A stretch of 64,000 nt of DNA from a virus, in the IMG/VR virus record IMGVR_UViG_3300027513_000010; one strand, 5' to 3'. Numbering within the stretch: position 1 is the first letter of the stretch; the number at the start of each line of letters is the position of its first letter. The translations under genes and the position numbers were made by a program. Positions 1 through 64,000 of the stretch are shown piece after piece. The notes beneath the pieces were generated by a model. The model made no database searches. It was not told where the DNA came from and saw nothing but the letters and a program-made list of their open reading frames with translations.

Positions 1-869
1 CGCAGCACCGACCACAAGTCTTCCGGTGTGTCCTGAATCGGAGTGCCGGTGAGACCGATCACGTTCTTGACATCTCGGGCGAGATACCACAGCGCTCGGG
101 TCTGCTTGGCCTTCGGGTTCTTGGCTCGGTGAACCTCGTCCACGATTATCGATTTGAAAGCGATCTTTTGCAGTGGCCCATCCACCTTCTCTTTGTCAGC
201 GAGAGACACGGAGGGGAACGGAGCGTGACGGCTCCGCAAGCGGGCGGTGTCATAGCTGACGATGTAGAAGTCGGCAGTCTCGGCGAGAGCGGCATCGACT
301 TGAGCCGGGGTTCCCTCAACGATCTGTACCGAGGCTGTGGGGAAGAACCCACGAATCTCGGAGCGCCATGTTCGGAGCATCGACTTCGGGGCCACGATGA
401 GAACCGGGAAGATGGCTCGGGACTCTTCCAGTAGAGACAGCCCGGCGAGAGCAGTACGGGTCTTGCCGGTTCCGGTCTGATCGAAGAACAAGTATCGACC
501 GGCGAGATTGATGAGATGCCCGCCCACAAGTTGATACGGGTATAAATCTGAGAAGCCTGGCTTGCCCACCGGGTACTGATCGGTGCCGTCGTCTTCCAAC
601 TCCAAGGCAGTGCGAAGCAGCGCCAGGGTCGCTTTGGCCGGAGCCACCTTGTAGCCCCAATCCGTGAGTTCCGGCCCAATCTCAAGCTCGGTTCCAAACT
701 CGGCACGGAGGGCGAGAGCAGACGGCCAGGACAACGGCACCGACCACCACTTCTCTTCGTTGTGCCATTTGGCACCAGGCACAGCCTTCACCGACTCTTT
801 GAATCGGTACGAAGTGGAAACCATAATCCGCCCTGGAAGGCTCTCGACTATCTCGGCAAAGGTGCTCAT
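1..869 (-). CDS. SNF2/SWI2-family helicase with N-terminal HARP-like domain (truncated by window edge; absent from ORF track)
   Basis: Manual translation from ATG 869: MSTFAEIV...KAVPGAKWHNEEKWWSVP (HARP-like)...DQTGTGKT (Walker A)...VLIVAPKS...IIVDEVH (DExH)...LTGTPIQDTPEDLWS. Confidence 0.9.
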   Translation of the reverse strand, partial: MSTFAEIVESLPGRIMVSTSYRFKESVKAVPGAKWHNEEKWWSVPLSWPSALALRAEFGTELEIGPELTDWGYKVAPAKATLALLRTALELEDDGTDQYPVGKPGFSDLYPYQLVGGHLINLAGRYLFFDQTGTGKTRTALAGLSLLEESRAIFPVLIVAPKSMLRTWRSEIRGFFPTASVQIVEGTPAQVDAALAETADFYIVSYDTARLRSRHAPFPSVSLADKEKVDGPLQKIAFKSIIVDEVHRAKNPKAKQTRALWYLARDVKNVIGLTGTPIQDTPEDLWSVL

Positions 870-877
870 TGGGCTGA

Positions 878-905
878 ATTATACCTCTCTGTAAACCTTG
901 TGCAA
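878..905 (-). promoter_or_regulatory. sigma70-type promoter TTGCAC-N16-TATAAT, probably leaderless
   Basis: One of six TTGCRN-N16-TATAAT copies; ATG lies 8 nt after the -10. Confidence 0.8.
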
Positions 906-916
906 GTCCAACGCAA

Positions 917-940
917 AGCGCCCCGGCGAACCGGGGCGCT
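917..940 (-). terminator. Intrinsic terminator with UUCG tetraloop
   Basis: AGCGCCCCGG-TTCG-CCGGGGCGCT then TTT, downstream of ORF 962-1390. Confidence 0.75.
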
Positions 941-961
941 CCAACTTATCGCAACTGAGAC

Positions 962-1390
962 CTACTGGCCGTTGTTGTTGGTGGGGTCGATTGCGTCCAA
1001 CTGCGCCAGCAATGCTTCGACCGTGGTGTGAATGAGGTTGGCCTTGCGGCCTTCCACCGTTCGCTTGTCAACTGACTTGGCGATGGAAGCATTGACATTA
1101 CTGATTGTCCGAAGCCGGGTGTGGCTGTCCTTCATGCGATTCGCAATCCAAGGGGAGGAATCATTGACTGACCCGACCAGCTTGTAAATCCACTCACCGA
1201 CCGTGCCCGGTGATTCACACACGAGGTTGTAGTCGAAATCCGCCAGGAAGCTCCTGAGCGGACGAATGGTCGCCTTCACGTCAGCTATCGACCAGCCCAA
1301 GTCAGCGGCGGCTTCACTGAGCACCCATGTCGGGTGTGCCATCGCATAGTCGAGCAAGTCCTCGACCCGATCATCTCTCTTCATCCACAT
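962..1390 (-). CDS. Hypothetical protein, possible N-terminal HTH
   Basis: 142 aa; GGAGG RBS; WVLSEAAADLGWSIADVKATIR resembles an HTH. Confidence 0.6.
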   Translation of the reverse strand: MWMKRDDRVEDLLDYAMAHPTWVLSEAAADLGWSIADVKATIRPLRSFLADFDYNLVCESPGTVGEWIYKLVGSVNDSSPWIANRMKDSHTRLRTISNVNASIAKSVDKRTVEGRKANLIHTTVEALLAQLDAIDPTNNNGQ

Positions 1391-1412
1391 GTCTCTGTCT
1401 GGCCTCCTGCCT

Positions 1413-2318
1413 CTACTCGGTGAGAGCGGCGAGTTCCGCGTCCCAATCCACTTCGGCGGTTCCGTTCACCGCCATCTCCATCAATCCGATCAGCCCCCGC
1501 ACCTTGGCGAGAGTGTCGGAAAGGACAACCTGAGCGTCGCCGGTGAAGCTGACATCTCGGCTGAGAGCGAGAGCATCGAGCAGGCGCTTGTACGCCTTGT
1601 CCAAGAGGTCGTCAACCTCAAGAGCCAAACCACTGAGCATGGCCCGGCGTGCATCCTTGTCCCGCTCACTGGCCTTGGTCATGCCAGCGGTGAACTCGGC
1701 GGCTCGGGGGGTCTCTTCTGCGACGGTGCTCCCGGTCTTGACGGCCCGGCCCCGAGCAGAACGAACCGCGCTGTCTACCTCAGACGGCTTCGGCTCCCGT
1801 CCGAGATGGGCTTCCAGATCGGCGGCGGCGATGGCCTCATCTCGCTCATCGAGAGCCTTGGAGATGATTGGGGCGGCTTCCCGAGGGAGTAGCTCGGCAA
1901 CCTTCTCGGCTCCGTGCTTCTCGACCATGCCCTTGAGCACGTTCTCGGCTCCGTCCTCTGACGCCCAACGGGTGCTCCCACGCTCGTCGGTCGGGGGGAA
2001 CTTGATAGTGGGAAGCGTGACCTTGCTCCCCGGCTTGATGTCGGGCTGATCGGCGTAGTCCTGCCAGAACTTCCGATAGATGCCCACGGTCTGCTTGTTG
2101 GTGAGACCGGCAATCCCGAGTCGGGCGAACTCAGCAAGGCTCAACTTGGGTGGATTTCCACCTAAGTCGGTGCGACGGCCTCGTGCCTCTTCGGTGAAGG
2201 CGTAGACAATGGCGGCTCGCTCCCAACCCTTGGCAGTGAGCAGTGAATCGATCCCGTTCAAGGCGGCGGTCGCGGACTTGATGGATCGTGGTATCTGAAC
2301 AATGACTGGCTCAGTCAA
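1413..2318 (-). CDS. Hypothetical helical protein
   Basis: 301 aa; GGGAGG RBS before TTG start. Confidence 0.7.
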   Translation of the reverse strand: MTEPVIVQIPRSIKSATAALNGIDSLLTAKGWERAAIVYAFTEEARGRRTDLGGNPPKLSLAEFARLGIAGLTNKQTVGIYRKFWQDYADQPDIKPGSKVTLPTIKFPPTDERGSTRWASEDGAENVLKGMVEKHGAEKVAELLPREAAPIISKALDERDEAIAAADLEAHLGREPKPSEVDSAVRSARGRAVKTGSTVAEETPRAAEFTAGMTKASERDKDARRAMLSGLALEVDDLLDKAYKRLLDALALSRDVSFTGDAQVVLSDTLAKVRGLIGLMEMAVNGTAEVDWDAELAALTE

Positions 2319-2385
2319 CGTGACCTCCCTGGTCTGTGTCTAGGTGGCGAAAGTATACCGCCTGATTTTCATTCGATTGGTGATT

Positions 2386-2808
2386 CTACAAATTCGTCAT
2401 CATGCGATTGGCGAGCAGGGCGTGTCGCAGAGCATCCCGAGCGTGCGGCCCGGTGACGGAATCGAAAAGGCCCAACTGATGGAGATGCTCGTTGGTATAG
2501 GCGTTCTTCGCGTCAGCCGCTTTCTGCAATCTCATGGGCACGCCCATTCGCCTTGATAGGAAGATGACAATGCCGATGGTGTAGAGAGCGTCGTACTGCC
2601 GGGTCTTTTTGGCGGTGCTCGGTGTGATGATGTATTGCTCGATGCCGATACCGTCCGCAGTGGCGATGAGAATTTCCAGCTTCTCGCCTACGTCAGTAAA
2701 CGAGATTTGCTCCGAGTAGGCCACTGCACCATCGGCAAGCATCACCAGGCCGGTTGTCGAGCCGGGATCGATACCGAGAATATTCCTCATTCGATCCGTT
2801 GCCGCCAC
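2386..2808 (-). CDS. RuvC-like Holliday junction resolvase
   Basis: ILGIDPGSTTG, IGIEQY, HARDALRHA catalytic-type motifs. Confidence 0.8.
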   Translation of the reverse strand: MAATDRMRNILGIDPGSTTGLVMLADGAVAYSEQISFTDVGEKLEILIATADGIGIEQYIITPSTAKKTRQYDALYTIGIVIFLSRRMGVPMRLQKAADAKNAYTNEHLHQLGLFDSVTGPHARDALRHALLANRMMTNL

Positions 2809-3188
2809 GCTTCCAAGTCACCGATCAGTGACGACACCATCCCAACGAGCGGCACCGGCCTCACTACGTTGGAAAGATGCTTGATGGCGTTCATGGTGGC
2901 TTCGGCGTTCATCATCTCTTCCACTTTTGAAAGCACGTCGAGGGTCTTGTCGATCTGCCGGATGATGTCTCCGGTCTCGGTCTTGGCGTTGGCTTCTGTG
3001 ATACCGGCGGCTCGGCCAATCTCGATGGCGTTGGCGAACCAGCCGATCATCCAGCCTTCATCGATTACTTGTCGGCCCGGCTCCGCTGCGTCGGCAATCT
3101 CCCGAGCGACCGCGCACCATTCCTCGGCCCATACTTGAGCGTCGGTCGTGCTGTGCAGTCTCAGTGTCCGTGTTGTCTCGTCTTCCAT
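2787..3188 (-). CDS. Hypothetical protein
   Basis: 133 aa between polymerase and resolvase; AGGA RBS. Confidence 0.6.
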   Translation of the reverse strand: MEDETTRTLRLHSTTDAQVWAEEWCAVAREIADAAEPGRQVIDEGWMIGWFANAIEIGRAAGITEANAKTETGDIIRQIDKTLDVLSKVEEMMNAEATMNAIKHLSNVVRPVPLVGMVSSLIGDLEAWRQRIE

Positions 3189-3198
3189 CTCGTTCCTT

Positions 3199-4938
3199 TC
3201 ATGTCAGGTCAGCCCAGGTCTTTCCCGGCCCGTTGATGCTGGCGGTCAGCGGCACCATGAGTTCTCGACTCTCCATCGAGGCAATGATGGCGTGACTGGC
3301 CTCTTCGACATCTTCCTCGGGTATGGAGAACACGACTTCGTCATGGACGGGAGCCAAGAGGTAATCCTCAAACCCGGCACTGGCGAGTGCCACGAGTGAC
3401 CTTTTCAAAAACTCGGCGGCACTGGCCTGGATCACATAATTCGTCCCGGCGTAGAGAACATGCGGATCGACCGGCAGGAACCGCCCGCCCAATGTCATCA
3501 CTCCACCGCTGTTCCGTGCCTCCCGTTCGATGCGCTTCGCCATCCGAGAGAGACCAGGGTAAGACCGGCTCACCAAGGCCTTGACTTCGGCCATCCGAGC
3601 TACCGGGATTCCCGCCCTGATTGACATGGTCTCGACACCAGCGCCATATAGGAAGCTGTAAAAGAATGTCTTGATGACTTGCCGCCGGTCGTCGGTCTTG
3701 ATGATGGCCGGGTCTCCGTAGATGTCACGGGTCGCTTTCAAAAAGAAATCGCCTTCAGAGAAGGCCTCGGCCAGCGCCCGGTCTTCAGCCAGCGATGCCG
3801 CGATTCGTAATTCGATCTGATCCATGTCAGCCGAGAGCATGACTTCGCCTTCACGGAGCGGGATGATGGCCCGGCGCACCATCCGAGAGTCGGGGTCGGA
3901 GCTTGGTTTTGGAAGAGTCTGAAGCGCCGGATTTGAAATCGACATGCGACTCGTGCGTGCCGCCATTGTGTTGATGCTCGGGTGAACCACTCCCTCGTGC
4001 AGATACCCGAGGAAATTTGAAAAGTAGGCGCTCGCCATCTTGTCGATCTTCCTCACCCGAAGCACAGCCTTGGCGACGTTGGCCGAATCCCGGTCGCCGT
4101 AGGCGGCAACACGTTCCAGCACGTCCTTGTCAACGGCGACCCGACCGCCCCTGGTTTTCTTGGTGAGTAGCCCACGCTCGGTGTTGGAGATGAACCACCG
4201 GCCAAGCTCGTCGGTCGAGGTCAGCGACACGATTCCGTGGTAGCTCAATTTCAAGCGGTCGGATTCCGACCGAAGCTCGGCGAACTTCTCGGCGGTGAAT
4301 TCCCGGTCGATCCTCATGCCGTTGGCTTCCATCCGAGAGCAGATGGCCCTCACGTCCATCTCCAAGTCGAACACCGATGAGGCGACGATCTTCTGGACTG
4401 CGTCAAGCTCGTAGATGCGTGAAGCGAGAATCACGTCGAGAGCGGCGTAATACAGGAACGGCTCGTAGTCGAGAGGTATGTCTTCCCACCGCCACTTCTG
4501 TTTCTTCATCGCCAGCTTGAGAGCTTGCTCCCCACCGCCGTCGCCACCAAGCAATCGTCTTGATGCGGGCTTGAGCTTGGAAGGCTGATTCGGTTGGAGA
4601 ATGCGGAGGGCGAGCATGGTGTCGTCAATCTTTCGCCAGGGCACGTCAACGTCATGGCGAGCCAGGCTTGGCACGTCGAAGCTGGCGTTGTGGATAACGA
4701 GCCTGCCGGGGAAGTTTTGAAAAACGTGGTTAAACAACCCCGGCCACTCAGGGAGCCGGGCAAGCCAGGCCTGGTTCCGGTTCCCGACTTGGATCAGGCG
4801 CACCCTGAAATCGGGATGGTGGTAGTCGAGACTCGTGGTCTCGGTGTCGATGGTGATGTACCGCTGGCCTTCACACCAAGCGGTGAAGTCGGCTACGTCG
4901 GAGCCGGAGTGGATGAAGCGGTAGAGGTCGTCTGGCAT
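3199..4938 (-). CDS. DNA polymerase family A with 3'-5' exonuclease and no 5'-3' nuclease domain
   Basis: TIDTETT (ExoI), HNASFD (ExoII), YAALD (ExoIII), ADMDQIELR (motif A), KTFFYSFLYG (motif B), PVHDEV (motif C). Confidence 0.95.
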   Translation of the reverse strand: MPDDLYRFIHSGSDVADFTAWCEGQRYITIDTETTSLDYHHPDFRVRLIQVGNRNQAWLARLPEWPGLFNHVFQNFPGRLVIHNASFDVPSLARHDVDVPWRKIDDTMLALRILQPNQPSKLKPASRRLLGGDGGGEQALKLAMKKQKWRWEDIPLDYEPFLYYAALDVILASRIYELDAVQKIVASSVFDLEMDVRAICSRMEANGMRIDREFTAEKFAELRSESDRLKLSYHGIVSLTSTDELGRWFISNTERGLLTKKTRGGRVAVDKDVLERVAAYGDRDSANVAKAVLRVRKIDKMASAYFSNFLGYLHEGVVHPSINTMAARTSRMSISNPALQTLPKPSSDPDSRMVRRAIIPLREGEVMLSADMDQIELRIAASLAEDRALAEAFSEGDFFLKATRDIYGDPAIIKTDDRRQVIKTFFYSFLYGAGVETMSIRAGIPVARMAEVKALVSRSYPGLSRMAKRIEREARNSGGVMTLGGRFLPVDPHVLYAGTNYVIQASAAEFLKRSLVALASAGFEDYLLAPVHDEVVFSIPEEDVEEASHAIIASMESRELMVPLTASINGPGKTWADLT

Positions 4939-4939
4939 G

Positions 4940-5620
4940 TCATGTCAGAAGCGGGACGTTAGTGAATGCGGCCCCACGAGTGGCGAGCCAGTTCTCGATT
5001 TGTTGTGAGAGTTTTCCCACTCCGAGAAGCTGCGGTGAATCGAGGGTGAGCCAGAGCAGATCGAGTTCCTCGGGAGTGGCCCCGCTTGATGCGAAGCCGT
5101 ACTGAGTCCAGTCGTCTTCGTCGGCCCGCCCGATGAAGTCCCGGCGAACCTCACGGTCGGGCTGGCAGATGACCAGCCATTGCGGATAGGCCACACCGAT
5201 GTAGTGCCGCCATCGGTCGTAGGGCAGAGCCTCGGCTTCCATGCTCCCGGCCAGAGCAATGATGTCGTCGGTGTCGAGGTCTCCGAGGTCTTTCACTGAG
5301 GTAATGGTCTGCCGGTGCAGCATGTCGATCAGGGGGTTATCGGATGGCAACACCACGGTCAGCCCGCCCCGAGATGCCAGGAACAATTCCATCATTTTGA
5401 AATTGGGTGAGAGCCGGTAACTGTCCTGCTCGATGAGAGGCTTCCAGTGGTGGTCGATGACAACGAGGTTTCGATCTTGCCCCGGTCGGTAGGTCGCTAT
5501 CTCACCATCGAACAAGTCTTCGGCGGTCTCTTCGATAAGGGCGAACTCGGCTCGTTTCAGTAGCTCGCCAGCTAACTCGTTGAGCGCTCTCGGCTCGCCG
5601 CCGGTCAGGACGGTAAGCAA
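4940..5620 (-). CDS. Hypothetical protein, possibly a degenerate nucleotide-kinase fold
   Basis: MLTVLTGG start, LVVIDHHW and ELFLASRGGLTVVL recall actinophage dTMP-kinase-like proteins, but there is no GKS/T P-loop. Confidence 0.4.
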   Translation of the reverse strand: MLTVLTGGEPRALNELAGELLKRAEFALIEETAEDLFDGEIATYRPGQDRNLVVIDHHWKPLIEQDSYRLSPNFKMMELFLASRGGLTVVLPSDNPLIDMLHRQTITSVKDLGDLDTDDIIALAGSMEAEALPYDRWRHYIGVAYPQWLVICQPDREVRRDFIGRADEDDWTQYGFASSGATPEELDLLWLTLDSPQLLGVGKLSQQIENWLATRGAAFTNVPLLT

Positions 5621-5733
5621 GGTGCCTTGACCTCTTGGGGTACAGCCGCCCTACGACCACAACGAGAGCACCAAAAGACAGCCCATCCCGGCCAGAGTTC
5701 CTTCCGCTGCCATTGATGAGGTTGCGAGGCCAT
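5605..5733 (-). CDS. Small Cys-containing hypothetical protein (42 aa)
   Basis: ATG overlaps the upstream TGA; WCSRCGRR; fills the gap. Confidence 0.4.
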   Translation of the reverse strand: MASQPHQWQRKELWPGWAVFWCSRCGRRAAVPQEVKAPCLPS

Positions 5734-6227
5734 CAGGAAATCCGTTCCACTCTGTACGCGGCGTTGATGTCGTTATCAATCTCGGAGACCTTTTCCAAAA
5801 GCTCGATGGAGATACGGGGGAGATGCCGAGAGCCGTCACGCTTCCGATACAGGGCGGCGACTATCTCATTGGGGTCGGTGGCGATGGTGGCCCAATACCT
5901 CGGTTCCTCTACGAGAAGCTGCGTGAAGTCGTAGGTGTCGGGCACGCAGTCGTCGTATTGATACCCCTCGTCTGGATCGGCACCGGCATAGGTGTCTTGG
6001 AAGCGGGGGAGCACACCGAGAATGTGAGGACAACCCGGCATGTGAAGCACGATGGACATACCGAGCTTCTCAAGGACGTAGCTCCCACCGTTGGTTTTGA
6101 AAAGCGATAGGTCTGTCCACCTCGGCGACTCGGGCCTGCGGGATGAGACCTTGCCGAGACAGATGCCCTCAAATTGAATGAGGCGATTCCCGTCACGCAC
6201 CTTCCATTCGGCAACGGCAAGGCTCAT
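5733..6227 (-). CDS. Hypothetical protein
   Basis: 164 aa; RWTDLSLFKTNGGSYVL resembles a recurrent actinophage family. Confidence 0.65.
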   Translation of the reverse strand: MSLAVAEWKVRDGNRLIQFEGICLGKVSSRRPESPRWTDLSLFKTNGGSYVLEKLGMSIVLHMPGCPHILGVLPRFQDTYAGADPDEGYQYDDCVPDTYDFTQLLVEEPRYWATIATDPNEIVAALYRKRDGSRHLPRISIELLEKVSEIDNDINAAYRVERIS

Positions 6228-6298
6228 GGCGCGGCCTTCTGTCTTGATGTCGAGTCTGTCATGTCGGTCTATTCCTTACAAACGTCTAGGTGATGAGC

Positions 6299-6742
6299 CT
6301 ACATCGCTTTCTTCAGTGCATCAGCTAGGAAAGGTTGAGGATCAGTGCCGGGGTGCCTTACTGCCGGGAGCGCCACTACTCGCCCCTTGCGGTGCCAGTA
6401 GAACGAGAGCACCGAGGCACGCACCGGAACAATGGTGTGAGCCGCTGTGCCCTGGTGAACATAGATGGCGTGTTTTGGAATAGCGATGACCCGCCCTTCC
6501 AAATCTCGATGACGGCCATGCGTGCCTCGCTGTGGTCGGATAAGCGACTGCAATCGTCCGGTCGAGTAATTGATGCCGGTTCGGTTCCTCGGAATCTTGC
6601 CGGGGCCGGGTGCCTCGGCGATGGCAATGGCGTTGGTCTTTATCGTCTTGCCGTACATGTAGCGCCCGGTCATCCCCTGCCAGGATCGGAAGGCGTGATG
6701 AAACGAAGACGGGTCAGCCACGAAGACGTAGTTGAGCGGCAC
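6299..6742 (-). CDS. HK97 gp10-like neck/tail-completion protein
   Basis: TGRLQSLI...HAIYVHQGT...VRHPGTDPQPFLADAL. Confidence 0.8.
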   Translation of the reverse strand: MPLNYVFVADPSSFHHAFRSWQGMTGRYMYGKTIKTNAIAIAEAPGPGKIPRNRTGINYSTGRLQSLIRPQRGTHGRHRDLEGRVIAIPKHAIYVHQGTAAHTIVPVRASVLSFYWHRKGRVVALPAVRHPGTDPQPFLADALKKAM

Positions 6743-6743
6743 G

Positions 6744-7064
6744 TCAGATTCGCTCTTTCAAATCCTTGACGAGTTTCATCTGCCCGAGAGCCTTGGCACG
6801 TTTCTTGATGTGCCGGACGACTCGGGCACGGTTCTTGGCACGACCTAGTGCCTGAATCGCTTTTTTCAAATCGGCTACATCCTTGATGGGATAGCTTCCG
6901 TCCTTGAGTGCGATCCCTCGCTTGGCTGCTTTCTTCCGAGTCTCGGCGTTCCAGTGGGAGGTCGCCGTCGCCATGAGCGAAAGCCCGTGCTCCAACGGGC
7001 CAGCTTTTTGAATCTCGGCTCGGGAGAAATGAATCGGGTATCCGTCATCCCATAGGCCGCTCAT
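6744..7064 (-). CDS. Small basic head-associated protein
   Basis: RKKAAKRGIALKDGSYPIKDVADLKKAIQALGRAK...HIKKRAKALG, a module usually seen in actinophage capsid-maturation proteins. Confidence 0.6.
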   Translation of the reverse strand: MSGLWDDGYPIHFSRAEIQKAGPLEHGLSLMATATSHWNAETRKKAAKRGIALKDGSYPIKDVADLKKAIQALGRAKNRARVVRHIKKRAKALGQMKLVKDLKERI

Positions 7065-7240
7065 TGCAGCAAGTCCTTTAGCTTCCCGAGAAGCTCAAAT
7101 GTCTCTTCCTCGGTGTGGGTCTCAAGTAGATCGTTGACATCGACGTTGACGTAGAGCGACCCGGCACTGAACTCCATGTTCCGTATCTCGGCGGCGAGTT
7201 GCTCGGTCTCAGTCTCGGCCTCGGGCTGTTCGTTGTTCAT
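7061..7240 (-). CDS. Small acidic hypothetical protein (59 aa)
   Basis: ATG 7240 with GGAAGG RBS; TGA overlaps the next ATG. Confidence 0.6.
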   Translation of the reverse strand: MNNEQPEAETETEQLAAEIRNMEFSAGSLYVNVDVNDLLETHTEEETFELLGKLKDLLQ

Positions 7241-7254
7241 TTGCGAGTCCTTCC

Positions 7255-7692
7255 CTATGGAACGCCGATGGTCAGACTGAGGGTCGTGATTTGCAAGCCG
7301 CCGGTGTTCATAAAACTCATCGTGAAATCTTTGAATAACCAATACGAGAGTTGCTCGGCCCACGTCCAGAGGCAGTCGGCATCCTTGTCGGCTTGTGCGG
7401 AGATGGCATTGATCTGCTCGACATCGTTGGTGCCGTCGTCGTTCATTTCGTAGGCACACTCCCGAGCCAGGGCGATGTTGATGGTGGCGATCTGCCCGTA
7501 CGAGCACGTCTGCCCACCTTCGTTGATCGGCTGCGCTGCGGCCTCGGTGACGGCTGCGGTGAGTGAAGCGCAGGCAATGACTTGAGTGGCGTACTGAGTG
7601 AAGGTCTCTTCCGGTATCACAAGTTGGCAAGTGTCAACGGCGTAGTCAGCGAAGTCCTTGCGAAGCTGATCGGCGTATTGCAATGGGGTCAC
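7255..7692 (-). CDS. Virion structural protein, tail-terminator-like by position
   Basis: 145 aa directly after the head-tail adaptor; GTGA overlap. Confidence 0.55.
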   Translation of the reverse strand: MTPLQYADQLRKDFADYAVDTCQLVIPEETFTQYATQVIACASLTAAVTEAAAQPINEGGQTCSYGQIATINIALARECAYEMNDDGTNDVEQINAISAQADKDADCLWTWAEQLSYWLFKDFTMSFMNTGGLQITTLSLTIGVP

Positions 7693-8471
7693 GGTGTGAC
7701 CTCGCAGGCTCCGTACCCGACTTGTTTTGAAAAGAGCCAGTGCCCGTACCGGAGCGGGTCAATGGCCTTGCCCTTGGGCACGCTCCGACGAGCTATCGAA
7801 ATCCACGAGTCGATCCGAGAGATGCCAACGAGTCCCTTGTCCATGAAGTCACCGGGATCGAGCAGTGTCCACGAGACTCCTTGTCGGGTGATGGAAGTGA
7901 TGCGCTCGGGGAGATTGCATTTCTTGCCCTCGGTGATGGCGTTGGCGTACTCGGTTGCCAGCGTGTAGACCGCGGCCCGAGCGCCGGGCGGGAGGTTGCT
8001 GCCGATGGTGTAGACCACCCGAACCCGCTTCGGGCAACCGCAATGCCACGGCGTGTTGTAGACCCGGCCACCGCACGTCGCTGGACAGATCGAGACCTTG
8101 CCCGGCGAGATTTCACACCAGCCGGTGATGTTGGTGCTGGTGCTGTCGCAGTTGTGCATTTGCTGCACCGACTGAATCTCGGTGACGGGGCCATGACTGA
8201 GGATGAAGTCGCATTGGTCGCCCCGAAGACTGAAGGTGTCCGACCAGCACTCTTCGCCGTGGTAGTAGTTGTGGGTTAGCTCATCGAGAACCCACGTCGC
8301 TTCCAGACAGAGGGCGTCGATTTGCTCGGGGGTGAGGTCGGGATACTCGCTGGCGAAGAAATCGAGTTGTTCCTCGGTCAGCCAGCACGCCGTCTGTGGG
8401 TCTCCCGGTGGGATGGGGTCAGGTGAGGCAATGACATCGAATGAGGCCGAGAACGAGCGGTCGAAGCTCAC
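7689..8471 (-). CDS. Head-to-tail adaptor
   Basis: PPGARAAVYTLATEY...CNLPERITSITRQGVSWTLLDP...GISRIDSWI, typical of actinophage adaptors. Confidence 0.8.
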   Translation of the reverse strand: MSFDRSFSASFDVIASPDPIPPGDPQTACWLTEEQLDFFASEYPDLTPEQIDALCLEATWVLDELTHNYYHGEECWSDTFSLRGDQCDFILSHGPVTEIQSVQQMHNCDSTSTNITGWCEISPGKVSICPATCGGRVYNTPWHCGCPKRVRVVYTIGSNLPPGARAAVYTLATEYANAITEGKKCNLPERITSITRQGVSWTLLDPGDFMDKGLVGISRIDSWISIARRSVPKGKAIDPLRYGHWLFSKQVGYGACEVTP

Positions 8472-8918
8472 TCAGATGTACCACTGCCCGGCGACAAGGA
8501 AGGTGAGCGGAGCGTTGGGAGCGGGTTCAGTAAGCGCCTCACTCACCGTGATTGCCGCTGTTCGGTAGGCACCAGCATCGATAGGGATGGCGGTGATCTG
8601 CCCACGCATGAGCGCACTGCCCGCTGCTCCAAGGACGAAGTCGGCGGGCATGGTCTCGGTGTTCAGCATCCCGAAGGGCACCGGCTCCCCGTCGCTGGTC
8701 ATTTCGGAAAGGATCAATCCGGTAGCAGACATGCCCCAATTGGGAACGGTGATCTTCCCGGTGGGCGGGGTGGTGTCGGTCGAGTATTCAAAAGCGAGTC
8801 GAGTGACCACGGTGTGAGCGGTTTTGAAAAGCTCTTCCACGATGACCCGCATATCGGCGGCTGAGATGTTGCCGTCCGGCTCATCGGGGAGCAGAGCTAG
8901 TAGGTCATCGAGAGTCAT
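8472..8918 (-). CDS. Hypothetical structural-module protein
   Basis: 148 aa; LPDEPDGNISAADMR; ATGA overlap. Confidence 0.65.
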   Translation of the reverse strand: MTLDDLLALLPDEPDGNISAADMRVIVEELFKTAHTVVTRLAFEYSTDTTPPTGKITVPNWGMSATGLILSEMTSDGEPVPFGMLNTETMPADFVLGAAGSALMRGQITAIPIDAGAYRTAAITVSEALTEPAPNAPLTFLVAGQWYI

Positions 8919-9160
8919 CCTTGTGCTCCATCTTCTGAATCCGTGATGGGCGCTGTGTAGATGTGGGGAAGCTGGCTCATCAATTCGACAATCTCCATCT
9001 CCAACCGAATGTTGCGATGCCGGAAGGCGGCAATTGTATTGGTCTGTAAAGCGATGTATCGCTCTAGTTCAAAGACTCTTGCCTGTAGCTCTTCGACAGT
9101 CGGAGTCGGAGCATCGGGCATGTCGATAATGGTGGTCTCGCCGTTCTCGTTCTCGATCAT
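8915..9160 (-). CDS. Small coiled-coil hypothetical protein
   Basis: Start reassigned to ATG 9160 (MIENENG); EELQARVFELE heptads. Confidence 0.6.
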   Translation of the reverse strand: MIENENGETTIIDMPDAPTPTVEELQARVFELERYIALQTNTIAAFRHRNIRLEMEIVELMSQLPHIYTAPITDSEDGAQG

Positions 9161-9162
9161 TT

Positions 9163-10209
9163 TCAAAAACCTGCCTCGGTCAGTCGGTGGTCTAGTTCTC
9201 GGATTGCCGCCCACAGCACGGCACTCACTTCGTTGCCCTTGATTCCAAAATTGCCCGGCTTGCCTTCGACGGCAGTGGGGAAGACCGCGAATACCTCGGC
9301 GGCGTTCAATCCGATGTGGTCAAGGCCAGGCGCATCGGGGTCTTCCTTCCATTTGAAATTAATCGGAGTGACCTTCCGAACCCGATCCATCACATCGAGC
9401 AGTGGCCCCTTGATTTCCTTGAGGCTCGGGTCAGAGATGTTGACGAAGTTGTTGGCAACCACGTTCGTCCAGTAGTAGTCGTTGCCGCCGATGCCAAGCT
9501 GATTGGAGTTGGCCGGGAGGAAAGACGCACCCGCTTCCGAGAATCGGACATGGCGACTCCCGAACTTGATCTGCAAGTTGCCACCGATGTCTTGGAAGAT
9601 TCCGAACGAGGCACTGCCAAGCTGAATGCCGGGATTGGCAAGGTCTCCGAAGACGAATCGTACCGGCCCGGTCACGCTCTGCACGGCGGTCACGTTTCGC
9701 ATGACTGCGTTGGCCTTGAGCGCTACGTCCTCACGAAGCTCGTTGAGATTCCGAATCGTCGGAGCCTGCGTGTCGTTCTTGAGCGTGGTGCTATTTGAAA
9801 GAGTGAGGATGCCCTTGGTGTCGAGGTCAGCCGATGGGAACGCCGTGACCGGAATGACTCCGCTCGACCCACCGGACTGAATGTCCTTGGCGTGAACCTT
9901 GTCGATGGCGTTGGCCGGTATCGAGTCGTTGACCCAAAGCATGTTGTCCGAGCGCCATTGACTCGGAAGCGCTGGCACGAGGTCTCGCCATCCGTCGCCG
10001 GTTCCGCTGCCGTCCCAAAAGGTGAACTTGTTCAGGCCTTCCAGATAGGCAATCGCTCCCTTGGCCGGAGCGGGAATCGCCGCATTGCGGTTGCCCGCAT
10101 TTGGAAAACGGGGAATGGGGCCGGACGCGACCAACTGCCGGATAGCAGCGGGCACATCGGCTGGATCGGCGTAGTCAGGGGTTTGTAACCCGAGATAGCT
10201 CGTACTCAT
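9163..10209 (-). CDS. Fibre protein with C-terminal peptidase S74 intramolecular chaperone
   Basis: ISDPSLKEIK...KVTPINFKWK...HIGLNAAEV...WAAIRELDHRL. Confidence 0.8.
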   Translation of the reverse strand: MSTSYLGLQTPDYADPADVPAAIRQLVASGPIPRFPNAGNRNAAIPAPAKGAIAYLEGLNKFTFWDGSGTGDGWRDLVPALPSQWRSDNMLWVNDSIPANAIDKVHAKDIQSGGSSGVIPVTAFPSADLDTKGILTLSNSTTLKNDTQAPTIRNLNELREDVALKANAVMRNVTAVQSVTGPVRFVFGDLANPGIQLGSASFGIFQDIGGNLQIKFGSRHVRFSEAGASFLPANSNQLGIGGNDYYWTNVVANNFVNISDPSLKEIKGPLLDVMDRVRKVTPINFKWKEDPDAPGLDHIGLNAAEVFAVFPTAVEGKPGNFGIKGNEVSAVLWAAIRELDHRLTEAGF

Positions 10210-10231
10210 GGCCTAACCCTATCGGGGAAAG

Positions 10232-10259
10232 AGGGAGCGCCCCTGCCGGAGCGCTCCCT
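10232..10259 (-). terminator. Terminator after major tail gene
   Basis: AGGGAGCGC/GCGCTCCCT inverted repeat followed by CTTT. Confidence 0.65.
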
Positions 10260-10267
10260 TCCTCCCA

Positions 10268-11311
10268 CTACTTGATGATGTCGCTCGCGCCTTCGGCAAC
10301 CCACGCACCGGCTGTCCGGCGGTAGGCCTTGTACGAAGACGTGCCGTCATTCCACCAAACAACGTCGTCGTCGGCAAAGGTTCCGGTTGGCGGTGTCGCC
10401 ACTGGATCGGATGCGACGATGGCGACGGCGTCGGGGATGGGGGTCAGAGACACACCGGAATCGACCCAATTCCTCGCTCGCACAATCCACACATCGCCGG
10501 TAGCCGAGTCCACCAGCAACTCGCCATTCGGCTCTGATCCGGCTGGCCCTGCGGTCGGGGCATCCCCGACACTCGCTGCCGCTGCCTCGGTGATGGCGCA
10601 CTCGCCAACGGTGAACTCCGGCTCCGTGGGGAATCCGTTTCCACCACCGGCCTCGCCTTCCTTCCACCCGAACGGAGGCAGTGTCGTTGACCGAACGTAA
10701 GAGAACGGATTCACGAGCGCTTCCTTGTAGGTGACGAAGTCATCACCCGCGTTGTTCGGGTTGAGTCCGTTGGTGACGAGCGCCGGGTTACCGAGCGCTT
10801 GGCCGCTGAACTCATTGGCGAGAGCCGAGTTACCGAACTCCCTGTCGCCGTCGTACCGCACCTTGACGTAGGGGAAAGCCCAATGCCAGAACGGTTGCCC
10901 GGCTGCGGGCTTGCCGCCCACGTTGGCCGTTGACCAAATCTCGACTGCGACCGGGTTCCCGGCAATCGATCCAACCTCGGGGGAGGTATAACCGACGACC
11001 AGGCCTTCGGCATCACAGATCACTTGCCCACCAGCGAGCAGTGCCGCCGCCTCGGGATCGGGCGAGCACAGCGAGAGATTGAAATTCAATCGCTTGAGAG
11101 TGTCGTCCGCTTTCCACGAGATACACACGCCACCGTCCGCACGCTTCTCGGTTATCTCATCGCCCTCTTCGTACTCGGGGCTGAATGAGGCCGTGATGAA
11201 ACCGCGGGTGGTCAACACCGGAAAACGCGGATCGATAGACCCGTCCAATTGCAGACGGGTTATACGAATCGCGTTGCCCTGTACCGACGACGCTCCGTCC
11301 CTATATGCCAT
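10268..11311 (-). CDS. Major tail protein with C-terminal extension
   Basis: IRITRLQLDG...SPEYEEGDEITEKRADGGVC...LKRLNFNLSLCSPDPE. Confidence 0.85.
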   Translation of the reverse strand: MAYRDGASSVQGNAIRITRLQLDGSIDPRFPVLTTRGFITASFSPEYEEGDEITEKRADGGVCISWKADDTLKRLNFNLSLCSPDPEAAALLAGGQVICDAEGLVVGYTSPEVGSIAGNPVAVEIWSTANVGGKPAAGQPFWHWAFPYVKVRYDGDREFGNSALANEFSGQALGNPALVTNGLNPNNAGDDFVTYKEALVNPFSYVRSTTLPPFGWKEGEAGGGNGFPTEPEFTVGECAITEAAAASVGDAPTAGPAGSEPNGELLVDSATGDVWIVRARNWVDSGVSLTPIPDAVAIVASDPVATPPTGTFADDDVVWWNDGTSSYKAYRRTAGAWVAEGASDIIK

Positions 11312-11340
11312 TTGAAATCTCCTTCACTATGGCTTGGGGG

Positions 11341-11360
11341 GAGCGGGCCGAAGCCCGCTC
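11341..11360 (-). terminator. UUCG hairpin between capsid and major tail genes
   Basis: GAGCGGGC-TTCG-GCCCGCTC; no U-tract. Confidence 0.55.
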
Positions 11361-11374
11361 CCGAACGTCGTCTA

Positions 11375-13327
11375 TCAGGTAACCGCGACCGCTGCGCCCA
11401 CGCCACCCTTGGTCTTGACGGCCAGGGTGCCGGTGTAGCTCCACGTCCCATCACCGGGTGCGGACTCTGGCCCGATGTAGGCCACTTCCTCAAAGGTCTC
11501 GGTGAAGGTGCAGTACCGGTTGGTCTGAATGTCTTCCTTCGTCCTCACCACGCCGAGGTCGAGCGATCCACCGTCGAGCCGGAGGAACGATCCCGTCGCG
11601 TACATGATGAATGTGAAGGTCGAGGGGTATTGCTGCTTGGAAGTCCAAGCAGGGCTGAGGTTGTCGAGCGACCAGGCGACATCGACATTGAACTCACCGA
11701 AGTACCCATCCACGTCGGCCCAACTTGTCTCCAAGGCAAGGTCTCCCGGTGCCTGGAAGTTCAAGTCGGCGGCGATGGCATCCCGAACCCATGCGGGCAG
11801 AACGACCGAGACCGGAGACTCGGGGCTGATCCGGTTGAGCCAACGGAACTCGGCGGCGGCGACTCGGATGGCCCGAATCGTGTCCCGAGCCGTGCCGAGC
11901 ACGGTTGTCCCGGCAGCGCCCACCGAAGTCGATGCGGCAATCATCATCGAGAGAACGTATTCCTCGGCGAGTCGAGCCTGCATGACCAGGGCGTAGTCCG
12001 TGTTCGACCGAATCCACTCGGGGTAGGCCCGAGCATGGAGGTTGGAGAAACACAGGCAGAGCGACAGCGCGTGTAGCTCGGCTGTTCCCGGCTCCCCACA
12101 ATCCACGTCGAGACACGGCTTGAGAGTCGGGTCGGTCAGTGCAGTGAGGGTGCCGTTCACCATCGTCCAGTTGGTGCCATCGGCCTTGTAGATGCCAACC
12201 CCGCCAGGCTCACCGGCGGTGGGAACCCTCAGCACCGGGGGGCGGGTGAACACAATCCCGCCACGGTCGGCGTTGAAGGTTGGGATCGAACTACCAACGG
12301 GCCGGTCGGTCGAACCGATACCGGGAATGTCGTAGATCGGCACCGGGGGTGCACACCAACCGGCGGCGGTCAGTGCTTCCCTGGTGAGGTTGTGGGGGTC
12401 TGAAAGCAGATCGCGAATCTTGCGCTGGTTCCCGATGGGATCACTGGCTGAGAGCGTCTGCGCTTCACTTGCGTCACCACGGTTGCGTATCGACGCGACC
12501 AAGATGTGCTCCCCGTCACCCGCGATGCCACGGATCGAATTCACCTTGGCGGCGAACGCCTCGGCGACTTGATCCATGTTCGCGAGTTCTGACCCTGCGG
12601 TGTAACCGGGAAGGTCACCACCGGCGAGGATGGTCATGGGCCGCTCGGCTGCGGACGTGACCGGAGTGTTCTCATCCGGCACTTCCGAAGCCGTCACTTC
12701 GATTTCCACTTGGGTATCTCCTGACTCTTCGGATTCCGATTCCGCGGGCGGTGCCTCTTCGGTCTCGGCCTCGGACTCGCCGCTGTCTGGCTCAGACGCG
12801 GGCTGCTCTTCTGGCTGTCCCGGTTCTGGCTGTGGCTGTGGCTCTTCCGGTGCCGGTTCCGGCGCAGGTGCCGGTTCGGGTTCGGGTTGTGGCTCGGGAG
12901 CGGGCGCGGGTTGCGGCTCGGGCTGCGGCTCGCCGGGCTGAGGCTCGGCGGGCTGCGGCTCGGGCTGCGGCGCTGGCGGCTGCTCTGAGCCGGTTGGGGG
13001 GTTTACCTGAGCTTCCGGTGTCTCTGCTCCGAACCCGGTGGCGGCAACGGCTTCCGTGGCGGCGGGAGTCTGTGCTCCTGCGTCCTCGGTGGGGGCCGCA
13101 CTTGCAGCGACCTCCGCGGGTGCCTCGGCGGGCGGGGCAGCGGTCTCGGTGCGCCGGGACTTCTCAGCCCGAACTTCATCAAGACCATCAGCGAGAGCTT
13201 GCATGAGGTCTACGTCACCGGACTGATCGGCTGCGTCGAACGCAGCGATCATCTCGGTTTCGAGACCGTCAAGCTCTTCATCGGAAAGGTCAGGCAGCGT
13301 CTGTAGACGCTCCGTGAAAGGCTCCAT
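11375..13327 (-). CDS. Major capsid (hexamer) protein with N-terminal acidic/Pro-rich scaffold-like region
   Basis: ALTAAGWCAPPVPIYD...PTFNADRGGIVF; EPQP repeats at about 12780-12990; C-terminal LDLGVVRTKEDIQTNRYCTFTETFE. Confidence 0.85.
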   Translation of the reverse strand: MEPFTERLQTLPDLSDEELDGLETEMIAAFDAADQSGDVDLMQALADGLDEVRAEKSRRTETAAPPAEAPAEVAASAAPTEDAGAQTPAATEAVAATGFGAETPEAQVNPPTGSEQPPAPQPEPQPAEPQPGEPQPEPQPAPAPEPQPEPEPAPAPEPAPEEPQPQPEPGQPEEQPASEPDSGESEAETEEAPPAESESEESGDTQVEIEVTASEVPDENTPVTSAAERPMTILAGGDLPGYTAGSELANMDQVAEAFAAKVNSIRGIAGDGEHILVASIRNRGDASEAQTLSASDPIGNQRKIRDLLSDPHNLTREALTAAGWCAPPVPIYDIPGIGSTDRPVGSSIPTFNADRGGIVFTRPPVLRVPTAGEPGGVGIYKADGTNWTMVNGTLTALTDPTLKPCLDVDCGEPGTAELHALSLCLCFSNLHARAYPEWIRSNTDYALVMQARLAEEYVLSMMIAASTSVGAAGTTVLGTARDTIRAIRVAAAEFRWLNRISPESPVSVVLPAWVRDAIAADLNFQAPGDLALETSWADVDGYFGEFNVDVAWSLDNLSPAWTSKQQYPSTFTFIMYATGSFLRLDGGSLDLGVVRTKEDIQTNRYCTFTETFEEVAYIGPESAPGDGTWSYTGTLAVKTKGGVGAAVAVT

Positions 13328-13333
13328 GCGGAA

Positions 13334-13389
13334 ACCTCTTTCCTTCCTAGCGGTACTTCCGACGCGGTCTAGGTCACAAGAAAAGAGGT
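13334..13389 (-). promoter_or_regulatory. Leader hairpin occluding the capsid RBS
   Basis: ACCTCTTTTCTT pairs with AAGGAAAGAGGT (contains the RBS); inner CCTAG/CTAGG stem. Confidence 0.6.
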
Positions 13390-13481
13390 ACGTCGCACTA
13401 AGCGCTCAGTCGCTCTACCCGAGACCATACAAGATCGCGAAGATCGAAAGCAAGTAGCCTGCATCTTGGGAAGCGTGATTT

Positions 13482-13739
13482 TTGAAAGGGAGAACAACCG
13501 GCGAGCTTTTGGTTCTACTCATCGGTGGCACCATCTGTGTCTCGGTGCTGGTTTCTCTCATCGTCATTGCGATTATTGAAATCAGCGATCCCACCACCGA
13601 CACGACTCAAGGCATCGCTCTTGTCTCCGACACCATCAACACTCTGATCGGATTGCTGGCTGGATTTATTGCCGGGCGCACCGATGCCCGACGCACCGAT
13701 TTGGAAGGGCTGGTGGAAAGGAAAGTGGAAGACGCATGA
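13482..13739 (+). CDS. Putative holin (two TM helices)
   Basis: 85 aa, two hydrophobic segments, charged C-terminus, upstream of the endolysin. Confidence 0.6.
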
Positions 13740-14284
13740 TCGACCGAATCACTTCCAACCCGCTTCTCGGTTTTGGAATCGCCGGGTTGCTTCTGCTCAT
13801 AGCTTTTGCGCTGGCCTTGGCCTCACCCAACGCGAGCCAGGCCTCGACTGCCGTGATAGGCCCACCGGGGCCACCCGGCCCACCGGGGCCAGCGGGTGAG
13901 CAAGGCGAGCCAGGGGAGCAAGGCCCGCAAGGGCTACGGGGGTTACAGGGATTGCAGGGGCTACAAGGTGAGCGTGGGTTGCCAGGGGCAACCGGACAGC
14001 CAGGCCAGGACGGAGCAGATGGAGCACGAGGGGCTACAGGCGCTACCGGCGACACCGGCCCTCGGGGAGCAGCCGGAGCAGATGGTGAGCCGGGAGCACA
14101 AGGGGCAGCGGGGCCGCAGGGCGCGCCGGGAACGCAAGGCGTACCAGGGCCGCAAGGGGCGCAGGGGGAGCAAGGAATTCCTGGCCCGGCCTGCCCGCCT
14201 GGATTCCAAATCGCGCAAGTCGAGCTTCATCAACGGGAGCCGGTAGATACTGATGTGGCGGTGGCAATCTGTGTCGCCAATTAG
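13736..14284 (+). CDS. Membrane-anchored collagen-like protein
   Basis: N-terminal TM helix followed by about 35 G-X-Y triplets. Confidence 0.8.
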
Positions 14285-14285
14285 C

Positions 14286-14317
14286 GAGACCAAGAACTCC
14301 GAAGAGTTCTTGGTCTC
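14286..14317. terminator. Perfect 14-bp hairpin (CGAA/TTCG loop)
   Basis: GAGACCAAGAACTC-CGAA-GAGTTCTTGGTCTC. Confidence 0.6.
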
Positions 14318-14366
14318 TGAGGAATCTTACCCCACACCCCGTCTTTCAAAACTGTAGGGTTGGGCT

Positions 14367-15056
14367 ATGGCCTCATCATCTCAGGTTCGGTCATGGTGGG
14401 CGAAGTACGAATGCTCCCCCGACCGCTACGTGAAGGTCGGCTTCCCCGGCGACGGAGTGGTGTGGAATCTCTCGGTCGCTTCCGAGTCGGCTCCGATTTG
14501 GAAAGCGGTCGCACAGATCATGGCCTCCGAGCCGTACTACTTCCGTGAGTCCTCGGGTGGCATTTACAACTGTCGGCCTCCGTCGCTACACGCTTACGCT
14601 CTGGCTCTCGACCTCAACCCATCGAAGAATCCCTACGACTGCCCGCTGAGACACAACTACCCGTCCAGCTTCATCAAGAGGATGGAGGGGATTCGGGCGA
14701 ACGGGAAGCAGGCGATTCAGTGGGGCGGGAGATGGCCGTGCAGCAACCCACCGGATGCCATGCACTGGCAAATCAACGTCGCACCGTCAGATGTGCGATC
14801 CATCACTTGGGATACGGGAGGCACCGTGGCAACTTGGAAATCGAAAGACGGCTACACCTACCCGACCGACGACTGGCCTCCCCATGACGACGGCATCAAG
14901 TTCGTTATCAATGGCGGCATCATGCTTGGCGGGCGGGACGAGAAGAAGAAAACCGGCGAGTTCAGGGCGCAAGACCCCATCGAGCGAGGCGAGTTCGCCA
15001 CGGTGATGTACCGCTTCTCCAAGGACGTTGGCCTTGCCGATGAGGTAACCGACTGA
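14367..15056 (+). CDS. Endolysin: M15-family Zn peptidase plus C-terminal SLH-like domain
   Basis: YNCRPPSLHAYALALDLN, WGGRW, DAMHWQ; C-terminal FRAQDPIERGEFATVMYRF. Confidence 0.85.
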   Translation: MASSSQVRSWWAKYECSPDRYVKVGFPGDGVVWNLSVASESAPIWKAVAQIMASEPYYFRESSGGIYNCRPPSLHAYALALDLNPSKNPYDCPLRHNYPSSFIKRMEGIRANGKQAIQWGGRWPCSNPPDAMHWQINVAPSDVRSITWDTGGTVATWKSKDGYTYPTDDWPPHDDGIKFVINGGIMLGGRDEKKKTGEFRAQDPIERGEFATVMYRFSKDVGLADEVTD

Positions 15057-15187
15057 TGGAGATGCCACCACCGAGCGACGAGGACACCCGGCCACCACCA
15101 CAGCCCGAGCTACCCAATGCACCGGGGCCGGAACCGGTACCCGCCGAACACCCCGCCGAGCCAGAGGACTTTGACGAAGAGGAATGA
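15056..15187 (+). CDS. Small Pro/Glu-rich peptide (43 aa)
   Basis: TGATG overlap with the endolysin stop; MEMPPPSDEDTRPPPQPE... Confidence 0.45.
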   Translation: MEMPPPSDEDTRPPPQPELPNAPGPEPVPAEHPAEPEDFDEEE

Positions 15188-15209
15188 TCTTCCTTGACAG
15201 AGGAACCGA

Positions 15210-15241
15210 AAAGAGGGAACGCCCGAAAGCGTTCCCTCTTT
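15210..15241. terminator. Bidirectional terminator
   Basis: AAAGAGGGAACGC/GCGTTCCCTCTTT between convergent units. Confidence 0.8.
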
Positions 15242-15330
15242 CCGTTACTTGATTCGTCGGTGCCAGCGCCGGAGTCGCCGGTCTCGATCCCAAGCGAACA
15301 GCTTGGCGAGCCATTGCCCGAGTCGTTCTC

Positions 15331-15711
15331 TCACTCGGCCTCGGCCTCGGCTCTCTCGGCTGCGGCCATCGCCTCATCGATGAGGGCTTCCCACTTCATC
15401 CCCTCGATGTGGTCGTCTTTCAAAATCCGAGCGGCGGCTTTGAGAGCATCGAGCGGTGACTCGTAGAGACCGGCGTGCTCTTTGTCCCACGGATCGATCC
15501 ACGTTCCACCCATTTCAAAAATGTGGTACTTGCCAGTCTCGGAGTCGTGGCCGACGAAGAGGGCACCACCGGCATAGGTGGTCTCAACCGAGACCCACTG
15601 GAACTCGCCGTACTCAGCCCACCGCTCCGGTTCAATACTGACTCGGATTCGGCTGGTGTTGATGTCAACCCACCAATTGATTCCGAAGTGCTTGTGGGTT
15701 TCCATGCTCAT
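15331..15711 (-). CDS. Hypothetical protein
   Basis: Start at ATG 15711 (ATGA overlap). Confidence 0.65.
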   Translation of the reverse strand: MSMETHKHFGINWWVDINTSRIRVSIEPERWAEYGEFQWVSVETTYAGGALFVGHDSETGKYHIFEMGGTWIDPWDKEHAGLYESPLDALKAAARILKDDHIEGMKWEALIDEAMAAAERAEAEAE

Positions 15712-16097
15712 ATTCCGTGCGCCTCGTGGAACTCGTCCTCGGTGAGCGAGTTGCTGTAGGGCTGGTGCCAACCTCGGGACAAGTTCTGGCGTGCCAAGAC
15801 CTCACGGAATCTCCGGTACCGCTTGAGTCCGGTCTCGTTGACCTTGCCGCTGACTCCGGTTGCCCGAAGGTCGGCATGGAAAACGATGGTGGGACATGAG
15901 TGGCTGGTGAAGTCGTTGGTCTTCATCGAGCCGGTGTAGTAGCTGAGGCGACTGCCCTTGGCCTTGACCCACTTCGGGAAGAGGGCGAGCACACGGTCAC
16001 GCTCTTCCTCGGTCTCGTAGTTGACGCTGGCATCAACCCAATGCTCGTTGCCGGTGATTCGGAAGTGCCCGTACTGCGGGTCGTAATCCTGGCTCAC
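15708..16097 (-). CDS. Hypothetical protein
   Basis: GTGA overlap with the upstream gene. Confidence 0.65.
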   Translation of the reverse strand: MSQDYDPQYGHFRITGNEHWVDASVNYETEEERDRVLALFPKWVKAKGSRLSYYTGSMKTNDFTSHSCPTIVFHADLRATGVSGKVNETGLKRYRRFREVLARQNLSRGWHQPYSNSLTEDEFHEAHGI

Positions 16098-16306
16098 GCT
16101 GCGTACCTCACGCACAGGAAGCAGAAGGCGAACTGATCGTCAATGCTCCCGTCACCAAGCCGGACAACGGACATCGAGTGGGGCTTGCCCCGGCGAGTCT
16201 TGCCACAACTCTCGCAGTAGAAGGCGACGGTGGTATGCCGTCCGCGGTGGTCGGTGTCCAAGACACAAGTTCCCGTCCGCATCGGCTGGTCGCACGTTGT
16301 GCTCAT
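16094..16306 (-). CDS. Small Zn-finger-like protein
   Basis: CESC...CFLC; ATGA overlap. Confidence 0.6.
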   Translation of the reverse strand: MSTTCDQPMRTGTCVLDTDHRGRHTTVAFYCESCGKTRRGKPHSMSVVRLGDGSIDDQFAFCFLCVRYAA

Positions 16307-16593
16307 TCGGTTGTCCGAACGGCTTGAGCGACCACGACTTCGGCAATCAAGATGGTCTCGACTTCCTCATCGAAGTAGAAGTTGGCCGAAGTCAGACCGG
16401 CGTTCGACCGCCGCTTCCCATCCTTCCGAAGCTCGTAACCCCGCCAAGCCCACGAGACCACGCCCGTCGTGTTGTCGGTCGTCCGAGTGGCCTGGGTGAT
16501 TTCCCGCTTCCCATCGGGAGTGGTCAGCCCTTCCATCCAGAAGGTCTTCACGGACTCATCCCATGTATTTTTGATCTTCACGTTCTCGTTCAT
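16303..16593 (-). CDS. Hypothetical protein
   Basis: 96 aa; ATGA overlap. Confidence 0.65.
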   Translation of the reverse strand: MNENVKIKNTWDESVKTFWMEGLTTPDGKREITQATRTTDNTTGVVSWAWRGYELRKDGKRRSNAGLTSANFYFDEEVETILIAEVVVAQAVRTTE

Positions 16594-16778
16594 GTCTGGC
16601 TCGCTTTCTCACAACGCTTGCACACCTTGGCCCAAGCGGGCTTTTTGTCACGGGGGTCGTAGACGGTGCGTCCGCACCATGCGATCCACGCTCGCCCCAT
16701 CGGGTGCTGTTCCTTGATGATGTGCGCCACGTCGCTGTTCCCCATCCAGGGGTAGTTGCCGGTGGCTCCGTACTTCAT
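16590..16778 (-). CDS. Small Zn-ribbon-like protein
   Basis: GGAG RBS; AHII...AWCG...VCKRC. Confidence 0.6.
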   Translation of the reverse strand: MKYGATGNYPWMGNSDVAHIIKEQHPMGRAWIAWCGRTVYDPRDKKPAWAKVCKRCEKASQT

Positions 16779-16809
16779 GTCTGGCTCCTGTCTGTCTCTT
16801 ACGCTCACA

Positions 16810-16837
16810 ATTATACATCGGTATAATTGCAATGCAA
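16810..16837 (-). promoter_or_regulatory. Promoter TTGCAT-N16-TATAAT
   Basis: Closely resembles the 42916-42943 promoter region. Confidence 0.85.
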
Positions 16838-16848
16838 GTTGAGACAGA

Positions 16849-16911
16849 TGAACCCCGCCGGGAGGGAGACTCTGAATGTGGAATTCAGGGAATGTGACCC
16901 GACGGGGTTCA
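16849..16911. terminator. Long nested hairpin downstream of the LPFTG gene
   Basis: TGAACCCCG/CGGGGTTCA stem enclosing CTCTGAAT/ATTCAGGG. Confidence 0.5.
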
Positions 16912-16920
16912 GCGAGAAGT

Positions 16921-18087
16921 CTATGACTCCTGCTTGCGGGCCGAGACCAGCAAGATCAGACCGAGCAGGAAGGTGGCTCCGGCCAGATACCCGAGCGCCA
17001 GAAGCTCGCTTCCGGTGAAGGGCAACACCCCGGCTCGGGTGGTGGTCACTCCATCCGGCGCAGTCGATCCCGGCGTGGTGGTGATGGCCGGGTTCACCGG
17101 CCCGGCGCAAATCGCTGAGGCTGGTGGGTAGGTCACGGTCACGGTCACGGAGGGGTTGATGGTGAAGGTGACTTGCACCGACTCCCTGGCCCACAAGAAC
17201 CCGTCGTCGCCCTCGACCCAAATCCCGTCCTCATTCAAAATCCAACCGGGCCAGTCCTCGGGGTCAGCGCTGGCTCCCGGCCAGAGCACTTGCCCGGTGA
17301 GCGGCTGGTTGACGTAGACCAAGTCAGCCCCGCCCGGCTCGGGGTTTTCAAAACGAATCTCTGAGAGCAGGGTGCCCTCGGGGAAGTTCAGAATCTCGTA
17401 GGCGAAGAACGGGATATTGCTCACGCACACTGCGGTCACGTTCCCGGCTTGGAGCGTGGGCGGGGTGGTGGGCGGCGCAGTGGTCGTGGTCGTAGTGGTG
17501 CCCTCGGTCGTAGATGTCGTCCCTTCCGTCGTGCTCGTCGTCGCCTCGGTGGTGGTGGTAGTGGAATCCTCGGAAGTCGTAGTTGAACCCTCGGTGGTTG
17601 TGGTGGTGGGTTCGGTGGTGGTCGTGGTCGAGTCCGTCGTCGTGGTCTCTTCCTTGGTGGTGGTGGTCTCATCCGGCTTGGTAGTCGTGGTCTCGTCCGG
17701 CTTGGTGGTGGTGGTGTCCTTGTCTGTGGTTGTGGTCTCGTCCCTGCGAGTGGTGGTGGTCTCGTGCTTGGTCGTGGTGGTGTCGTCGTGCTTGGTGGTG
17801 GTCGTGTTGCGCTTGGTGGTGGTGGTCTCTTCCTTGCCCTCGCACCGTTTCAAATCATCGTCATCTTTAATTTCAAAATCGCCGCCGTGGTTGCCCTCGG
17901 CGTGATGACCGGGAGGCCCACCTTGCTCCCATGCGTTGCGGTCTATCTCGATGGCCTGGCCGTTCTCGGGATTCCCTGGCGGGAGATGGCAAATCAGAAT
18001 CTTGTGCTCAGGGGTGTCACCAAGTACGGGGATTGATACTGCGAGGACAACCAACACCAGGGTTGCCACAGCGAGCGAGCGTTTCAT
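16921..18087 (-). CDS. Secreted Thr-rich surface protein with LPXTG-type (LPFTG) sortase anchor
   Basis: Signal peptide MKRSLAVATLVLVVLAVSIPVLG; (D/E)ETTTT(K) repeats; C-terminal VLPFTG, hydrophobic helix and RKQES. Confidence 0.85.
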   Translation of the reverse strand: MKRSLAVATLVLVVLAVSIPVLGDTPEHKILICHLPPGNPENGQAIEIDRNAWEQGGPPGHHAEGNHGGDFEIKDDDDLKRCEGKEETTTTKRNTTTTKHDDTTTTKHETTTTRRDETTTTDKDTTTTKPDETTTTKPDETTTTKEETTTTDSTTTTTEPTTTTTEGSTTTSEDSTTTTTEATTSTTEGTTSTTEGTTTTTTTAPPTTPPTLQAGNVTAVCVSNIPFFAYEILNFPEGTLLSEIRFENPEPGGADLVYVNQPLTGQVLWPGASADPEDWPGWILNEDGIWVEGDDGFLWARESVQVTFTINPSVTVTVTYPPASAICAGPVNPAITTTPGSTAPDGVTTTRAGVLPFTGSELLALGYLAGATFLLGLILLVSARKQES

Positions 18088-18137
18088 TGTCTTGTGTCTC
18101 TTTCCACGTCAGTAGGTAATTGTAACCCTATACGAAA

Positions 18138-18159
18138 AGACCCCGCCGAAGCGGGGTCT
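18138..18159 (-). terminator. Intrinsic terminator with UUCG loop
   Basis: AGACCCCGC-TTCG-GCGGGGTCT then TTT. Confidence 0.8.
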
Positions 18160-18187
18160 CTTCTGACTTGGTTCTTTGGTGGATTTC

Positions 18188-18394
18188 ACCGAGACCCGTA
18201 GGTATCGGTGGATCGCACCAACGAACCATGCCGTTCCCGAACCTTACCCAAGGGCGGCGGGAATGCAAACCGATTACTCTGCTCCGGCCCGTCCCTTGGC
18301 ACAAGTGATCCTCCCCGGAATCCCCTGGCCGGGACGGGCTAACTTTCAAAACTGCACAGGGCATCCTCGATTCACATGGTTGGCGGCTCGGTGC
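18188..18394 (-). ncRNA. Candidate structured ncRNA or riboregulator (about 210 nt)
   Basis: Nested stems GCACCGA/TTGGTGC, AACCATG/CATGGTT, GCCCGTCCC/GGGACGGGC, TTCCCG/CGGGAA, CACCGA/TCGGTG; no convincing ORF. Confidence 0.5.
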
Positions 18395-18398
18395 AAAG

Positions 18399-18430
18399 AG
18401 AAACCCCCGCCCTCTCGGACGGGGGTTTCT
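18399..18430. terminator. Hairpin, probable terminator
   Basis: AGAAACCCCCG/CGGGGGTTTCT. Confidence 0.6.
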
Positions 18431-18464
18431 CCCTTCTGCCTCCCAAGGCCACCGTTCAAAAATC

Positions 18465-18563
18465 CTACTTGCTCCTGGGTGGCTGCGGAGGCCAGGGCCA
18501 GAGCCACGCCACGAGTAGCAGGACGACAATCTCAGTGGCGAGCCAAATCGTGAAGATGCTCAA
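18465..18563 (-). CDS. Small membrane peptide (32 aa)
   Basis: TTG overlaps the upstream TGA; SIFTIWLATEIVVLLVAWLWPWPP. Confidence 0.45.
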   Translation of the reverse strand: MSIFTIWLATEIVVLLLVAWLWPWPPQPPRSK

Positions 18564-18829
18564 CCAGCGTGAGCCAACTCGGGCGCTGGCCGGAGAACAG
18601 CGAGTGGGTTGGGGAGACAGTCAGCGCAGCACTGTGGTCGGTATCCATTGGCGAGAGTTGCCAGCGCCTCGTTGTCGGCAAGCAAGTAAGCGACGAAAAG
18701 CCACTCGGGAATATCGATGAGCCACTGTGTGGGGCTGAGGTCTTCGGTGGCGGGAAGATGGCCGCACCCCTCCCGATGCCACATCGGGGCAGACAGCGTC
18801 CATGACCAACGATTCAGTAGATACTTCAT
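18560..18829 (-). CDS. Hypothetical protein with Cys/His motifs
   Basis: GAGG RBS; WHREGCGHL...CCADC. Confidence 0.6.
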   Translation of the reverse strand: MKYLLNRWSWTLSAPMWHREGCGHLPATEDLSPTQWLIDIPEWLFVAYLLADNEALATLANGYRPQCCADCLPNPLAVLRPAPELAHAG

Positions 18830-19117
18830 CTCGTCCTCTCTCTAGGTCTCGGGTCTGGCGGGAGATTATCACAGTGTAGTAAACGAAGACAGCCCGGCCC
18901 CTGGTCTTCCCGGTCTCGTACTCCGGCTCTTCACTGAGCCTTTGTTCCGACCGAGGCACATCAGGGCCGGGCCAAGTCTTTGAGACAACACGGCGGCTCT
19001 TGGTCATCCTGTGGCGGCTCTTCCTACCGGCTCATAATCCGGCGGTACAAGCGGATTGGTGCGTAGACCGCTCCTGGGCACCACAGGGCACGATAAGCCT
19101 TTTACCCCCCTCGGCCT

Positions 19118-19387
19118 TTGCTGCTTCGGGGCGTGCCGCTGTCTCCCATTCCTATTATGCGTGAGACAATACCTGAGTGGGGCAGGGAGTCAATGTCGGG
19201 CCGTGAAATGCTCCTGCTCGGGTGTGCCACCCTCGCCCTGATCGGGCTGCTCTGGCTCTCGATTCTCGATGCGCCATCCGAGCCTCGTGGCTCGGTGGTC
19301 TCCTGTCTCACCATCCCCGATGCTTTTCACGGCAACACCATTCCTCATACTCAAGCCGCTTCCTGTGCGGATACCCTGGCACCATGA
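19118..19387 (+). CDS. Small membrane protein (start uncertain)
   Basis: TM segment LLLGCATLALIGLLWLSIL; ATGA overlap with the next gene. Confidence 0.5.
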   Translation: MLLRGVPLSPIPIMRETIPEWGRESMSGREMLLLGCATLALIGLLWLSILDAPSEPRGSVVSCLTIPDAFHGNTIPHTQAASCADTLAP

Positions 19388-19680
19388 GCGTCGAGCTTTT
19401 TGAAAGCGAGGCCCGGCAAGTCATCCGGCTCCTGGCCTCGGGCAACCATCGCCGGTTCACCGTGCTCTCGGTTCTCGGGCGCATCCCCTCGGACAACCCT
19501 TTTGAAAGTGAAGATGAGGCGGTGAGCTTCCTCTTCGACATCATGCGGGACGAGGCTCGGGTCGGAACCATCGCTCCGATCCTGCCACCGGGATACAACC
19601 CCGAGACCGACCCGCTCTACCAGCCGCCCCGAGTCCAGCTTTGGAACAACCCCTACCGATGCTGCGGGCAAGTGGCGTGA
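19384..19680 (+). CDS. Hypothetical protein
   Basis: MSVELFESEARQ..., 98 aa. Confidence 0.55.
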   Translation: MSVELFESEARQVIRLLASGNHRRFTVLSVLGRIPSDNPFESEDEAVSFLFDIMRDEARVGTIAPILPPGYNPETDPLYQPPRVQLWNNPYRCCGQVA

Positions 19681-19832
19681 TCTGGCTCACCTATTTCAAT
19701 AGCGACGATGGGGTGTGGCTGGAATGCGATTGTGGTTGGAGCCACAACCTCGGTTTCAAAACCACTCCCAATCAAGCGGTGGTCATTGCCAACAACCATC
19801 TCACCAGCGATGCTCACCGCTCGGGCACATAG
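19677..19832 (+). CDS. Small Zn-binding-like protein
   Basis: GTGA overlap; WLECDCGWSH...NHL. Confidence 0.5.
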   Translation: MIWLTYFNSDDGVWLECDCGWSHNLGFKTTPNQAVVIANNHLTSDAHRSGT

Positions 19833-19837
19833 AAAAA

Positions 19838-19859
19838 GGGAGCCGATTGCTCGGCTCCC
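19838..19859. terminator. Bidirectional terminator
   Basis: GGGAGCCGA/TCGGCTCCC flanked by A and T tracts, between convergent genes. Confidence 0.75.
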
Positions 19860-19885
19860 CTTTCCTGTCGTTGGCGGCAGTGGCT

Positions 19886-20401
19886 TTAGAGACCGGTCTG
19901 AGCTACCCCGTAGGCGGCTTGCTCGGGAGTGAATCCCTCAAACTCCAATTGGTCTCGGAGTTCCCCGGCTGAGAAGGACGAGAAGTCCAAGTAGGACTCG
20001 GCGGATTTGTACGCCTGCTCGTTCCAATCGACGTTGAGATAGTCCACGGCGAAGGTGGCGTCGGCGGTTGAGTAATCCTCAAACTCCAACTGACCGATCA
20101 GGCCGGAGCGAGAGAAGGCGGTGAAGCTCAAGTAGGACTCGGCGCTTGCAACTGCGTTCTCCTGGCTGCGGGTCATGGTCGGGGCCGGAGCCTCGGTCAC
20201 GACGGGAGCGGTCGGTGCCGGAGCCTCGGTCGCAACCGTGGTGCCGGTGGTATCGGCTACGGCGGGAGCATCGTTGCCTCCGCTATTGGCGATGATCGCG
20301 ATGAACGCAATCGCCAGGACGTAGACCCACACTCGCTTGTAGATGGGTTTCTTGGTCTTGGCTTCGGTGGGAGCCACCGGAGCCTTTGTGTCTGAAGTCA
20401 T
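19886..20401 (-). CDS. Ltp-family superinfection-exclusion protein
   Basis: KKPIYKRVWVY, TM helix, two repeats SQENAVASAESYL...FSRSGLIGQLEFEDYSTADATFAV / AESYL...FSAGELRDQLEFEGFTPEQAAYGV; start at ATG 20401. Confidence 0.9.
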   Translation of the reverse strand: MTSDTKAPVAPTEAKTKKPIYKRVWVYVLAIAFIAIIANSGGNDAPAVADTTGTTVATEAPAPTAPVVTEAPAPTMTRSQENAVASAESYLSFTAFSRSGLIGQLEFEDYSTADATFAVDYLNVDWNEQAYKSAESYLDFSSFSAGELRDQLEFEGFTPEQAAYGVAQTGL

Positions 20402-20423
20402 GTCTGACCCCTTTCTTGTATGG

Positions 20424-20541
20424 AGCGAAGGCTCTGAGCGCCGCCTGGTCGCACCCACCGGCTTGCATCGGCTGCGAGAAAGAAAGGTAAGAACCCGCAA
20501 CTCGCACTCCCCACAACCAGGCGGCTTTCAGAGCCTTCGCT
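20424..20541 (-). ncRNA. Long-stem structured RNA immediately upstream of the Ltp RBS
   Basis: Perfect 14-bp AGCGAAGGCTCTGA/TCAGAGCCTTCGCT, 10-bp GCCGCCTGGT/ACCAGGCGGC, inner TGCGAG/CTCGCA. Confidence 0.6.
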
Positions 20542-20677
20542 GTGTGGGATCAATTATCGACGGCTGTAATTCAAACTTGAATGGTTCTTCAGACCTATCA
20601 AAGAAATCACTCCGTTTCTGGCCCCGCTCGCGACATAGTCACTGACCCCCGGTCGGGAGAAGGCCAACGCCACCCGG

Positions 20678-20693
20678 TTTAGCTATAGCTAAA
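20678..20693. promoter_or_regulatory. Perfect 16-bp palindrome, candidate operator
   Basis: TTTAGCTATAGCTAAA in the intergenic region upstream of the Ltp leader. Confidence 0.45.
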
Positions 20694-20723
20694 GCGGATA
20701 CAGGATGCTCTGATCGCCACGCT

Positions 20724-21008
20724 TCACCGGGGGTCTCCCTTGCCCACCGAGAATCCGTTACCTTCCAATGCGTCGAAGACCGATGCGATAGCCGCCTCGT
20801 GATGGATTCGATCCCGGTCGGTGAGCGGGCCTGCGCGCACGGTTCGATTCGATCCACCGTCAAAGACTCGGCACCTTGATATGTGGTGAGTCTGCACCAG
20901 GGCATCCAACTCGGACTGCGTCACCCGTCCTTGCGTGACGATCCAGACATGGCCTGCCCCGGTGTGAGTCTCCGAGCAATGCGGGCATTCAGTGGGCGGT
21001 GTCTTCAT
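20724..21008 (-). CDS. Hypothetical protein with CPHC motif
   Basis: ATG 21008, MKTPPTECPHC...HISRCR. Confidence 0.55.
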   Translation of the reverse strand: MKTPPTECPHCSETHTGAGHVWIVTQGRVTQSELDALVQTHHISRCRVFDGGSNRTVRAGPLTDRDRIHHEAAIASVFDALEGNGFSVGKGDPR

Positions 21009-21127
21009 ATCAGCCGGATCAGCCATCCGATAGCCATGAGCACTGAGACCACGACAAAGACACACCAGGCCAAGGCGAGCGTGACCCCGACAAACTGAGC
21101 GGTGCTGAGGTCGTCAAGCCATCTCAT
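21005..21127 (-). CDS. Small membrane peptide (40 aa)
   Basis: ATGA overlaps at both ends; hydrophobic core. Confidence 0.55.
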   Translation of the reverse strand: MRWLDDLSTAQFVGVTLALAWCVFVVVSVLMAIGWLIRLI

Positions 21128-21375
21128 CGATTCCCCCACAGAACCTCGGCTGCGCTCAAGGTCAACTCGGGGCCGAACTCGGCGAGCGCTTCCTTCTGAG
21201 CGGTGTCGATCAGGATGGCGACTTGGATCGCCTCGTCCTCACCAACTCCCAACTCATCGATGAGGACATTGGCGGTGGCGGCGAGCGTGGCTATCTGGAA
21301 GTCGGGAACCTCTCGCTCGTCGTGCCATTGCTGGTGTCGGTCTCTCGGCCCCGAGCCGTCGTCAACGACCGGCAT
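21124..21375 (-). CDS. Hypothetical protein
   Basis: MPVVDDG..., 83 aa. Confidence 0.55.
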   Translation of the reverse strand: MPVVDDGSGPRDRHQQWHDEREVPDFQIATLAATANVLIDELGVGEDEAIQVAILIDTAQKEALAEFGPELTLSAAEVLWGNR

Positions 21376-21661
21376 CGTCGTCGTCCGGTGTGTCGTCGTC
21401 CGGCCACAGCGAGTCAAGCGATGCCTTTACCTCGGGGGTGTGGGGGAGGCTGTAGAGAAGCTCGGCAGCTTGGTCTTCGATCTTGGAGGCAAGCCCCTGG
21501 ATGGTGCGTACCCGCTCCCGGTTGGCCCACTCGATCCCGGCAGTCAAGTTGAGCGATTGGGCCTCGGCCTGCATCTCAAGGGCGGTGCGGGCGGTGACGT
21601 AGCCGAAGAACGCCAGTGGGTCGGGGGATTGGATCGGGTCTCGGTCTGGCTGGTCTGACAT
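21362..21661 (-). CDS. Hypothetical protein
   Basis: GGAGG RBS; 99 aa. Confidence 0.6.
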   Translation of the reverse strand: MSDQPDRDPIQSPDPLAFFGYVTARTALEMQAEAQSLNLTAGIEWANRERVRTIQGLASKIEDQAAELLYSLPHTPEVKASLDSLWPDDDTPDDDDAGR

Positions 21662-21739
21662 GTGAGCCTCCTAGAGTCTCAGTCGGGCGACCTCGGGGTG
21701 AGTCCGCTGGAAGCGAGCCTAGTTGGGTAAGGGGCCGGA

Positions 21740-21853
21740 ATGCTCGATGACCTCGATCCCTGGATCGTGCTTCTGATCGGAGTCTTTGTCGGGGCCAACC
21801 TCGGCGTGCTCGTCGCCTCGCTGCTCTTCGCGGCGAGACACGACGATGAATGA
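21740..21853 (+). CDS. Small membrane peptide (37 aa)
   Basis: MLDDLDPWIVLLIGVFVGANLGVLVASLLFAAR. Confidence 0.5.
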   Translation: MLDDLDPWIVLLIGVFVGANLGVLVASLLFAARHDDE

Positions 21854-21856
21854 GCC

Positions 21857-21940
21857 TTGGAACTCATTGGTCTGATCCTCTTCTGCGCTGGGCTGGTCGG
21901 CATGATCCTGTACGTGCTTTCAAAAACAAAGGGCGGGTAG
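21857..21940 (+). CDS. Small membrane peptide (27 aa)
   Basis: TTG start, ELIGLILFCAGLVGMILYVLSKTKGG. Confidence 0.4.
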   Translation: MELIGLILFCAGLVGMILYVLSKTKGG

Positions 21941-21956
21941 GGAGCCGGGCCTCGGG

Positions 21957-21976
21957 CTGCGCGATATATCGCGCAG
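21957..21976. repeat. Perfect 20-bp palindrome
   Basis: CTGCGCGATATATCGCGCAG. Confidence 0.8.
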
Positions 21977-21987
21977 AGGCGCGAAAA

Positions 21988-22123
21988 GTCTTGGTCTGAT
22001 TGACGGTTCTCGGGGGGTCTCGTCGGCCTAGAGTCGTCGGACTGGCCCGGTTCGTTTGCTCTGGCCTTCTGTGGTGGGAGGCCTGGAAGTGGGGCGAACG
22101 ACCGGGCCGGGCTTTCCCAAGAC
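21988..22123 (+). ncRNA. Structured leader or ncRNA upstream of ORF 22150
   Basis: GTCTTGG/CCAAGAC, GGCCCGGTTCGTT/AACGACCGGGCC, GGCCTTCT/GGGAGGCC. Confidence 0.45.
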
Positions 22124-22149
22124 CGACCGAGACACCGGAGGCATTGTCG

Positions 22150-22437
22150 ATGATCCTTCCCCCCGAGCTTGCTGAAGCCGTAGACCAACTGCGGGAAGTG
22201 CGGGCGAACAAACGGGCCATCGAACGAACCGAGAAGGTGCTCCGAGACCGCCTGCTCCAATATCTGGAAGGCGCTGGTGAGACCGAAGGCTTGCTGGCCT
22301 CGGGTGCGGTCGGCGTATCCATCAATCGCTACGAGCGAACCTCGATCAATCGTGCTCGCTTGGAAGCGCTGTACCCGGAAATTTTTGAGGAATGCCTGAC
22401 CAGCGCAACCGTGACCGTGCTCAATCTGCCCGACTGA
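22150..22437 (+). CDS. Small coiled-coil protein, Gam/gp157-like in character
   Basis: GGAGG RBS; QLREVRANKRAIERTEKVLRDRLL...SINRARLEALYPEIFEECL. Confidence 0.6.
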   Translation: MILPPELAEAVDQLREVRANKRAIERTEKVLRDRLLQYLEGAGETEGLLASGAVGVSINRYERTSINRARLEALYPEIFEECLTSATVTVLNLPD

Positions 22438-22525
22438 GCAACCCAATTCAAGAACAAGCCCGCCTTCGGGAGTCTGTCGAAGACGGGCCTGCCTGCTCTG
22501 TGGTGTTATTCCAACCGAGTCGGCC

Positions 22526-24982
22526 ATGTTAGACCCGCGCTCGGCCCCGGTGACGGGAGATAGGGCAGTAGAGATTGCCACCCTGCTCGATGCGGCGGTG
22601 TTCCCGCTCAAGGCCGACAAAGCCCCGGCCCTGGCCCTTGGCTGGCGGGAGGCCTCGGCCACCGACGGGCCGGGAATCAAGCGGCTGTGGGCGATGGCCG
22701 GTGGCCTGGCCTACGTCGGGGTTGACTGCGGCAAGTCGGGGCTGGTGGTCATCGACATCGATGAGCCGGAGGCAGTGCCCACCGCACTTTTGAAAGCGCT
22801 CGCCGAGAATCCCACCCTGGTCTTCAAGTCGCTGTACCGGGGCGGCGACCATCACTACTACCGGGGGTTGTTCGGGGGGAGGCCGATCCCCGGCGGCGAC
22901 ATCAAGGGGATCGGCGGCTACGTGCTCTGCTCGCTGGAACCGGAGATGGTGTCCCGGCCCATTTCCGATCTGCCTCACTCGATACGGGCTGACTTCGATC
23001 TGAAAGTCCCGATGGTGGCCCTGGACGGCAAGCCCACCGGAGACCTCACCCCGATTGACCCGGCCTCAAGGGTCGATGTCGATGAGTTTTTGAATAGCCG
23101 GGAGGGATGGCTGCACGGCTCGGAGAAAGCAGGCCAAGCCTTCCTCGACCGGGTCATAGCGGACATGCTGAACCGGATCATCGGGGCTGGCGAGCACCGG
23201 CGCATGTCGGCGATGAATGCGGTGTGGGCCGCGACCAAGGAAGTCGAAGCCGGGTTCTACGACGGATGGGCGGCTCACGATCAGATTCTTGAGCAGTACC
23301 GGGAGCAGCGGGACTCTGACCCCAACCCGGCCAAGCGCTGGAACCGCCAGCGCCAGGCTGACTACGAAACGATGTGGCAGTCGGCCATCGCCAAGATCAA
23401 GGGCGGGCAGTACGACGATCAGATCGCCGAGATGCGCCGGGACAAGCTCGGCGACGGGATGGAAGACCTCGATGCCGAAGGTGTCGAGTCAATGGATCGC
23501 TGGCTCGGCTCGGTCTCGGCGGGGCTGGCTGGAACTGAAACGGATCGAGGTCTCGATCCGGCTGATTCAAAAACGGTTTCTGAAACGCCTCCCCCCAATC
23601 CAGATGGCGAACCTGACGAGTTCGATGCGACCAGGGGGTTTCTCGGTGTGGTGCACCCGCCGAAGTATCTGGACGGCGGGATCGAATTGCCGGTGGGCCT
23701 GCGCTTGTATCGCAAGGGCGACTTGCAGGGGGAGACTCCCGAGCTTGAGCCTGCGGTGTTCGGCGGCGGGCTGGTCGGTGAGGTTTTGAAACTGCACGTC
23801 GATGCAACCGAGGCCTCGATTCCGGCCATCGGCGGCTCGCTCCTTCCCATGCTCGGAGCCTGGATTGGTCGGAACGTGGTGTGCCGGGTCTCGCCCAAGG
23901 TGCAGCACCCGGCGGTGGTGTTCTCAGCGCTGGTCGGGACTACCGCCACCGGGCGGAAGGGAACCGCGACCTCGGCGGCTCGGGACTTCATGCGCCTGCT
24001 CGACCCTGACTTCGCCATCTCCAATATCCGTGGCGGCTACGGCTCGGGCGAGATGCTGGTGCACGATTTGGCTGACCCTGAGATGGTGCTGGACAAGGTG
24101 TCCGGCTCCTGGGTGGCAAAGGGCGGCTCCGAGGATCAACGGCTCTGCATAACCGAGGGAGAGTTCAGCCGGATTCTGACCGTGATGGGTCGCCAGGCCT
24201 CGACCATGTCCCATCAGCTACGGGTGGCTTACGACCACACCGATCCGCTTTCGACCAAGGCGCTGACTACCGGCAAGGCAGTGTCCAGCGGGTATCACGT
24301 CTGTCTCACCGGGGGAATTACCCCCACCGAGCTACTGGCCGGTTTCGATCAGCTATCGGCCACCAACGGGGTTGGCAATCGCTTCCACTGGATTTGGTCG
24401 CATTCAGAGCGCTCCATGCCCGATGGTGACACCGTGCCGGTCAGCGAACTGGCGGCGTTGGCGGGGAGGATTCGGGGGGTAGCTCGCACCGGGGTTTTTG
24501 AAATGCGGCGCTCGCCGGAGGTCTCCGAACTGTGGAACGGCGGCGGTCTCTACGACCAACTCAAGGCGCTGGCAAAGCTGGACGGGATCGGAGACCTCCT
24601 GGCCCGCGCCCCTGACCAAGTAATGAGGGTGGCAGTCATTTACGCCGCCTGCGACGGAGCGGATCAGATCGAGTTGGAACACATGGCCGCGGGTGTCGCC
24701 TGGGAGCGTTACAGCCGGGTCTCGGCGTCGGCGGTGCTCTCGGGAGTGGTGGCGACCGAGCTTGGCTCCAAGGTGCTTGCCTCGATACGGAATCACCCTG
24801 GCCGGTTTGTCACCCGCAAGGAACTGTGGGCTTACCTGGGTCGGCACGGCTCGGCAACGGAGCTTTCCGCCGCTCTCGATTCCCTGGAAGCCGGTGGGCT
24901 GGTCTATCGGGTGGTGGGTGAGACCCCGCCTGGGACTCGTGGCCCCAAGCCGGAAGCGTACGTGGCGACGATGCGGGCCTAG
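22526..24982 (+). CDS. Bifunctional primase-polymerase fused to DUF3987/YfjI-like helicase
   Basis: VFPLKADKAP, GLVVIDID, GGDHHYY, DIKGIGGYV; C-terminal LVGTTATGRKGT, TEGEFSRIL, NGVGNRF. Confidence 0.85.
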   Translation: MLDPRSAPVTGDRAVEIATLLDAAVFPLKADKAPALALGWREASATDGPGIKRLWAMAGGLAYVGVDCGKSGLVVIDIDEPEAVPTALLKALAENPTLVFKSLYRGGDHHYYRGLFGGRPIPGGDIKGIGGYVLCSLEPEMVSRPISDLPHSIRADFDLKVPMVALDGKPTGDLTPIDPASRVDVDEFLNSREGWLHGSEKAGQAFLDRVIADMLNRIIGAGEHRRMSAMNAVWAATKEVEAGFYDGWAAHDQILEQYREQRDSDPNPAKRWNRQRQADYETMWQSAIAKIKGGQYDDQIAEMRRDKLGDGMEDLDAEGVESMDRWLGSVSAGLAGTETDRGLDPADSKTVSETPPPNPDGEPDEFDATRGFLGVVHPPKYLDGGIELPVGLRLYRKGDLQGETPELEPAVFGGGLVGEVLKLHVDATEASIPAIGGSLLPMLGAWIGRNVVCRVSPKVQHPAVVFSALVGTTATGRKGTATSAARDFMRLLDPDFAISNIRGGYGSGEMLVHDLADPEMVLDKVSGSWVAKGGSEDQRLCITEGEFSRILTVMGRQASTMSHQLRVAYDHTDPLSTKALTTGKAVSSGYHVCLTGGITPTELLAGFDQLSATNGVGNRFHWIWSHSERSMPDGDTVPVSELAALAGRIRGVARTGVFEMRRSPEVSELWNGGGLYDQLKALAKLDGIGDLLARAPDQVMRVAVIYAACDGADQIELEHMAAGVAWERYSRVSASAVLSGVVATELGSKVLASIRNHPGRFVTRKELWAYLGRHGSATELSAALDSLEAGGLVYRVVGETPPGTRGPKPEAYVATMRA

Positions 24983-25236
24983 TGCCCATCGCTCTCGTCG
25001 TAGGCGAAGCGATTGTGCAAATGGATGGTGGTGTATTCCAACAACGAAACCGCCAGTCGGTATTCGGCTCGGGTGAGTGAGTCCTCGGGGCCGTGGCTGA
25101 CCAAGACCTTCATCGCCTCAAAGGTCATGGCGAAAAGGCCTCCCTCGGGGCCGAGGTTTGGATCGAACGGAAGGCTGTGCTTCCGGCAATGGCCCTCGGC
25201 GATGTCCTGGGAGTCGCCTGCTTTCCACACGCTCAT
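24979..25236 (-). CDS. Hypothetical protein
   Basis: 85 aa with GGAG RBS, convergent with the primase. Confidence 0.5.
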   Translation of the reverse strand: MSVWKAGDSQDIAEGHCRKHSLPFDPNLGPEGGLFAMTFEAMKVLVSHGPEDSLTRAEYRLAVSLLEYTTIHLHNRFAYDESDGH

Positions 25237-25273
25237 CTGGGTCTCCTATCTGGGTGGTGTCTGAGTCTCTGAC

Positions 25274-25999
25274 GCAACGGAGCCTAATTAGTTCGCAAAG
25301 TCTTTGCGGCTCGGGCAACGGGGCGATTCTGAGGGGTTGAATTAGTTCGCAATGTGTGTTGGCTGAATTAATTAGTTCGCAGGGCACATGTCCCTGGTCG
25401 TACGTATGTTCGGGGTAGGTGCAACGGACGGAGGGGGAGAAAACCCTTATAGATACTACTAATACTTTGCGAACTAATTATAGTTTCGTGTGTAGGCCTT
25501 GAGAGGGTTTTGGGGGTGTGCCCTGCGAACTAATTCAGTTTGCTGGGAGAATCTGGTTTGCGAACTAATTGTTTGCGAACTAATTGGGTGCAACGGGGGT
25601 GTCCTGGGATTTTGGGAGACCTCCCCGCTCCGATGCCCTCCCGCAAAGGGGGTACCTGGCCTGCTCCTGGGATTTGGAAACGGGGTTTTTGAATCGCACA
25701 TCTGGTAGCTGGGGGTGACCCGGTTCAGGGTTGGGGATGCTGGCCTGGCTCGGGTGGCAACGGAGGCTCGGTTGGAGGCTCAAGCTGAGCCTCGATGACC
25801 CCTGGTTTTGGAATCCGGCTGCAACGGAGCCTCCCCCTGGTGTAGTTCCAAGGCTGTGATTGGGAACATGTGTTCGGTTGGCTGGCCTGGGCCTGCAACG
25901 GAGCCTTCCCCGCCTGCCGTTCAACCACGCCCACTGCCCAATCGAGAGGTCACTCCCGCACCCAGCCGGGTTTTCAAAACTGCCTCGTGGCTGCAACGG
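25274..25999 (+). repeat. Eight co-oriented GCAACGG repeats
   Basis: 25274, 25315, 25421, 25590, 25757, 25821, 25895, 25993; the last three are CTGCAACGGAGCC. Confidence 0.8.
25286..25585. repeat. Seven AATTAGTTCGC iterons in two opposed groups (putative origin)
   Basis: + copies at 25286, 25340, 25370; - copies at 25469, 25525, 25560, 25575, around an AT-rich core. Confidence 0.85.
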
Positions 26000-26094
26000 A
26001 GCCATTTCCTGCCTGCACACCAACCCACCCGTTGGCCGTACTCGATGTGCCCGGCCCCTGAAGACTCCGTTTTTGAAACTGGCCTGGCCTTCAG

Positions 26095-26190
26095 TCTGAC
26101 CTCAGCCTGACCTCCACCCTTCACTGCCTGACCCTGGCCTGACCCTGGCCTGACCCTGACCCCTGCCTGAACCCTGCCCTCTGACCCTCC
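26095..26190 (+). repeat. Degenerate CCTGAC(C) tandem repeats
   Basis: ctgacc/gcctgaccctg repeated about 8 times. Confidence 0.75.
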
Positions 26191-26330
26191 CCATGTATGA
26201 CATGAGGGGGTACCCCCCACCTTGCCTGGGATTTTCAAGGCCATGTAATGCAAGGGGGGTACCCCCTCCCCCTGGATTTCAGAAAAATATAAAGGCATAC
26301 CCCCCTCCCCCCGCCGGGGAAATTTCCGTC
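26191..26330. repeat. About 50-bp imperfect direct repeat containing GGGGGTACCCCC palindromes
   Basis: CCATGTA at 26191 and 26241; palindromes at 26206-26217 and 26255-26266. Confidence 0.75.
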
Positions 26331-26489
26331 CGACGAAAACGAGAAGGGGGTGGGGATACGTCGAGAAAAAACGATGGGGTCGTGGTGGGTAGCGGCACCA
26401 CCCCCTCTCAGACCGAGACCTCGCGCAAGCCCACACGCAAGCCGACCCTCTATACTGCGACACAGACCGAGACCAAGGACAATCCGACC

Positions 26490-28862
26490 GTGCCCCTTCA
26501 AGACACAGACCACGACCCCACCTTCTACCTCGACTCGATAATGGTCGAGCACGATGAGGAATTCAGCCTCCCCCCGAATTCAATCCCGCTCAGTGCCTAC
26601 CCCGCACCGTCCGGCCTCCGGCACACCCTGTATTTTCTAGTTCCCGTCCCGCTCACCGACTCCGACGATTTCGGCTACGAACCACCGGCTGAGGGCACCG
26701 AGTAAAACCGGCTGAAAATGACTCACGCCATACAGCCCTCAGACTCCCAACGAGAATCAAAGATCACGTTCATTCCCCACGCCCCTCAGAACCTCACCCT
26801 CCCCGAGCGGCTTTCCTGGCGTGCTGGCTATCGGGCGGCTCTGAAATTGCTGGCTGGCAACCCAAACGATCCCAACCTCAACTCCAACCCCGCCAACCCC
26901 ACTGGCCTAAACGACCCCGTCTATTGGTGCGCCACTCATCGCTCGACTTCCCCTGACACCGACCGCTGCGACTTCGCCCGCTACCTCCCCCCCGACCAAA
27001 CCCGAGCCGAGCGGGACGCTTGCAAACTCAGCCCTGCCGCAGTTGTCACAGCCGCCTTGGAGACCCCACCCTGGCGACAACCCTGAAAGGAACCCCCACC
27101 CCATGACCCCCGAACCCAACCCCGTCAACGAGAACGACCTTGCCGCCATGATTGCGGCGATGGATCAAATGACCGCGGTGATGCGGGACACCTTCGTACC
27201 CGGCATCGTTGCCATCGAGAAGCGAATCAAAGAGCAGGGCGGCTCGGCACAACTGGCCCGAGAGTTCGCCCTCAGCTACGGCAACCGCCTCATGGACGTA
27301 GCCAAGATCGGAACCCCAACCAACTCAGACCCCCAATGAGAATCGGATGGACAACCATCATCTCTGGCGCAAACGCCGTCGAAATCAAAGAGGCGGCACA
27401 AGCGGCCTGGGACGATTTCTGCGGCCCCGACCTTCCCTACTTCCATGACCGTGACAAATCCAAAGCCCCGCTCCGTTACCGCTCCCACATCGAGGTCAAC
27501 GTCGATGCCTCGGTAGCCACCGGCTCGGGAAAGATTCTCAGCTACGAAGGCACCGCGAGGGGATGGGTCGAGCTTCCATGAAAAACCCCAAGCTCGTTCT
27601 CGACACCGAGGCCTGCATCTTCGGATGGGGGCCGTGCCCCGAGGCTTACGGGTTCTCCCATGCCTGCCGCCGCCCCGCCCACCATCCCGGTGACCATTAC
27701 TGCGCCACATGTGGTGCTCGGGCGAAAGAGCCGGTGAAAGAGCCGGTGAAAAAGTGAAGCTCCGACCACGGCTCAAGTTTCGCCACCAAGATCGCAAGCG
27801 CCATCAGCGTCGGATGGCCCAAGCCACCGAGCGCATCGCCTATGGCTACGAGGTCAAGGACGCCAGCCCCATCGAAGGGTTCAACTACATCAGATACGGG
27901 ATCGACGCCCTGGTTCTATGCGGTTGCGACCGGGAGCTTTGGCCTCCAAGTGTCCAAGCGGCTGTGCCCGCAAATACGACTCCATGAAAACCGCCCACGT
28001 CCGCTACCGAGGCCCGACCCAAGACGGCTGGCAAGAGGGAGCCTGCTATGAGGTCTACTTCGATACCGGCGGTAGCGGAGGCCTTTCAAAAACGGTGCGG
28101 ATCGGCACCTACGCCAGCCACAACGATCTGATGGAACACCCCGGCCCGAACCCGATGCGGCTCACCAGCCTGAAACGATTCCTTGAGTGGTTCGATTTCA
28201 CGGACAAGCATTTCAAATGAGTTGGGAAGAGGACTGGAAGACGTTCAAGGCGATGCCGGTCGGGTGGAAGCTGATGGCGAAGGTGACGGGCCTAACCATT
28301 CTCACCGCTTGGATTTTGAATCGGCTCTCGCAATGACTCCCAAGCCCGGCGACACCATCCGCTACACCCTGGAATTCACCGGGGTTGTGGCCCGCATCCG
28401 AGCCTCCCGAGATGGCACCGAGACCTATATTACAGTCCGCAATAATCGCGGCGAGCAGACCATCCTTGCCAGCCAGGTAACCGAGATACTCGACCCCGAG
28501 CCGCCCGAGGCCGACGTGATAGCGGGAGTCCGCTGCCCGGTCTGCCGCCAGCCATCGGGCAAGCCCTGCCTGCACCGGGTTCTCCCCGACAAGGAACTCA
28601 AGCACCCGCACCACGAGCGCATCGCCGAATACATACACGCCACCAATTGGCCGACTCACCCCCACTCCCTCGATTCCGATACGAGATAACTCAAGACCGC
28701 TGGTGCTGGTGCGGACAGCCCGCCGCTCTCTGCATCACCCGTACCGAGACCGGCCCCACCGGGAGGCCGCGCCCCTCGACCGCCGAGACCGTCGAGTACG
28801 TGTGCTCCCCCGACCACGGCACCAGGGCCATCGCCTATCTGACCCGGCAGCCACCAAAATGA
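26490..28862 (+). other. Cluster of about ten small early-type hypothetical genes
   Basis: 26490-26705, 26718-27086, 27103-27339, 27336-27581, 27578-27757, 27754-27987, 27984-28220, 28217-28336, 28333-28689, about 28647-28862; mostly ATGA/GTGA-coupled. Confidence 0.65.
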
Positions 28863-28863
28863 T

Positions 28864-28891
28864 TTGCATAGGAATTGCATTCTGATATAAT
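28864..28891 (+). promoter_or_regulatory. Promoter TTGCAT-N16-TATAAT, leaderless
   Basis: Followed by TCAGCCC-ATG, like the helicase promoter (TCAGCCCA-ATG). Confidence 0.8.
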
Positions 28892-28898
28892 TCAGCCC

Positions 28899-29978
28899 AT
28901 GACCGAGACAAGACCCTCTCTAGTAGACAAGGCGCTGGACGCACACACCGGCACCGTTGAGTTGATGCGCTCACCCAAAGGCCACGCTCTGGCCGAAGCC
29001 CTGCTCAACCGGAAGAGCCGCACGCATGGCCGGGTCGCCAATGTCTACGGGCCTGACCCCGAGAACGAGCTTGCCTCGACTCTGAGCATTGCGCCCACCT
29101 ACGCCGTCACCAACCACATGCTCACCATCATCGAGCATGGTTGGGCGGAATTGTCCAGCCGTGAAAAAGAGACTGCCCGGCCCCTCGACCTTGACTGGCT
29201 CCCAAGCCCGAACGGGTACGTGCTTTTTGAACGGCCTGTCGAGATGCCGACCACGGCCCCGCTCTACAACTCCGAAGACGACAAGCCTCTGAGCCGTCCG
29301 GTGGCCGGGGTGTTTTGGTTCACCGGCCCCATCCTCACCTATCGGTACGCCTCGGTCTTTGAGGCGCAACTTGCCGAGCAGACCACTCCCGACAAAGCCC
29401 CGCCGCCCGTCGAGGCAGTGACCAAGCAGGGGGTGATGCTCGGGCTGATCGTGCACAAAGACCACGCCTTCACCGAGGGAGCCGATCTGACCGGGGCCGC
29501 TGAGTATTGGCCCTTCGATGTAACCGGCTGGTCGGAAGGCTCGCCCTGGAAAGAGGTCAGCTACGAAGAGTGGCAAGAGTCGTTGCTCGCCAGCGGCAAG
29601 GCCACCCCTGCGGGTTCGGCCTGGCGCTGGTTCATGGTGGCGATGTGGGCGATGATGACCGACCGGGTGACCCTCACCCCGGCAAGCCGTCACTCCCGCC
29701 GACGTGCGGGCCGGGTTCTCGGCACGCCAGCCGAAGAGGTCTCCAAGGTTCGGGTGGTCACGCTGCGTCGGGAGAACCCCAACCCCTCTGTCACCGGCGA
29801 AGAGTCCACCGGCGGTTTTGAATACGACCATCGCTTCCTTGTCTCGGGGCACTGGCGCTGGCAACCGCATGGCCGGGGCCGGAACAAGGTGAAGCTGATC
29901 TGGATTGCGCCCTACGTGAAGGGGCCGGAGCACAAGCCCCTCATCATCAAAGACACTGTGCATCTTCTCAAGCGATGA
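28899..29978 (+). CDS. Conserved actinophage hypothetical protein
   Basis: C-terminal HRFLVSGHWRWQPHG...IWIAPYVKGP motif; start reassigned to 28899. Confidence 0.75.
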   Translation: MTETRPSLVDKALDAHTGTVELMRSPKGHALAEALLNRKSRTHGRVANVYGPDPENELASTLSIAPTYAVTNHMLTIIEHGWAELSSREKETARPLDLDWLPSPNGYVLFERPVEMPTTAPLYNSEDDKPLSRPVAGVFWFTGPILTYRYASVFEAQLAEQTTPDKAPPPVEAVTKQGVMLGLIVHKDHAFTEGADLTGAAEYWPFDVTGWSEGSPWKEVSYEEWQESLLASGKATPAGSAWRWFMVAMWAMMTDRVTLTPASRHSRRRAGRVLGTPAEEVSKVRVVTLRRENPNPSVTGEESTGGFEYDHRFLVSGHWRWQPHGRGRNKVKLIWIAPYVKGPEHKPLIIKDTVHLLKR

Positions 29979-30343
29979 GCGAGCACTTCCGACCCGTTGG
30001 CACCCGAACCGATATTCGGGTTCTGGCGCAGGGCTATTGGTGCGCCCGCTGTGGCGAGGGCGGCATGGGCATGTACGCACATCACGGCGGCAAGCCTTGT
30101 GTCCCGAATCCTGAGCTTGTTCACCGGCTCGCCATCGTCAATAGTCCGACGTGGGAAAAGGACGTTAAGAGCACCCGAACAATTATCTGTCAGTGCGATT
30201 GTGGTTGCGAGCCGTGCGACCCCGACCTTGCGCTGGACGATCCCGAGCAGTGGCATTCCGAGCCTCGTTGCGCCTGCCGGGGTCTCAACTGTGGGTGCGT
30301 CGTGGCTTGCGGCTGTATTGACGCATTCACGGAAATGGATTGA
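29975..30343 (+). CDS. Cys-rich hypothetical protein
   Basis: WCARC...CQCDCGCEPC...CACRGLNCGCVVACGC. Confidence 0.55.
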   Translation: MSEHFRPVGTRTDIRVLAQGYWCARCGEGGMGMYAHHGGKPCVPNPELVHRLAIVNSPTWEKDVKSTRTIICQCDCGCEPCDPDLALDDPEQWHSEPRCACRGLNCGCVVACGCIDAFTEMD

Positions 30344-30344
30344 C

Positions 30345-30372
30345 TTGCGTAAGATTTACACCGATGTATAAT
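30345..30372 (+). promoter_or_regulatory. Promoter TTGCGT-N16-TATAAT
   Basis: Shares ACCGATGTATAAT with the 16810 and 42916 promoters. Confidence 0.8.
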
Positions 30373-30394
30373 CAAGGGTATTGACAAGACCAAT

Positions 30395-30540
30395 CGGTGA
30401 GTGAGCGAGAGGCCTGGTGGACTTAGGCGGATGGTTCCGCCCTCTTGGAGCTATTGCGGCTACTTGAGCTTCCAGCCTGTGGGCCAGGGAAGGGGTTCGA
30501 TCCCCGCCACATCGCAATCGGGCCTCTCGCCCACTCACCG
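30395..30540 (+). ncRNA. tRNA-like structured RNA closed by a 20-bp stem
   Basis: CGGTGAGTGAGCGAGAGGCC/GGCCTCTCGCCCACTCACCG (19/20); four inner hairpins including GGGG-TTCGAT-CCCC. Confidence 0.65.
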
Positions 30541-30576
30541 GATGGACAGACACAGACAAGAAAGAGAGGAACGCTT

Positions 30577-32817
30577 ATGGCGATCACATCGACATCGACC
30601 ATGAAAACCGAAGACGGTTCGACGGTCGTGATAGAGCACGAGTGGGGTAACACAACAACCCTCACCCTGATCGACCGACTCGGGGCTGAGGTTGGGGTAA
30701 CCCTGACCAATGAAGAGGTCGAGCTTCTGCGTGAGGAATTGCGATGAAGACGAAGACCCCGTCCATGACCCGGCAGGACTTCCAGTTCATCGCCGAAATC
30801 CTGGCCTCGGCTTCGGCTACGGCCCGGCTCGGAGACCGGCAGACTGATTACGCCAAGGGCAATGACGACATGATGGAGATTGTCGTGCAGACCTTCGCTC
30901 ATCGGTTGGCCGAGACCAATCCCCAATTCGACCGTGACCGATTCTTGGTCGCAGCGGGGCAGGTGTTGCCATGACCACTAAGCGAATCACATCGGAAGAG
31001 CTTGCCGCCGTCCCTGGTGTCAGGGGCGAGTGGATAGCCATTCTGGAATCGCATGATCGGGCGTACGGCAAGCTCTCTTGGTACAAGGTCAGCCCCGGCG
31101 CACATGTCAGTGCTCCTACCAAGGAAGAGGCCATCGAGAAGTTGCTTTCAAAAGTAGCTTCGATGCGAGGCGAATATTTCCACAAGAGAATGCGGCGGGC
31201 CAAGGGAGTGCGGGTTATGACCACCTTCGTTCCCACGCACCCGGCCTTTGCGCCGGACAACGCAGCGACCAAGCGGGCGATGGAATTCAAAAAGGGTTTG
31301 GAATGAGATGGGGCGTAAACCTCCCCGGCCCGTTCTTCGTCGTCACTGGCGGGAAGCGCCGGAAGCGGAAGATCGATACCAGCACGCCGCAGGGTCTCAC
31401 CGTCAAGGCGTTGTGGTGGGTCGCCGTCTGGCTGCTCGCCACCGTGATTGCGCCGGTGCCGATGCTGATACTCACCGCCTTCATTGTGGTCTTTGGGGTG
31501 ATACCCGCTCGGTGGGGCATCCGGTATTTCAACCGGAAATACGGCCCCGACGAAGAGGCTGAGGAAGAGGCTCGCAAGTTGGAGCGGGACAACGCATGAG
31601 CGCCGAGCTACATCACGGCGAGCTAGAGGTTGTCCTGCGCGATCAGAACGACAACATCGGATACGGGCACGCACAGCCGACGATGGACGATGTCTTGGCC
31701 TGGTTGGGAGAAGAACCCGACGTGATCGGTATGTATTGGTGTGAAATTCACGCCAATCTCATTGAGTGTGAGCCTGGATGCACCGAAGAGATGAAGCCGG
31801 TTCTGATAGTGCCGTTCAACACCGGAGGGGAAGAGGAAGAGTGAGTTGGCAGGACGAATTCAAAAACGCCGTCGCTCAGTACGTCATTGAGCGAGGCATG
31901 GTTACCAATCCACCTTCCTCAGAGTTTGATTGGGGCAACTATTACGGCGGGCCGTACGACTTCGATGCCACCTACCACTTGCGCGGTGACACGCGCCGGG
32001 GTGAGGGCGGATGCGAGGTTTCTCAATGGAGTGATATTCAGGAAGAGCAATGGCGGCAATTCAGCGGCACCTTCGATGATGGTGATGGTCAGCGCTACGG
32101 AATCAGTATCAAGTTCTCGTGCAAGTGCGGGAAGCTGAAAGACCGGAGGTTGCTCACCGAGGATCGATTCGGGGAAGTGCTCCGAGCGCTGGTGGGAATT
32201 GAGACAAGGACATGATATGAAAAAGAGATTCAAAGTGTGGGGGCCGACCGGCTCCAAGATGGCTTGCGTTGATGCTGACAACGAGGCTGATGCAGTCAAG
32301 ATCGCATGCAAGCAAGAGCATGGCTTGGGCATCGTTGATGGTGACGTGCTCACCGTCCAGGCCGAGGAACCGAAGTTGCGGTTCAGGGTCAATATGACCG
32401 TGACCGGAGTGAGCATGGTTCGGGGCGCAGGCGATTTTCAGAACGAAAACATCGAGTTGACCACCGACAAAATTCCGCCGCATGTGCGCCCCGGCGATAC
32501 CACCGGCAAGGCTTCCGACGAGCAGAGGTACCCACCCCATGACCGCTAAGAAACTTTGGTGGTGTGACTATCACAAGTCTGTAGGACGATTGGGGTACCG
32601 CACCAACCTTGAGGGGTTCAAATCCTGCGAGAAGAATTACATCGCCATGCTGGAAGGAAGTCTGGACTCAGAGCGGTGCCAGATGGTCGTGTGTTATGTG
32701 GTCAGTGCTGATGAGGCTGAAAGACACGATGATGTAGTGGTGCAATTCGTGGTTGACGGCAACGTGATATACGACCGAGTTCGGGGCGATTATCTAATGG
32801 CGAAAATCGATGTCTGA
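30577..32817 (+). other. Run of small hypothetical genes
   Basis: 30577-30747, 30744-30974, 30971-31306, 31303-31599 (TM), 31596-31844, 31841-32215, 32217-32549, 32539-32817; translationally coupled. Confidence 0.7.
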
Positions 32818-33223
32818 GAAAGTACGACCTTCGCCTTGTGAAAGCTGCCCGTATCGGATGGACGTTCCTTCCGGTGTGTGGGGCGCTCACGAATACGAGA
32901 AGCTGCGGGACTACGACCACCCGACCGGCGGTCAGCCTTTCGCTCCGTTCGCTTGCCACGCATCTCCCGAGGCGCTCTGCCACGGATGGGTTGCGGTGCA
33001 CATGAACCGGGGTCACGAGAACGAGCTATTGGCGTTGCGGATCAAACCGGCAGACCCCAAGCAGATACCGGTTCATCGGAATGCCTCGGGTGTCGAGCTT
33101 TTTGAAAGCGGCAATGCGGCGGCAGACCACGGCCAGGCCAACATCGAAGAGCCGACCGAAGAGGCAATTGAGGCACAGAACAGACTCATGCGTAAACACC
33201 CGCGGCTTCGCACCCGCATCTAG
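32810..33223 (+). CDS. DUF6283-like Cys-rich protein
   Basis: PCESCPYRMDVPSGVW...EYEKLRDYD...FACH...LCHGW. Confidence 0.65.
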   Translation: MSEKVRPSPCESCPYRMDVPSGVWGAHEYEKLRDYDHPTGGQPFAPFACHASPEALCHGWVAVHMNRGHENELLALRIKPADPKQIPVHRNASGVELFESGNAAADHGQANIEEPTEEAIEAQNRLMRKHPRLRTRI

Positions 33224-33243
33224 ACACAGACAAGAGGTACCAA

Positions 33244-34185
33244 ATGGCAGACAATGAAAAGACAATCGAGGCTCTCAGCGCGGACGACTGGAAGTCGGTT
33301 CTCGGGGAAGGGATTCATGTCGCCTTCCGCAAGGGGAGCGACCACCCCAAGGCTCACGAGTATTGGGAGTTGATTCGGGATATGCCCAACGAGCTTTGGG
33401 ACGACGTGCTCGGCTACGTCGTTTGGAGCTTGCAATACATGAAGCTGATCGAGGTCTCGGAATGACTGACGACACGATCAGAGACATCGCTGAGTTGATT
33501 CAGGGACTTGCTGTCCCGGTGTCTCTCGGGATGGGTTCGGATGGATTGCTCGGCACTGCTTACGAGCCGTGGCAGCGGCTCTACTCCCGCTTCGGCAGTG
33601 GGTGGTCGAGTGCTGACGAAATCGAAAAGCGACTTCGGGAAAGACTGCGGGTTATCGGGTGAGGCGGAAATTCCGACTCAGGATGGGCCGGTGGTACGTC
33701 CGCTGGACGTGGTACGGCCAGACTCACAACACGACTCATTATTGGCACTTGGCTCTCACCCATTCCAAGTCGAAGGCCAAACGAGACCAGCGGGGGATTG
33801 TATGAAACGACGATTAACAATCAGACCTATCGAGACTGTCAGGGTGAAAGAGCTTTCAGCCGCCGAAGAAATGAAAAACGCTTTGAGCAGCCTCGCCCGC
33901 GACATTGGCGAAGAGGGCACTGACGACGAGAACGACTACACACATGAGCACGACTTCCAAGACGACGGTGATGAGACTCCGCACAGTTGGGGCACGGTAG
34001 ACCCGTTCAAGGGAATGTCGCCGTCCGCGCTCGGGTCTTTCACCGAGCTTTTGCACGACCTTGGATTCGATATGAGCCTGGTCGAATTGGATTCTCATTC
34101 GATTCGGTTCAAGGACACGGCAATGGGTTTCCTGTGGGGCTTCCTTGCCGTTGCTGACGAAGCGGAGGGCTTTGAGGAAGAGTGA
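33244..34185 (+). other. Small hypothetical genes
   Basis: 33244-33465, 33462-33662, about 33659-33805, 33802-34185. Confidence 0.6.
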
Positions 34186-35000
34186 GAAGCGACGTAGCCG
34201 CTGCTACTAAATGTGGGATCGAGGATTGTGGGCACCCCAAGGGTGCTCACCACTACGACTACGACCGTGGCACCTACAGCGGTTGCACGCGTGCCGAGTG
34301 CCGGTGTGTTCGTTATCTCGGGCCTCTAGCGCTCCGAGCGGGTACGGCAACGGAGATGATGGCTGCTTCCGCCCATGCTTCGCACACTCATGCCGTAGCC
34401 AGAACTCCGATGATCTGCACCCGGTGCGAGCACGCTGACAGTTTCCACGTCGGAGGGCCGTGCCAATACATTGTTGAGCCTTACGAGCGGAAATGCGATT
34501 GCCGAATCTTTCTTCCGGTCGCGCCTGCGGGTTGGAAGCCGCCTGCGGGTTGGAAGCCTTGGGAACCCGACGCCGACCCCGACCCCGACAAGCCTTACGG
34601 TGTTGACCTAGTCGAGCTTTCCAAAGCAATAAGTGCAGTTGAAAAGGGGTACCTCACTCGCCAAGCACCGGAGATTGTCGCTGCGGCCAAAGCGTTCTTG
34701 GAATTTCACGAAGCTGCAACGTCCATGTCAAAGGCGGCTAAGAGCCTTAGCCGGGTTTTGGAAACGACTCGCATTGACGATATGGAAAACGAAGACGATT
34801 ATTTTGAGGAAGAATTCCATGCGAAGAAATGTCCTCATGGTGAGACCGGGTTCCATCGATTCTTCGACACTGCCGACGATGGGCGTATCATCACCCGCCG
34901 ATGCAGTGGCCCGCTTGGAGTCACGATCAAAGATGGCGCGGGAACAATCCGAGATGCCATGACGATAATGACCGAAGACGAAGACCTAGAGGAAGAATGA
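34182..35000 (+). CDS. Multi-Cys/His Zn-finger protein
   Basis: CGIEDCGHPKGAH...CTRAECRC; CTRCEHADSFH...CDC; 18-nt tandem duplication at 34523-34558 (PAGWKP x2). Confidence 0.7.
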   Translation: MRSDVAAATKCGIEDCGHPKGAHHYDYDRGTYSGCTRAECRCVRYLGPLALRAGTATEMMAASAHASHTHAVARTPMICTRCEHADSFHVGGPCQYIVEPYERKCDCRIFLPVAPAGWKPPAGWKPWEPDADPDPDKPYGVDLVELSKAISAVEKGYLTRQAPEIVAAAKAFLEFHEAATSMSKAAKSLSRVLETTRIDDMENEDDYFEEEFHAKKCPHGETGFHRFFDTADDGRIITRRCSGPLGVTIKDGAGTIRDAMTIMTEDEDLEEE

Positions 35001-35003
35001 GAC

Positions 35004-35234
35004 ATGTGGATTGAGGTAGTGGATGCGTCCGAGACCTATCGGGGCGATGGAACTTTTGTGGTCAAGCCCAAACATGAAGTCGAGGGCATTGAGCCGCAGA
35101 GCATGATCGTGGACGAGCGGTCGATCAGCCGGGAGCATCCGACATCGGATTGCGGCTGCAAGCACCACGGCGGCGACTGTGAGGAATACGTGCCGAGCAC
35201 CAGCGAGATTCTTGGATTGGGGTATGAGGAATGA
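35004..35234 (+). CDS. Hypothetical protein
   Basis: 76 aa; ATGA overlap with the next gene. Confidence 0.55.
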   Translation: MWIEVVDASETYRGDGTFVVKPKHEVEGIEPQSMIVDERSISREHPTSDCGCKHHGGDCEEYVPSTSEILGLGYEE

Positions 35235-35689
35235 CTTACGACTCGACCGCTGACACCCTGCTTCATTCCCGCCGGGTTGGGGAATTGCTGGTGAGTGTGA
35301 TTGATGCGCTGGCGCATCGAGCGGTGAATCACGATCTTTCAAAAACCAAGTCACCCGAGCTTGAGATGTTCAATGAGTTCACTCCCAAGCTCAAGCACTC
35401 GACTTATGGCTCGGACGAATACAAGGGCTTCCTGGCCGAGATGCAGGAAGGTTTGAAAGTTCACTACGCCAACAATCGGCATCACCCCGAGCACTACCGG
35501 GAAGGCATCTCAGGAATGACCCTGATCGATTTGATCGAGATGCTGGCCGATTGGAAAGCGGCAACCGAGCGCCATGACGACGGTGACATTCAGCGCAGTC
35601 TTGAAATCAATCAAGAGCGTTTTGAAATTGACGACCAGCTACAGGCGATTCTCACCAACACCATCCTTCTGCTCGGGTGGTTTCACTGA
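35231..35689 (+). CDS. DUF5662-like His-rich (HD-like) protein
   Basis: HDLSK...YGSDEYK...HYANNRHHPEH...DLIEMLADWKAA. Confidence 0.7.
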   Translation: MTYDSTADTLLHSRRVGELLVSVIDALAHRAVNHDLSKTKSPELEMFNEFTPKLKHSTYGSDEYKGFLAEMQEGLKVHYANNRHHPEHYREGISGMTLIDLIEMLADWKAATERHDDGDIQRSLEINQERFEIDDQLQAILTNTILLLGWFH

Positions 35690-35970
35690 GCAGCCGAGTG
35701 CGGTTCCAGATCGGCGACCGGGTTCAGATAAAAAAGATCATCGATGGTGAATGGCACGGTGCCGCCACAATTACCGGGGTGTTTAAAACAAGTGTCGATG
35801 GCCCGAGAACCATCGTTTGGTACAACGTTCTGTGGGACGGTGGGAAGATACCCGTAGTGGTTCGTGATGCTCGCTTGAAGTTGATTGAGCGCCGGGTTAC
35901 GGATGCGTATAGGGTGTTGCTTCCGGCAGAGGGAGACAGAGATGGTGCGAGTTCGGAAGCGACCGGTTGA
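35677..35970 (+). CDS. Hypothetical protein, SH3/KOW-like
   Basis: FQIGDRVQIK...GAATITGV...YNVLWD. Confidence 0.5.
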   Translation: MVSLSSRVRFQIGDRVQIKKIIDGEWHGAATITGVFKTSVDGPRTIVWYNVLWDGGKIPVVVRDARLKLIERRVTDAYRVLLPAEGDRDGASSEATG

Positions 35971-36199
35971 GGTCGAGGCGGCGCATTTCGTAGACAACGA
36001 GAGCGTGGCTCGGGTGCGGGAGTTGGGCTGTGACCCCGATGAGATTTATGACTCGGGAGAAATCACCGCCCTCATCATCGAGACCTTGGAGGGGTCGATG
36101 GCGGCGAACCGAGGCGACTGGATCATCAAGGGAGTCCAGGGCGAGTTCTACCCGGTGAAGCCGGACATCTTCGACGCCACCTACGAGCTAGTCGAGTAG
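35942..36199 (+). CDS. Conserved small phage protein
   Basis: RKRPVEVEA...IETLEG...GDWIIKGVQGEFYPVKPDIFDATYE. Confidence 0.75.
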   Translation: MVRVRKRPVEVEAAHFVDNESVARVRELGCDPDEIYDSGEITALIIETLEGSMAANRGDWIIKGVQGEFYPVKPDIFDATYELVE

Positions 36200-36212
36200 C
36201 TACGCTGAGTCC

Positions 36213-36623
36213 ATGACTCAGACTGCCAGACAGAATGCGGCCAGACTCGGACAAGCTGATGTATCCGTTCGTTGTGCCGAGTGCGCCGTCAACTTTGCCA
36301 TTCCATCACCCTTGTCTGATGTGCTCAATGTCAGCGGTGAGACCTTCTACTGCCCGTTCGGACACGCGCAGTATTTCCCGAAGGGGCTATCCGATGTCCA
36401 GATTCAAAAGCGCCGGGCCGACGATTTAGAACGGCAGTTGGCCTCGGCACAGGAAGACGCTCGATCCGAGCGTGCTTCTCACCGGGCGACCAAGGGCCAT
36501 CTCACCCGAGCCAAGGAACGAGCCGCCGCCGGGGTCTGCCCCGAGTGCCATCGCAATTTCGCCCAAGTGAAAAGGCACATGGAGCGAATGCACCCCGACG
36601 CTCTAGCTGAGGCCCGGCCATGA
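36213..36623 (+). CDS. Zn-finger plus coiled-coil protein
   Basis: CAECAV...FYCPFGH...coiled coil...CPECHRNF...HMERMH. Confidence 0.7.
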   Translation: MTQTARQNAARLGQADVSVRCAECAVNFAIPSPLSDVLNVSGETFYCPFGHAQYFPKGLSDVQIQKRRADDLERQLASAQEDARSERASHRATKGHLTRAKERAAAGVCPECHRNFAQVKRHMERMHPDALAEARP

Positions 36624-37351
36624 AGATCAGACGCAAGTGCGTTTTGAAAGGGCACAAATACATCGAGTCGATCAACGGGTATCGGTCTCCGTACCAATTC
36701 TGTGCTCGCTGGTTCTGCGATGGGGCGCAGCCTGATCCTCATTTGGTCGAGATGGGGATTCTCCCGGCTGAAATCCCCGATGAGTGGCGGCGGTAGGTGT
36801 ACGTCAATTGCTCCCTCTCACGGATGGGGCGGGTCGAATCGATTCAAATTTGGCGAACCATCGATGGTGGTTGGGATATTTCATTCGCTGTCGATTGCGA
36901 CATGGATGAGTTGATGCACATATCTCGGGTGTCGCAAACTCACATGTTTCACCAGCCTCAGACGCAGGCAATCGTGGCTAGGGTGCTGGCTGCTTTAGAG
37001 GACTTGGAACAAGATGAGCCTGGAACGTGATTTGGCCGAAATCAAGATCGTCCGAATCCATGACATTTTCATGGAGAACGGTTTCAAGGGTGGGCCGGAT
37101 GAGGCCCGTCGTATCGCTACCGAGATTCTCGACATGATCGAAGAGCTTGAGGCTGAGGCACCCGTAGGAACGTGAGAACGGCGCAAGCGGCACTGGCGGG
37201 ACTCGCCGCTCTCTTGCTTCTGCTCTCGACCATCCTCTTCACCACCGAGACCAACACAGTCTTCGCTAGTGTCTTCGCCATCGCGGGGTTGGTCATAACC
37301 GCCGCCCTAGCGGGCATCATCGTTTACGAAGCGCGGAGGCAAGGGCAATGA
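36620..37351 (+). other. Four small hypothetical genes
   Basis: 36620-36796, 36797-37030, 37014-37175, 37172-37351 (two TM). Confidence 0.55.
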
Positions 37352-39846
37352 CCGCCAGTCCGACCACAGAGCCGGTGACACAAGAGCAGGCCGAGCAAAT
37401 CCCGCAGAACCTCTATCCCTACGCCGCCGCTCTCTTGCTGGCATATATGGCGACCAACGACGAGCAGCAAGATCGTCGGAGCCGACTCTTTGCTCAAGCT
37501 CTGGCTGCTTCTGCTACCTCGGTGTTTGGGGTGATGGCTCGGGGTCTGAACTACCGATCAGCGGCCAAGCCCTTCGCCGACACTGCGGCTGAGGCCGTTT
37601 CTCAATTTCGCGAGAATCATCCCGAAGCCACCGAGGTCGAGATTTCAAAATTCGTGGATGCGGCTGCGGCCACGCTCGCCACCGGCGCAGGATCACGCAC
37701 CACGCTTGAGGTTTTACGGACTCTCGATCCCGAGGGGGCCAATTTCAAAAAGATGTGGCTCACTCGTGGGGATGCCAAAGTTCGCGAATCTCATCGCTTG
37801 CTGCATGGGCAGACAGCCTCGGTTGGTGACTCTTTCAAGCCGGGCCTTTCCTATCCCGGCGACCCGAGTGCCCCGCTTGATGAGCGAATCAACTGCCGGT
37901 GTTTCTTGTGGGCAGTGCCTAACGCCGGGGTGACCGACGAGGACATCGCTCGGGCTTTTGAACCAGCGGATTTGGAAATGGCCTTCGCCGCCAGTGCTGC
38001 CATCACCGCAGCCTCGATGCGGAACACCCTGCGCCATCTGATGCGGGTCGCTCCCTGGACGTGGCAACCCCGAGACAGCATCGGTCGGTGGGTCGAAGTC
38101 AATGACGTGCTCCATGTCCCGTCGAGAACGGGGCGGGGCAAGGAACGAGTTCGGGTCACGGACATCACCGGGCGGAACAAGATCGAAGTCGAGAGTCTCC
38201 GTTTCCCCGACCGCCGGTGGGAGATGGATTCCCGAGATGCCGTGCCTGACTTCGCCAAGGCCGAGCTTCCTGGCCGGGAGCGCTCGATGCGGGCACCCAA
38301 CATTCCCACCAGGGACATGCGTGAGCTTCCGGTCTCGCAATTTGTCGAGGGGCCAATTGATCGAACCCGACCGTATCGGGAAGTCCGACCTTCGCTGATC
38401 GGTGATGAGTCGATTGGTGTCGGGGTTCCCTTTTTCAGTGCCGATGAGATTCCCGTTGGCGATGTCGTGGTGGTCGAGTCGAAGAGCCGACCGGGGCAGT
38501 TCCGGTACATGGTCGTGGACGACGTTGACCTTGATGCCAATACCGCCACCCTGCTCTATCCGCCCGAGCCTGGCGAGATGTTCACCGGCGAGTCGGGTGA
38601 GCGCATCTTCCAGCTTCGCCAGGCCAACGCACAGCAATTGGTCAACGTCGGTGATGGCGTCGTCTACGAGGCGGCTGATCCGGCCCTGGTCGAAGAGACC
38701 ATCGCTCGGTTTGAGTCCTCACGATTCGGTTTCGCGAACCCCCGGTGGTTCTCCGGCACCGACGACGCTTTCAAGGAAGGCTACGAGCGCACCGATTGGG
38801 CACCGGAGCGGAAAGAGCTTCACGACCGCATTGTTCAGGATGCCTTCGACCGAGCACTCCCGGCGCAGGGATCGGCCAAGTTCTACATGATGGGCGGTGG
38901 GCCGTCGTCGGGGAAGAGCACGATGTTGCTGGCCGACACGGTCGATGTCCCGCTTGGTGAGAATGCCATTCAGATCAATGCCGATGACATCAAAGAGTTC
39001 CTCCCCGAGTACGTCGGGTTGAAAGAGGCCGACATTCGCTCGGCTTCGACCTTCGTTCACAAAGAGTCATCGGAGATTTCAAGCCGGATGATTCGGGAGG
39101 CTCCCGAGGACAAGCACGTTGTTCTCGATGGGGTCGGTGACAAGGGTGCCCACGAAGTGATGAATCGTTTGCGGACGGCCAAGAGCCGGGGTCAGCGCAC
39201 CGTCGCCAACTACGCCACCTTGCCGACCGACATGGCGGTGATGCTTTCCAATAAGCGGGGGGAGGAAACGGGTCGGTACGTGCCCGAGGACTACATCAGA
39301 CGAGCGCACGCCGACGTGACCGACACCTTCTTCGACCTTGCCAAGATGAACGCTCTCGATGAGTTGTATCTCTGGAATACCGAGCAGTGGGACGACGTGA
39401 GGAAGGTCGGAATCCCGAGGCTGATCTACAGCCAAGTTGACGGCAGGGCGGTGATTCACGATGAGGCGCTCTTGCTGGAATTCCTCAGCAAGTCCCGCAC
39501 CAGGCGGCACAGCATCGAGAGCATCATTGGGCTGACCCAACTTCCCGAGGCGCTTCCTCCGATAGCCGAGTTCCCCGAGTTCCCGCCACCGACTGGCATC
39601 TTGCCCGAAGTGACCGGTGTGCCTGGTGAAGCTCCGGCAGGGCTGGCGGCTGCGGCCAACTTCTACGACTCGCTGGATTGGAACACCTTGGAGCAGGCGT
39701 TGATCGAAGTCGGGGCCGAGCTTCGGGGAGCCAAGTTCGCCTCCAAGCTGCCCACCGACGATCCTCAGATTGAGCTTTTGAAAACCAATCTCAAGGACGA
39801 GTTCTCTGATCCTGCCAAGCAGATCGTCGTAATCTCCAACCCATGA
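37348..39846 (+). CDS. MuF (Mu gpF)-like head protein fused to zeta-toxin-like P-loop kinase
   Basis: KMWLTRGDAKVRESH...YPGDPSAPLDERINCRC; GGGPSSGKST, INADDIKE, VHKESS, VVLDG, GRYVPEDYIRRAH. Confidence 0.85.
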   Translation: MTASPTTEPVTQEQAEQIPQNLYPYAAALLLAYMATNDEQQDRRSRLFAQALAASATSVFGVMARGLNYRSAAKPFADTAAEAVSQFRENHPEATEVEISKFVDAAAATLATGAGSRTTLEVLRTLDPEGANFKKMWLTRGDAKVRESHRLLHGQTASVGDSFKPGLSYPGDPSAPLDERINCRCFLWAVPNAGVTDEDIARAFEPADLEMAFAASAAITAASMRNTLRHLMRVAPWTWQPRDSIGRWVEVNDVLHVPSRTGRGKERVRVTDITGRNKIEVESLRFPDRRWEMDSRDAVPDFAKAELPGRERSMRAPNIPTRDMRELPVSQFVEGPIDRTRPYREVRPSLIGDESIGVGVPFFSADEIPVGDVVVVESKSRPGQFRYMVVDDVDLDANTATLLYPPEPGEMFTGESGERIFQLRQANAQQLVNVGDGVVYEAADPALVEETIARFESSRFGFANPRWFSGTDDAFKEGYERTDWAPERKELHDRIVQDAFDRALPAQGSAKFYMMGGGPSSGKSTMLLADTVDVPLGENAIQINADDIKEFLPEYVGLKEADIRSASTFVHKESSEISSRMIREAPEDKHVVLDGVGDKGAHEVMNRLRTAKSRGQRTVANYATLPTDMAVMLSNKRGEETGRYVPEDYIRRAHADVTDTFFDLAKMNALDELYLWNTEQWDDVRKVGIPRLIYSQVDGRAVIHDEALLLEFLSKSRTRRHSIESIIGLTQLPEALPPIAEFPEFPPPTGILPEVTGVPGEAPAGLAAAANFYDSLDWNTLEQALIEVGAELRGAKFASKLPTDDPQIELLKTNLKDEFSDPAKQIVVISNP

Positions 39847-40538
39847 CCGCAGTTGACACTGCGCTTCGGGAGCCACCCACTTTCAAAAAGTGGGTTGAAG
39901 GCCAGGGCGAGTACGAGCCAATCATCAAGCTCATCGAGGATGCGCCGGACAAATACGATTTCAAAACGTACGTCGCTCTCATCCCCGACGAGCATCTCGA
40001 TCTGTACCTCCGAGCCGAGGCTGAGTGGAAGACCGATGCCGCGGCCCACAAATCGACCAAGCACGCGCTCGGCCTGGACAAGCCTTCGCCCGAGGCGGCG
40101 ATTATCAAGCTGCAACCCAATTGCGTCTTCCGATTCCGTTCGGGGCGCATGTGTGGCCGGGAGGTTGTGCCCGGTGTTGACCGATGCACCAAGCACGGTG
40201 GCGCTCTCATCGACCCCGAGGTTCGGCGTAACATCTTGCTCAGTGCCTACGCCAACATTGTCGAGGGTTCTCAGAAGGCGGTGGATGCGCTTCTGGACGT
40301 GGCTGAGAATGGTCGGTCGGAGATGGCCCGTGTTCAGGCGGCTAAGGAACTTCTCGACCGTGCTGGTCTCACCGCCGATGTCAATGTGAACGTCCGTATC
40401 TCGGCTGAGGTCGATGCCGGGGCTATCTTGCGGGAGCGCTTGGAGACCATGTCTACCAAGATCGAAACCGTAGAAGTCGAAGTCATCGAAGTCGAGGGCG
40501 TAGATGTCGAGCCGGTTGCTGGAACAGTCGGTAGCTGA
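39843..40538 (+). CDS. Terminase small subunit (putative)
   Basis: CGR...RCTKHGG; SEMARVQAAKELLDRAG; directly upstream of the large subunit. Confidence 0.7.
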   Translation: MTAVDTALREPPTFKKWVEGQGEYEPIIKLIEDAPDKYDFKTYVALIPDEHLDLYLRAEAEWKTDAAAHKSTKHALGLDKPSPEAAIIKLQPNCVFRFRSGRMCGREVVPGVDRCTKHGGALIDPEVRRNILLSAYANIVEGSQKAVDALLDVAENGRSEMARVQAAKELLDRAGLTADVNVNVRISAEVDAGAILRERLETMSTKIETVEVEVIEVEGVDVEPVAGTVGS

Positions 40539-41949
40539 ACGCTACGCCGGTCTCTCGGATGAAGAGAAAGGCTCTCTCACCGATGGGATCAATCCCAACG
40601 ATCTTTTATGGTCTTCTGAATTCTGGCTCCGTCCCAAGCAACTGCGAGCACTGCACTCTGATGCCTGGATCACACTGATCCTGTCAGGCCGTGGTTTTGG
40701 AAAAACACGGACGCTCTCGGAGTGGGTCAAGAAAAAGGCCGAGGCCATGCCTGGCACTCGTATCGCCTTGATCGGTCGAACCGTGAGTGACGTGCGGGAC
40801 ACGATGGTTCAGGGTGAGGCGGGAGTCCTGGCAGTGCATCCTCCCGAGTCACGACCCGAATACATGCCTTCGGTTCGGAAGGTGGTTTGGCCCAACGGGA
40901 GCATGGCAATCACTTACTCGGCTGAGTCGCCTTCTCAGCTTCGTGGCCCCTCTCATCACTTTGCCGCCGTCGATGAGCTTGCCGCTTGGAAGCTGGTGCC
41001 CGACGATTCGGGAGCCAACGCATGGGACAACCTCTTGATCGGTTGTCGGCTTGGCGATACCCCGCAAGTGATGGCCGTCACCACGCCGAAGAGGGTGCCG
41101 CTCATCAGGGAGTTGGTCACGCAGGCGAAAGACCCGAGCTACAACGTGAAGATTTTGAATGGGTCAACGATGGAAAACAAGTCCAATCTGCCCGAGGAAT
41201 ATATCGCGCAGCTTCTCCATCAGTACGGCGGAACTTCCCTGGAACAGCAAGAGCTTCTCGGGGTGCTTCTCGATCATGTCGAGGGTGCGCTGTGGCGGGA
41301 CAAGGACATTCTCATCGAGGGCTTGCCGGAGATTCCACGCTTTTTGAAAGTCATCGCCGTCGATCCCGGCGTGACCTCCGGCGGGGATGCCACCGGCATC
41401 GTGGTTGTCTACGGGTCGCCGGAGCGGGTTCGGAACGACCGGCGAGCTTGGGTGGTGGACGATTTGACCGAGCCAGGGCTTGAGCCGGAAGAGTGGGCCA
41501 AGCTCATTGTGGATGCCGCCCGAGTTCACAAGGGAGCGCTGGTCGTGGTCGAGGGGAACATGGGCGGCGACCTCGTCAGGACGGTGATTCATCAGATCGA
41601 CCCATCGGTACCGGTAGTCACGGTGCACGCTTCCAAATCGAAAGCTGCCCGAGCCGAGCCGGTGGTGATGGCGTATCGGATGGGCCGGGTTCGGCATCTC
41701 GCTCAGTTCCTCTTGCTTGAGGACGAGATGACTTCATGGGAGCCAACGGGTCGCTGGTCGCCTAACCGAATGGACGCGATGGTGCATGGCATCCGCGCTT
41801 TGCTGATCGATGACACTGAGATGCTCGGCTTCGGATCGATTCGCTCTTCGATGGAGCGCTATCGGGAGACCACCATTCACCTTCCCAACTTCCTGCGGAG
41901 CAGAGCGGACGTTCCAATGGGTGCGTGGCGCAGAATCAACCGGGACTGA
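40504..41949 (+). CDS. terL: Terminase large subunit
   Basis: SGRGFGKT (Walker A), AAVDEL (Walker B), IAVDPG...GDATGIVV and SPNRMDA nuclease motifs. Confidence 0.95.
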   Translation: MSSRLLEQSVAERYAGLSDEEKGSLTDGINPNDLLWSSEFWLRPKQLRALHSDAWITLILSGRGFGKTRTLSEWVKKKAEAMPGTRIALIGRTVSDVRDTMVQGEAGVLAVHPPESRPEYMPSVRKVVWPNGSMAITYSAESPSQLRGPSHHFAAVDELAAWKLVPDDSGANAWDNLLIGCRLGDTPQVMAVTTPKRVPLIRELVTQAKDPSYNVKILNGSTMENKSNLPEEYIAQLLHQYGGTSLEQQELLGVLLDHVEGALWRDKDILIEGLPEIPRFLKVIAVDPGVTSGGDATGIVVVYGSPERVRNDRRAWVVDDLTEPGLEPEEWAKLIVDAARVHKGALVVVEGNMGGDLVRTVIHQIDPSVPVVTVHASKSKAARAEPVVMAYRMGRVRHLAQFLLLEDEMTSWEPTGRWSPNRMDAMVHGIRALLIDDTEMLGFGSIRSSMERYRETTIHLPNFLRSRADVPMGAWRRINRD

Positions 41950-41961
41950 ATCTACATTGAT

Positions 41962-41989
41962 TTGCAATTGAGTTACACGACGCTATAAT
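41962..41989 (+). promoter_or_regulatory. Promoter TTGCAA-N16-TATAAT, leaderless
   Basis: ATG 7 nt after the -10. Confidence 0.8.
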
Positions 41990-41996
41990 TGCGTCC

Positions 41997-42383
41997 ATGA
42001 TTACTAGACCTAGACCGGGACACCGGGCCGGATATTCCATCGGAGCTTTTGGCTCGCCGAAGTTTCTTCATCGCTCTTACGAAGAGGAACGGCTCATGGA
42101 CACCATCACTGAGTTGGAGCGACAGATCGAGCGCCGGGAGTCGTTGCGGGCGTATGACACGCAACCCGGCCAACGATTGGGCCGAGTCGAAACGCACAAA
42201 TACAACTTCTACGCCAAGGCCTTCCAACCGAACGATCCCGACTTCGCTGTGGTGCGGACATCGCGCAAGACGGCGGTGGTGACGTTCTTCATGGAGACCG
42301 GGAAGCTCCGGCCCGTCACCAAGGAATTGCCTCTGGACGAGGCACTCAAAATCGCAGACCAAATGAATCGAGGTATCAAATGA
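41997..42383 (+). CDS. Hypothetical protein co-transcribed with Fic
   Basis: 128 aa; ATGA overlap with the Fic gene. Confidence 0.65.
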   Translation: MITRPRPGHRAGYSIGAFGSPKFLHRSYEEERLMDTITELERQIERRESLRAYDTQPGQRLGRVETHKYNFYAKAFQPNDPDFAVVRTSRKTAVVTFFMETGKLRPVTKELPLDEALKIADQMNRGIK

Positions 42384-42820
42384 CTCTCAGTATCACGGAT
42401 TACAGAAAAGTGAAGGATTGGGCCAGGGCCGAATGCGTTCGCCAGGACGCGGACACGCCTGATGCGCTCCGGCGCATGATCGAGGCGTGGAACCTCGCTT
42501 GCCTTGCTGAGAAGATGTCTCTCGCTCTGATCTTGGGTCTCGGTTACATCATCGATCCAGAGAAGAACGATGGTTTCCGCAAGCGCAACATCGCGGTCGG
42601 TCACGGCACCTTCGACGTGCCGCCCGATTGGAGAGACATTCCTCGGTTGCTCATGCAGTTGGTCGAAGCGGACATCTCACCGGCTGAGTGGTATCGGGAG
42701 TTCCAGCGCATTCATCCGTTCCTCGACGGGAACGGGCGGGTGGGCGCTCTGATCTACAACAAGCTCAGTGGAACACTCGATTCCGAAGCGTTGACGGCAG
42801 CGCCGGAGTACCGGCCATGA
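42380..42820 (+). CDS. Fic/Doc-family protein
   Basis: GFRKRNIAVG...EFQRIHPFLDGNGRVGA. Confidence 0.9.
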   Translation: MTLSITDYRKVKDWARAECVRQDADTPDALRRMIEAWNLACLAEKMSLALILGLGYIIDPEKNDGFRKRNIAVGHGTFDVPPDWRDIPRLLMQLVEADISPAEWYREFQRIHPFLDGNGRVGALIYNKLSGTLDSEALTAAPEYRP

Positions 42821-42915
42821 TGCCTTGTGGCTGTGTGCTCGGCGTTGCCTTCTGCGCTCATGTCGTTGAGCTAGTCGAGATTCTCACCTTGCTTAGTGGC
42901 GACCTTCCTCTCAAC

Positions 42916-42943
42916 TTGCAATAGATTTATACCGATGTATAAT
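42916..42943 (+). promoter_or_regulatory. Promoter TTGCAA-N16-TATAAT
   Basis: tctcaacttgcaatagatttataccgatgtataat. Confidence 0.85.
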
Positions 42944-42969
42944 TTGTGAGTCAAGAGAAAGGAACCCAC

Positions 42970-43522
42970 ATGGCAACACTCAACGTTCCGGCTCCCTTCC
43001 CTGGTACGCCAGAGGAAGCGGCGAAGAACCGGGAAACTCACATCTTCGATTGGGATTGGATGCGGTGCGTCAATTGCGACTCCCGACCAACTGCCATCGC
43101 TGACTGGCCTTGCGGAACCAAGGTTCCGCGGCTGGTGAGGGAAGTCGCCTGATGTGGCTCTGGATCGAGTGCAATGACTGTGGGTACACCGGAGAAGCCT
43201 TCGGTGTGTGGATGGGCGAGAGCTACGAGTTCCAGCCTTACAACGAGCAACTGATATGCGTCGTGGAAAACCACGACTTCGATGTGAAAGGTGGTGCATA
43301 ACCATGACCGATGAAAAGACATACACCCTCAAATTGACCAGCGCTGAGTTGACTGCCATCAAGCAGGGCTTGGAGCGGGAATACCTCTGGAATCGGAAGC
43401 AGATCACTTCGGGCGAGAAGCCAGGCGCGACTGCTCTCGACGTGTCGAGGGCCAGGACGGTTCGTCGGAACAACAAGGCCGTGAGGTCTGCCGCCGTCAA
43501 GATCAAGGACGCCAGGCGGTGA
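42970..43522 (+). other. Three small hypothetical genes inserted in the structural region
   Basis: 42970-43152 (CVNC), 43152-43301 (CNDC), 43304-43522. Confidence 0.6.
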
Positions 43523-43720
43523 GCAAGCCCTATGTCTATCCCGAGCCGTTCATTCTCTTACCCCTTGACGAGTTGCTCGGTCGTAATCCCTGGACACTGA
43601 TCTACGGATGCAAATGCGATCCCGAGACAACGTGCGAAATGCACATCGATGAGGATGAAGTCGATAGCTAGTCTCTGACAAGCAGAGGGTCACGTCCTCT
43701 TCTCTCTGCACGGAGCATAC

Positions 43721-43747
43721 GAAGCCCCCCGCCACTCGGGGGGCTTC
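43721..43747 (+). terminator. Hairpin terminator
   Basis: GAAGCCCCCC/GGGGGGCTTC. Confidence 0.65.
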
Positions 43748-43823
43748 GTCGCGTGCTACGGTTCCGGCCACTAGACCGACTCAGACCGCTCGACAGACCG
43801 CAGACAGCTAGGGAGCGCTAGAC

Positions 43824-44177
43824 ATGGCCCGCAAGACGTTCAAGGGATACACGCCAACCGAGGCTCAAGTCATTGAGTTGCAGTCACCGGATGGCACACG
43901 GTCGATAGAAGTCCAAGGGCGGGAGACAATCGCCGGTTCGGTGATTCTCGATTTCCTCTCTGAGATTGACACCGACGACCCTGGAACTCTGGCGAAGGCA
44001 GTGAACAGGATGCTCAAGCTGTCCATAGCCGATGAGAGTTGGGATGAGTTCAAGGCTTTCGTGGACGACGAGAACAACGGCATCACGCTTGAGCTTCTCA
44101 GCGAGATTGCCGGGTTCTTTGCGGAGTCCTTCTCGGGAAAAGCATCAGCGTCACAAGAGCAGTCTTTGGCTTCCTGA
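43824..44177 (+). CDS. Tail assembly chaperone, short form
   Basis: Position before the tape measure gene; contains a slippery site. Confidence 0.8.
   Translation: MARKTFKGYTPTEAQVIELQSPDGTRSIEVQGRETIAGSVILDFLSEIDTDDPGTLAKAVNRMLKLSIADESWDEFKAFVDDENNGITLELLSEIAGFFAESFSGKASASQEQSLAS
44135..44141 (+). other. Programmed -1 frameshift site G GGA AAA
   Basis: In phase X XXY YYZ; the -1 frame is open to 44455. Confidence 0.85.
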
Positions 44178-44455
44178 TTTTGAATTGGGCCGGGGCGAGC
44201 GGGAGGTTCTTCGCCGCCACCGGTCGGGACTTGCGAGACCAGCCGGTTCATCTTCTCTACGAGTACGGCTACTTCATTCTGTCCGAACTCACCAGGCGCA
44301 CCAAGGAAGAGGCCGAGGCGATGGAGAAGTTGGAGGACACCTTCGCCGGTCTCGACTTCGAGGACGACACCGGGCTTCCTTCCATTGCCCGCCGGTTTGG
44401 GCCTGCCGACGATCCCTTCGGGTTCGATACCTCGGCGATACCGCCCGGCTTCTAA
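44142..44455 (+). CDS. Tail assembly chaperone, frameshifted extension
   Basis: -1 frame open from the slippery site to TAA 44455. Confidence 0.75.
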
Positions 44456-44470
44456 AACCCGGTTTTCAAA

Positions 44471-47164
44471 ATGCCTGACATTGTCGGGACTGCCTACGTC
44501 CGTATCCGTGGGGTCACGACCGGGTTGGCCGGTGACATTCAAGACGGTCTCAAAAAGGGGATGGCCGGGACTGATACCGATGTCCTTGAAAGGAACGTGT
44601 CTGATGCGGCGAAGCGGGCTGGCGAGTCGGGAGGCGAAGAAGGAGGCAAATCACTCGCTCGGTCGATGCGTGAGAATTTCAAAAAGAATTGGGACAAGGA
44701 CAACAAGAAGGGCAAGGGCATCTTCAAGGTGCTCGATGGGATCAAGAGTTTCAAACTTCCGAGCCAGGCATGGATGGGGATTCTCGGAATCCCGGCACTC
44801 GGGGGAGTAATCCAGCTTGCCTCTTCCTACGTGCTCACCTTGGTTGGGCAGCTTGGCTTCGTTGTCCAAGCCGCCGCTGGTGCCGGTGTCGCTCTTGGCG
44901 GCATGTTCGCAGCGGTGGGCCTGGCGGCGATTCCACTCGTTCTGGCATTCAAGGCTCAGACCGAAGAGATGGAGAATTTCAAAGAGTCAGTCGAAGGGCA
45001 AAAGGAACTCTGGATGGAAGTCGGGGGAGCGGTGCAAGCCACCTTCCTCCCGGCACTCGACCAAGCCATCGTCAACATGGGCGATCTGCGGGATGAATTC
45101 ACCGTTTTCGGTCAAGAGGTCGGAACCATCTTCGGGGAGTTCGTTCTCGGGCTTTCTGAATTCCTGACCTCTACTGAGTCAACGGGAAGATGGGTCGAAA
45201 TATTTGAGGGAGCTTCGGTTGTCTTTGAGTTTCTGCTTGACGCCGTTCAGAGCTTGGTCAGAGCCTTGCTTCCCTTCCTGCAAGCGGCGATGCCGATTGC
45301 GGTGCAATTCGCTGATGCTATCCGTAGAGCAGCGGCGAATTTCGCGTTCTTCATCGAGACCAGCCAGGAATCCGGTGCACTCGGTACGACCTTTCAAGAT
45401 TGGTGGGACAAGGCCACGCAGATTGGTCGTTCGATCTGGAACATCGTTGAGGCTTTGTGGGAGGTCTTCAGTGTCGCCGCCGATGTTGTGGCTCCCCAAT
45501 TCGACACTCTGGAATCGAAGACCCAAGGATGGGTTGACTTCCTGCGCTCTGCCGAGGGGCAATCAACACTCAAGCAAATATTTGAGGACGCATTGCCGGT
45601 GGCTCAAGAGGTCAATGCCTTGTTGGGCGATCTTGTCGATATTTTCAGAGAGGCCTTTGTCGAAGAGCAGGGCACCGGCGACATGGTCGAGTTCATTCGG
45701 AGCATCCGCACCGATTGGCTCCCGGCTCTTGAGAGTTTGCTGACCACTTTCAGTAGCGGGCTTGGTGACGGTCTCCGAGAACTGGCCGAGGCCTTCGGGA
45801 CGTTGATTCAGGAGGCGGCTGAGTCAGGAGCACTTGGGACGTTCACTGACGTATTGATCGTGTTGATCGAGGCGCTCACCGATTTCATTCAGCTTCCCGG
45901 CATGGGGCAGATCATTGGGGCGCTGGCGGCAGCGGTGGGGATACTTGGATTGCTCGGCAATGTCATCGGCCCGCTGATCGGGTTGATTACAACTCTTGGC
46001 GGGGTCATTCAGTTGTTCATGGTCTCGACTGCTCCGGCGTGGGCCGGTCTTGCTCTTGCTGCGGGAATCATCGCGGCAGTGGTCGCGGCGGTAGCTATAG
46101 CGATTTTGATTTGGAAAAATTGGGACAAGATCACTGCATGGCTGGCGCAGGCTTGGGAAGCGATTCAAAACTTCTTCTCTGATATTTGGGATGCCGTTAC
46201 CGGGTTCTTTGCAGGCATCCCCGAGTGGATTGAGGGAGTGTGGACTTCCATTCTGGAATTCATTGCGAGCATTCCCGAAGCTCTGCTTGCGGCGGCGACT
46301 GCTCTCTGGCAGTGGATCGTTGATGCCGTCCCGATAGTCCTCGGGAAGATGGCGTACTTCGCCGGAAGCGTTATCGGGTTCCTGCTCTCACTCCCGGTCA
46401 GAATTCTTCAATTGATGATAAAAGCGAGCCAGGCCTTGTGGACGTGGGTGCGAGATGCGGTGCCCGAGGCGCTCAAGTGGCTCGGCAACATGTGGCTCAC
46501 GATCTACACATGGATCGGGCAGACCATCGCCCGTCTGATTACTGAGGGCGTGAAAATGCTCAGGGCTTTAGTTCAGTGGATCGTGGACGCGGTCAAGGAA
46601 GCGCCGGGAAAACTTGCTGACTTCGCTCAGTCGGTTTGGGATTGGGCCAAGACCTTCATTGAGGAACTCCCGAGCAAGTTCATTGGGTGGATCAGTGGGT
46701 GGGCTGCGTTCGGAACAGAACTCGTTGGCAACATTGTCGATGGTCTGAATAGCGCTATCAGGTCGGTTTGGTCATGGGGAAAGAACTTGTTGCAAGCCAT
46801 CGTGGACGGGATTCTCGCTCATGCTGGCCCGCTGGCCGGGGTGCTCGGTGGTCTTTTCAGAAGTTTGGGATTCTCAACCGGCAACACCGGCTCGGGCGGG
46901 CCTACAACACCACGACCGCCAGGCGGTGGCACATTCTCGGCAACTGCGCTCTCAACCATGAGTTCTCCCTTCGCGGCTACAGCCTCAGCCTTCGTTCCGT
47001 CGCCGATCAACACACAAGCCTTTGCCAACGTCCCGACATCGCAAGGCGGGGCGATCAATCTCTTGGTCAAGATCGGCGATCAGGACATCACACGATTGGT
47101 GGATGCTCGGGTCTCGGACAACGACCAAGCTCTGGCTAACGCTCTCAATGTCAGGAGGCGGTAA
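44471..47164 (+). CDS. Tape measure protein
   Basis: MPDIVGTAYVRIRG start; 897 aa helical; W/F-spaced 11-residue repeats; TM-like segments. Confidence 0.9.
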   Translation: MPDIVGTAYVRIRGVTTGLAGDIQDGLKKGMAGTDTDVLERNVSDAAKRAGESGGEEGGKSLARSMRENFKKNWDKDNKKGKGIFKVLDGIKSFKLPSQAWMGILGIPALGGVIQLASSYVLTLVGQLGFVVQAAAGAGVALGGMFAAVGLAAIPLVLAFKAQTEEMENFKESVEGQKELWMEVGGAVQATFLPALDQAIVNMGDLRDEFTVFGQEVGTIFGEFVLGLSEFLTSTESTGRWVEIFEGASVVFEFLLDAVQSLVRALLPFLQAAMPIAVQFADAIRRAAANFAFFIETSQESGALGTTFQDWWDKATQIGRSIWNIVEALWEVFSVAADVVAPQFDTLESKTQGWVDFLRSAEGQSTLKQIFEDALPVAQEVNALLGDLVDIFREAFVEEQGTGDMVEFIRSIRTDWLPALESLLTTFSSGLGDGLRELAEAFGTLIQEAAESGALGTFTDVLIVLIEALTDFIQLPGMGQIIGALAAAVGILGLLGNVIGPLIGLITTLGGVIQLFMVSTAPAWAGLALAAGIIAAVVAAVAIAILIWKNWDKITAWLAQAWEAIQNFFSDIWDAVTGFFAGIPEWIEGVWTSILEFIASIPEALLAAATALWQWIVDAVPIVLGKMAYFAGSVIGFLLSLPVRILQLMIKASQALWTWVRDAVPEALKWLGNMWLTIYTWIGQTIARLITEGVKMLRALVQWIVDAVKEAPGKLADFAQSVWDWAKTFIEELPSKFIGWISGWAAFGTELVGNIVDGLNSAIRSVWSWGKNLLQAIVDGILAHAGPLAGVLGGLFRSLGFSTGNTGSGGPTTPRPPGGGTFSATALSTMSSPFAATASAFVPSPINTQAFANVPTSQGGAINLLVKIGDQDITRLVDARVSDNDQALANALNVRRR

Positions 47165-48897
47165 TGCCACCCCCTGTAATCGCCAACACGCTCGCCCGTC
47201 ATTGGGATGCCAGTGTCTTGTCGCTGGCAGATGGGGCCAGCATCACATCATGGGCTGATCTGATGGGCGGTGGCCCGGCAACTGCCGCAACCAGCGGTGG
47301 CCCTACCTTTGAGGTTGGCGATTCACCGTTGGGCGTTATGCCGGGAGTTCGTTTCGCTGGCACACAATCACTGACCGCTTCCACCGGGCCGACGTTGACC
47401 ACCTTCACCGTATTTATGGTGTTGCGTAATCCACCCAACGATGCAAGTCGTCACTCGATGGTGCCTCAGTCCAATGGTCACATCATTTTCAACGAGTGGG
47501 AGGGAACGGTAGGTAGGTGGATTTTCGGACTCAGTCAGTTCTCATTTCTTGAGTTCACCGATGCCACCTTGCTCGGTGCCTTCTGTCTCTGGACGGGGGT
47601 ATACGCCGGGCCAAACACCAAGCTCAGGGCCAATCAGGTGCAGCGGGCGACGGGCAACACCGGCCCCGGCCCCGGTTCAAACGTGGTTGGGTTTGGCAAC
47701 AACACCGGGGGAAACCCCGCTGATTTCACTGCCAATGAAGTTCTCATTTACGCCGGTGAGGTCTCGGCCTCTGACATTGACATCATCGAGGACTACCTCT
47801 ACGCCAAGTGGTTTCTACCGCCCGTTCCCGATGCCCCATCCGATTTGGTTGCCACGGCCACCGGCCCAACTTCCATCGATCTTGAGTGGGCTGATAACTC
47901 TGATGACGAGGACGGATTCAGAATCGAACAGGACGTGTCGGGGTCATGGGTCGAAGTGGACACGGTCGCTCCCGACGAGACCACCTTTACTGTGCCGGGG
48001 CTTGAGGTCGCTGTTTCTCACACCTTCCGAATAGTCGCTTTCAACGAGAATGGAGATTCCGACCCGTCCAATGAGGCGAGCGCTACTACCTCAGACCCGG
48101 TGCTACCGCCCGTTATTGCCAGCACCCTCATCCGAGATTGGGACGCTTCGCAATTGACCGGATATGCGGATGGGGCGAATGTCACGTCCTGGCCGTCATT
48201 GCTCGATGCCAGTCACACTCTTGAGGAACCGTCCAACGCTCCCGTTTTTGAAACTGTCTCACTCAACGACTTGCCGGGAGTCCGGTTTGATGGGAACTCG
48301 CGGCTAGGTCTTCTCGGGGCGTCGGCGGTTGGGCCGTCCACCTACTTTCTTGTGACCAAGAATCCACCGGCCTCGGGCTTAGTGCACAGCATCATCTCGT
48401 CACCAAGCTATCTGTGGCTTGGGAAGCAGGCTGTAGTAGCCGGGGATTGGTTCGTCGGTGTTTCCGATGCTGATGCAATGGAGTTCATCGATGCTTCCCT
48501 GGAAGATGAGTATTCCCTCTGGACGTTTCATCACAATGATCCTGGCGATGGTGAATCTCAAGTCGGTATAAACGGGCTGACAAGAGAGACCGGGGAGTAC
48601 GCCGGATTTACACCGAGTGGCAACTTCTACATAGGGCCGTACGAGTCAGAGGACAAATACAGCCAATTCACCATGTACGAATTGCTGGCTTACGACGGGA
48701 TGGTGTCGCCCGCGGACACTGACACCATCGAGGCCTATCTCATGGAGAAGTGGGGCATCACCCCGGCAGCACCACCGCCAGATGCTCCAACCTTTTTGTC
48801 TGTGACCGCTATTGATCTGACCACTATTGACTTGGCTTGGGTTGACAATTCCGACGATGAGACCGGATTCAGAATCGAAGTTTGGGTAGAGGACTGA
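47164..48897 (+). CDS. Minor tail protein with two LamG/ConA-like and FN3 domains
   Basis: Duplicated PPVIA...WDAS...W domains; FN3 PDAPSDL...WADNSDDEDGFRIE; ends part-way through a second FN3. Confidence 0.8.
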   Translation: MPPPVIANTLARHWDASVLSLADGASITSWADLMGGGPATAATSGGPTFEVGDSPLGVMPGVRFAGTQSLTASTGPTLTTFTVFMVLRNPPNDASRHSMVPQSNGHIIFNEWEGTVGRWIFGLSQFSFLEFTDATLLGAFCLWTGVYAGPNTKLRANQVQRATGNTGPGPGSNVVGFGNNTGGNPADFTANEVLIYAGEVSASDIDIIEDYLYAKWFLPPVPDAPSDLVATATGPTSIDLEWADNSDDEDGFRIEQDVSGSWVEVDTVAPDETTFTVPGLEVAVSHTFRIVAFNENGDSDPSNEASATTSDPVLPPVIASTLIRDWDASQLTGYADGANVTSWPSLLDASHTLEEPSNAPVFETVSLNDLPGVRFDGNSRLGLLGASAVGPSTYFLVTKNPPASGLVHSIISSPSYLWLGKQAVVAGDWFVGVSDADAMEFIDASLEDEYSLWTFHHNDPGDGESQVGINGLTRETGEYAGFTPSGNFYIGPYESEDKYSQFTMYELLAYDGMVSPADTDTIEAYLMEKWGITPAAPPPDAPTFLSVTAIDLTTIDLAWVDNSDDETGFRIEVWVED

Positions 48898-48899
48898 GC

Positions 48900-49961
48900 A
48901 TGAGTTGGGTAACGGTCGAAACCATTGGATCGAACTACACCTTCTACCAAGTCGAGAATCTTGAACCGGCTACCGAATACACGTTTCGTGTAATCGCTTT
49001 CAACGACAATGGCGACTCTGCGCCGACAAACGAAGTAACCGCCACCACTGAGACCCCGACTACCGGCATTCTCAGCGTTGACGCCAACTGCTACTTCGGG
49101 GGGTACGTCATTCGGGTGTCGGTGCTGGCGGGCAGCAACCCGGTCACGGTGTATCGGAGCGACGTGGTAACGAGCAGCTACGAGCCGGTGCGCGGGCTGA
49201 CCAATATCGCCGAGAGTACCGAGCGCCAAGTCGTGGATTACGAGGCTCCGCTCGACCACCCTCTCGTTTACTCGATGGTGGATGATGTCACCGGCGAGAC
49301 CATTGATGTCCTACCAACCCTCCCGCCCTTCCGAACTCAGTGTGGGTCGGACGCCACCTACGTTCGGTGGCTTCTCAATCCCGGCAACCTCACCAGCACT
49401 TTTTGCATCGCAGGCCCGTTGCAAGAGCGGTCGTTCGATCCGAGGGTCGGTGTCTTCACCGTCATTGGCCGTTCCGATCCGGTCGTGGTCATGGATGAGC
49501 AGTCCTCGGCTCGGGGCACGCTCCGGCTGATCGGTCGGACGACGGAAGAGGTCGAGGGCTTGCAGCGCATCTTCACCAAGAAAGCGCAGCCCACTCTTCT
49601 CAGCTTGCCCACCGATTACATGATCGGGAAAGAGGGCCAGTTGTATTTCCAACCACTGGAAGTACGAGAGGGATGGCTCAATCCTGATGGTCGGATTCCC
49701 TGGCACTACTTCTCCATTGACTATGTCGAGATTGCGCCACCGGCCTTTACGCAGCCGTTGGAGCGTCCTGGCATTCCCTTTGGGTTGGCCGAGGGCGGCG
49801 AGTCCGGCGACACCACCTACCCCGAAGGCGGCTGGATTATTTGGGAGACCGACCCACCCGATGGTGCCTTCCACGGCAATCCCGACGACCGTTGGACTTC
49901 GTTCAATCAGCTTCGCATCTCGGGCAAGACCTTCGGTGAGGCGTTGTTTGACACGCCATGA
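48900..49961 (+). CDS. Minor (distal-tail-like) protein beginning with half an FN3 domain
   Basis: SWVTVETIG...LEPATEYTFRVIAFNDNGDSAPTNE; later FTVIGRSDPVVVMD. Confidence 0.7.
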   Translation: MSWVTVETIGSNYTFYQVENLEPATEYTFRVIAFNDNGDSAPTNEVTATTETPTTGILSVDANCYFGGYVIRVSVLAGSNPVTVYRSDVVTSSYEPVRGLTNIAESTERQVVDYEAPLDHPLVYSMVDDVTGETIDVLPTLPPFRTQCGSDATYVRWLLNPGNLTSTFCIAGPLQERSFDPRVGVFTVIGRSDPVVVMDEQSSARGTLRLIGRTTEEVEGLQRIFTKKAQPTLLSLPTDYMIGKEGQLYFQPLEVREGWLNPDGRIPWHYFSIDYVEIAPPAFTQPLERPGIPFGLAEGGESGDTTYPEGGWIIWETDPPDGAFHGNPDDRWTSFNQLRISGKTFGEALFDTP

Positions 49962-51271
49962 GGTACGTCGAGCAGTACGTGAATCCCGACGAGATTCCCC
50001 GCATCAACGAATCGGTGCGTGGCACCCACAAGTCCGTTATCAAAGTGTGGGGCACGCAGTACGACCCGGCTCAGTGGAAGCTCCATCCGATGGTCGATCC
50101 GACCGGATGGACGGAGACCAAGTTCAAGGTCATCAGTGGGGAAGTCACCGAGACCTTGGGCGAGGCCATCACCCGAGAGCTTTCTCTGTCGGTCGCTTCT
50201 GATTATTGGGACGATCCTTTCGACATCTTGGTTGAGGCCACTCCCTACAAATCTCTGATCGCTGTCGCCCGAGGAATCGAGACTGTGAATGGCGAGCAGA
50301 TGCTTGTCCCGCTCGGGGTCTACCGGCTGCACTCGGTTTCAACTTCCGGTAATGCCGAGACTGGCTACGAGTTGGGGGTCACCGGGTACTCGATGGAGGC
50401 GGATATTCGGGAGGCTCGCTTTTTGAAAACTCCCATCGCTGGTGTGGCCCCCGGCGAGATTGGCGAGAACGTAATGCTCGGCATACTTCAGTACCTAGTC
50501 GAAGAGGCGTTCCCCAAATCCATCTCTGGCAACCTCGTTCCCTTCCGTGCCAACACCGGAGGCCAAGACCTCGACTACGTCTTCCCGCCGGGCAGTGTGC
50601 TCACCGATGACCGGGAGCGCCTCGATCTGATTTTGGAATATCAGGAGGCGAACGAAGTGTGGGGCCGCTTCGACCGGGACAATTCGTACGTCATTGACGA
50701 CATGCCGAGTCCGGCTGATGCTCCCATCGATTTTGTAATCAACGGTGACGAGGCCGGGGTGCTCATGCGATACGACATGGAGTTCACCCGAGAAGAGGTC
50801 TTTAACGCAGTGCTCGCCTTCGGGGAGTACGCCATCGGGAATTTGAAATTGCAGGCTTCGCATCTGGCGAAGGACATGGACGTGCTCTCACCGACCTATT
50901 GGGAGGGGCCGTTCGGCCAGGTGCCGATGTTCCATCGGGTGGAATTCCTGCCCAACAACACGGCGGGAGCCAACAACACCGTCATTCGGGTGGCGAACAA
51001 CCTTTTGCGGAGGCGGAAGGATTATCACTCGGCGGTCAATTTTGAAACTGTTCCAAATCCGCTCATCGAGGCGGGTGACGTGGTCGAGCTTCGCTATCCG
51101 GTCAATCCGACTCTGACATCAGGAGCCAGCGCCGGACAGGAGTTCCTTTCTGAATTTCACTTGATTCGCTCTATCACCATTGGACTCGGGGCTGACACCA
51201 GCTTCTCGGCTGAGACCGTGGCGAACGGTGAGACTTCCACGGTTTTGAAAAGACTGAGGGTGCCGGAGTGA
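49958..51271 (+). CDS. Minor tail / baseplate hub-like protein
   Basis: VPLGVYRL...DRERLD...EVFNAVLA...[12 protein letters not shown]...[11 protein letters not shown]. Confidence 0.75.
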
Positions 51272-54200
51272 TAACCCCGAAGGGCCGTCAAAAGCTCATT
51301 CGGGAGATTCAGACCCGAGATGCTCTGCGCTTCGGGGAAGACAAGCCGGTTCGGATGCAAGTCGGAACTGTGGTCTCGGTCGGGCCAACCGGGGCCAATA
51401 TCCAGCTTCAAGACCGAGAGATACGACAAGTCATCGTGCATGGGATTGTGAATCCCACCGAGAACGTCGTTGTCTTTTGGGCGGGACACACAGCCATTGC
51501 TATCGGGGAGCCGCCCGAGGGCGGCGGCGGTGACGGAGAATTTCTGCCTCTTGTTGGCGGCACGTTGACCGGCCCGCTCTATCTTCCTGCTCCCAATCCC
51601 ACCAACCCGTCTGAGGCGGCGCACAAGGGCTACGTGGATAGCCGGGTCTCTTTGGTGGTCTCTTCCCATCATGTGGTGCAATCAACCGCTCCGACCGCAC
51701 CACCGGATGGTGCTCTCTGGACGAACCCCACCACCGAAGTAACCCAAATTTGGGACGCAGATAATGCAGAGTGGATCGAAGTGGGGGGTAGCGATGGTGC
51801 CTTCCTCCCCCTTGCCGGTGGCACCATGCTCGGCGACCTCATTCTCAATGAGTCACCTACCGCTGGCTCGCCACCATTGCAGGCGGCAACGTGGCAGAAC
51901 ATCGGAGACCTCTACACCTACATCGATTCCGAGGTTGGAGATGTCGCCGATGACCTAGCGCTCTATCTCCCGCTGACCGGCGGGACTCTGACCGGAGCGC
52001 TCAATCTTGCTGGCGATCCGCTGTTCCCCGACGAGGCGGCGAACAAGCATTACGTCGATAGTCAGATCGGTGCAATTGAACTCACCCCCGGCCCCGAGGG
52101 GCCGCAAGGCGATCCAGGGCCAATCGGCCCCGAAGGGCCAGTAGGAGCCACCGGCCCCGCAGGAGTGGAAGGCCCACCAGGGCCACAGGGTGAGGAAGGC
52201 GAGCAGGGGCCAATAGGTATCACCGGCCCGCCAGGAGACACCGGAGCCACCGGAGCAACCGGAGCGACGGGAGCGACCGGCCCGCAAGGGCCAGTCGGCC
52301 CCGAGGGGCCAATCGGAGCTACCGGCCCTGCCGGGCCACAAGGTGAAGAGGGAATTCAAGGGCCAGCGGGAACACCAGGCGCTACCGGGCCGACCGGAGC
52401 AACTGGCCCGACCGGAGCTACCGGCGATCCAGGGCCAGCGGGAGCAGATGGAGCTACCGGCGCTACCGGCCCGAAGGGAGATCAAGGCGACCCCGGCCCA
52501 ACCGGAGCCACCGGCGCTACCGGGGCAGAAGGGCCGCAAGGCGATCCCGGCCCGACCGGTGCGACCGGAGCAACCGGCCCACAGGGTGATCCCGGTGCTA
52601 CCGGCGCGACCGGCTCTACTGGCCCTCAAGGTGATCCAGGGCCAGAAGGCCCAATAGGGCCAACCGGCCCGACCGGGGCAACCGGCCCCGCCGGTACCAG
52701 CGTCACCATTGAGGGCACCGACACTTGGCCCAACATCGATGCCATCCCGTCGCCCGACACCGGCGACATGTGGATTCTCTCGGCAACCGACACCACTGCC
52801 CCCGACCGTCCCGGCCCGATAACCGGAGGATTGGCCGGTGACGGGGTCATGTGGGACGGGACTCAATGGGTCAACGTCGGGCCGATTCGTGGGCCAGAAG
52901 GCCCGCAAGGTGCCACTGGCGCAACCGGAGCTACCGGCCCTCAAGGTGACGTTGGGCCTGCCGGAGCCACCGGAGCCACCGGAGCCACCGGCGCGACCGG
53001 AGCGCAAGGCCCACAAGGTGAGATTGGCCCCGAAGGGCCGCAAGGTGAGATTGGCCCCGAGGGGCCACAAGGTGATGTCGGTGCCGAAGGCCCGCAAGGG
53101 CCAGTGGGAGCTACCGGCTCAACGGGAGCAACCGGCGCTGATGGGGCGGAAGGCCCGCAAGGTTTGGAGGGGCCAGCGGGTGCCGAAGGCCCACCAGGGC
53201 CGGAAGGCCCACAAGGGCCACCGGGAATTGACGCTGCGCCGCATGTTGTCGATGCAACCGAGCCAGTGTCACCAGCCGATGGAATGTTGTGGGTCGATCC
53301 CGACACCGGAACCTATCGGGTGTGGGACGAGGACAACTTGCAGTGGGTCGAGGTCTCGGGTTCGGGAAGTGAGGCTCTTCATGCTGTCGGAGACCCAAGC
53401 GAGAAACCAGCCGATCCACCCGACACCTTCATTTGGGTTGATACCGATGACGAATCTCTAGGTGGCGATCTTCCATCCGGTGACGCTCAAATATGGGACG
53501 CTGACAATGGCGACTGGCTCAATATCGGCGACCGGCATCTCATTCAAAACACCGAGCCGGTCTTACCGCCGGATCGTTTGATTTGGACGAATCCCGATGA
53601 GAACCTCGCGCCGGAGGCGGCATTGCTTCCGCTTGGTGTGGTGCTTCCGTATGCCGGTCTGACCGCGCCAGCCGGATTCTTGCTCTGTGACGGAGCGCCC
53701 TATTCGCGAACCGGTTACGCCGGTCTGTTTTCACAAATCGGAACCACCTTCGGAGCAGGCGACGGGACAACCACCTTCAACGTGCCGGATATGAGAGGCA
53801 GATTCCCCATAGGGCTTGGCACGCTCGACACGGACACCTATGGGATGGGTGCGGTTGGCGGTGAAGCTCGTCACGTCTTGCAGCCGGGGGAAGGGCCAAT
53901 TCACACTCACACTGTCAACCCGCCGAGCACGACATCTGGCGGTCGCTCGGTAAGCCACACTCACAACATCGACCCGCCAACCACCGCATCGGGAGGCAAG
54001 GATGCCAACCACGATCATGTTGTCACGCTGAACACGTCGTCCCGCCCGACCGCTTCCGGTGCTCACGGTCACACCCAGGAGACACGCCTCGCCACCGGAT
54101 CGGGAGCGACCGGAACCGATCAGACAATGGGTGTCACCAGCGCATCCGACACCGGCCAGCCTCACATTCACAACGTCAACATTCCGGCCTTCGATTCTGG

Positions 54201-54339
54201 TGGAGATACGCCTAGCCACACTCACAGCATCGACATCGCTCAGTTCAACACCGGTTCCACTCCCGCCGCTACGACGGCTCACGAGAACCGCCCGCCTTAC
54301 CTCGGGTTGAATTTCATCATCAAGGCAACCTCGGGGTGA
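51268..54339 (+). CDS. Long tail fibre: collagen-like G-X-Y repeats plus tail collar domain
   Basis: Extended GAT/GPQ/GPE triplets at about 52090-53225; [11 protein letters not shown]...LCDG...[12 protein letters not shown]; terminal [15 protein letters not shown]. Confidence 0.9.
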
Positions 54340-54344
54340 TGTAG

Positions 54345-55361
54345 ATGGCAGTCACCAGGGTTTGGAGTGAGTCCGAAGGCGATTGGATTCTGATTGCCGG
54401 AACGGTCGATGTCGGCGGGGTGCCAGTCGATGCTGAACTCTTCGTGTCTATCGATGGCGACACGATGGAGGGGCCGCTCATTCTTGAGGCTGACCCCATC
54501 GCCCCTCTGGAAGCAGCGACCAAGCAGTATGTCGATGCGATGGGCGGTGGCGGGGCCGGAGGGGTGCCAATCGGAACCATCCTTCCTTACGGTGGCTCTG
54601 CCGCTCCGACTGGATTCTTTCTCTGTGATGGGTCACTCAAGGATCGGACAACCTATGCCGAGCTTTTCGCCGTCATAGGAACGTCTTACGGAGCGGGTGA
54701 CGGCACTACCTCTTTCAATATTCCCGATTTGATTCGTCGGTTCCCGTTGGGAGCAGGCACAACTTCTGATGCACCCCGAGCAGGAACCAGCGCTCCCGGT
54801 GCGAGTGGCGGAAACATCAACCACACGCACGACGGGCCATCCCACACGCACACCGGCCCGAGCCACACTCACACCGGCCCGAGCCACACGCACGATCTTG
54901 GAAACTCGGCATCGAGTGGCGGCGGCGGGGCGACTTCATCAGGCGGTGCTCACTCTCACTCGGTTGGCGACACTGATGCTCGCGGCGGTCACGATCACAC
55001 TTTCTCTGATACCGGCACGGATTCGTTCTCGACTGGCGGGCCTTCGGCAACAACTCTTCACGAATCTGGCCCCATTTCAGGAGCAAGCTCAGGGCATGGT
55101 CACTCCGGTTCGGTGTCAATCAGCATTAGTGGGACGACGAGCGCAGCCGCCAACCACACGCATAATGTCGGTGGAACCAGCGCATCAGCTACTCATACTC
55201 ACACAATTCCTCACCACACTCACGACTTGGGATCATCGGTGGCAGCGGGAACCGGGGCTACCGGGGCGTCGGGAACCGGGGCGACCGGGGCATCGGGAAC
55301 CGGGGATACCAGCACAGCTAATCCGCCGTACCAAGTGGTCAATTACATGATTAAATATTGA
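54345..55361 (+). CDS. Second tail-collar fibre protein with HxH repeats
   Basis: PIGTILPYGGSAAPTGFFLCDGS...FNIPDL; HTHTGPS repeats; NPPYQVVNYMIKY. Confidence 0.85.
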   Translation: MAVTRVWSESEGDWILIAGTVDVGGVPVDAELFVSIDGDTMEGPLILEADPIAPLEAATKQYVDAMGGGGAGGVPIGTILPYGGSAAPTGFFLCDGSLKDRTTYAELFAVIGTSYGAGDGTTSFNIPDLIRRFPLGAGTTSDAPRAGTSAPGASGGNINHTHDGPSHTHTGPSHTHTGPSHTHDLGNSASSGGGGATSSGGAHSHSVGDTDARGGHDHTFSDTGTDSFSTGGPSATTLHESGPISGASSGHGHSGSVSISISGTTSAAANHTHNVGGTSASATHTHTIPHHTHDLGSSVAAGTGATGASGTGATGASGTGDTSTANPPYQVVNYMIKY

Positions 55362-55371
55362 GAGGCCAGAC

Positions 55372-55563
55372 ATGCTATTGAAACGACGAAAGACTGAGAC
55401 CGAGAACACCATTGACCCCGAGCAATTGCTGACATGGATTTCGGGACTGCTTGCCGGTTGTCCTGATTGCACCGAGGATGCACGGAGTTGGGCCGAAAAG
55501 GTTGACCTCACTCACAACGCACCCGAGCCAGAGTCAGAGAGTAAGGTCGCTCCATCTGAGTAG
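55372..55563 (+). CDS. Small hypothetical protein
   Basis: GAGAGG RBS; 63 aa. Confidence 0.55.
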   Translation: MLLKRRKTETENTIDPEQLLTWISGLLAGCPDCTEDARSWAEKVDLTHNAPEPESESKVAPSE

Positions 55564-55577
55564 GAGGGAAGCGGGCA

Positions 55578-55667
55578 ATGACCATCAACCTCGACGTGAT
55601 TCTCAAGATTGCGCTTTTGGTTCTCGTCGTCCTGGGAATCATCTGGCTTGCAGCCACCATCTGGTAA
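55578..55667 (+). CDS. Small membrane peptide (29 aa)
   Basis: GGAGGG RBS; MTINLDVILKIALLVLVVLGIIWLAATIW. Confidence 0.55.
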   Translation: MTINLDVILKIALLVLVVLGIIWLAATIW

Positions 55668-55768
55668 CCCGTCGCTCGTCTTCGTGTGACTATGCTCCCA
55701 CGAAGTTTCTAGACCCTGAACTGATCTGACGGCACGACACAACGTCGAAAGGGAGTTCGGGGTCGAAC

Positions 55769-56512
55769 ATGGTGCTATTGCTCAATCAGTCCGTAGATGC
55801 GCCGGACATCTTCGGTACCAAGCACAACCTTCTGGACACCGGGAATCGACCGGGCAGTGATGGGCGGTGGGAAGAGGGAGTCGTCTTCGTTCCGCAGGGT
55901 TGCTTCGATGTCAATGTCGAAGAGGCCAACTGCCCGCCCGCTGAGAAGTCAGCCGATTTTCAAGATTGCCCCGATGCGGTGTCATTCGTTCCTTTCGTGA
56001 TCGAGTTCGGAGTGCAATTCATCGGCCACGAGATAACCGAGGCGGTTGAACGGGAACTCGACATCAAGACTTCCGCCGCCATCGAAGAGGCGATATGGGG
56101 AGGGACAGCAACTTCCCCGACCAATCCCAAGCTCTCGGATGGCGTTGCTACCGGCGGCACCGCCGCCAACTCACGAGAGGCGATGGCCCGGTTGGAGGCC
56201 AAGCTGATCGCAGATGGGATGCAGGGCGGGACAATCCACATGTCGGCCTATGACGCAGTCCTGGCCGAAGGTGCGATGACCGAGAAGGACGGCAAGCTCT
56301 ACTCATCCGTCACCGGCAACCCCGTCGTGGTTGGGAACTATCCGGCTGGTCAGATGGCAATACACGGTGGCGAAATCGATGTGTATGTGTCAGAGGAATT
56401 CACCACTTCCAGCTACGAAGAGTTGCTGTCGAACACCCTGCTCTACAAGGTCGAACGGCTGGCTCTCGCTGTCTGGAACCCCTGTTACGTATTCACGCAA
56501 TCGGTGACATGA
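55769..56512 (+). CDS. Major capsid pentamer protein
   Basis: RWEEGVVF...FVPFVIE...AAIEEAIWGG...AMARLE...GNPVVVGNY...VERLALAVWNPC. Confidence 0.75.
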   Translation: MVLLLNQSVDAPDIFGTKHNLLDTGNRPGSDGRWEEGVVFVPQGCFDVNVEEANCPPAEKSADFQDCPDAVSFVPFVIEFGVQFIGHEITEAVERELDIKTSAAIEEAIWGGTATSPTNPKLSDGVATGGTAANSREAMARLEAKLIADGMQGGTIHMSAYDAVLAEGAMTEKDGKLYSSVTGNPVVVGNYPAGQMAIHGGEIDVYVSEEFTTSSYEELLSNTLLYKVERLALAVWNPCYVFTQSVT

Positions 56513-58134
56513 GGTTTTTTGAGGATGATGGTGGGCGGCAACAAGCACCGCCATTCAATTCCCCACGGTCGTTCTCGGCCTCAGCCAAGAAGATCGACCT
56601 CACCAAACGTAACGAAGAGACCCACAAGCCCGAGGCCTGGCAGACGGCGGCGTGGTCGTTCTACGACTCCATCGGCGAGCTTCACTTTGCGTTCAATCTG
56701 ATCGGGCAAATTCTTTCTCAGATCAGGCTCTACGCCGCCATCGTGGATGACCCTGAATCTGCGCCGGTGCGATCCAGTCTCTTTTTGGAAGAGTTTGCAA
56801 GAGAGCACGAGGTCTGGCCGGACAACACCGCCGAGTTGGTCTCGGCGGCAGACAAGGTGCTCTACGACCTATTGGTGAACTCGCCGGGAATGGGTTCGGG
56901 ACTGCTTCGTGAACTCGGGATCAATCTCTCGGTCTCCGGCGAGTGTTACTTGGTTCGCGAAAAGCAATGGACGATTGCCTCGACCGACGAGTTGAAATCC
57001 AACGGGGCGGGTCAGGGCTACACCATTCAACGTAGCCGGAAGACCTCGACGGTCACGGCGAGCAAGGATGACAAGCTCCCCGACAACACCTTCGTCGCCC
57101 GTATCTGGCGCTCCCATCCTCGCTTCTCATCCGACGCTGACTCGTCCATGATCGGTGTGCTTGACTCGTGCGAGCAACTGACCTTGCTCACGCAGGCCAT
57201 CCGAATGATGACTCGGTCTCGGATGAACGCCGGAGTCATCTTCGTGCCGGACGGCCTCTCCGCTGGCATCGATGACGACAACCCGCAGAGCATCGAAGAC
57301 GCTCTGATTCAGGCGGCGGTCTCCCCGTTGGAGGAAGAGTCAGCGGCGACTTCGGTGGTGCCATTGATCCTCACCGGCCCGGCTGCGCTCGGTAAGGAAT
57401 TGAAAAAGATCGACTTGGGCCGTCCCGTAGACGAGCAAATGGTTCAGCTTGCCGAGGCAACTCTTGACCGGGTTTTGCAGGGGATTGACATTCCAAAGAA
57501 CGTGGTGCAGGGCTTGAGCGATGTCAAGTTCTCCAACGCCATCATCATTGACGACAATCTCTACAAGGCCCACATCGAGCCGCTGGCCTTGATGATCGTG
57601 GATGCTCTCACCACGGTCTACTTCCGACCGGCGCTGAAAAAGCTCCATCCCCAAGAGGATGAGACCCTTATCAATCGATTGGTGATTTGGTTCGATCCAT
57701 CTGACATTGTCACCCGACCCGACAAGAGCACCGCGGCCAATGAGGGCTTTGACCGGAACATCATCTCGTACCAGGCGTGGCGGTCGGCTCGGGGCTTCAC
57801 CGATTACGACAAACCGACCGATGACGAGCTTCTCACTCGCATGGCTTTGGAGCGGACACAGATTCCTCCCGACATTGCCGCTGCTCTCATCGAGAGGCTC
57901 AATCCCGAATACTTCGCTTCTCTTCGGCAAGCCGGGCAGGAAGAGGCCGGTATCCCCGACGACATCTCGTCACTGCTTGAGGGCGGTGGCGGGGAGGGAA
58001 GCGGGATGGACGAACTCGGGGCGATGTTCAGATCAGAGACCAACCCAGCCGGTGGCCGCACACCACCGGACGAAGCCATGCAGGGCGGTGAGGTTCAGCC
58101 GGGAGGCAATCTGCCGCCGAGGGAGCAGCCATGA
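56509..58134 (+). CDS. Portal protein
   Basis: WQTAAWSFYDSIGELHF...RIWRSHPR...SRMNAGVIFVP...VVPLILTGP; 541 aa. Confidence 0.85.
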   Translation: MRFFEDDGGRQQAPPFNSPRSFSASAKKIDLTKRNEETHKPEAWQTAAWSFYDSIGELHFAFNLIGQILSQIRLYAAIVDDPESAPVRSSLFLEEFAREHEVWPDNTAELVSAADKVLYDLLVNSPGMGSGLLRELGINLSVSGECYLVREKQWTIASTDELKSNGAGQGYTIQRSRKTSTVTASKDDKLPDNTFVARIWRSHPRFSSDADSSMIGVLDSCEQLTLLTQAIRMMTRSRMNAGVIFVPDGLSAGIDDDNPQSIEDALIQAAVSPLEEESAATSVVPLILTGPAALGKELKKIDLGRPVDEQMVQLAEATLDRVLQGIDIPKNVVQGLSDVKFSNAIIIDDNLYKAHIEPLALMIVDALTTVYFRPALKKLHPQEDETLINRLVIWFDPSDIVTRPDKSTAANEGFDRNIISYQAWRSARGFTDYDKPTDDELLTRMALERTQIPPDIAAALIERLNPEYFASLRQAGQEEAGIPDDISSLLEGGGGEGSGMDELGAMFRSETNPAGGRTPPDEAMQGGEVQPGGNLPPREQP

Positions 58135-60245
58135 CAAACGAACGAGTGCTCGACCTCTATGCCGAGTGGGAGGAAGCCCTTTCCTATCCCGAGCCAAATT
58201 TGGAAATCGTTGCTGGTTTGGAGGCCCAAGCTCTGAACGAGGGGATTGATCTTCGGGAGGTCAATTACGTGCTGGTGCATGGGCTGACCGCCGCCGTTTG
58301 GAATCCCGACCTTCATCCCCGAGGCCGGGACGGACGGTTCATCGAAGTGATGGGTCTCATTCAGCTTTTTGATTTTGGTGATGGGCCGGACGGCACCAGG
58401 GGCAAGGTCAAAGAGATTCGGCCCGGCAGAACCAAAGGCAATCCCGACATCGACGTTGAGCTTTCTGATGGGCGCACGGTCACGGTGAAGCCGAATCAAG
58501 TAGCGACTGCTCCCGAGGTCAAGGCCGATCTGGATTTTGGACGGCGAGACAGCGGTGACTTCATCCGGTCGGTGCCGGAGATTCCAAGCTCTCGGGAGAT
58601 GCAGGAGTTTGAGGGTCGGACTGATCCGACCGCCGAGCGGCTGCGTCGGATGGAGGCGTATCGAAATCGAGTTCATCAGACTCCCGAGCCTTCCTATCTG
58701 CTTGAGACCGAAGGGTTGGAAGAGGCATTTTCGACTGGCGTTCCCAAGTCGGTTGCTGAGGGATTTCAGCGGTATCGACTCGATGCCGAGAGCCGGGGCG
58801 AGCAGGTACTTGACCTCGATGATTGGGTACGGGCGGGACAGCCGGGGCCGGAAGCACCGGAAGTGGTGCCCGAGGGCAGGCCTTTTGAAAATCTATCCGA
58901 CTCTGATCTTCAGACTCGCTACGCCGAGTCGGTTGACCAACTGATCGGCGACCTTCCTGAAGGCGAGATGCTCGATGTGGAATTGGAAAACACGCTGCTC
59001 CGTGAAGAGCTAGATCGTCGTTCGATACCACGGCGGAAAGAGGATCGACCTTTCCGCAATCTCAGTGATGACGAGCTTCGTGACACTTACCAACGCACGG
59101 TCGATGCCGCCATTGGCGACGTTGATGAGCAATTGGTCGAATCGCTTGGTTTGGATGCCGAGTATCTCCAAGAGGAATTCACGGCTCGTGGATTGGATCG
59201 GCCTCGGACACCGGCTTCGCCTGCCGAGCCTCGGGCCTACAACGAGAGTCGTGAGGTTGGGAACCTCATGGTGGGTGACGAAATCATTTTGCCCGGTGAC
59301 ATTCCCGGTGTGATTGAGGATTTTGAATTTGCTGAGAATGATCCTGGCCGAGTCACGATTCGTACCGACAACGGCAGCTACCAAGGCAAGACCACCGACA
59401 TTCTCCCGAGCTTTCGAGAGGGCACCGATGAGGGGCTGACTCCCGCTATTGCCGGGGCCAATACCAATCAGATCGGCGAAGAGATTTCGGTCGAAGCTGG
59501 TGAGGTCGGGTCGAGAGAGAATCCACTCCAAACCTCGGACGTGATGGAGGCGGTTACTGCTTTGCACGAGGGGAAGTACGTCGAGCTACAGAGCGTCGAT
59601 CAAGTCTCGACCTTGCTTGATGAGCTTGCCCGAATCGCTAACGAGGCCAAGGCTGCGGGCGAAGATGCTCCCAACTACGACCTCTGCTTGGTCTCGGTTC
59701 CCGACACCAACCTCTTCTGCGCTGAGTCGAAGGGCATCCCGAGAATCCAGATGCCACAGCTTTCCGGTATCCCGGTCGAGGGGTCTCCCGCCGATGCGCT
59801 CCCCAAGAACAAGGATGGCGAAGTTGACATCGGGCCTGCCTTTGCTCAATACCTTCGGGACAAGGGCATCTCGGTCACTGAGAAGAGGCGACCGGCTTCG
59901 CATCTCAAGGCCTCTCAGAACGAGCTAGTCGGGGCCAAGGTCGCCGGGATGATGAAGTGGCTGGAAGGCGATACCGAGACTGCCCGCAACGTCATCCGTG
60001 AGTCATCGATTTTCACGACCTCAGATGATTACGTGGTGGACGGCCACCATCGGTGGGCAGCGGTGGTCGGTCTGGATGCAGCGGAAGGCGGGCTGGAAGA
60101 CCTCGATATGCCAGTGCAGGAAATCGACCTCCCCATCCTCGACGTTTTGAAAGAGGCCAATGACTTCGCTACTTCTTACGGCGTGCCGCCGAAGGGTGCC
60201 GGAGCAGGAGCGAGTGTGGGAGGCGCGCCCGGTGGTGCTGGATAA
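58131..60245 (+). CDS. Large acidic virion-associated protein with C-terminal ParB/Srx-like domain
   Basis: WNPDLHPRGRDGRFIE; LKASQNEL...YVVDGHHRWAA. Confidence 0.75.
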   Translation: MTNERVLDLYAEWEEALSYPEPNLEIVAGLEAQALNEGIDLREVNYVLVHGLTAAVWNPDLHPRGRDGRFIEVMGLIQLFDFGDGPDGTRGKVKEIRPGRTKGNPDIDVELSDGRTVTVKPNQVATAPEVKADLDFGRRDSGDFIRSVPEIPSSREMQEFEGRTDPTAERLRRMEAYRNRVHQTPEPSYLLETEGLEEAFSTGVPKSVAEGFQRYRLDAESRGEQVLDLDDWVRAGQPGPEAPEVVPEGRPFENLSDSDLQTRYAESVDQLIGDLPEGEMLDVELENTLLREELDRRSIPRRKEDRPFRNLSDDELRDTYQRTVDAAIGDVDEQLVESLGLDAEYLQEEFTARGLDRPRTPASPAEPRAYNESREVGNLMVGDEIILPGDIPGVIEDFEFAENDPGRVTIRTDNGSYQGKTTDILPSFREGTDEGLTPAIAGANTNQIGEEISVEAGEVGSRENPLQTSDVMEAVTALHEGKYVELQSVDQVSTLLDELARIANEAKAAGEDAPNYDLCLVSVPDTNLFCAESKGIPRIQMPQLSGIPVEGSPADALPKNKDGEVDIGPAFAQYLRDKGISVTEKRRPASHLKASQNELVGAKVAGMMKWLEGDTETARNVIRESSIFTTSDDYVVDGHHRWAAVVGLDAAEGGLEDLDMPVQEIDLPILDVLKEANDFATSYGVPPKGAGAGASVGGAPGGAG

Positions 60246-63200
60246 GCCCGAACTTCGGGGTCTGGAACTCAGTGAGGACAATGTCGAGTCGCTTCTCGAC
60301 ATGTTCAACGACGGAACGACTCGCTGGTATGCGACTCGTCGTGCTCGGGGGTTCGCCACCGCTGGTCTGCTCGCTGGCTCGTATTGGAATCCCGACCTTC
60401 ATCCTCGTGGGCCGGACGGGAAGTTCATCGAGACCGGCGGCTTCATTCGCTGGCTACTCGATGGCATCTGGCAGCGGGGTCGGGTAGAGAACATTCTCCC
60501 GAGCGGGAAACTCATCGTTGCGCCCGATGATGAGAAGCTCGGAGCGAATGTCGTCATCCCGACCAACCAGGCTTACGGACTCCCCACTCCGAAGGGCACC
60601 ATTCATTCCACGCCCGACCCACAGTCCGACATGGAAATGGACAACTGGATCAAGAGCGGAGCACAGGGAGGCTCCAATCCTGGCGGGTTTTATACCACAA
60701 CTGAAACGGAGAAACTGGCCGTCGATCCCACGAGTGACTACGTCACTCAAGTTGCCGAGTCGCTCGGCGATGACCTCAGCTTCATCGACTACCCGAACCA
60801 ATCACTTGCTTTCAAAAGTGCGATGGGCACCCCTCAGTATTTCGTGGCGACGTACACCGACAAGGCTGGGAACCAAGAGGTCATCTACGGCAACGGTGGC
60901 TCCGGTTATCAGCAAGGGGTCAACCCGGCGTGGGACGAAGCCAGGAATGCCGCTGATTTGAAAGTGTGGGTCACGACTGATCCCGCCGTCCAAGAGGCGG
61001 CTCGATTGGCCCTGGAACACGAGGACATCGCACCCGGCACGCAGTTTTACATCAAACGCACCAAGAGCCTCGATCACGGTGCCAATGAGATGCTGGCGAA
61101 CGAGCTTTACAAGGTGGCCGGGGTTCCGGTGCCAGACCTTTACTTCGGCCAGCATCAGACGGTGGCTTCCAAGATTTTGAAAAGCGCCACTCCCGAGGGC
61201 ACGGTCGTTCCACTGAGCAAGGCGCTCGATGATCCCGATGTGATTCGCCAGATTCGCGAAAACATGGTGGTCGATGCCTGGCTCGCCAATTGGGACGTAG
61301 CCGGTATGACCCACGACAACATCATGGTCGTGGACGGGGTGCCGTATCGGATCGACACCGGTGGCTCACTTCAGTACCGGGCGCAAGGCGCTCCGAAGGG
61401 GAGCCAGTTTGGGCGCGTAGTTGGTGAGGTCGATAGCTACCTCAATTCAAGTATCAACCCTTCCTCGTCCCAAGTCTTCGCCGGGATCACTCTGAACGAG
61501 CAGAAGATGGGAGCGCAGCGAGTCGCTGCGATTCGTCCCTCACAGATCAAGAACATGGTCTCCGGTGCTGGCCTCGACCCCGACGTAGCGGACATCTTGA
61601 TTGCTCGTCGGGACTACCTCTTGGAAAAGTACGGAGTGGCTGACCCGTTTGCCTCGTACACGCCGCCGAAGTTGATAACGGTGGGCAAGGGCAACGTGTC
61701 TTCTCAGATGTTTTGGAATCCGATTTCAAATCAGTGGGAACCCGGCACGATCAATTTCACTCCATCGAATTTGATAAACAAGATGGAAGCCGAACTAGCA
61801 ACGCTATGGCAGAATTCCGATCCTGAACTCGGCCCGGTTCTTGGTGACACCGTTGTTGCTTATCCCGGTGGCGGGCGCATTGGGCTGTTCCGTGTGACCG
61901 GCGTGGACATGACCGGGAATTTGCAAATGGTCTCGGCGGTCGATCCCGACAACCACACCGTCTACATGGACACAACCGTTCCCGGTTCCCACTACTCCCC
62001 TCGTGTGGTTGAGCCAACGGAGTCTTTCAATCAACTGCATACGCAGTACGAGGTCGCTCAGACGAACAATCAGCTTGTCGGGCACTCACTGTGGAATCTG
62101 TTCAATCTGACCATTTCCAACGAGGGGTCAGACAAGCCACCGCTGGCACTGCAACCCCAAGCGCTGGTGAGCAAGGACATTTTCGCGGATGCCAAGGCGG
62201 GTGACTTCCTCTTTCACCGCTACCCCGACCCTGAGAAGCCGGGCACACAGCATGACGTGGTCTATCGGATCGACGGTATCTCGGAAAGCTCGATTGCGAT
62301 GACCTCGATGCTCGATGGCAAAGAGCGCTTCATCTCTAGGCCAGAGTGGGAAAACGAAGACGTTGAAATCAAGGCTCAGTGGCACATTCCCGATCCCTTC
62401 ACCCAGGATCAGACCCTCGGGATGATGCTTCGGGATGACCTCATCACCGCCGATGACACCGCAACCAGCACCGAGTTTTCTGGCGGTGAGCCGGAAGACA
62501 CTGACTTGGCGGAAGAGCTTGACCAGCCCACGGCCTGGAATACGACTCCCTACACCCCGGCTGACTTGGCGGCTCTCGGGGTGTCACCGACTTACACCGA
62601 TCCCACAACCGGAGTCAATGCCCACGTTCAAATTGGCGAGTCGGTGGGTCTGGACTCGATCTACGAAGACTTCGTCGCGTCCTTGCAAGGCCTTCCTCCG
62701 ATAGAAGATGCCGGGACACATCACAACGAGACTTCGCTCAACGAGTGGGTGGGGCAGAGCGTCATCCTTTCAAATCCCGTCAATCCAGAGCACAGTTCGA
62801 CCGGTCTCTTTTACGTGAAGTCAGCCGCCTTCGATGTGAAAAAGAGCTACTACGGCGACAAGACCATCATCGGGAATCTCTATCTGATAAGCCCGACCGG
62901 GGAGAACAAGACCCTGGCGATCAGCACGCAGGCCAGTCAAACCAGCTTCAGATTGCAGACGGCTACAACTCTCGATGCTTCGATCCCGCAAACCATTCCC
63001 ACATTCAAAAAGAATGGCGACATCATCTACGAAGGTGTCCTTGTCGGACACCATGCCTCGGGCTACAACAATTATGCGGCGACCATCCTCCCCGAGTTCA
63101 CCATCAACGGGGCAAAAACCACGATCACTAGTTCCCGCCAGCGTGAGCTACGGAAGAACATCGGCAAGAACATCATTCCGCAGCTTCAGCCCACCGTGGT

Positions 63201-64000
63201 TGAGAAGTCGGAGGCGGTCAAGAAGTCGAAGGACACGATTCTCTCCAAGGCGAGTTTCAAAACCCGCAAGGACTTCACACCGGGATCATGGGTTGCCGCA
63301 CCCGATGGTTTCACCGGCAAGGTGTGGGAGGGCACAGATGATGCTCTCGCTCAATTCCCACAGGCAGTCAGGATTTACGGCGCTGACGGCAAGTCCCGAA
63401 TTATCAACGCCAATCTTCTCGTTTCGATAGACGAGCCGAGCACTCCGGTTCCGGTTCCGGTCGAAGATGTCGCCATTACCGATGCTCCCTTCTGGCCCTT
63501 GAAACTCAAAGACGGGAACGATCCCCGCATTGGTCAGTACGTCCGAGCCTTCGGGCCGGGTGACAAGATCACTGAGGGAACAATCAATTGGGTTGGCCCG
63601 CCCGATGGCAAGCAGGCCAAGGTCGCTCCCCTGCTTGCTATCACAACCGATGAGGGCAAGGTCATTCGGAAGACCTTGAGCAAGACCATCTTGCTCAAAG
63701 ATGTCGATGGTGCTCCGGTTCCCTCGGCGACTACCGAAGAGGGACTACCCGAAAGCGCCAAGGCTTCGGTCGAGATGGCGATTGATTTCACGGAGACACA
63801 AATCTCCGATGCTGCCATCAAGTATGTCTCCCCTGACGGCAAGACCCTGGCACAGCCGCAATGGGAGCGGGACAACTGGCTTTCCGGCTCGCCGTATCGC
63901 ACGCTGACCAAGGACGGGTTCGCTCCCAAGGTTGGAATGCGAGTGCGAACTACCGATGACCAGGCCGCAGTCATCGTCATGGAAGACGACGTTTTCAAAA
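60232..64000 (+). CDS. Very large protein (over 1250 aa, truncated) with HipA/PI3-4K-like kinase domain; absent from ORF track
   Basis: Manual translation open to the window end: WNPDLHPRGPDGKFIE; GAQGGSNPGGFY...FYIK...ANEMLANELY...DAWLANWDVAG...DNI...RIDTGGSL. Confidence 0.8.
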   Translation, partial: MVLDKPELRGLELSEDNVESLLDMFNDGTTRWYATRRARGFATAGLLAGSYWNPDLHPRGPDGKFIETGGFIRWLLDGIWQRGRVENILPSGKLIVAPDDEKLGANVVIPTNQAYGLPTPKGTIHSTPDPQSDMEMDNWIKSGAQGGSNPGGFYTTTETEKLAVDPTSDYVTQVAESLGDDLSFIDYPNQSLAFKSAMGTPQYFVATYTDKAGNQEVIYGNGGSGYQQGVNPAWDEARNAADLKVWVTTDPAVQEAARLALEHEDIAPGTQFYIKRTKSLDHGANEMLANELYKVAGVPVPDLYFGQHQTVASKILKSATPEGTVVPLSKALDDPDVIRQIRENMVVDAWLANWDVAGMTHDNIMVVDGVPYRIDTGGSLQYRAQGAPKGSQFGRVVGEVDSYLNSSINPSSSQVFAGITLNEQKMGAQRVAAIRPSQIKNMVSGAGLDPDVADILIARRDYLLEKYGVADPFASYTPPKLITVGKGNVSSQMFWNPISNQWEPGTINFTPSNLINKMEAELATLWQNSDPELGPVLGDTVVAYPGGGRIGLFRVTGVDMTGNLQMVSAVDPDNHTVYMDTTVPGSHYSPRVVEPTESFNQLHTQYEVAQTNNQLVGHSLWNLFNLTISNEGSDKPPLALQPQALVSKDIFADAKAGDFLFHRYPDPEKPGTQHDVVYRIDGISESSIAMTSMLDGKERFISRPEWENEDVEIKAQWHIPDPFTQDQTLGMMLRDDLITADDTATSTEFSGGEPEDTDLAEELDQPTAWNTTPYTPADLAALGVSPTYTDPTTGVNAHVQIGESVGLDSIYEDFVASLQGLPPIEDAGTHHNETSLNEWVGQSVILSNPVNPEHSSTGLFYVKSAAFDVKKSYYGDKTIIGNLYLISPTGENKTLAISTQASQTSFRLQTATTLDASIPQTIPTFKKNGDIIYEGVLVGHHASGYNNYAATILPEFTINGAKTTITSSRQRELRKNIGKNIIPQLQPTVVEKSEAVKKSKDTILSKASFKTRKDFTPGSWVAAPDGFTGKVWEGTDDALAQFPQAVRIYGADGKSRIINANLLVSIDEPSTPVPVPVEDVAITDAPFWPLKLKDGNDPRIGQYVRAFGPGDKITEGTINWVGPPDGKQAKVAPLLAITTDEGKVIRKTLSKTILLKDVDGAPVPSATTEEGLPESAKASVEMAIDFTETQISDAAIKYVSPDGKTLAQPQWERDNWLSGSPYRTLTKDGFAPKVGMRVRTTDDQAAVIVMEDDVFK

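Follow-up and report, generated by a model that had tools for sequence, protein, structure and literature searches.

TTTTGAA[A/T], a word selected at the DNA level and dispersed over both strands of an uncultured actinobacterial siphophage genome

The phage and its array of TTTSAAA sites

The window, i.e., the whole stretch of 64,000 nt analysed here (G+C 59.2%), belongs to the ~93-kb genome of an uncultured siphophage of actinobacteria, whose host could be assigned from atlas look-ups to Actinomycetota and no finer. Megablast of the window against known phages returned no match, protein identity to the closest cultured phages was below 40%, and the IMG/VR matches were identical fragments of the same phage only; a terminase scan of GTDB genomes found relatives of at most 42% identity, spread over many phyla and thus giving no host clue. 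Among the genes of the window are those for the major tail protein (10268-11311, - strand, match to phrog_792), a PrimPol-D5 helicase (22526-24982) and the terminase small subunit (39843-40538), and a gene matching tape-measure PHROGs (44471-47164). Word avoidance in this phage is massive: 35 of the 64 palindromic hexamers are absent, GGWCC does not occur (~220 copies expected), and the absence of TTCGAA, TTCGAG, CTGAAG and CTTAAG removes the usual Phe-Glu and Leu-Lys codons. The sites considered here are the following.

153..64000, no strand: dispersed array of 66 TTTSAAA sites (exact word count)
TTTSAAA starts 1-13: 153, 2926, 3403, 3736, 3932, 4016, 4716, 5396, 6096, 6756, 6864, 7726, 8823
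TTTSAAA starts 14-27: 9161, 9352, 9794, 11311, 13481, 14344, 15418, 15513, 17346, 17848, 17871, 18344, 19399, 19501
TTTSAAA starts 28-41: 19754, 21918, 22789, 23785, 24497, 25972, 26072, 28084, 28211, 31146, 33101, 35337, 35452, 35621
TTTSAAA starts 42-53: 36643, 37643, 37743, 39777, 39881, 39959, 41343, 44464, 44677, 44749, 44977, 48247
TTTSAAA starts 54-66: 50422, 50842, 51041, 51244, 58884, 60146, 60810, 60957, 61176, 61724, 62768, 63255, 63993
4716..4722, + strand: PolA gene site retained by four lineages, its centre base exchanged (codon alignment column 224)
11311..11317, + strand: site overlapping the start codon of the major tail protein (sequence context)
13481..13487, + strand: non-coding site in front of the major capsid gene (gene gap 13328-13668)
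14344..14350, - strand: non-coding site preceding the gene of the M15 lysin (gap 14247-14366; lysin by Pfam)
26072..26078, + strand: non-coding site beside the iteron region (gap 26024-26192)
41343..41349, + strand: site in the terminase large subunit gene, common to the L007 lineage (alignment column 839)
44464..44470, - strand: site abutting the tape-measure start codon (sequence context)
51251..58883, no strand: site-free stretch of 7.6 kb in the tail-fibre region (4 synonymous opportunities only)

The 66 exact copies of TTTSAAA (34 with G and 32 with C in the centre, ~1 per kb) agree with the original prediction, in which about 65 had been counted by eye, and lie at the positions it gave. 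Base composition accounts for 2.7 copies and an order-2 Markov model for 5.0, an enrichment of ~13-fold; the strong excess formerly proposed stands, at a G+C of 59.2% and not the ~62% then assumed. The extended form TTTTSAAAA, previously described as frequent, occurs at 15 of the 66 sites, and the one-off variants TTTGGAA and TTTGAAT are themselves enriched 4-5 fold, again as anticipated. The reversed arrangement AAASTTT, reported as rare, is indeed found once (32551), TTTWAAA is likewise present in a single copy, and no other A/T-tract word is enriched in the window.

By far the top 8-mer in the window is TTTTGAAA with its complement, counted 49 times against 0.93 expected (~50-fold). With the sites aligned in the G orientation, 48 of 65 carry T and 14 carry A at position -1, the mirror position varies freely, and information is limited to 7-8 positions with flanks free of constraint. 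The true core is the asymmetric TTTTGAA[A/T], which appears as the quasi-palindrome TTTSAAA. It occurs 35 times on the + strand and 34 times on the - strand with no regional polarity, nor does polarity change across the putative origin near 25.5 kb (14:15 on its left, 20:18 on its right); with respect to the containing gene, 33 copies are co-oriented and 26 opposed. The sites are spaced at random or with slight clustering (CV 1.2) and not evenly, those on one strand lying ~2 kb apart. Neither 100 nor 200 bp was significant as a preferred spacing (P = 0.066 in the fullest bin), and a Rayleigh test gave no helical phase at 10-11 bp, which leaves the proposal of bending or phasing without support. 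Sites at gene junctions, to which the original prediction had drawn attention, do exist (9161, 11311 and 44464 among others), as a minority feature. The site-free 7.6 kb reflect protein composition and not a boundary, because the genes there offer so few synonymous opportunities.

Selection on DNA in coding and non-coding sequence

Sixty of the 66 sites (~90%) lie in called genes, on both strands and in every frame that does not result in a stop, in line with what had been noticed beforehand. The remaining six fall in 5.8 kb of non-coding DNA where 0.62 would be expected, a density about equal to that of coding DNA. When 52 genes were shuffled among synonymous codons, with proteins and codon usage preserved, 3.8 ± 1.8 copies were obtained against 54 observed, and shuffles in which 87 or 393 avoided words were forbidden gave 6.3 ± 2.1 and 7.4 ± 2.2 copies, respectively. 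The word is written at 53 of its 124 synonymous opportunities (43%), AAASTTT at none of 93. The peptides encoded at the sites differ (FE, LK, FK, SK, IQ), in sense and antisense alike, so no protein motif underlies the signal; a codon-pair cause was rejected as well, since the effect extends to many frames, to the antisense strand and to non-coding sequence. Selection at the amino-acid level is weak, the 124 opportunities comparing with 88 ± 9.5 in shuffled proteins, and control words are raised too. The excess cannot be put down to composition, codon usage, peptides or restriction avoidance, and the central claim of the original prediction, that a repeated recognition site is selected for on the DNA as such, is strongly supported by the shuffles, the use of synonymous opportunities and the non-coding excess, and by the shared enrichment and positional conservation in relatives described below.

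Distribution among related phages and a one-base switch

Relatives were compared as pieces of 16-22 kb. Three sister lineages (L104; L105; L106 with L102 and L007), whose PolA is 65-68% identical, show the same enrichment, TTTSAAA being in each of them the top of 128 quasi-palindrome classes (z 5 to 11). Among the four TTTSAAA lineages GGWCC is avoided in two and not in the other two, and TTCGAA is not avoided in one; enrichment of the word is thus independent of the restriction-avoidance profile. In the next lineage out (L011 and L107; PolA 58%) TTTSAAA is at background level and TTCWGAA, that is TTCTGAA with its complement, reaches 1.3-1.5 per kb (z 8-9). TTCTGAA and TTTTGAA are one base apart, and the quasi-palindrome with degenerate centre reads TTT-S-AAA here and TTC-W-GAA there; no site-by-site conversion of TTTTGAA to TTCTGAA was seen at the homologous columns of L107. 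L011 also carries CCGAGTA, which is polar and mostly in one reading frame, and may be a peptide or codon effect.

The sites keep their positions more often than chance would allow (4 of 12, vs. 6.8% for all 7-mers; p = 0.007). At column 224 of PolA the coding strand has the C form in the window and the G form in L104, L105 and L106, a centre swap that costs a Gln/Glu change and keeps both arms. Nothing comparable to the enrichment was found in outgroup phages, and DSL-LC01, the nearest cultured phage, is without the trait, which belongs to a clade of phage lineages. Among 401 Actinomycetota genomes the 8-mer was never greatly above its reversed control (30 vs. 3, 67 vs. 13 and 483 vs. 146 at best). 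No relevant literature was found on the TTTTGAA word or on over-represented phage motifs.

A possible reader of the word and known systems

Tentatively, and with slightly less than even confidence, we read TTTTGAA[A/T] as a positively selected word that provides a dispersed, orientation-independent site for a sequence-specific protein binding or processing double-stranded DNA, probably encoded in the phage core genome. At ~1 copy per kb on both strands, about 90 per genome, and kept in the phage and its sister lineages, the word would be expected to co-evolve with such a reader. Being almost absent from a GC-rich host, these ~90 copies could tag the phage chromosome as 'self', for a genome-wide process that might be coating or compaction, protection, recruitment to replication zones or the choice of DNA for packaging. 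This further step, in which a lineage-specific reader and its sites would single out the phage's own DNA for one or another of these processes, replication-zone formation and selective packaging included, is conceivable, if on the unlikely side. Specificity would then have shifted by one base (TTTTGAA to TTCTGAA) from one sister lineage to another, as competition between related phages, or avoidance of cross-recognition, would lead one to expect.

Several observations count against reading the word as such a protein's site. About 60 ORFs of the window, which spans all but ~29 kb of the genome, were searched against Pfam and PHROGs, and none matched HTH, RHH, ParB, Lsr2, HU or methyltransferase families. 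The two binders named in the original prediction fared no better: neither the supposedly HTH-like ORF 962-1390 nor the ParB-like ORF 58131-60245 had an HTH or ParB match in either database, and the former has no detectable homologue in the fetched stretches of the motif-sharing sister lineages. Co-divergence with hosts would produce the same tracking of phage phylogeny. Moreover, a site of 7 bp, the centres of its half-sites only 4 bp from each other, leaves too little room for a classical helix-turn-helix dimer, and its asymmetry (T at -1 on the G side only) fits a symmetric dimer poorly.

The reader could instead belong to the host, the word being either a Chi-like signal that tames an end-processing nuclease (RecBCD or AdnAB) or a means of recruiting the nucleoid protein Lsr2. 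The word shares with Chi its shortness (7-8 nt) and asymmetry, and Chi accumulates in phages without recombination genes (PMC12315714); the host's Lsr2 relocates to phage replication zones, and many mycobacteriophages require it (PMC10066036); a difference in hosts could lie behind the one-base change between sister lineages. We nevertheless regard a host factor as unlikely, given that Chi-rich phages are strongly polar and the balance here is 35:34, that in none of the 401 Actinomycetota genomes is the word far above its reversed control, and that the trait does not follow the restriction-avoidance profile. Lsr2 recognises AT-rich minor grooves, whereas equally AT-rich words are not enriched here (AAASTTT and TTTWAAA once each, with none of the 93 opportunities for AAASTTT used) and the sister word TTCTGAA, with two G/C, is no A/T tract; the Lsr2/H-NS nucleation suggested originally was rejected accordingly. 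It is also quite improbable that the phage PrimPol-D5 helicase starts lagging-strand primers at the sites. The phage has its own enzyme of this kind, the ~2 kb between same-strand sites are in the range of bacterial Okazaki fragments, and a strand-specific word on both strands suits forks moving either way, but polarity is unchanged around the putative origin and spacing is not even, and known primase words are 3-5 nt long and not known to be enriched in their own genomes.

A sequence-specific modification or nicking enzyme, whose marks would serve packaging, replication or escape from defence, seems similarly doubtful. A compact 7-bp quasi-palindrome with a degenerate centre has the typical shape of a Type II site, TTSAA inside the word being presumably the AgsI site, and N6/N4 methyltransferase genes adjoin PolA in the L106 and L107 lineages; the window yielded no candidate methyltransferase or nuclease, nor did the same interval of L104 or L105, the lineages with the strongest signal, and modification alone gives no cause for enrichment. 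That the word is a functionless by-product of extreme restriction-site avoidance, codon-pair bias or mutational bias is very improbable and already largely refuted. The missing palindromes and GGWCC, and the loss of the usual Phe-Glu and Leu-Lys codons, would speak for it; the shuffles with forbidden words stop at 6-7 copies, non-coding DNA shows an equal excess, lineages that do not avoid GGWCC or TTCGAA have the trait, site positions are conserved above background, and at none of its 93 opportunities is the reversed word written.

Behind each of several words selected genome-wide, among them Chi, uptake sequences, KOPS and stoperators, a DNA-handling machine has come to light. In this GC-rich phage an A/T word occupies nearly half of the possible synonymous positions; it has survived deep divergence (PolA 65% identical) and changed by one base in a sister lineage, a pattern pointing to a reader, so far unrecognised, that acts along the entire phage chromosome. 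Codon choice in phages can thus be strongly shaped by DNA-level signals, which is relevant to codon-based host prediction and to phage recoding.

In known systems of dispersed cellular sites (Noc NBS, SlmA SBS, MatP matS, FtsK KOPS) tens of copies scattered in coding DNA give a DNA-binding protein a genome-wide address; these are 8-16 bp long and either polar (KOPS) or regionally restricted, and we know of no chromosomal-type binding array of this density in a phage. A ParB/parS or Noc-type array was rejected here, there being no ParB domain in ORF 58131-60245 or elsewhere and the site measuring 7-8 bp against a palindrome of 14-16 bp. Chi in phages offers a likeness, as a short asymmetric word far above chance in coding DNA at about one per 1-2 kb: it accumulates in E. 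coli phage LLS and P. aeruginosa phage MD8, which are without recombination modules, reaching ~1 per 1.9 kb in phages lacking recombination genes, with orientations of 20:3 and 32:0 in the Chi-rich phages known (PMC12315714). Chi is, however, co-oriented and clustered to one genome end, whereas the present word is balanced and uniformly placed, A/T-rich and nearly palindromic; Chi is also the host's own over-represented word, and no sampled actinobacterial genome enriches this one. Co-orientation relative to the packaging end, the defining feature of Chi-like sites, is not seen here (35:34).

The stoperators of Cluster A mycobacteriophages are 13-mers, just over 20 per genome, placed in promoters and short intergenic gaps and oriented with transcription (PMC9283540, PMC6550527). 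They resemble the present array as many copies of a short asymmetric word across an actinophage genome, read by a phage protein, with specificity diverging between related lineages. The stoperator-like system once proposed for this phage was nonetheless rejected: the present sites are of 7-8 bp, ~90 per genome, mostly genic (60 of 66) and not tied to the direction of transcription (33 vs. 26). Stoperators also go with a cognate immunity repressor and a temperate lifestyle; among the ~60 ORFs scanned in the window, neither repressor nor integrase was found. Type II sites such as GGWCC and TTSAA share with the word a compact, odd-length quasi-palindrome with degenerate centre and a one-base shift of specificity between relatives. 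Phages deplete them, and true restriction sites are eliminated in this very genome, unlike the present word, which is enriched ~13-fold and, as an 8-mer, 50-fold.

The word and its genome

The window (64 kb, G+C 59.2%, against the 62% or so of the original prediction) comes from a siphophage whose nearest named phages infect Actinomycetota, with protein identity below 40%; an LPXTG protein and the Ltp protein point to the same phylum. As a DNA polymerase identical to the window's was found on a 92.9-kb contig, and CheckV rated a 13-kb fragment of the phage 14% complete, the full genome measures about 93 kb. At least seven IMG/VR samples contain fragments that match at 99-100% identity, which rules out an assembly artefact for the window; copies of the word extend past the window start. 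The following genes were recognized:

3-869, minus strand: SNF2 helicase
2386-2808, minus strand: RuvC-like resolvase
3199-4938, minus strand: family A DNA polymerase (PolA)
7689-8471, minus strand: head-tail adaptor
10268-11311, minus strand: major tail protein
11375-13327, minus strand: major capsid protein
14367-15056: M15 lysin
19886-20500, minus strand: Ltp lipoprotein
22526-24982: PrimPol-D5 helicase
37348-39846: MuF-zeta fusion
40504-41949: large terminase (TerL)
42380-42820: Fic protein
44471-47164: tape measure protein

Iterons, namely seven copies of AATTAGTTC and its complement (0.05 expected), adjoin the PrimPol-helicase gene at about 25270-26080. ORF 51268-54339, of odd composition (65.7% G+C at about 52-54 kb, A far exceeding T, a long antisense ORF), probably encodes a Gly-rich or collagen-like tail fibre.

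TTTSAAA occurs exactly 66 times (34 G-centred, 32 C-centred), bearing out the approximately 65 copies counted by eye; its rarity by chance also held, although base composition predicts 2.7 copies and an order-2 Markov model 5.0, instead of about 2. AAASTTT, already reported as rare, TTTWAAA and AAAWTTT have one copy each, so that A/T-tract words are not generally raised. TTTTGAA (69 on both strands) and TTTGAAA (66) are far ahead of other 7-mers and 8-mers, and TTTTGAAA (49 observed, 0.93 expected) is outstanding among all words of these lengths. Read in the G orientation, 48 of 65 sites have T at position -1 and 14 have A while the mirror position is free, and the base 3' of TTTTGAA is A in 48, T in 17, C in 3 and never G; selection therefore falls on an asymmetric word, TTTTGAA[A/T], nearly self-complementary by happenstance. 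Both one G/C base (66 copies) and two G/C bases (11 copies) between TTT and AAA exceed chance (about 2.3), and neither longer G/C spacers nor the reverse order are enriched in the window.

Composition, codons and restriction avoidance

Restriction-site avoidance is extreme in the window, which lacks 35 of the 64 palindromic hexamers, any copy of GGWCC (about 220 expected) and numerous non-palindromic words (including CGTCTC, GAGGAG, CTGGAG, CTGAAG and CAGCAG). Codon pairs TTC-GAA, TTC-GAG, CTG-AAG and CTT-AAG are at or close to zero; CTC-GAG, CTG-GAG and GTG-GAG, reshaped by avoidance, are all zero. Because avoidance skews codon pairs, shuffles were also run with avoided words forbidden. Synonymous-codon shuffling of 52 confident genes, preserving proteins and codon usage, gave 3.8 ± 1.8 copies when free, 6.3 ± 2.1 with 87 avoided words forbidden and 7.4 ± 2.2 with 393 forbidden, TTTGAAG included, against 54 observed. 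The word is carried at 53 of 124 protein-permitted positions, AAASTTT at 0 of 93, and 5.8 kb of non-coding DNA holds 6 sites against 0.62 expected. A side effect of composition, codon pairs or restriction avoidance was rejected on these shuffles and non-coding sites. Genes were called heuristically, from open reading frames and third-position G+C, which adds noise but cannot generate the enrichment.

The word lies 35 times on the plus and 34 on the minus strand, in the same orientation as the containing gene in 33 cases and opposite in 26, and occupies all stop-free frames, encoding FE, LK, FK, SK, IQ and other pairs. These observations require that selection act on double-stranded DNA, for one specific word and without regard to transcription, translation or the direction of replication. 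Site gaps are roughly exponential (CV 1.2), with no 10-11 bp phase and no change of orientation around the iterons near 25.5 kb, a putative origin; pairs of sites some 100 bp apart are in excess, but not significantly so once bin number is allowed for (P = 0.066). The only long site-free gap (51.2-58.9 kb) offers four opportunities for the word, ORF 51268-54339 none.

Sister lineages and a one-base switch

Protein searches with terminase and polymerase queries retrieved partial contigs of sister phages sharing the word:

L104: PolA identity 68%, G+C 56.4%, TTTSAAA 27 in 21.7 kb, GGWCC absent
L105: PolA identity 65%, G+C 58.0%, TTTSAAA 25 in 21.7 kb, GGWCC 41 copies
L106/L102/L007: PolA 65%, TerL 76%, G+C 54-56%, TTTSAAA 15-20 per 20 kb, besides TTTSSAAA 6-16; GGWCC and TTCGAA not avoided; methyltransferase gene adjoining PolA

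When each piece was codon-shuffled, TTTSAAA scored highest (z 5 to 18) among the 128 odd quasi-palindrome classes; it is also first or joint first among all 7-mers. In the next lineage out (L011 and L107, one NCBI assembly; PolA 58%, TerL 65%) TTTSAAA is at background, and TTCWGAA (TTCTGAA and complement) reaches 27 in 21.4 kb (L011:1-21443) and 24 in 16.5 kb (L107:1-16484), z 8-9. TTCTGAA is one base apart from TTTTGAA and likewise strand-balanced. Nothing similar was seen in six more distant relatives (L005, L094, L095, L096, L108, L014) or in the nearest named phage.

Of 12 sites aligned between the window and the L007 lineage, 4 are conserved, compared with 6.8% for 7-mers overall (p = 0.007). 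One PolA site is retained across four lineages, with differing centre base and amino acid, and the majority of sites turn over; copy number seems to be selected as much as site position. The word is retained over long times and can shift by one base.

Other features vary among these contigs. Gene content between PolA and the SNF2 helicase (window 2787-3188 to 962-1390) differs by lineage, and no counterpart of ORFs 962-1390 and 1413-2318 could be detected in the L104, L105 or L106 pieces that were retrieved. N6/N4 DNA methyltransferase genes lie beside PolA at L106:11743-12690 and L107:7085-8275; the window, L104 and L105 have none there. Only the L106 lineage fails to avoid TTCGAA, with 23 copies in 21.7 kb, pointing to self-methylation at TTCGAA. 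L107 has a milder TTCSGAA excess (11 against 3.2), and in L106:1-21743 GATTTCA and its complement number 23 where 3.7 are expected, spread over both strands and mostly read as Asp-Phe codons. CCGAGTA in L011:1700-18600 (11 on one strand, 1 on the other) falls in plus-strand genes mostly in one frame, xCC-GAG-TAx, so a peptide or codon effect, and not a polar DNA signal, may lie behind it.

A proposed reader and known recognition systems

The proposal of DNA-level selection for a repeated site is strongly supported by shuffles, non-coding sites and clade conservation; the feature is genuine, is under strong selection and has been conserved clade-wide. The most economical reading would be dispersed sites for a sequence-specific reader co-evolving with them. 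A phage-encoded reader is favoured, because the word tracks phage phylogeny while the restriction-avoidance profile, which stands in for the host strain's defences, differs between members of the clade; domain scans of the window's ORFs (64 of about 93 kb) found no such protein. On the host side, TTTTGAAA was counted in 401 evenly drawn Actinomycetota genomes, and none approached the phage's excess over the reversed word (49 against 0 in 64 kb). Most high-G+C genomes had a total of 0-10; five unpublished ones (G121, G002, G049, G337, G319) have low counts, and the result stands without them. In a GC-rich cell hardly any type of 7-mer is scarcer, so the word could efficiently mark phage DNA.

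Lsr2 is required by some mycobacteriophages (PMC10066036), and its nucleation had been proposed here; however, it reads A/T richness and not a single word, and the window's other A/T words are not enriched. A primase template word would switch strand at an origin or be evenly spaced, and neither was seen. The word belongs to a known class of genome-wide recognition words. Chi-rich phages known so far are strongly polar (PMC12315714), whereas this word is balanced 35:34, which argues against a Chi-like role. Stoperators, also suggested originally, are intergenic 13-mers oriented with transcription (PMC9283540), whereas the word spans 7-8 bp, lies in coding and non-coding DNA and opposes its gene almost as often as it follows it (26 and 33). 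The functional analogy with Chi and stoperators is nonetheless still useful despite these differences.

Follow-up and report, generated by a model that had tools for sequence, protein, structure and literature searches.

Genomic context of the element

The window analyzed here is a stretch of 64,000 nucleotides (IMG/VR record IMGVR_UViG_3300027513_000010) that forms part of the genome of an uncultured phage of ∼92 kb with a G+C content of ∼59%. Its ORFs include those for a family A DNA polymerase, a primase-polymerase/helicase, a MuF-zeta fusion, and a terminase, as well as tail proteins, collagen-like fiber proteins, and an Ltp lipoprotein; no integrase was found among the window ORFs tested. 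The terminase is ∼43% identical to the terminases of Gordonia and Microbacterium phages, so the host, judging from this sequence similarity, is likely an actinobacterium. The 367-aa protein encoded in the neighborhood has only weak, partial relatives in cultured phages.

The element described here lies within the 233-nt gap that separates a 122-aa gene (29975-30343) from a 56-aa gene (30577-30747). The latter leads a series of small plus-strand genes, none of which could be assigned to an informative family, and the co-oriented small-gene array that follows the element extends over ∼7 kb. The gap contains a conserved, as yet unnamed RNA structure, encoded on the plus strand and located in the 5′ untranslated leader between a recurring promoter and the RBS of the 56-aa gene. 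The main features of this leader are as follows:

30344-30372, plus strand: predicted promoter, recognized as a recurring motif, with −35 TTGCGT (30344-30349), a 17-nt spacer containing the conserved TTTACACCGATG, and −10 TATAAT (30367-30372)
30380-30393, plus strand: predicted single-stranded 5′ tail, AUUGACAAGACCAA, placed by its distance from the −10 hexamer
30394-30418, plus strand: 5′ strand of the closing helix P1, whose lower part (30394-30404) varies with compensation
30517-30541, plus strand: 3′ strand of P1, which holds CCUCUC, complementary to the downstream Shine-Dalgarno (SD) sequence
30546-30576, plus strand: unstructured, A/C-rich leader with the RBS GAGAGG (30563-30568)
30577-30747, plus strand: first gene of the operon, 56 aa, an ORF with no match in family searches

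Promoter and leader

The promoter belongs to a family described by (A)ACTTGC-N6-TTTAyACCGATGTATAAT, i.e., a −35 element TTGCnn, a 17-nt spacer, and TATAAT. The 18-mer TTTAyACCGATGTATAAT is found in four copies in the window (at 878 and 16810 on the minus strand and at 30355 and 42926 on the plus strand), compared with 0 expected, and each copy is preceded by ACTTGC; similar TTGCA-17-TATAAT sites are present at 28863 and 41961. The initial annotation placed a strong promoter at 30345. A promoter at this position is consistent with the recurrence of the motif, but it is not of the TTGACT-N-TATAAT type: the distance between these two hexamers would be 21 nt, which is why the site was missed by a consensus scan. 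The copy at 30355 is the only one followed by a leader of ∼200 nt, as the other three have leaders of ∼8 to 35 nt.

The transcript probably starts at about 30379 to 30381, and the element lies 8 to 20 nt downstream of the promoter motif. No terminator-like site was found after the element, so its cotranscription with the operon can be expected from the sequence.

Homologs of the element

No copy of the element was found in cultured phages (blastn), in IMG/VR, or in reference genomes, and the related complete phage G001 (93.8 kb) has none according to either BLAST or the covariance model R1. Scanning IMG/VR with patterns for the T-like or D-like modules described below gave no match, and a 19-mer scan of reference genomes produced five matches that lay within coding sequence and were attributed to chance, a single Solirubrobacterales gene accounting for three. 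Homologs were recovered from metagenome contigs of the same phage group through the proteins encoded next to the element; a 17-mer scan of metagenomes added three more, the only true homologs among its 47 loci, with L043 representing a chance match. A profile search with the 56-aa protein against 1.84 billion representatives returned only the two known lineages; the family is confined to one small phage group.

Altogether, the metagenomes contained seven distinct versions of the element:

Window-type version: 6 contigs
Commonest version, with C30440U: 12 contigs
Version whose 3′ arm has GCCTCTC duplicated in tandem: 6 contigs, originating from five or more samples
L008, L040, and L026: increasingly divergent versions
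L025: the most distant version

The promoter motif is kept in both L025 and L026, and GACAAGACCAA in the 5′ tail is the same in all seven versions, save for one C-to-T change in L040. The differences from the window in the element and in the flanking genes are listed below:

L016: element, 0.6%; upstream gene, 11.9%; 56-aa gene, 17.5%
L008: element, 2.6%; upstream gene, 13.8%; 56-aa gene, 2.9%
L040: element, 3.8%; upstream gene, 11.6%; 56-aa gene, 9.9%
L026: element, 6.7%; upstream gene, 13.8%; 56-aa gene replaced

In L016, the promoter and the RBS leader are identical to those in the window. Given that the element diverges less than the genes on its flanks, this noncoding block represents an island of conservation. 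Overlapping ORFs are present on both strands, but a coding role could be excluded: the 7-nt indel allele leaves no reading frame on either strand, and the substitution pattern agrees with this.

The closing helix P1

The 20-bp stem of the initial annotation has been borne out, with 30395-30414 pairing with 30521-30540 at 19 of the 20 positions; the exception is an A·C mismatch at 30404/30531. The chance expectation for such a pair of arms is 0.01 per window. When wobble pairs are allowed, the helix, P1, reaches 30394-30418/30517-30541 (25 positions) by adding a U·G pair at 30394/30541 and four more pairs (U·G, G-C, G·U, and U-A) at its upper end. The MFE of the 181-nt region is −85.5 kcal/mol, compared with −64.9 ± 4.5 kcal/mol for shuffled sequences (z = −4.57).

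Variation in the lower part of P1 mostly preserves pairing. Compensatory changes convert C30395-G30540 to U-A in L026 and G30399-C30536 to A-U in L025, and wobble-type changes convert A30400-U to G-U in L025 and U30394·G30541 to U-A in L026. In L026, the A·C mismatch is found one pair away, at 30403/30532, and in L025, it is closed. Two compensatory P1 pairs were reached by only 13 of 500 shuffles, so that covariation speaks for this helix; the full-type alignment alone is not significant (87 to 109 of 500 shuffles), and the covariation rests on few, closely related sequences.

The upper part of the 5′ strand (30405-30418, AGCGAGAGGCCUGGU), which includes an SD-like GAGAGG, is invariant, and the 3′ strand is the site of the 7-nt GCCTCTC duplication seen in 6 contigs. 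The spacing between the arms differs from version to version (106, 113, and ∼61 nt). P1 pairing is retained in six versions, and the upper 14 pairs, together with the junction strands, are identical in all seven. Such invariance of upper P1 and the junctions points to a sequence-specific partner or to a second constraint.

An RNA similar to the put sites of phage HK022 could modify RNA polymerase for processive antitermination over the ∼7-kb run of small genes, and the position of the element, just behind a promoter and at the head of a long co-oriented array, would suit this role, as would invariant junctions and an invariant upper helix in contact with a conserved host machine. However, the downstream region shows no excess of terminator-like sites (11 found versus 14.5 expected), the element is missing from the other copies of the same promoter, and Rfam reveals no likeness to known antiterminator RNAs, which makes an antitermination function very improbable.

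The apical domain

Inside P1, the modeled structure is a five-way junction with four hairpins and almost no linkers. Its parts are as follows:

30417-30420, plus strand: P2, GUGG paired to CCAC (30507-30510) in place of the last four P1 pairs (provisional)
30426-30441, plus strand: H1, D-arm-like hairpin GGCGG-AUGGUU-CCGCC with an invariant loop
30442-30468, plus strand: H2′, 10 pairs and the pentaloop AUUGC, superseding the helix TGGAGCT/AGCTTCCA
30470-30491, plus strand: H3′, UUCC-A-GCC[UGUG]GGC-CAG-GGAA, superseding CCTG/CAGG (provisional)
30492-30505, plus strand: H4, T-arm-like hairpin GGGG-UUCGAU-CCCC with 4 bp and a 6-nt loop that is invariant in six versions
30511-30520, plus strand: conserved 3′ junction strand AUCGCAAUCG, within which UCGCAAUCG is invariant even in L025

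Three of the pairings listed in the initial annotation, GTGG/CCAC, GGCGG-ATGGTT-CCGCC, and GGGG-TTCGAT-CCCC, were all found as described. The two others, TGGAGCT/AGCTTCCA and CCTG/CAGG, had to be replaced: their ensemble probabilities are ∼0.05 and ∼0.14, respectively, and natural variants break both of them, as the former loses a pair in L008 (position 30446) and the latter loses a G-C pair in L026 and L040 (position 30479). The competing hairpins H2′ and H3′ make up the MFE structure, with ensemble probabilities of 0.4 to 0.6, and are compatible with all variants, in that no substitution breaks any of their pairs.

In H1, C30440U turns a G-C pair into G-U in the commonest version (12 contigs), and in H4, C30505U does the same in L026. 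In H2′, the pair 30446/30464 progresses from U·U to U·G (L026) to C-G (L008), and the pair 30448/30462 goes from G·A to G·U. The tetraloop of H3′ varies (UGUG, UUUG, and UUGG) on an unchanged stem. The G-U changes in H1 and H4 and the stepwise repair of H2′ indicate an element that operates at the RNA level; read on the opposite strand, the wobble changes would appear as A·C mismatches. Helix P1 and hairpins H1, H2′, and H4 can be considered supported by the sequence comparison, and H3′ and the choice between P2 and the extension of P1 are provisional. The ensemble probability of P2 is only 0.15. Its partner in L025 is CUAU, which, read by eye, gives four pairs by means of two G-U pairs; in the MAFFT alignment A6, this CUAU is displaced by one column relative to the P2 partners and is therefore not included in any pair count.

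The UUCGA loop of H4 and the GG-containing loop of H1 are invariant in six versions, and the other loops vary; the constancy of these D-like and T-like loops hints at a separate function for the apical domain. A pseudoknot between AUUGCG (30453-30458) and CGCAAU (30513-30518) is possible in the window lineage and shows no covariation. As CGCAAU is kept in L025, which lacks the AUUGCG partner, such a pseudoknot cannot explain the conservation of this strand, and it was not adopted.

The same data bear on the possibility that the inverted repeat acts as DNA, either as a protein-binding or recombination site or as a small mobile insertion. The arms do resemble terminal inverted repeats of 20 to 25 bp around a replaceable interior, many metagenome contigs terminate at the element or close to it, and the pattern of gene mosaicism changes there. 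However, the arms are single copy in the window, have no direct repeat or target-site duplication at their flanks, and are absent from G001, and the spacing between them varies as given above. Furthermore, five helices with changes of the G-U type and the difference in folding between the strands (the plus strand folds better than the minus strand by 3.5 to 11 kcal/mol in 5 of the 7 versions) fit RNA rather than DNA. A role at the DNA level is thus extremely improbable.

Replacement of the interior in another lineage

The most distant version, L025, keeps the promoter, the 5′ tail, P1 with its compensations, and the junction strands CCUGGUGG and UCGCAAUCGGG, and it precedes a homolog of the 56-aa gene with 69% identity. 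The interior in this version consists of a single 11-bp hairpin with a 12-nt loop and a G-rich linker (z = −7.7), and the D-like and T-like hairpins are absent. Since L025 lacks the cloverleaf-shaped interior, the platform, made up of P1 and the two junction strands, represents the shared part of the element and the interior represents a lineage-specific module; it follows that the tRNA-looking interior is dispensable for whatever the platform does. The element in L026 precedes a second, unrelated element with a 20-bp stem and a different first gene; the promoter and the platform therefore travel together as a module.

Relationship to tRNA, tmRNA, and Y RNAs

The initial annotation regarded the locus as a tRNA-like RNA reminiscent of bacterial Y RNAs. 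The parts of this description that stand are a conserved plus-strand structure, a long helix behind a promoter, and two hairpins, one with a T-loop-like UUCGA loop and one with GG in its loop, but assignment to the tRNA, tmRNA, or Y RNA families fails. ARAGORN in its default, intron, mitochondrial, and tmRNA modes revealed no credible tRNA or tmRNA gene in the window, and relaxing it to 60 to 80% produced only junk calls that overlapped one another on both strands, and no tmRNA. Searches of Rfam, including the YrlA, tRNA, and tmRNA models, with either the 321-nt sequence or the 103-nt interior returned no match at the gathering score or at an E value of ≤10, apart from a single hit, mir-611 (E value of 7.7), that was dismissed as chance. 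Among 50,697 phage records, BLAST with the interior as the query (same E value cutoff of ≤10) identified no tRNA gene; the chance hits to coding sequence that it gave also led to rejection of an origin from a tRNA gene or an attP core.

The resemblance to class II tRNA and to the tRNA-like domain of tmRNA consists of a cloverleaf with an extra arm, the UUCGA loop closed by a G-C pair, and the GG in the loop of H1. In contrast to tRNA, the element has no 7-bp acceptor, free CCA, or 7-nt anticodon loop: the acceptor-like helix is 4 bp long (versus 7 bp in tRNA) and runs on into a 21- to 25-bp helix, and the T-like arm has 4 bp and a 6-nt loop versus 5 bp and a 7-nt UUCRANN loop. The lack of a canonical anticodon arm and of CCA had been recognized in the initial annotation and agrees with the 10 pairs and the 5-nt loop of the long arm and with the lack of a free end.

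Bacterial Y RNAs are marked by an adjacent Ro60 gene, a Ro-binding helix with the motif GNCGAAN0-1G, and a tRNA-like domain (PMC4201824). The element shares with YrlA and D. radiodurans Yrn1 a long terminal stem formed from both ends and internal hairpins that include T-arm-like and D-arm-like ones (PMC4201824). Its arm order differs from that of YrlA, as had been pointed out, and matches that of Yrn1, which is a resemblance only. In contrast to the Y RNAs, the element is an mRNA leader, matches no covariance model, and has a homolog without the tRNA-like domain. The GNCGAAN0-1G motif is not in the 5′ strand (…GUGAGCGAGAGG…), where the best candidate by inspection, AGCGAG, agrees at 4 of 6 positions. 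No TROVE/Ro60 domain was found in the 47 window ORFs tested against Pfam, a set that comprised every ORF of at least 300 aa, the ORFs of 150 to 300 aa other than those at 3-869, 25921-26463, 42871-43506, and 43865-44542 (all on the minus strand) and the alternative minus-strand ORF at 27276-27797, and a minority of the ORFs of <150 aa; the search covered the window, and a further ∼28 kb of the phage lies outside it. TROVE (PF05731) is likewise absent from the complete phage G001, in a search to which the control genomes responded.

A free-standing Y-type RNA that mimics tRNA could bind Ro60 or another protein through its stem and use the domain to decoy tRNA-binding enzymes or anticodon nucleases. 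The hairpin order (D-like, long arm, variable-like, and T-like) corresponds to class II tRNA topology and to that of Yrn1 (PMC4201824), and the invariant UUCGA and GG loops would fit such a molecule. Given the failure of all tRNA, tmRNA, YrlA, and Y RNA models even on the interior, the lack of a similar phage tRNA gene, the deviating arm sizes, the missing TROVE protein and binding motif in the sequences searched, the expected cotranscription with the operon, and the complete loss of the domain in L025, a free-standing RNA of this type is quite improbable, and the tRNA or Y RNA label is not supported. A decoy role is a possibility for the apical domain only.

A sister element upstream of the Ltp gene

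The inverted-repeat scan detected only one other long-range inverted repeat of the same class in the window:

20424-20541, minus strand: E1, a second long-stem leader, located upstream of the Ltp gene

E1 also combines a promoter-like sequence, a long closing helix (14 + 11 bp), and a folded interior with a subsequent RBS flank, and its 5′ arm similarly contains AGCGA(G)AGGC. The flank CAnACAAGAAAGRGG at 20408-20422 (minus strand) resembles the flank and RBS that follow the 30394-30541 element, and the 3′ flank of E1, CAUACAAGAAAGGGG, is nearly identical to its counterpart. On the other hand, E1 has a different interior, gene, and strand, cannot be aligned with the 30394-30541 element beyond the arms and the flank, and contains a conserved anti-SD loop, ACCUUUCUU, that is absent from the latter. 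Upstream of its Ltp gene, G001 has a conserved counterpart of E1 that shows compensatory changes. Long-stem leaders thus are used repeatedly by these phages, which supports a posttranscriptional role for the class.

The anti-SD loop of E1 is complementary to the SD of its own gene and brings up the question of a translational switch in the 30394-30541 element. In this reading, the GAGAGG of the P1 5′ strand would mask the anti-SD CCUCUC of the 3′ strand; once the 5′ strand were removed or occupied, CCUCUC would pair with the SD at 30563-30568 and turn the first gene off. The hexamer GAGAGG is indeed common to the P1 5′ strand and the RBS, and the predicted probability of the SD being unpaired drops from 0.81 in the full leader to 0.00 in an RNA that starts at 30512 or 30521. 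Such a switch would account for the invariant sequence of upper P1, and the 7-nt duplication copies exactly the CCUCUC segment. However, with this duplication, the predicted openness of the SD equals that of the wild type (0.81), no trigger for the switch is known, the match to the SD in L025 is only 5 of 6, and L026, with another structured element and a different gene, has ∼4 complementary bases. As the complementarity to the SD is weaker in L025 and lost in L026, a translational switch appears unlikely.

Proposed function

Host RNase III processes early transcripts of the phages T7 and lambda. The idealized substrate of this enzyme is a helix of 22 bp, or two A-helical turns, and mismatches and internal loops direct it to single-strand cleavage (PMC3867540). 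P1 is of this size: 20 of the 21 positions at 30394-30414/30521-30541 pair, and four more pairs are possible. Because of this agreement in size and the precedent of T7 and lambda, a processing platform ranks first among the functions considered. By analogy, then, we tentatively favor a cis-acting leader in which P1 serves as a processing or stability platform, probably for the host RNase III, and carries an apical cargo. The working part would be P1, whose approximately two turns of double-stranded RNA (dsRNA) would offer a site to a double-strand-specific factor, most likely RNase III of the host. Cleavage within P1 would trim the leader and set its 5′ end, thereby determining how stable or translatable the operon mRNA is, and would also liberate a small stable RNA consisting of the apical domain, which would be a cargo or a modulator and not a tRNA.

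Two observations do not sit well with a plain RNase III site. The sequence invariance of the upper 14 P1 pairs and of the junction strands exceeds what such a site needs, and the widespread 7-nt duplication bulges P1 and should disturb a canonical site.

A more specialized fate of the cargo can be envisioned, in which the UUCGA hairpin docks on the GG loop of H1 and the apical domain truly mimics the elbow of tRNA; once excised from the processing stem, it would build up as a small RNA and titrate an elbow-recognizing host factor, for instance RNase P, an enzyme that modifies the T loop, or a defense nuclease directed at tRNA. We consider this specific version improbable. The function of the element as a whole is something that we infer; the T-loop-like hairpin is conserved, and any role assigned to it is hypothetical.

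Comparison with known processing stems

Among known systems, the proposed processing platform is close to the R sites of T7 and the N leader of lambda, with which it shares approximately two turns of dsRNA, a single mismatch, and a location in the leader of a phage operon. It also resembles the stems of rRNA precursors, in which a helix encloses a folded domain, here one that cleavage would release. However, the T7 R sites are simple hairpins without a multihairpin cargo, and, unlike in RNase III stems, the upper helix of the element is invariant in sequence and a variant with a 7-nt bulge is common; cleavage of the element is a prediction.

Implications for phage biology

A few model coliphages have provided well-known examples of structured leaders and processing stems in early transcripts. 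To our knowledge, such structures are almost undescribed in phages of Actinobacteria. The practical value of the element is limited by its confinement to one small uncultured phage group. It nevertheless offers a compact and experimentally tractable example of such a leader, with a defined promoter, compensatory variants of the helix, a 7-nt bulge allele, and a natural swap of the cargo. If P1 were to act as a switch over the RBS, the element would show how the small early gene block is timed in these phages. Provided that it is released and stable, the apical domain would count as a new small RNA of phages, one that contains a T-loop module. Should it prove to be an elbow mimic, its relatives would be expected to bear other cargo, and the platform would serve generally to launch small phage RNAs.

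Sequence variation at the element

Several metagenome contigs of this phage group carry a 7-nt tandem duplication, GCCTCTC, within the 3' strand of the element's closing helix (L017:1276-1441; equivalent window positions 30523-30529). It is found in six contigs (L017, L007, L010, L018, L019, and L096) from at least five samples, and the rest of the sequence in these genomes is identical to that of the window. The duplication introduces either a bulge in the helix or a second copy of the anti-SD, the CCUCUC complementary to the GAGAGG ribosome-binding site of the 56-aa gene. This allele may represent a natural expression variant. The start codon of that gene is predicted to lie inside a local hairpin, UAUGG...CCAUG (window 30574-30606), with a predicted unpaired probability of ∼0.02 in all constructs folded; this modeled hairpin could be due to chance.

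Many metagenome contigs of the window's phage terminate within or beside the element, in the interval 30296-30553, as in the following examples:

30299, end of contig L010
30448, end of contig L012
∼30466, end of contig L094
30553, end of contig L013

Sequence divergence between strains also jumps in this interval, which makes the locus a mosaic boundary within the phage population.

The 19-mer TCGCAATCGGGCCTCTCGC has exact matches within one conserved protein-coding gene in three Solirubrobacterales genome bins (L081, L083, and L084). These loci contain neither a helix partner nor a covariance-model match, so they were judged to be chance matches and rejected as homologues of the element.

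Promoter family

The motif (A)ACTTGC-N6-TTTAyACCGATGTATAAT occurs in four copies in the window, versus 0 expected, with two further sites listed for this phage promoter family:

878-895, - strand, copy of the motif
16810-16827, - strand, copy of the motif
30355-30372, + strand, copy of the motif
42926-42943, + strand, copy of the motif
28863, + strand, further site
41961, + strand, further site

The spacer of these promoters is unusually conserved and could serve as an operator for a phage regulator.

Other candidate structured RNAs in the window and in related phages

The following structures were identified in the window, in the related complete phage G001 (sequence L001), and in the divergent relative L026:

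20401-20560, - strand, long-stem leader E1 upstream of the Ltp gene (G001 counterpart, L001:60-228)
L001:4543-4636, candidate structured intergenic RNA closed by 15 bp, z −5.1
L026:762-870, second element with a 20-bp closing stem, z −3.8

The closing helix of E1 consists of 14 + 11 bp (folding z −5.9), and compensatory changes preserve this leader in G001 (AGCGAAGG/CCUUCGCU versus AGUGAAGG/CCUUCACA). The apical loop of E1, ACCUUUCUU, is conserved and shows perfect complementarity to the leader's own ribosome-binding region, AAGAAAGG; E1 therefore resembles a leader that controls translation of Ltp, the superinfection-exclusion gene. The G001 candidate, located just 3' of a stop codon and followed by terminator-like hairpins, shows no homology to the studied element. 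The L026 structure, likewise unrelated to it, is inserted immediately 3' of the studied element together with a different first gene, of 71 aa. Long-stem leaders seem to travel along with their genes.

What the first reader, a model, noticed from the sequence alone, without database searches (positions are those of the whole stretch)
37348..64000. Three large enzymes share a W-x-P-x-x-[HQ]-P-R-x-x-x-G-[RK]-[FW]-x-E tag: candidate packaged and injected effector set
ORF 58131 has WNPDLHPRGRDGRFIE (58299-58346), ORF 60232 has WNPDLHPRGPDGKFIE (60385-60432), and the MuF fusion has a shorter WTWQPRDSIGRWVE (38056-38097). In each case a small beta-rich segment follows. The three otherwise carry unrelated catalytic domains: zeta-like kinase, ParB/Srx-like, and HipA/PI3K-like kinase. 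All are encoded next to terminase or portal genes. Inference: the tag is a shared capsid/portal-loading signal for a modular arsenal delivered with the DNA for host takeover or anti-defence.
Basis: partly seen in the sequence, partly recalled or inferred. Interest (0 to 1): 0.8.

Follow-up and report, generated by a model that had tools for sequence, protein, structure and literature searches.

The report
Shared leader tag on phage-head cargo
Three (really four) large enzymes encoded beside the portal, terminase and head-protease genes of this uncultured phage carry the same short, very conserved peptide; hundreds of other phages and some archaeal viruses carry it in front of each effector module. 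It probably labels proteins that travel in the capsid, but this is untested.

Summary
WNPDLHPRGRDGRFIE (58299-58346), WNPDLHPRGPDGKFIE (60385-60432) and a divergent WTWQPRDSIGRWVE (38056-38097) are the only three matches to the core pattern in all six frames (0.05 expected). A fourth canonical copy heads a double zinc-metallopeptidase gene just past the window end, right after the prohead protease.

In this phage the tag caps an SH3-like beta-barrel (AF2 pLDDT about 96 over the tag).

The tag is widespread. It was found in:
- 84 IMG/VR loci
- 163 protein clusters, with 1-7 copies per protein
- Gordonia and Streptomyces phages
- halovirus HHTV-1

It lies mostly near the N-terminus of large proteins next to portal, terminase, MuF or protease genes. 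In relatives the window's modules are fused into one polyprotein, with a tag in front of each module. Most clusters carry the tag without the barrel.

The best reading is an address and probably processing peptide for capsid-carried, co-injected effectors. That makes it a T4-CTS-like function for polyvalent proteins. Loading itself is unproven.

No Pfam or NCBIfam model and no paper I searched describes the tag. This scan has already reported the same theme on other DNA (at least 31 genomes).

The parts
37348..39846 (+). Gene for an 832-aa MuF / tag / beta segments / zeta-kinase fusion (P0001), directly upstream of TerS
   Evidence: Pfam Phage_Mu_F (residues 129-186) and Zeta_toxin (residues 504-671, E 2.9e-19). 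PHROG head-morphogenesis families.
38056..38097 (+). Divergent copy of the tag (WTWQPRDSIGRWVE) right after the MuF domain
   Evidence: Profile hit E 3e-4 covering residues 241-283. Invariant in four orthologues.
38857..39360 (+). Zeta-toxin-like P-loop kinase domain of P0001
   Evidence: Pfam PF06414, 69.7 bits against a cutoff of 22.3.
39843..41949 (+). Terminase small (39843-40538) and large (40504-41949) subunit genes
   Evidence: phrog_2538; Terminase_6N and Terminase_6C.
56509..58134 (+). Portal protein gene
   Evidence: phrog_776, E 4.8e-89.
58131..60245 (+). Gene for a 704-aa protein (P0002): leader, tag, SH3-like barrel, acidic linker, ParB/Srx-like domain
58299..58346 (+). Canonical tag WNPDLHPRGRDGRFIE (residues 57-72 of P0002)
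   Evidence: AF2 pLDDT about 96 over HPRGRDGRFI.
58272..58544 (+). Tag plus SH3-like barrel unit of P0002
   Evidence: Profile match E 1.9e-37. AF2 mean pLDDT 86.8. KOW/Tudor/PhnA-like, Z 7-8.7.
59550..60218 (+). ParB/sulfiredoxin-like C-terminal domain of P0002
   Evidence: Atlas features 0.95 to a ParBc_2 cluster; structure TM 0.72-0.80 to viral ParB/Srx clusters. phrog_2859. DGHHR motif.
60232..64000 (+). First 1256 codons of a 2106-aa giant protein (P0005; start 60160-60232 is ambiguous) that runs off the window
   Evidence: Full length read from L001:12102-18422.
60385..60432 (+). Canonical tag WNPDLHPRGPDGKFIE (residues 52-67 of P0005)
60349..60639 (+). Tag plus SH3-like barrel unit of P0005
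   Evidence: Profile match E 7e-17. 36% identity to the P0002 unit.
60634..61641 (+). Atypical protein-kinase-like domain of P0005
   Evidence: AF2 core pLDDT 60-90. VIA Z 12.7 CtkA, 12.5 actin-fragmin kinase, 11.3 PI4KII-alpha, 11.1 HipA. Foldseek PI3K/HipA/Bud32. Invariant K, D, N and D columns.

Best explanation
The motif is a portable leader peptide of about 20 residues, consensus [LV]-T-A-A-x-[WF]-[ND]-[PE]-x-L-H-P-R-[GD]-x-D-G-[RKQ]-F-I-E. It stands in front of each effector module of a phage 'polyvalent protein' arsenal.

In this phage the arsenal is split into four genes in the head-morphogenesis module:
- MuF-zeta kinase
- a ParB/Srx-like protein
- a 2106-aa giant with an atypical kinase
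- a double zincin metallopeptidase, just outside the window

Here the tag forms the ordered N-terminal cap of an SH3-like barrel.

The most likely mechanism is inferred, not shown. During prohead assembly the tag is recognised by a conserved head-assembly component (portal, scaffold/core or maturation protease), so each tagged module is enclosed in the capsid. Where modules are fused, or preceded by a leader, they are cut at or near the tag by the prohead protease or by the tagged metallopeptidase. The enzymes then leave with the DNA at infection and act on the host (cell-wall precursor kinase, DNA/NTP-directed ParB-like enzyme, protein or lipid kinase). Functionally this is the T4 capsid-targeting-sequence logic applied to polyvalent proteins.

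Shown: the motif, its conservation, its modular position, its genomic context and its domain partners. Inferred: loading, cleavage and ejection.
For: Not chance:
- Three hits against 0.05 expected in the window.
- 84 IMG/VR loci match a 41-bit DNA pattern, and all 85 occurrences lie in frame in long ORFs.
- 163 representative clusters at E<=1e-3.

Modular position:
- 112 of 144 proteins have their first tag within 100 residues of the N-terminus.
- 34 of 144 have 2-7 tags, never closer than 129 residues (median gap 310), so there is one tag per domain-sized module.

Fusion and fission:
- P0010 (2156 aa) carries tag+barrel in front of a module 67% identical to the ParB-like domain of P0002, and a further tag+barrel in front of a zeta kinase.
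- In L153 three tagged genes follow a portal 47% identical to ours.
- In L151 five consecutive genes each carry the tag, four of them near the N-terminus, and one has seven copies.

Context: of 19 upstream neighbours, about 11 hit portal families (my reading of overlapping family counts; one search gives no per-member table). The rest are terminase, head protease or MuF.

Cultured phages: the tag lies in the N-terminal part (residues about 25-150) of the large 'hypothetical' gene after the portal in Phendrix/GodonK and Gilgamesh, and two genes upstream of the Mu gpF-like gene in HHTV-1.

Partners are polyvalent-protein domains:
- Zeta_toxin 12, ART-PolyVal 2, MuF, GNAT, PG_binding.
- HExxH peptidase motifs in 16 of 149 proteins against 3.7 expected.

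The portable unit is the tag, not the barrel: 22 of 28 pattern-ascertained clusters carry the tag alone.

Selection acts on the protein: synonymous codons are random, 19 of 40 identical against 0.41 expected.

The processing machinery is present: a prohead protease (phrog_18402) sits directly before the tagged double-HExxH protein.

Precedent: T4 internal proteins share only a CTS (PMC3012670). P1 Dar proteins are loaded in order and partly processed (PMC12810830). Polyvalent proteins are predicted to be injected and cut by metallopeptidases (PMC5512222).
Against: - No carrier of the tag has virion proteomics, N-terminal mapping or a packaging assay that I could find.
- The binding partner is unknown. 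Portal families next to tagged genes are diverse while the tag is nearly invariant, which argues against a sequence-specific portal contact.
- In this phage the tag is predicted to pack onto its own barrel. If so, it may not be free to dock elsewhere.
- In P0001 a MuF domain already offers a head-incorporation route, so a second signal would be redundant.
- The complex test could not be run.
Confidence: 0.5

Rival explanations
1. The tag is only a proteolytic processing site. The prohead protease or the tagged zincin metallopeptidase cuts at it to separate modules or remove leaders. Head incorporation is achieved by other parts, such as MuF or the barrel.
For: - Tags lie at every module boundary in polyproteins.
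- A small-residue stretch (T-A-A) precedes the motif.
- A prohead protease and a tagged double-HExxH protein are encoded together.
- Metallopeptidase motifs are enriched among tagged proteins.
- Iyer et al. predict metallopeptidase processing of polyvalent proteins (PMC5512222).
Against: - Single-module proteins with the tag 5-30 residues from the start would gain little from cleavage.
- A 16-residue near-invariant motif with buried aromatic residues, predicted to be ordered, is unlike most cleavage sites.
- The peptidase itself carries the tag.
Confidence: 0.2
2. The tag, with the SH3/KOW/Tudor-like barrel where present, acts after injection. It is a common docking module that brings different enzymes to one conserved host or phage target, such as nucleic acid, the ribosome, RNA polymerase or the incoming DNA end.
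For: - The barrel resembles KOW, Tudor, PWWP and helicase SH3 domains that bind nucleic acids or partner proteins.
- The motif is basic and aromatic.
- Conservation from actinobacterial phages to a halovirus would fit a universal ligand such as DNA.
Against: - Fold matches are generic (Z 7-8.7, the range the tool says is common by chance).
- Most clusters lack the barrel.
- Strict association with head-assembly genes rather than early genes.
- A metallopeptidase and cell-wall-directed zeta kinases would not share a nucleic-acid target.
Confidence: 0.15
Its spread reflects duplication and shuffling of that domain.
For: In this phage and its closest relatives the tag and barrel always occur together, and the tag is modelled as part of the fold.
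Against: - 22 of 28 pattern-ascertained clusters have the tag without the barrel.
- In those clusters it is followed by Gly-rich linkers, VERPxDxP or other sequences.
- The tag is far more conserved than the barrel.
Confidence: 0.08
4. The conserved stretch is a DNA-level recombination site that lets cassettes be swapped between genes.
For: A 48-nt direct repeat at 85% identity joins the two canonical copies (family D5). Near-identical tags repeat within single proteins.
Against: Among identical residues the codons agree no more often than codon usage predicts (19 of 40 against 0.41). Flanks are unrelated. Conservation holds across phyla at the protein level only.
Confidence: 0.03

Closest known systems
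Polyvalent proteins of phages and conjugative elements (Iyer, Burroughs, Anand, de Souza, Aravind 2017; PMC5512222)
   Same: - Same domain repertoire: MuF, zeta kinase, ParB-like, kinase, zincin metallopeptidase, ART-PolyVal.
- Same context beside virion genes.
- Same predicted delivery with the DNA and predicted processing by metallopeptidases.
- Relatives of the window's proteins are true multi-module polyproteins.
   Different: - Here the arsenal is split into four genes.
- The paper as I could search it mentions no shared leader motif.
- None of the Pfam LPD or PolyVal models matches the tag or its barrel.
- The kinase described there lacks the C-lobe and comes from Verrucomicrobia and Bacteroidetes, whereas this one is CtkA/PI4K/HipA-like.
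Capsid targeting sequence (CTS) of phage T4 internal proteins IPI-III and Alt
   Same: A short conserved N-terminal peptide is the only thing shared by a diverse set of capsid-carried, co-injected anti-host proteins (PMC3012670). This is the proposed logic here.
   Different: - No sequence similarity.
- The T4 CTS is about 10 residues at the extreme N-terminus. It binds the scaffolding core and is removed by the prohead protease.
- Here the tag is about 20 residues, often internal and repeated, ordered on a barrel in this phage, and its partner and fate are unknown.
Phage P1 Dar system (DarA, Hdf, DarB, DdrA, DdrB, Ulx)
   Same: Large enzymes, including a DdrB ParB-like/metallopeptidase protein and the roughly 2000-aa DarB, are packed in the head, partly processed and ejected with the DNA (PMC12810830; PMC5512222).
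   Different: P1 loading depends on the DarA/Hdf adaptors bound to the capsid interior, and no common peptide tag is known. No DarA or Hdf homologue was seen here.
MuF polymorphic toxins of temperate phages (Jamet et al. 2017; PMC5576092)
   Same: P0001 has the N-terminal MuF plus C-terminal toxin-type domain layout.
   Different: - No small immunity gene follows, since TerS starts 4 bases before the stop.
- The paper does not mention a linker motif.
- Two of the four tagged proteins have no MuF domain.
Encapsulin cargo-loading peptides
   Same: A short conserved peptide addresses diverse enzymes to the inside of an HK97-fold shell. This is a functional analogy only, drawn from my own knowledge.
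   Different: Unrelated sequence. Those peptides are usually C-terminal, and their binding to the shell protein is demonstrated, which is not the case here.

Membership tests
Polyvalent proteins (Iyer et al. 2017) | Two or more domains of disparate activity in one polypeptide | tested here: met
   P0001 is MuF plus zeta kinase. P0158 has two HExxH modules. The relative P0010 combines GNAT, ParB-like and zeta modules. P0002 alone carries only one catalytic module.
Polyvalent proteins (Iyer et al. 2017) | Domains drawn from the characteristic repertoire (MuF, zeta, DdrB-like ParB, kinase, MPTase, ART) | tested here: met
   Whether the ParB-like domain belongs to the DdrB clade was not tested.
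Polyvalent proteins (Iyer et al. 2017) | Encoded with virion or DNA-transfer genes | tested here: met
   Flanked by TerS/TerL, portal and prohead protease. Neighbour survey.
Polyvalent proteins (Iyer et al. 2017) | Delivered into the host with the DNA | not testable with these tools
   Needs virion proteomics or injection assays.
MuF polymorphic toxins (Jamet et al. 2017) | N-terminal MuF domain with variable C-terminal toxin domain | tested here: met
   P0001 only: Phage_Mu_F at residues 129-186 (25.7 bits, below the Pfam cutoff of 29.6, but PHROG head-morphogenesis hits reach 1e-16) and Zeta_toxin.
MuF polymorphic toxins (Jamet et al. 2017) | Cognate immunity gene immediately downstream | tested here: not met
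   The next gene (39843-40538) overlaps the stop and matches a terminase small subunit.
T4-type capsid targeting sequence | Sequence similarity to the T4 CTS, at the extreme N-terminus | tested here: not met
   The tag consensus is unrelated to the T4 CTS, and the tag sits at residues 23-237 or internally. Only the logic is shared.
T4-type capsid targeting sequence | Sufficient to load a foreign protein into proheads, and removed by the prohead protease | not testable with these tools
An experiment is required.
Zeta toxin kinases (PF06414) | Profile match above the curated cutoff | tested here: met
   69.7 bits against 22.3.
ParB/sulfiredoxin superfamily | Profile or fold match with the DGxHR-type motif | tested here: inconclusive
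   No Pfam hit. Atlas feature score 0.95 to a ParBc_2 cluster and TM 0.72-0.80 to viral ParB/Srx clusters. DGHHR is present. PDB 1vk1 scores only E 0.77.
Protein-kinase-like fold, atypical branch (CtkA / actin-fragmin kinase / PI4KII / HipA) | Kinase fold with conserved Lys, catalytic-loop Asp/Asn and metal-binding Asp | tested here: met
   Z 12.7-11.1 over about 200 residues. Foldseek hits are all kinases. Invariant K141/K144, D214, N219, D221 and D241. The model is only moderate (mean pLDDT 57.8, core 60-90). Branch assignment is not resolved.
SH3-like small beta-barrels (KOW/Tudor/PhnA type) | Five-strand barrel topology | tested here: met
   AF2 pLDDT of 90 or more for 65 of 109 residues. 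Z 7-8.7. This is a generic fold and no specific family is implied.

The most novel reading that the evidence does not exclude
The tag is a near-universal, transferable capsid-loading (and release) peptide of tailed viruses with HK97-type heads. It is shared by phages of Actinomycetota and Chloroflexota and by haloarchaeal viruses, and is read by a conserved head-assembly component. If so, it defines how polyvalent effector arsenals are packed, and it could be used to load arbitrary proteins into capsids.
Probability: 0.35. Interest if true: 0.8.

Novelty: new variant of a known kind. Interest (0 to 1): 0.62.

Why it matters
Phages are known or predicted to inject enzymes with their DNA (T4 internal proteins, P1 Dar, polyvalent proteins). 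How the large and fast-changing polyvalent arsenals get into the capsid is not known.

A single, easily recognised peptide in front of every module would help in three ways:
- It gives a sequence handle for finding injected effectors, including candidate anti-defence and host-takeover enzymes, in unannotated phage genomes.
- It explains how modules can be fused, split and swapped without losing delivery.
- It provides a directly testable loading and processing signal in cultured Gordonia and Streptomyces phages and a halovirus.

Most partner modules have no Pfam match, so the tag also marks a large pool of unknown enzymes.

Tried and rejected
- Megablast of both regions against GenBank phages: no match.
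- No whole genome is held for this window.
- The word-indexed homology search with the tag region returned only the query itself, because of its length and word limits. The exhaustive phmmer search was needed.
- Pfam at E up to 5, NCBIfam at E up to 1 and PHROGs give nothing for the tag or barrel.
- A profile search of PDB sequences gives only artefactual polyubiquitin sums and non-significant SH3-like proteins.
- Text search of about 8.4 million papers for the motif strings found nothing relevant. Neither the polyvalent-protein paper nor the MuF-toxin paper mentions such a motif in the text I could search.
- No virion proteomics was found for HHTV-1 or the Gordonia phages.
- Alignment A5 included a wrong stretch of L063 and was replaced by A6.
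- The recombination-site idea was rejected on synonymous-site counts.
- The idea that the 703-aa gene after the protease is the capsid protein was rejected: it is a tagged double-HExxH protein. I did not identify the major capsid protein of this phage.
Full report
**What is in the window**

- ORF 37348-39846 (P0001, 832 aa) has a MuF domain (residues 129-186) and a Zeta_toxin domain (residues 504-671, E 2.9e-19). Its stop overlaps the start of a terminase small-subunit gene, and the large subunit follows.
- ORF 56509-58134 is the portal (phrog_776, E 4.8e-89).
- ORF 58131-60245 (P0002, 704 aa) follows the portal.
- Next comes an ORF that runs off the window (start 60160-60232). In other assemblies of the same phage it is 2106-2118 aa (P0005).

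The gene order is unusual: MuF-zeta, TerS, TerL, small genes, tape measure, tail and collagen-like fibre genes, portal, then the tagged genes.

**Is the motif more than chance?**

The core pattern [HQ]PR...G[RK][FW] occurs three times in the six-frame translation, only at the reported sites. Composition predicts 0.05 matches, and 3e-6 for the strict 16-mer, which occurs twice.

P0002 and P0005 are homologous over about 110 residues around the tag (36% identity, E 2.5e-9) and unrelated elsewhere.

A profile of the unit built from 114 foreign sequences, with no window rows, gives:
- P0002: E 7e-38
- P0005: E 1e-17
- P0001: E 3e-4, the only other hit among 752 six-frame ORFs

The P0001 copy is divergent. 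Even so, its APWxWQPRDSIGRWVEV stretch is invariant in four orthologues that are 47-56% identical overall. It aligns residue for residue with the canonical L-H-P-R-x-x-x-G-[RK]-F-I-E-V-G-x-V.

**A fourth member**

Downstream of P0005 the phage encodes proteins of 264, 675 and 145 aa, then a 298-aa prohead maturation protease (phrog_18402, E 3.8e-54), then a 703-aa protein.

The 703-aa protein (P0158, L093:11333-13444, outside the window) begins with a canonical tag at residue 23 plus the barrel (profile E 1.6e-30). It also contains two zincin HExxH motifs, at residues 304 and 617.

So the set in this phage has four members: zeta kinase, ParB/Srx-like protein, atypical kinase and metallopeptidase.

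**The partner domains**

- The C-terminal domain of P0002 is ParB/Srx-like. The Atlas feature score is 0.95 to a ParBc_2 cluster, and structure TM is 0.72-0.80 to viral ParB/Srx clusters. It has no Pfam hit.
- The region after the tag unit in P0005 folds as an atypical protein-kinase-like domain (moderate model). It is nearest CtkA (Z 12.7), actin-fragmin kinase, CotH, PI4KII-alpha and HipA (Z 11.1). The Lys, Asp, Asn and Asp columns are invariant.

**Structure of the unit**

With a 117-row alignment, AF2 models P0002 residues 42-150 at mean pLDDT 86.8. The H-P-R-G-R-D-G-R-F-I stretch reaches about 96 and leads into a five-strand barrel. The barrel is a generic SH3-like fold (KOW, Tudor, PWWP, PhnA and helicase SH3; Z 7-8.7). 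That is the range the tool itself calls common, so it implies no function.

**Distribution**

- A 41-bit degenerate DNA pattern for W-N-P-x-L-H-P-R-x3-G-[RK]-F found 84 IMG/VR loci. All 85 occurrences are in frame in long ORFs and fall into about 29 clusters.
- An exhaustive phmmer search found 163 representative clusters at E<=1e-3.
- Across 144 proteins, 112 have their first tag within 100 residues of the N-terminus. 34 have 2-7 tags, never closer than 129 residues (median gap 310). A median of 545 residues follows the last tag.
- The logo is [AT]-A-A-x-[WF]-[ND]-[PE]-x-L-H-P-R-[GD]-x-D-G-[RKQ]-F-I-E. It is far better conserved than anything around it (note that the sample was ascertained with this motif).
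- In the sample ascertained by pattern alone, 22 of 28 clusters carry the tag without the barrel. It is followed there by Gly-rich linkers, VERPxDxP or other sequences. The tag, not the barrel, is therefore the portable element.

Cultured carriers are few, and the tagged gene is annotated 'hypothetical protein' in all of them:
- Gordonia phages Phendrix and GodonK: a 1479-aa gene right after the portal, with the same tag-barrel-kinase order as P0005.
- Gordonia phages Forza, Boopy and Sixama.
- Streptomyces phage Gilgamesh: a 4624-aa gene after a portal-MuF fusion.
- Haloarchaeal virus HHTV-1: gp13, two genes before a Mu gpF-like gene.

In reference genomes the tag lies mostly on Streptomyces contigs of 125-135 kb. 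It also occurs in Actinomadura, Nonomuraea, Planomonospora, Microlunatus and a Thermomicrobiales MAG.

**Context and partners**

Of 19 upstream neighbours of tagged ORFs, I read about 11 as hitting portal families; this is my estimate from overlapping family counts, because one search gives no per-member table. The rest are terminase, head protease or MuF/head-morphogenesis proteins.

Pfam partners among 47 representatives:
- Zeta_toxin: 12
- AAA_33: 5
- ART-PolyVal: 2
- MuF, GNAT, PG_binding_1, WGR and DUF6900: 1 each
- Most representatives have no match.

HExxH occurs in 16 of 149 tagged proteins against 3.7 +/- 1.5 in shuffles, mostly in one LVHEFGHQRQF-type family.

**Fusion and fission**

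- P0010 (2156 aa) has three tags. One tag+barrel precedes a module 67% identical to the ParB-like domain of P0002. Another precedes a zeta kinase.
- Its genome (L153) has a portal 47% identical to ours. The portal is followed by three tagged genes with six tags in all, including a homologue of the metallopeptidase protein. Homologues of the 675-aa protein and the protease come next.
- In L151, five consecutive genes each carry the tag, four of them near the N-terminus, and P0088 has seven copies.

Modules therefore keep their tag whether they are separate genes or parts of one polypeptide.

**Level of selection**

The two canonical copies form a 48-nt direct repeat at 85% identity. Among identical residues, however, codons agree in 19 of 40 cases against 0.41 expected from codon usage, and the flanks are unrelated. 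Conservation is on the peptide, not on the DNA.

**Interpretation**

The known framework is the polyvalent proteins of Iyer et al. (PMC5512222). These include MuF-zeta fusions, ParB-like domains, kinases and zincin metallopeptidases, are encoded by virion genes, and are predicted to be injected with the DNA and processed by the peptidases.

The closest functional precedent for a shared short label is the T4 capsid targeting sequence, the only feature common to the diverse internal proteins (PMC3012670). P1 Dar proteins give a second precedent for ordered loading and partial processing (PMC12810830).

I therefore read the tag as an address peptide, and probably a processing peptide, for capsid-carried effectors (confidence 0.5). 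The steps 'binds a head component', 'is cleaved' and 'is ejected' are all inferred.

Points against:
- The partner is unknown.
- Neighbouring portals are diverse while the tag is nearly invariant.
- The tag is modelled as packed on its own barrel in this phage.
- The binding test could not be run.

Rivals are processing site only (0.2), a post-injection docking module (0.15), a mere domain cap (0.08) and a DNA recombination site (0.03).

**Novelty**

No Pfam, NCBIfam or PHROG annotation and no searchable paper describes the motif. The concept is known; the specific, widely conserved tag appears undescribed.

This scan has already reported the same theme on other DNA. 32 earlier findings in at least 31 genomes describe shared leader tags on phage-head cargo, including (W/F)xE..H.RD..GRF and KFNPxH-G/D-xxGRF variants. 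Those are unchecked AI notes that reached the same reading. I saw them after forming mine and do not count them as independent evidence.

Noticed in passing
L093:11333-13444 (same phage, several kb beyond the window end): A 703-aa protein directly after the prohead protease carries a canonical tag at residue 23, the SH3-like barrel and two HExxH zincin motifs. It is the fourth member of the set and a candidate processing enzyme.
   Followed up: partly
window 37348-64000 plus L093: Unusual module order: MuF-zeta, TerS, TerL, tail genes, portal, cargo genes, proteins of 264, 675 and 145 aa, protease, tagged peptidase. No major capsid protein or major tail protein was recognised by Pfam or PHROGs.
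   Followed up: partly
window 42380-42820: A small ORF after the terminase has weak matches to two PHROGs of unknown function over a 20-residue stretch.
   Followed up: no
window 51268-54339 and 13736-14284: A 1023-aa tail fibre with long collagen-like Gly-X-Y repeats and a tail-collar domain. A second collagen-like gene lies in the left half of the window and shares repeat family D2.
   Followed up: no
L151:1-12542: On a 12.5-kb metagenomic contig, five consecutive genes each carry the tag variant WDESLHPRDERGRFGxGTG, four of them near the N-terminus. One 1734-aa gene has seven copies. No barrel follows these tags.
   Followed up: partly
L007:5620-8922 (HHTV-1 gp13) and IMG/VR loci L021, L029, L032, L045, L048, L049, L055, L084, L085: A halovirus-type variant of the tag is followed by a conserved VERP-x-D-x-P stretch in very acidic proteins. 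The tag therefore crosses the bacteria/archaea virus divide.
   Followed up: partly
L099-L148 (Streptomyces contigs of about 125-135 kb): Dozens of Streptomyces genomes carry the tag on contigs of similar size to Streptomyces phage Gilgamesh (129 kb). This suggests resident Gilgamesh-like elements whose giant (over 4000 aa) tagged gene follows a portal-MuF fusion.
   Followed up: no
alignment A3; P0158 residues 8-22; P0002 residues 47-56: A second, weaker conserved element, R-V-H-G followed by [LM]-[TV]-A-A, often lies 5-15 residues upstream of the tag. The functional peptide may be about 30 residues long.
   Followed up: no
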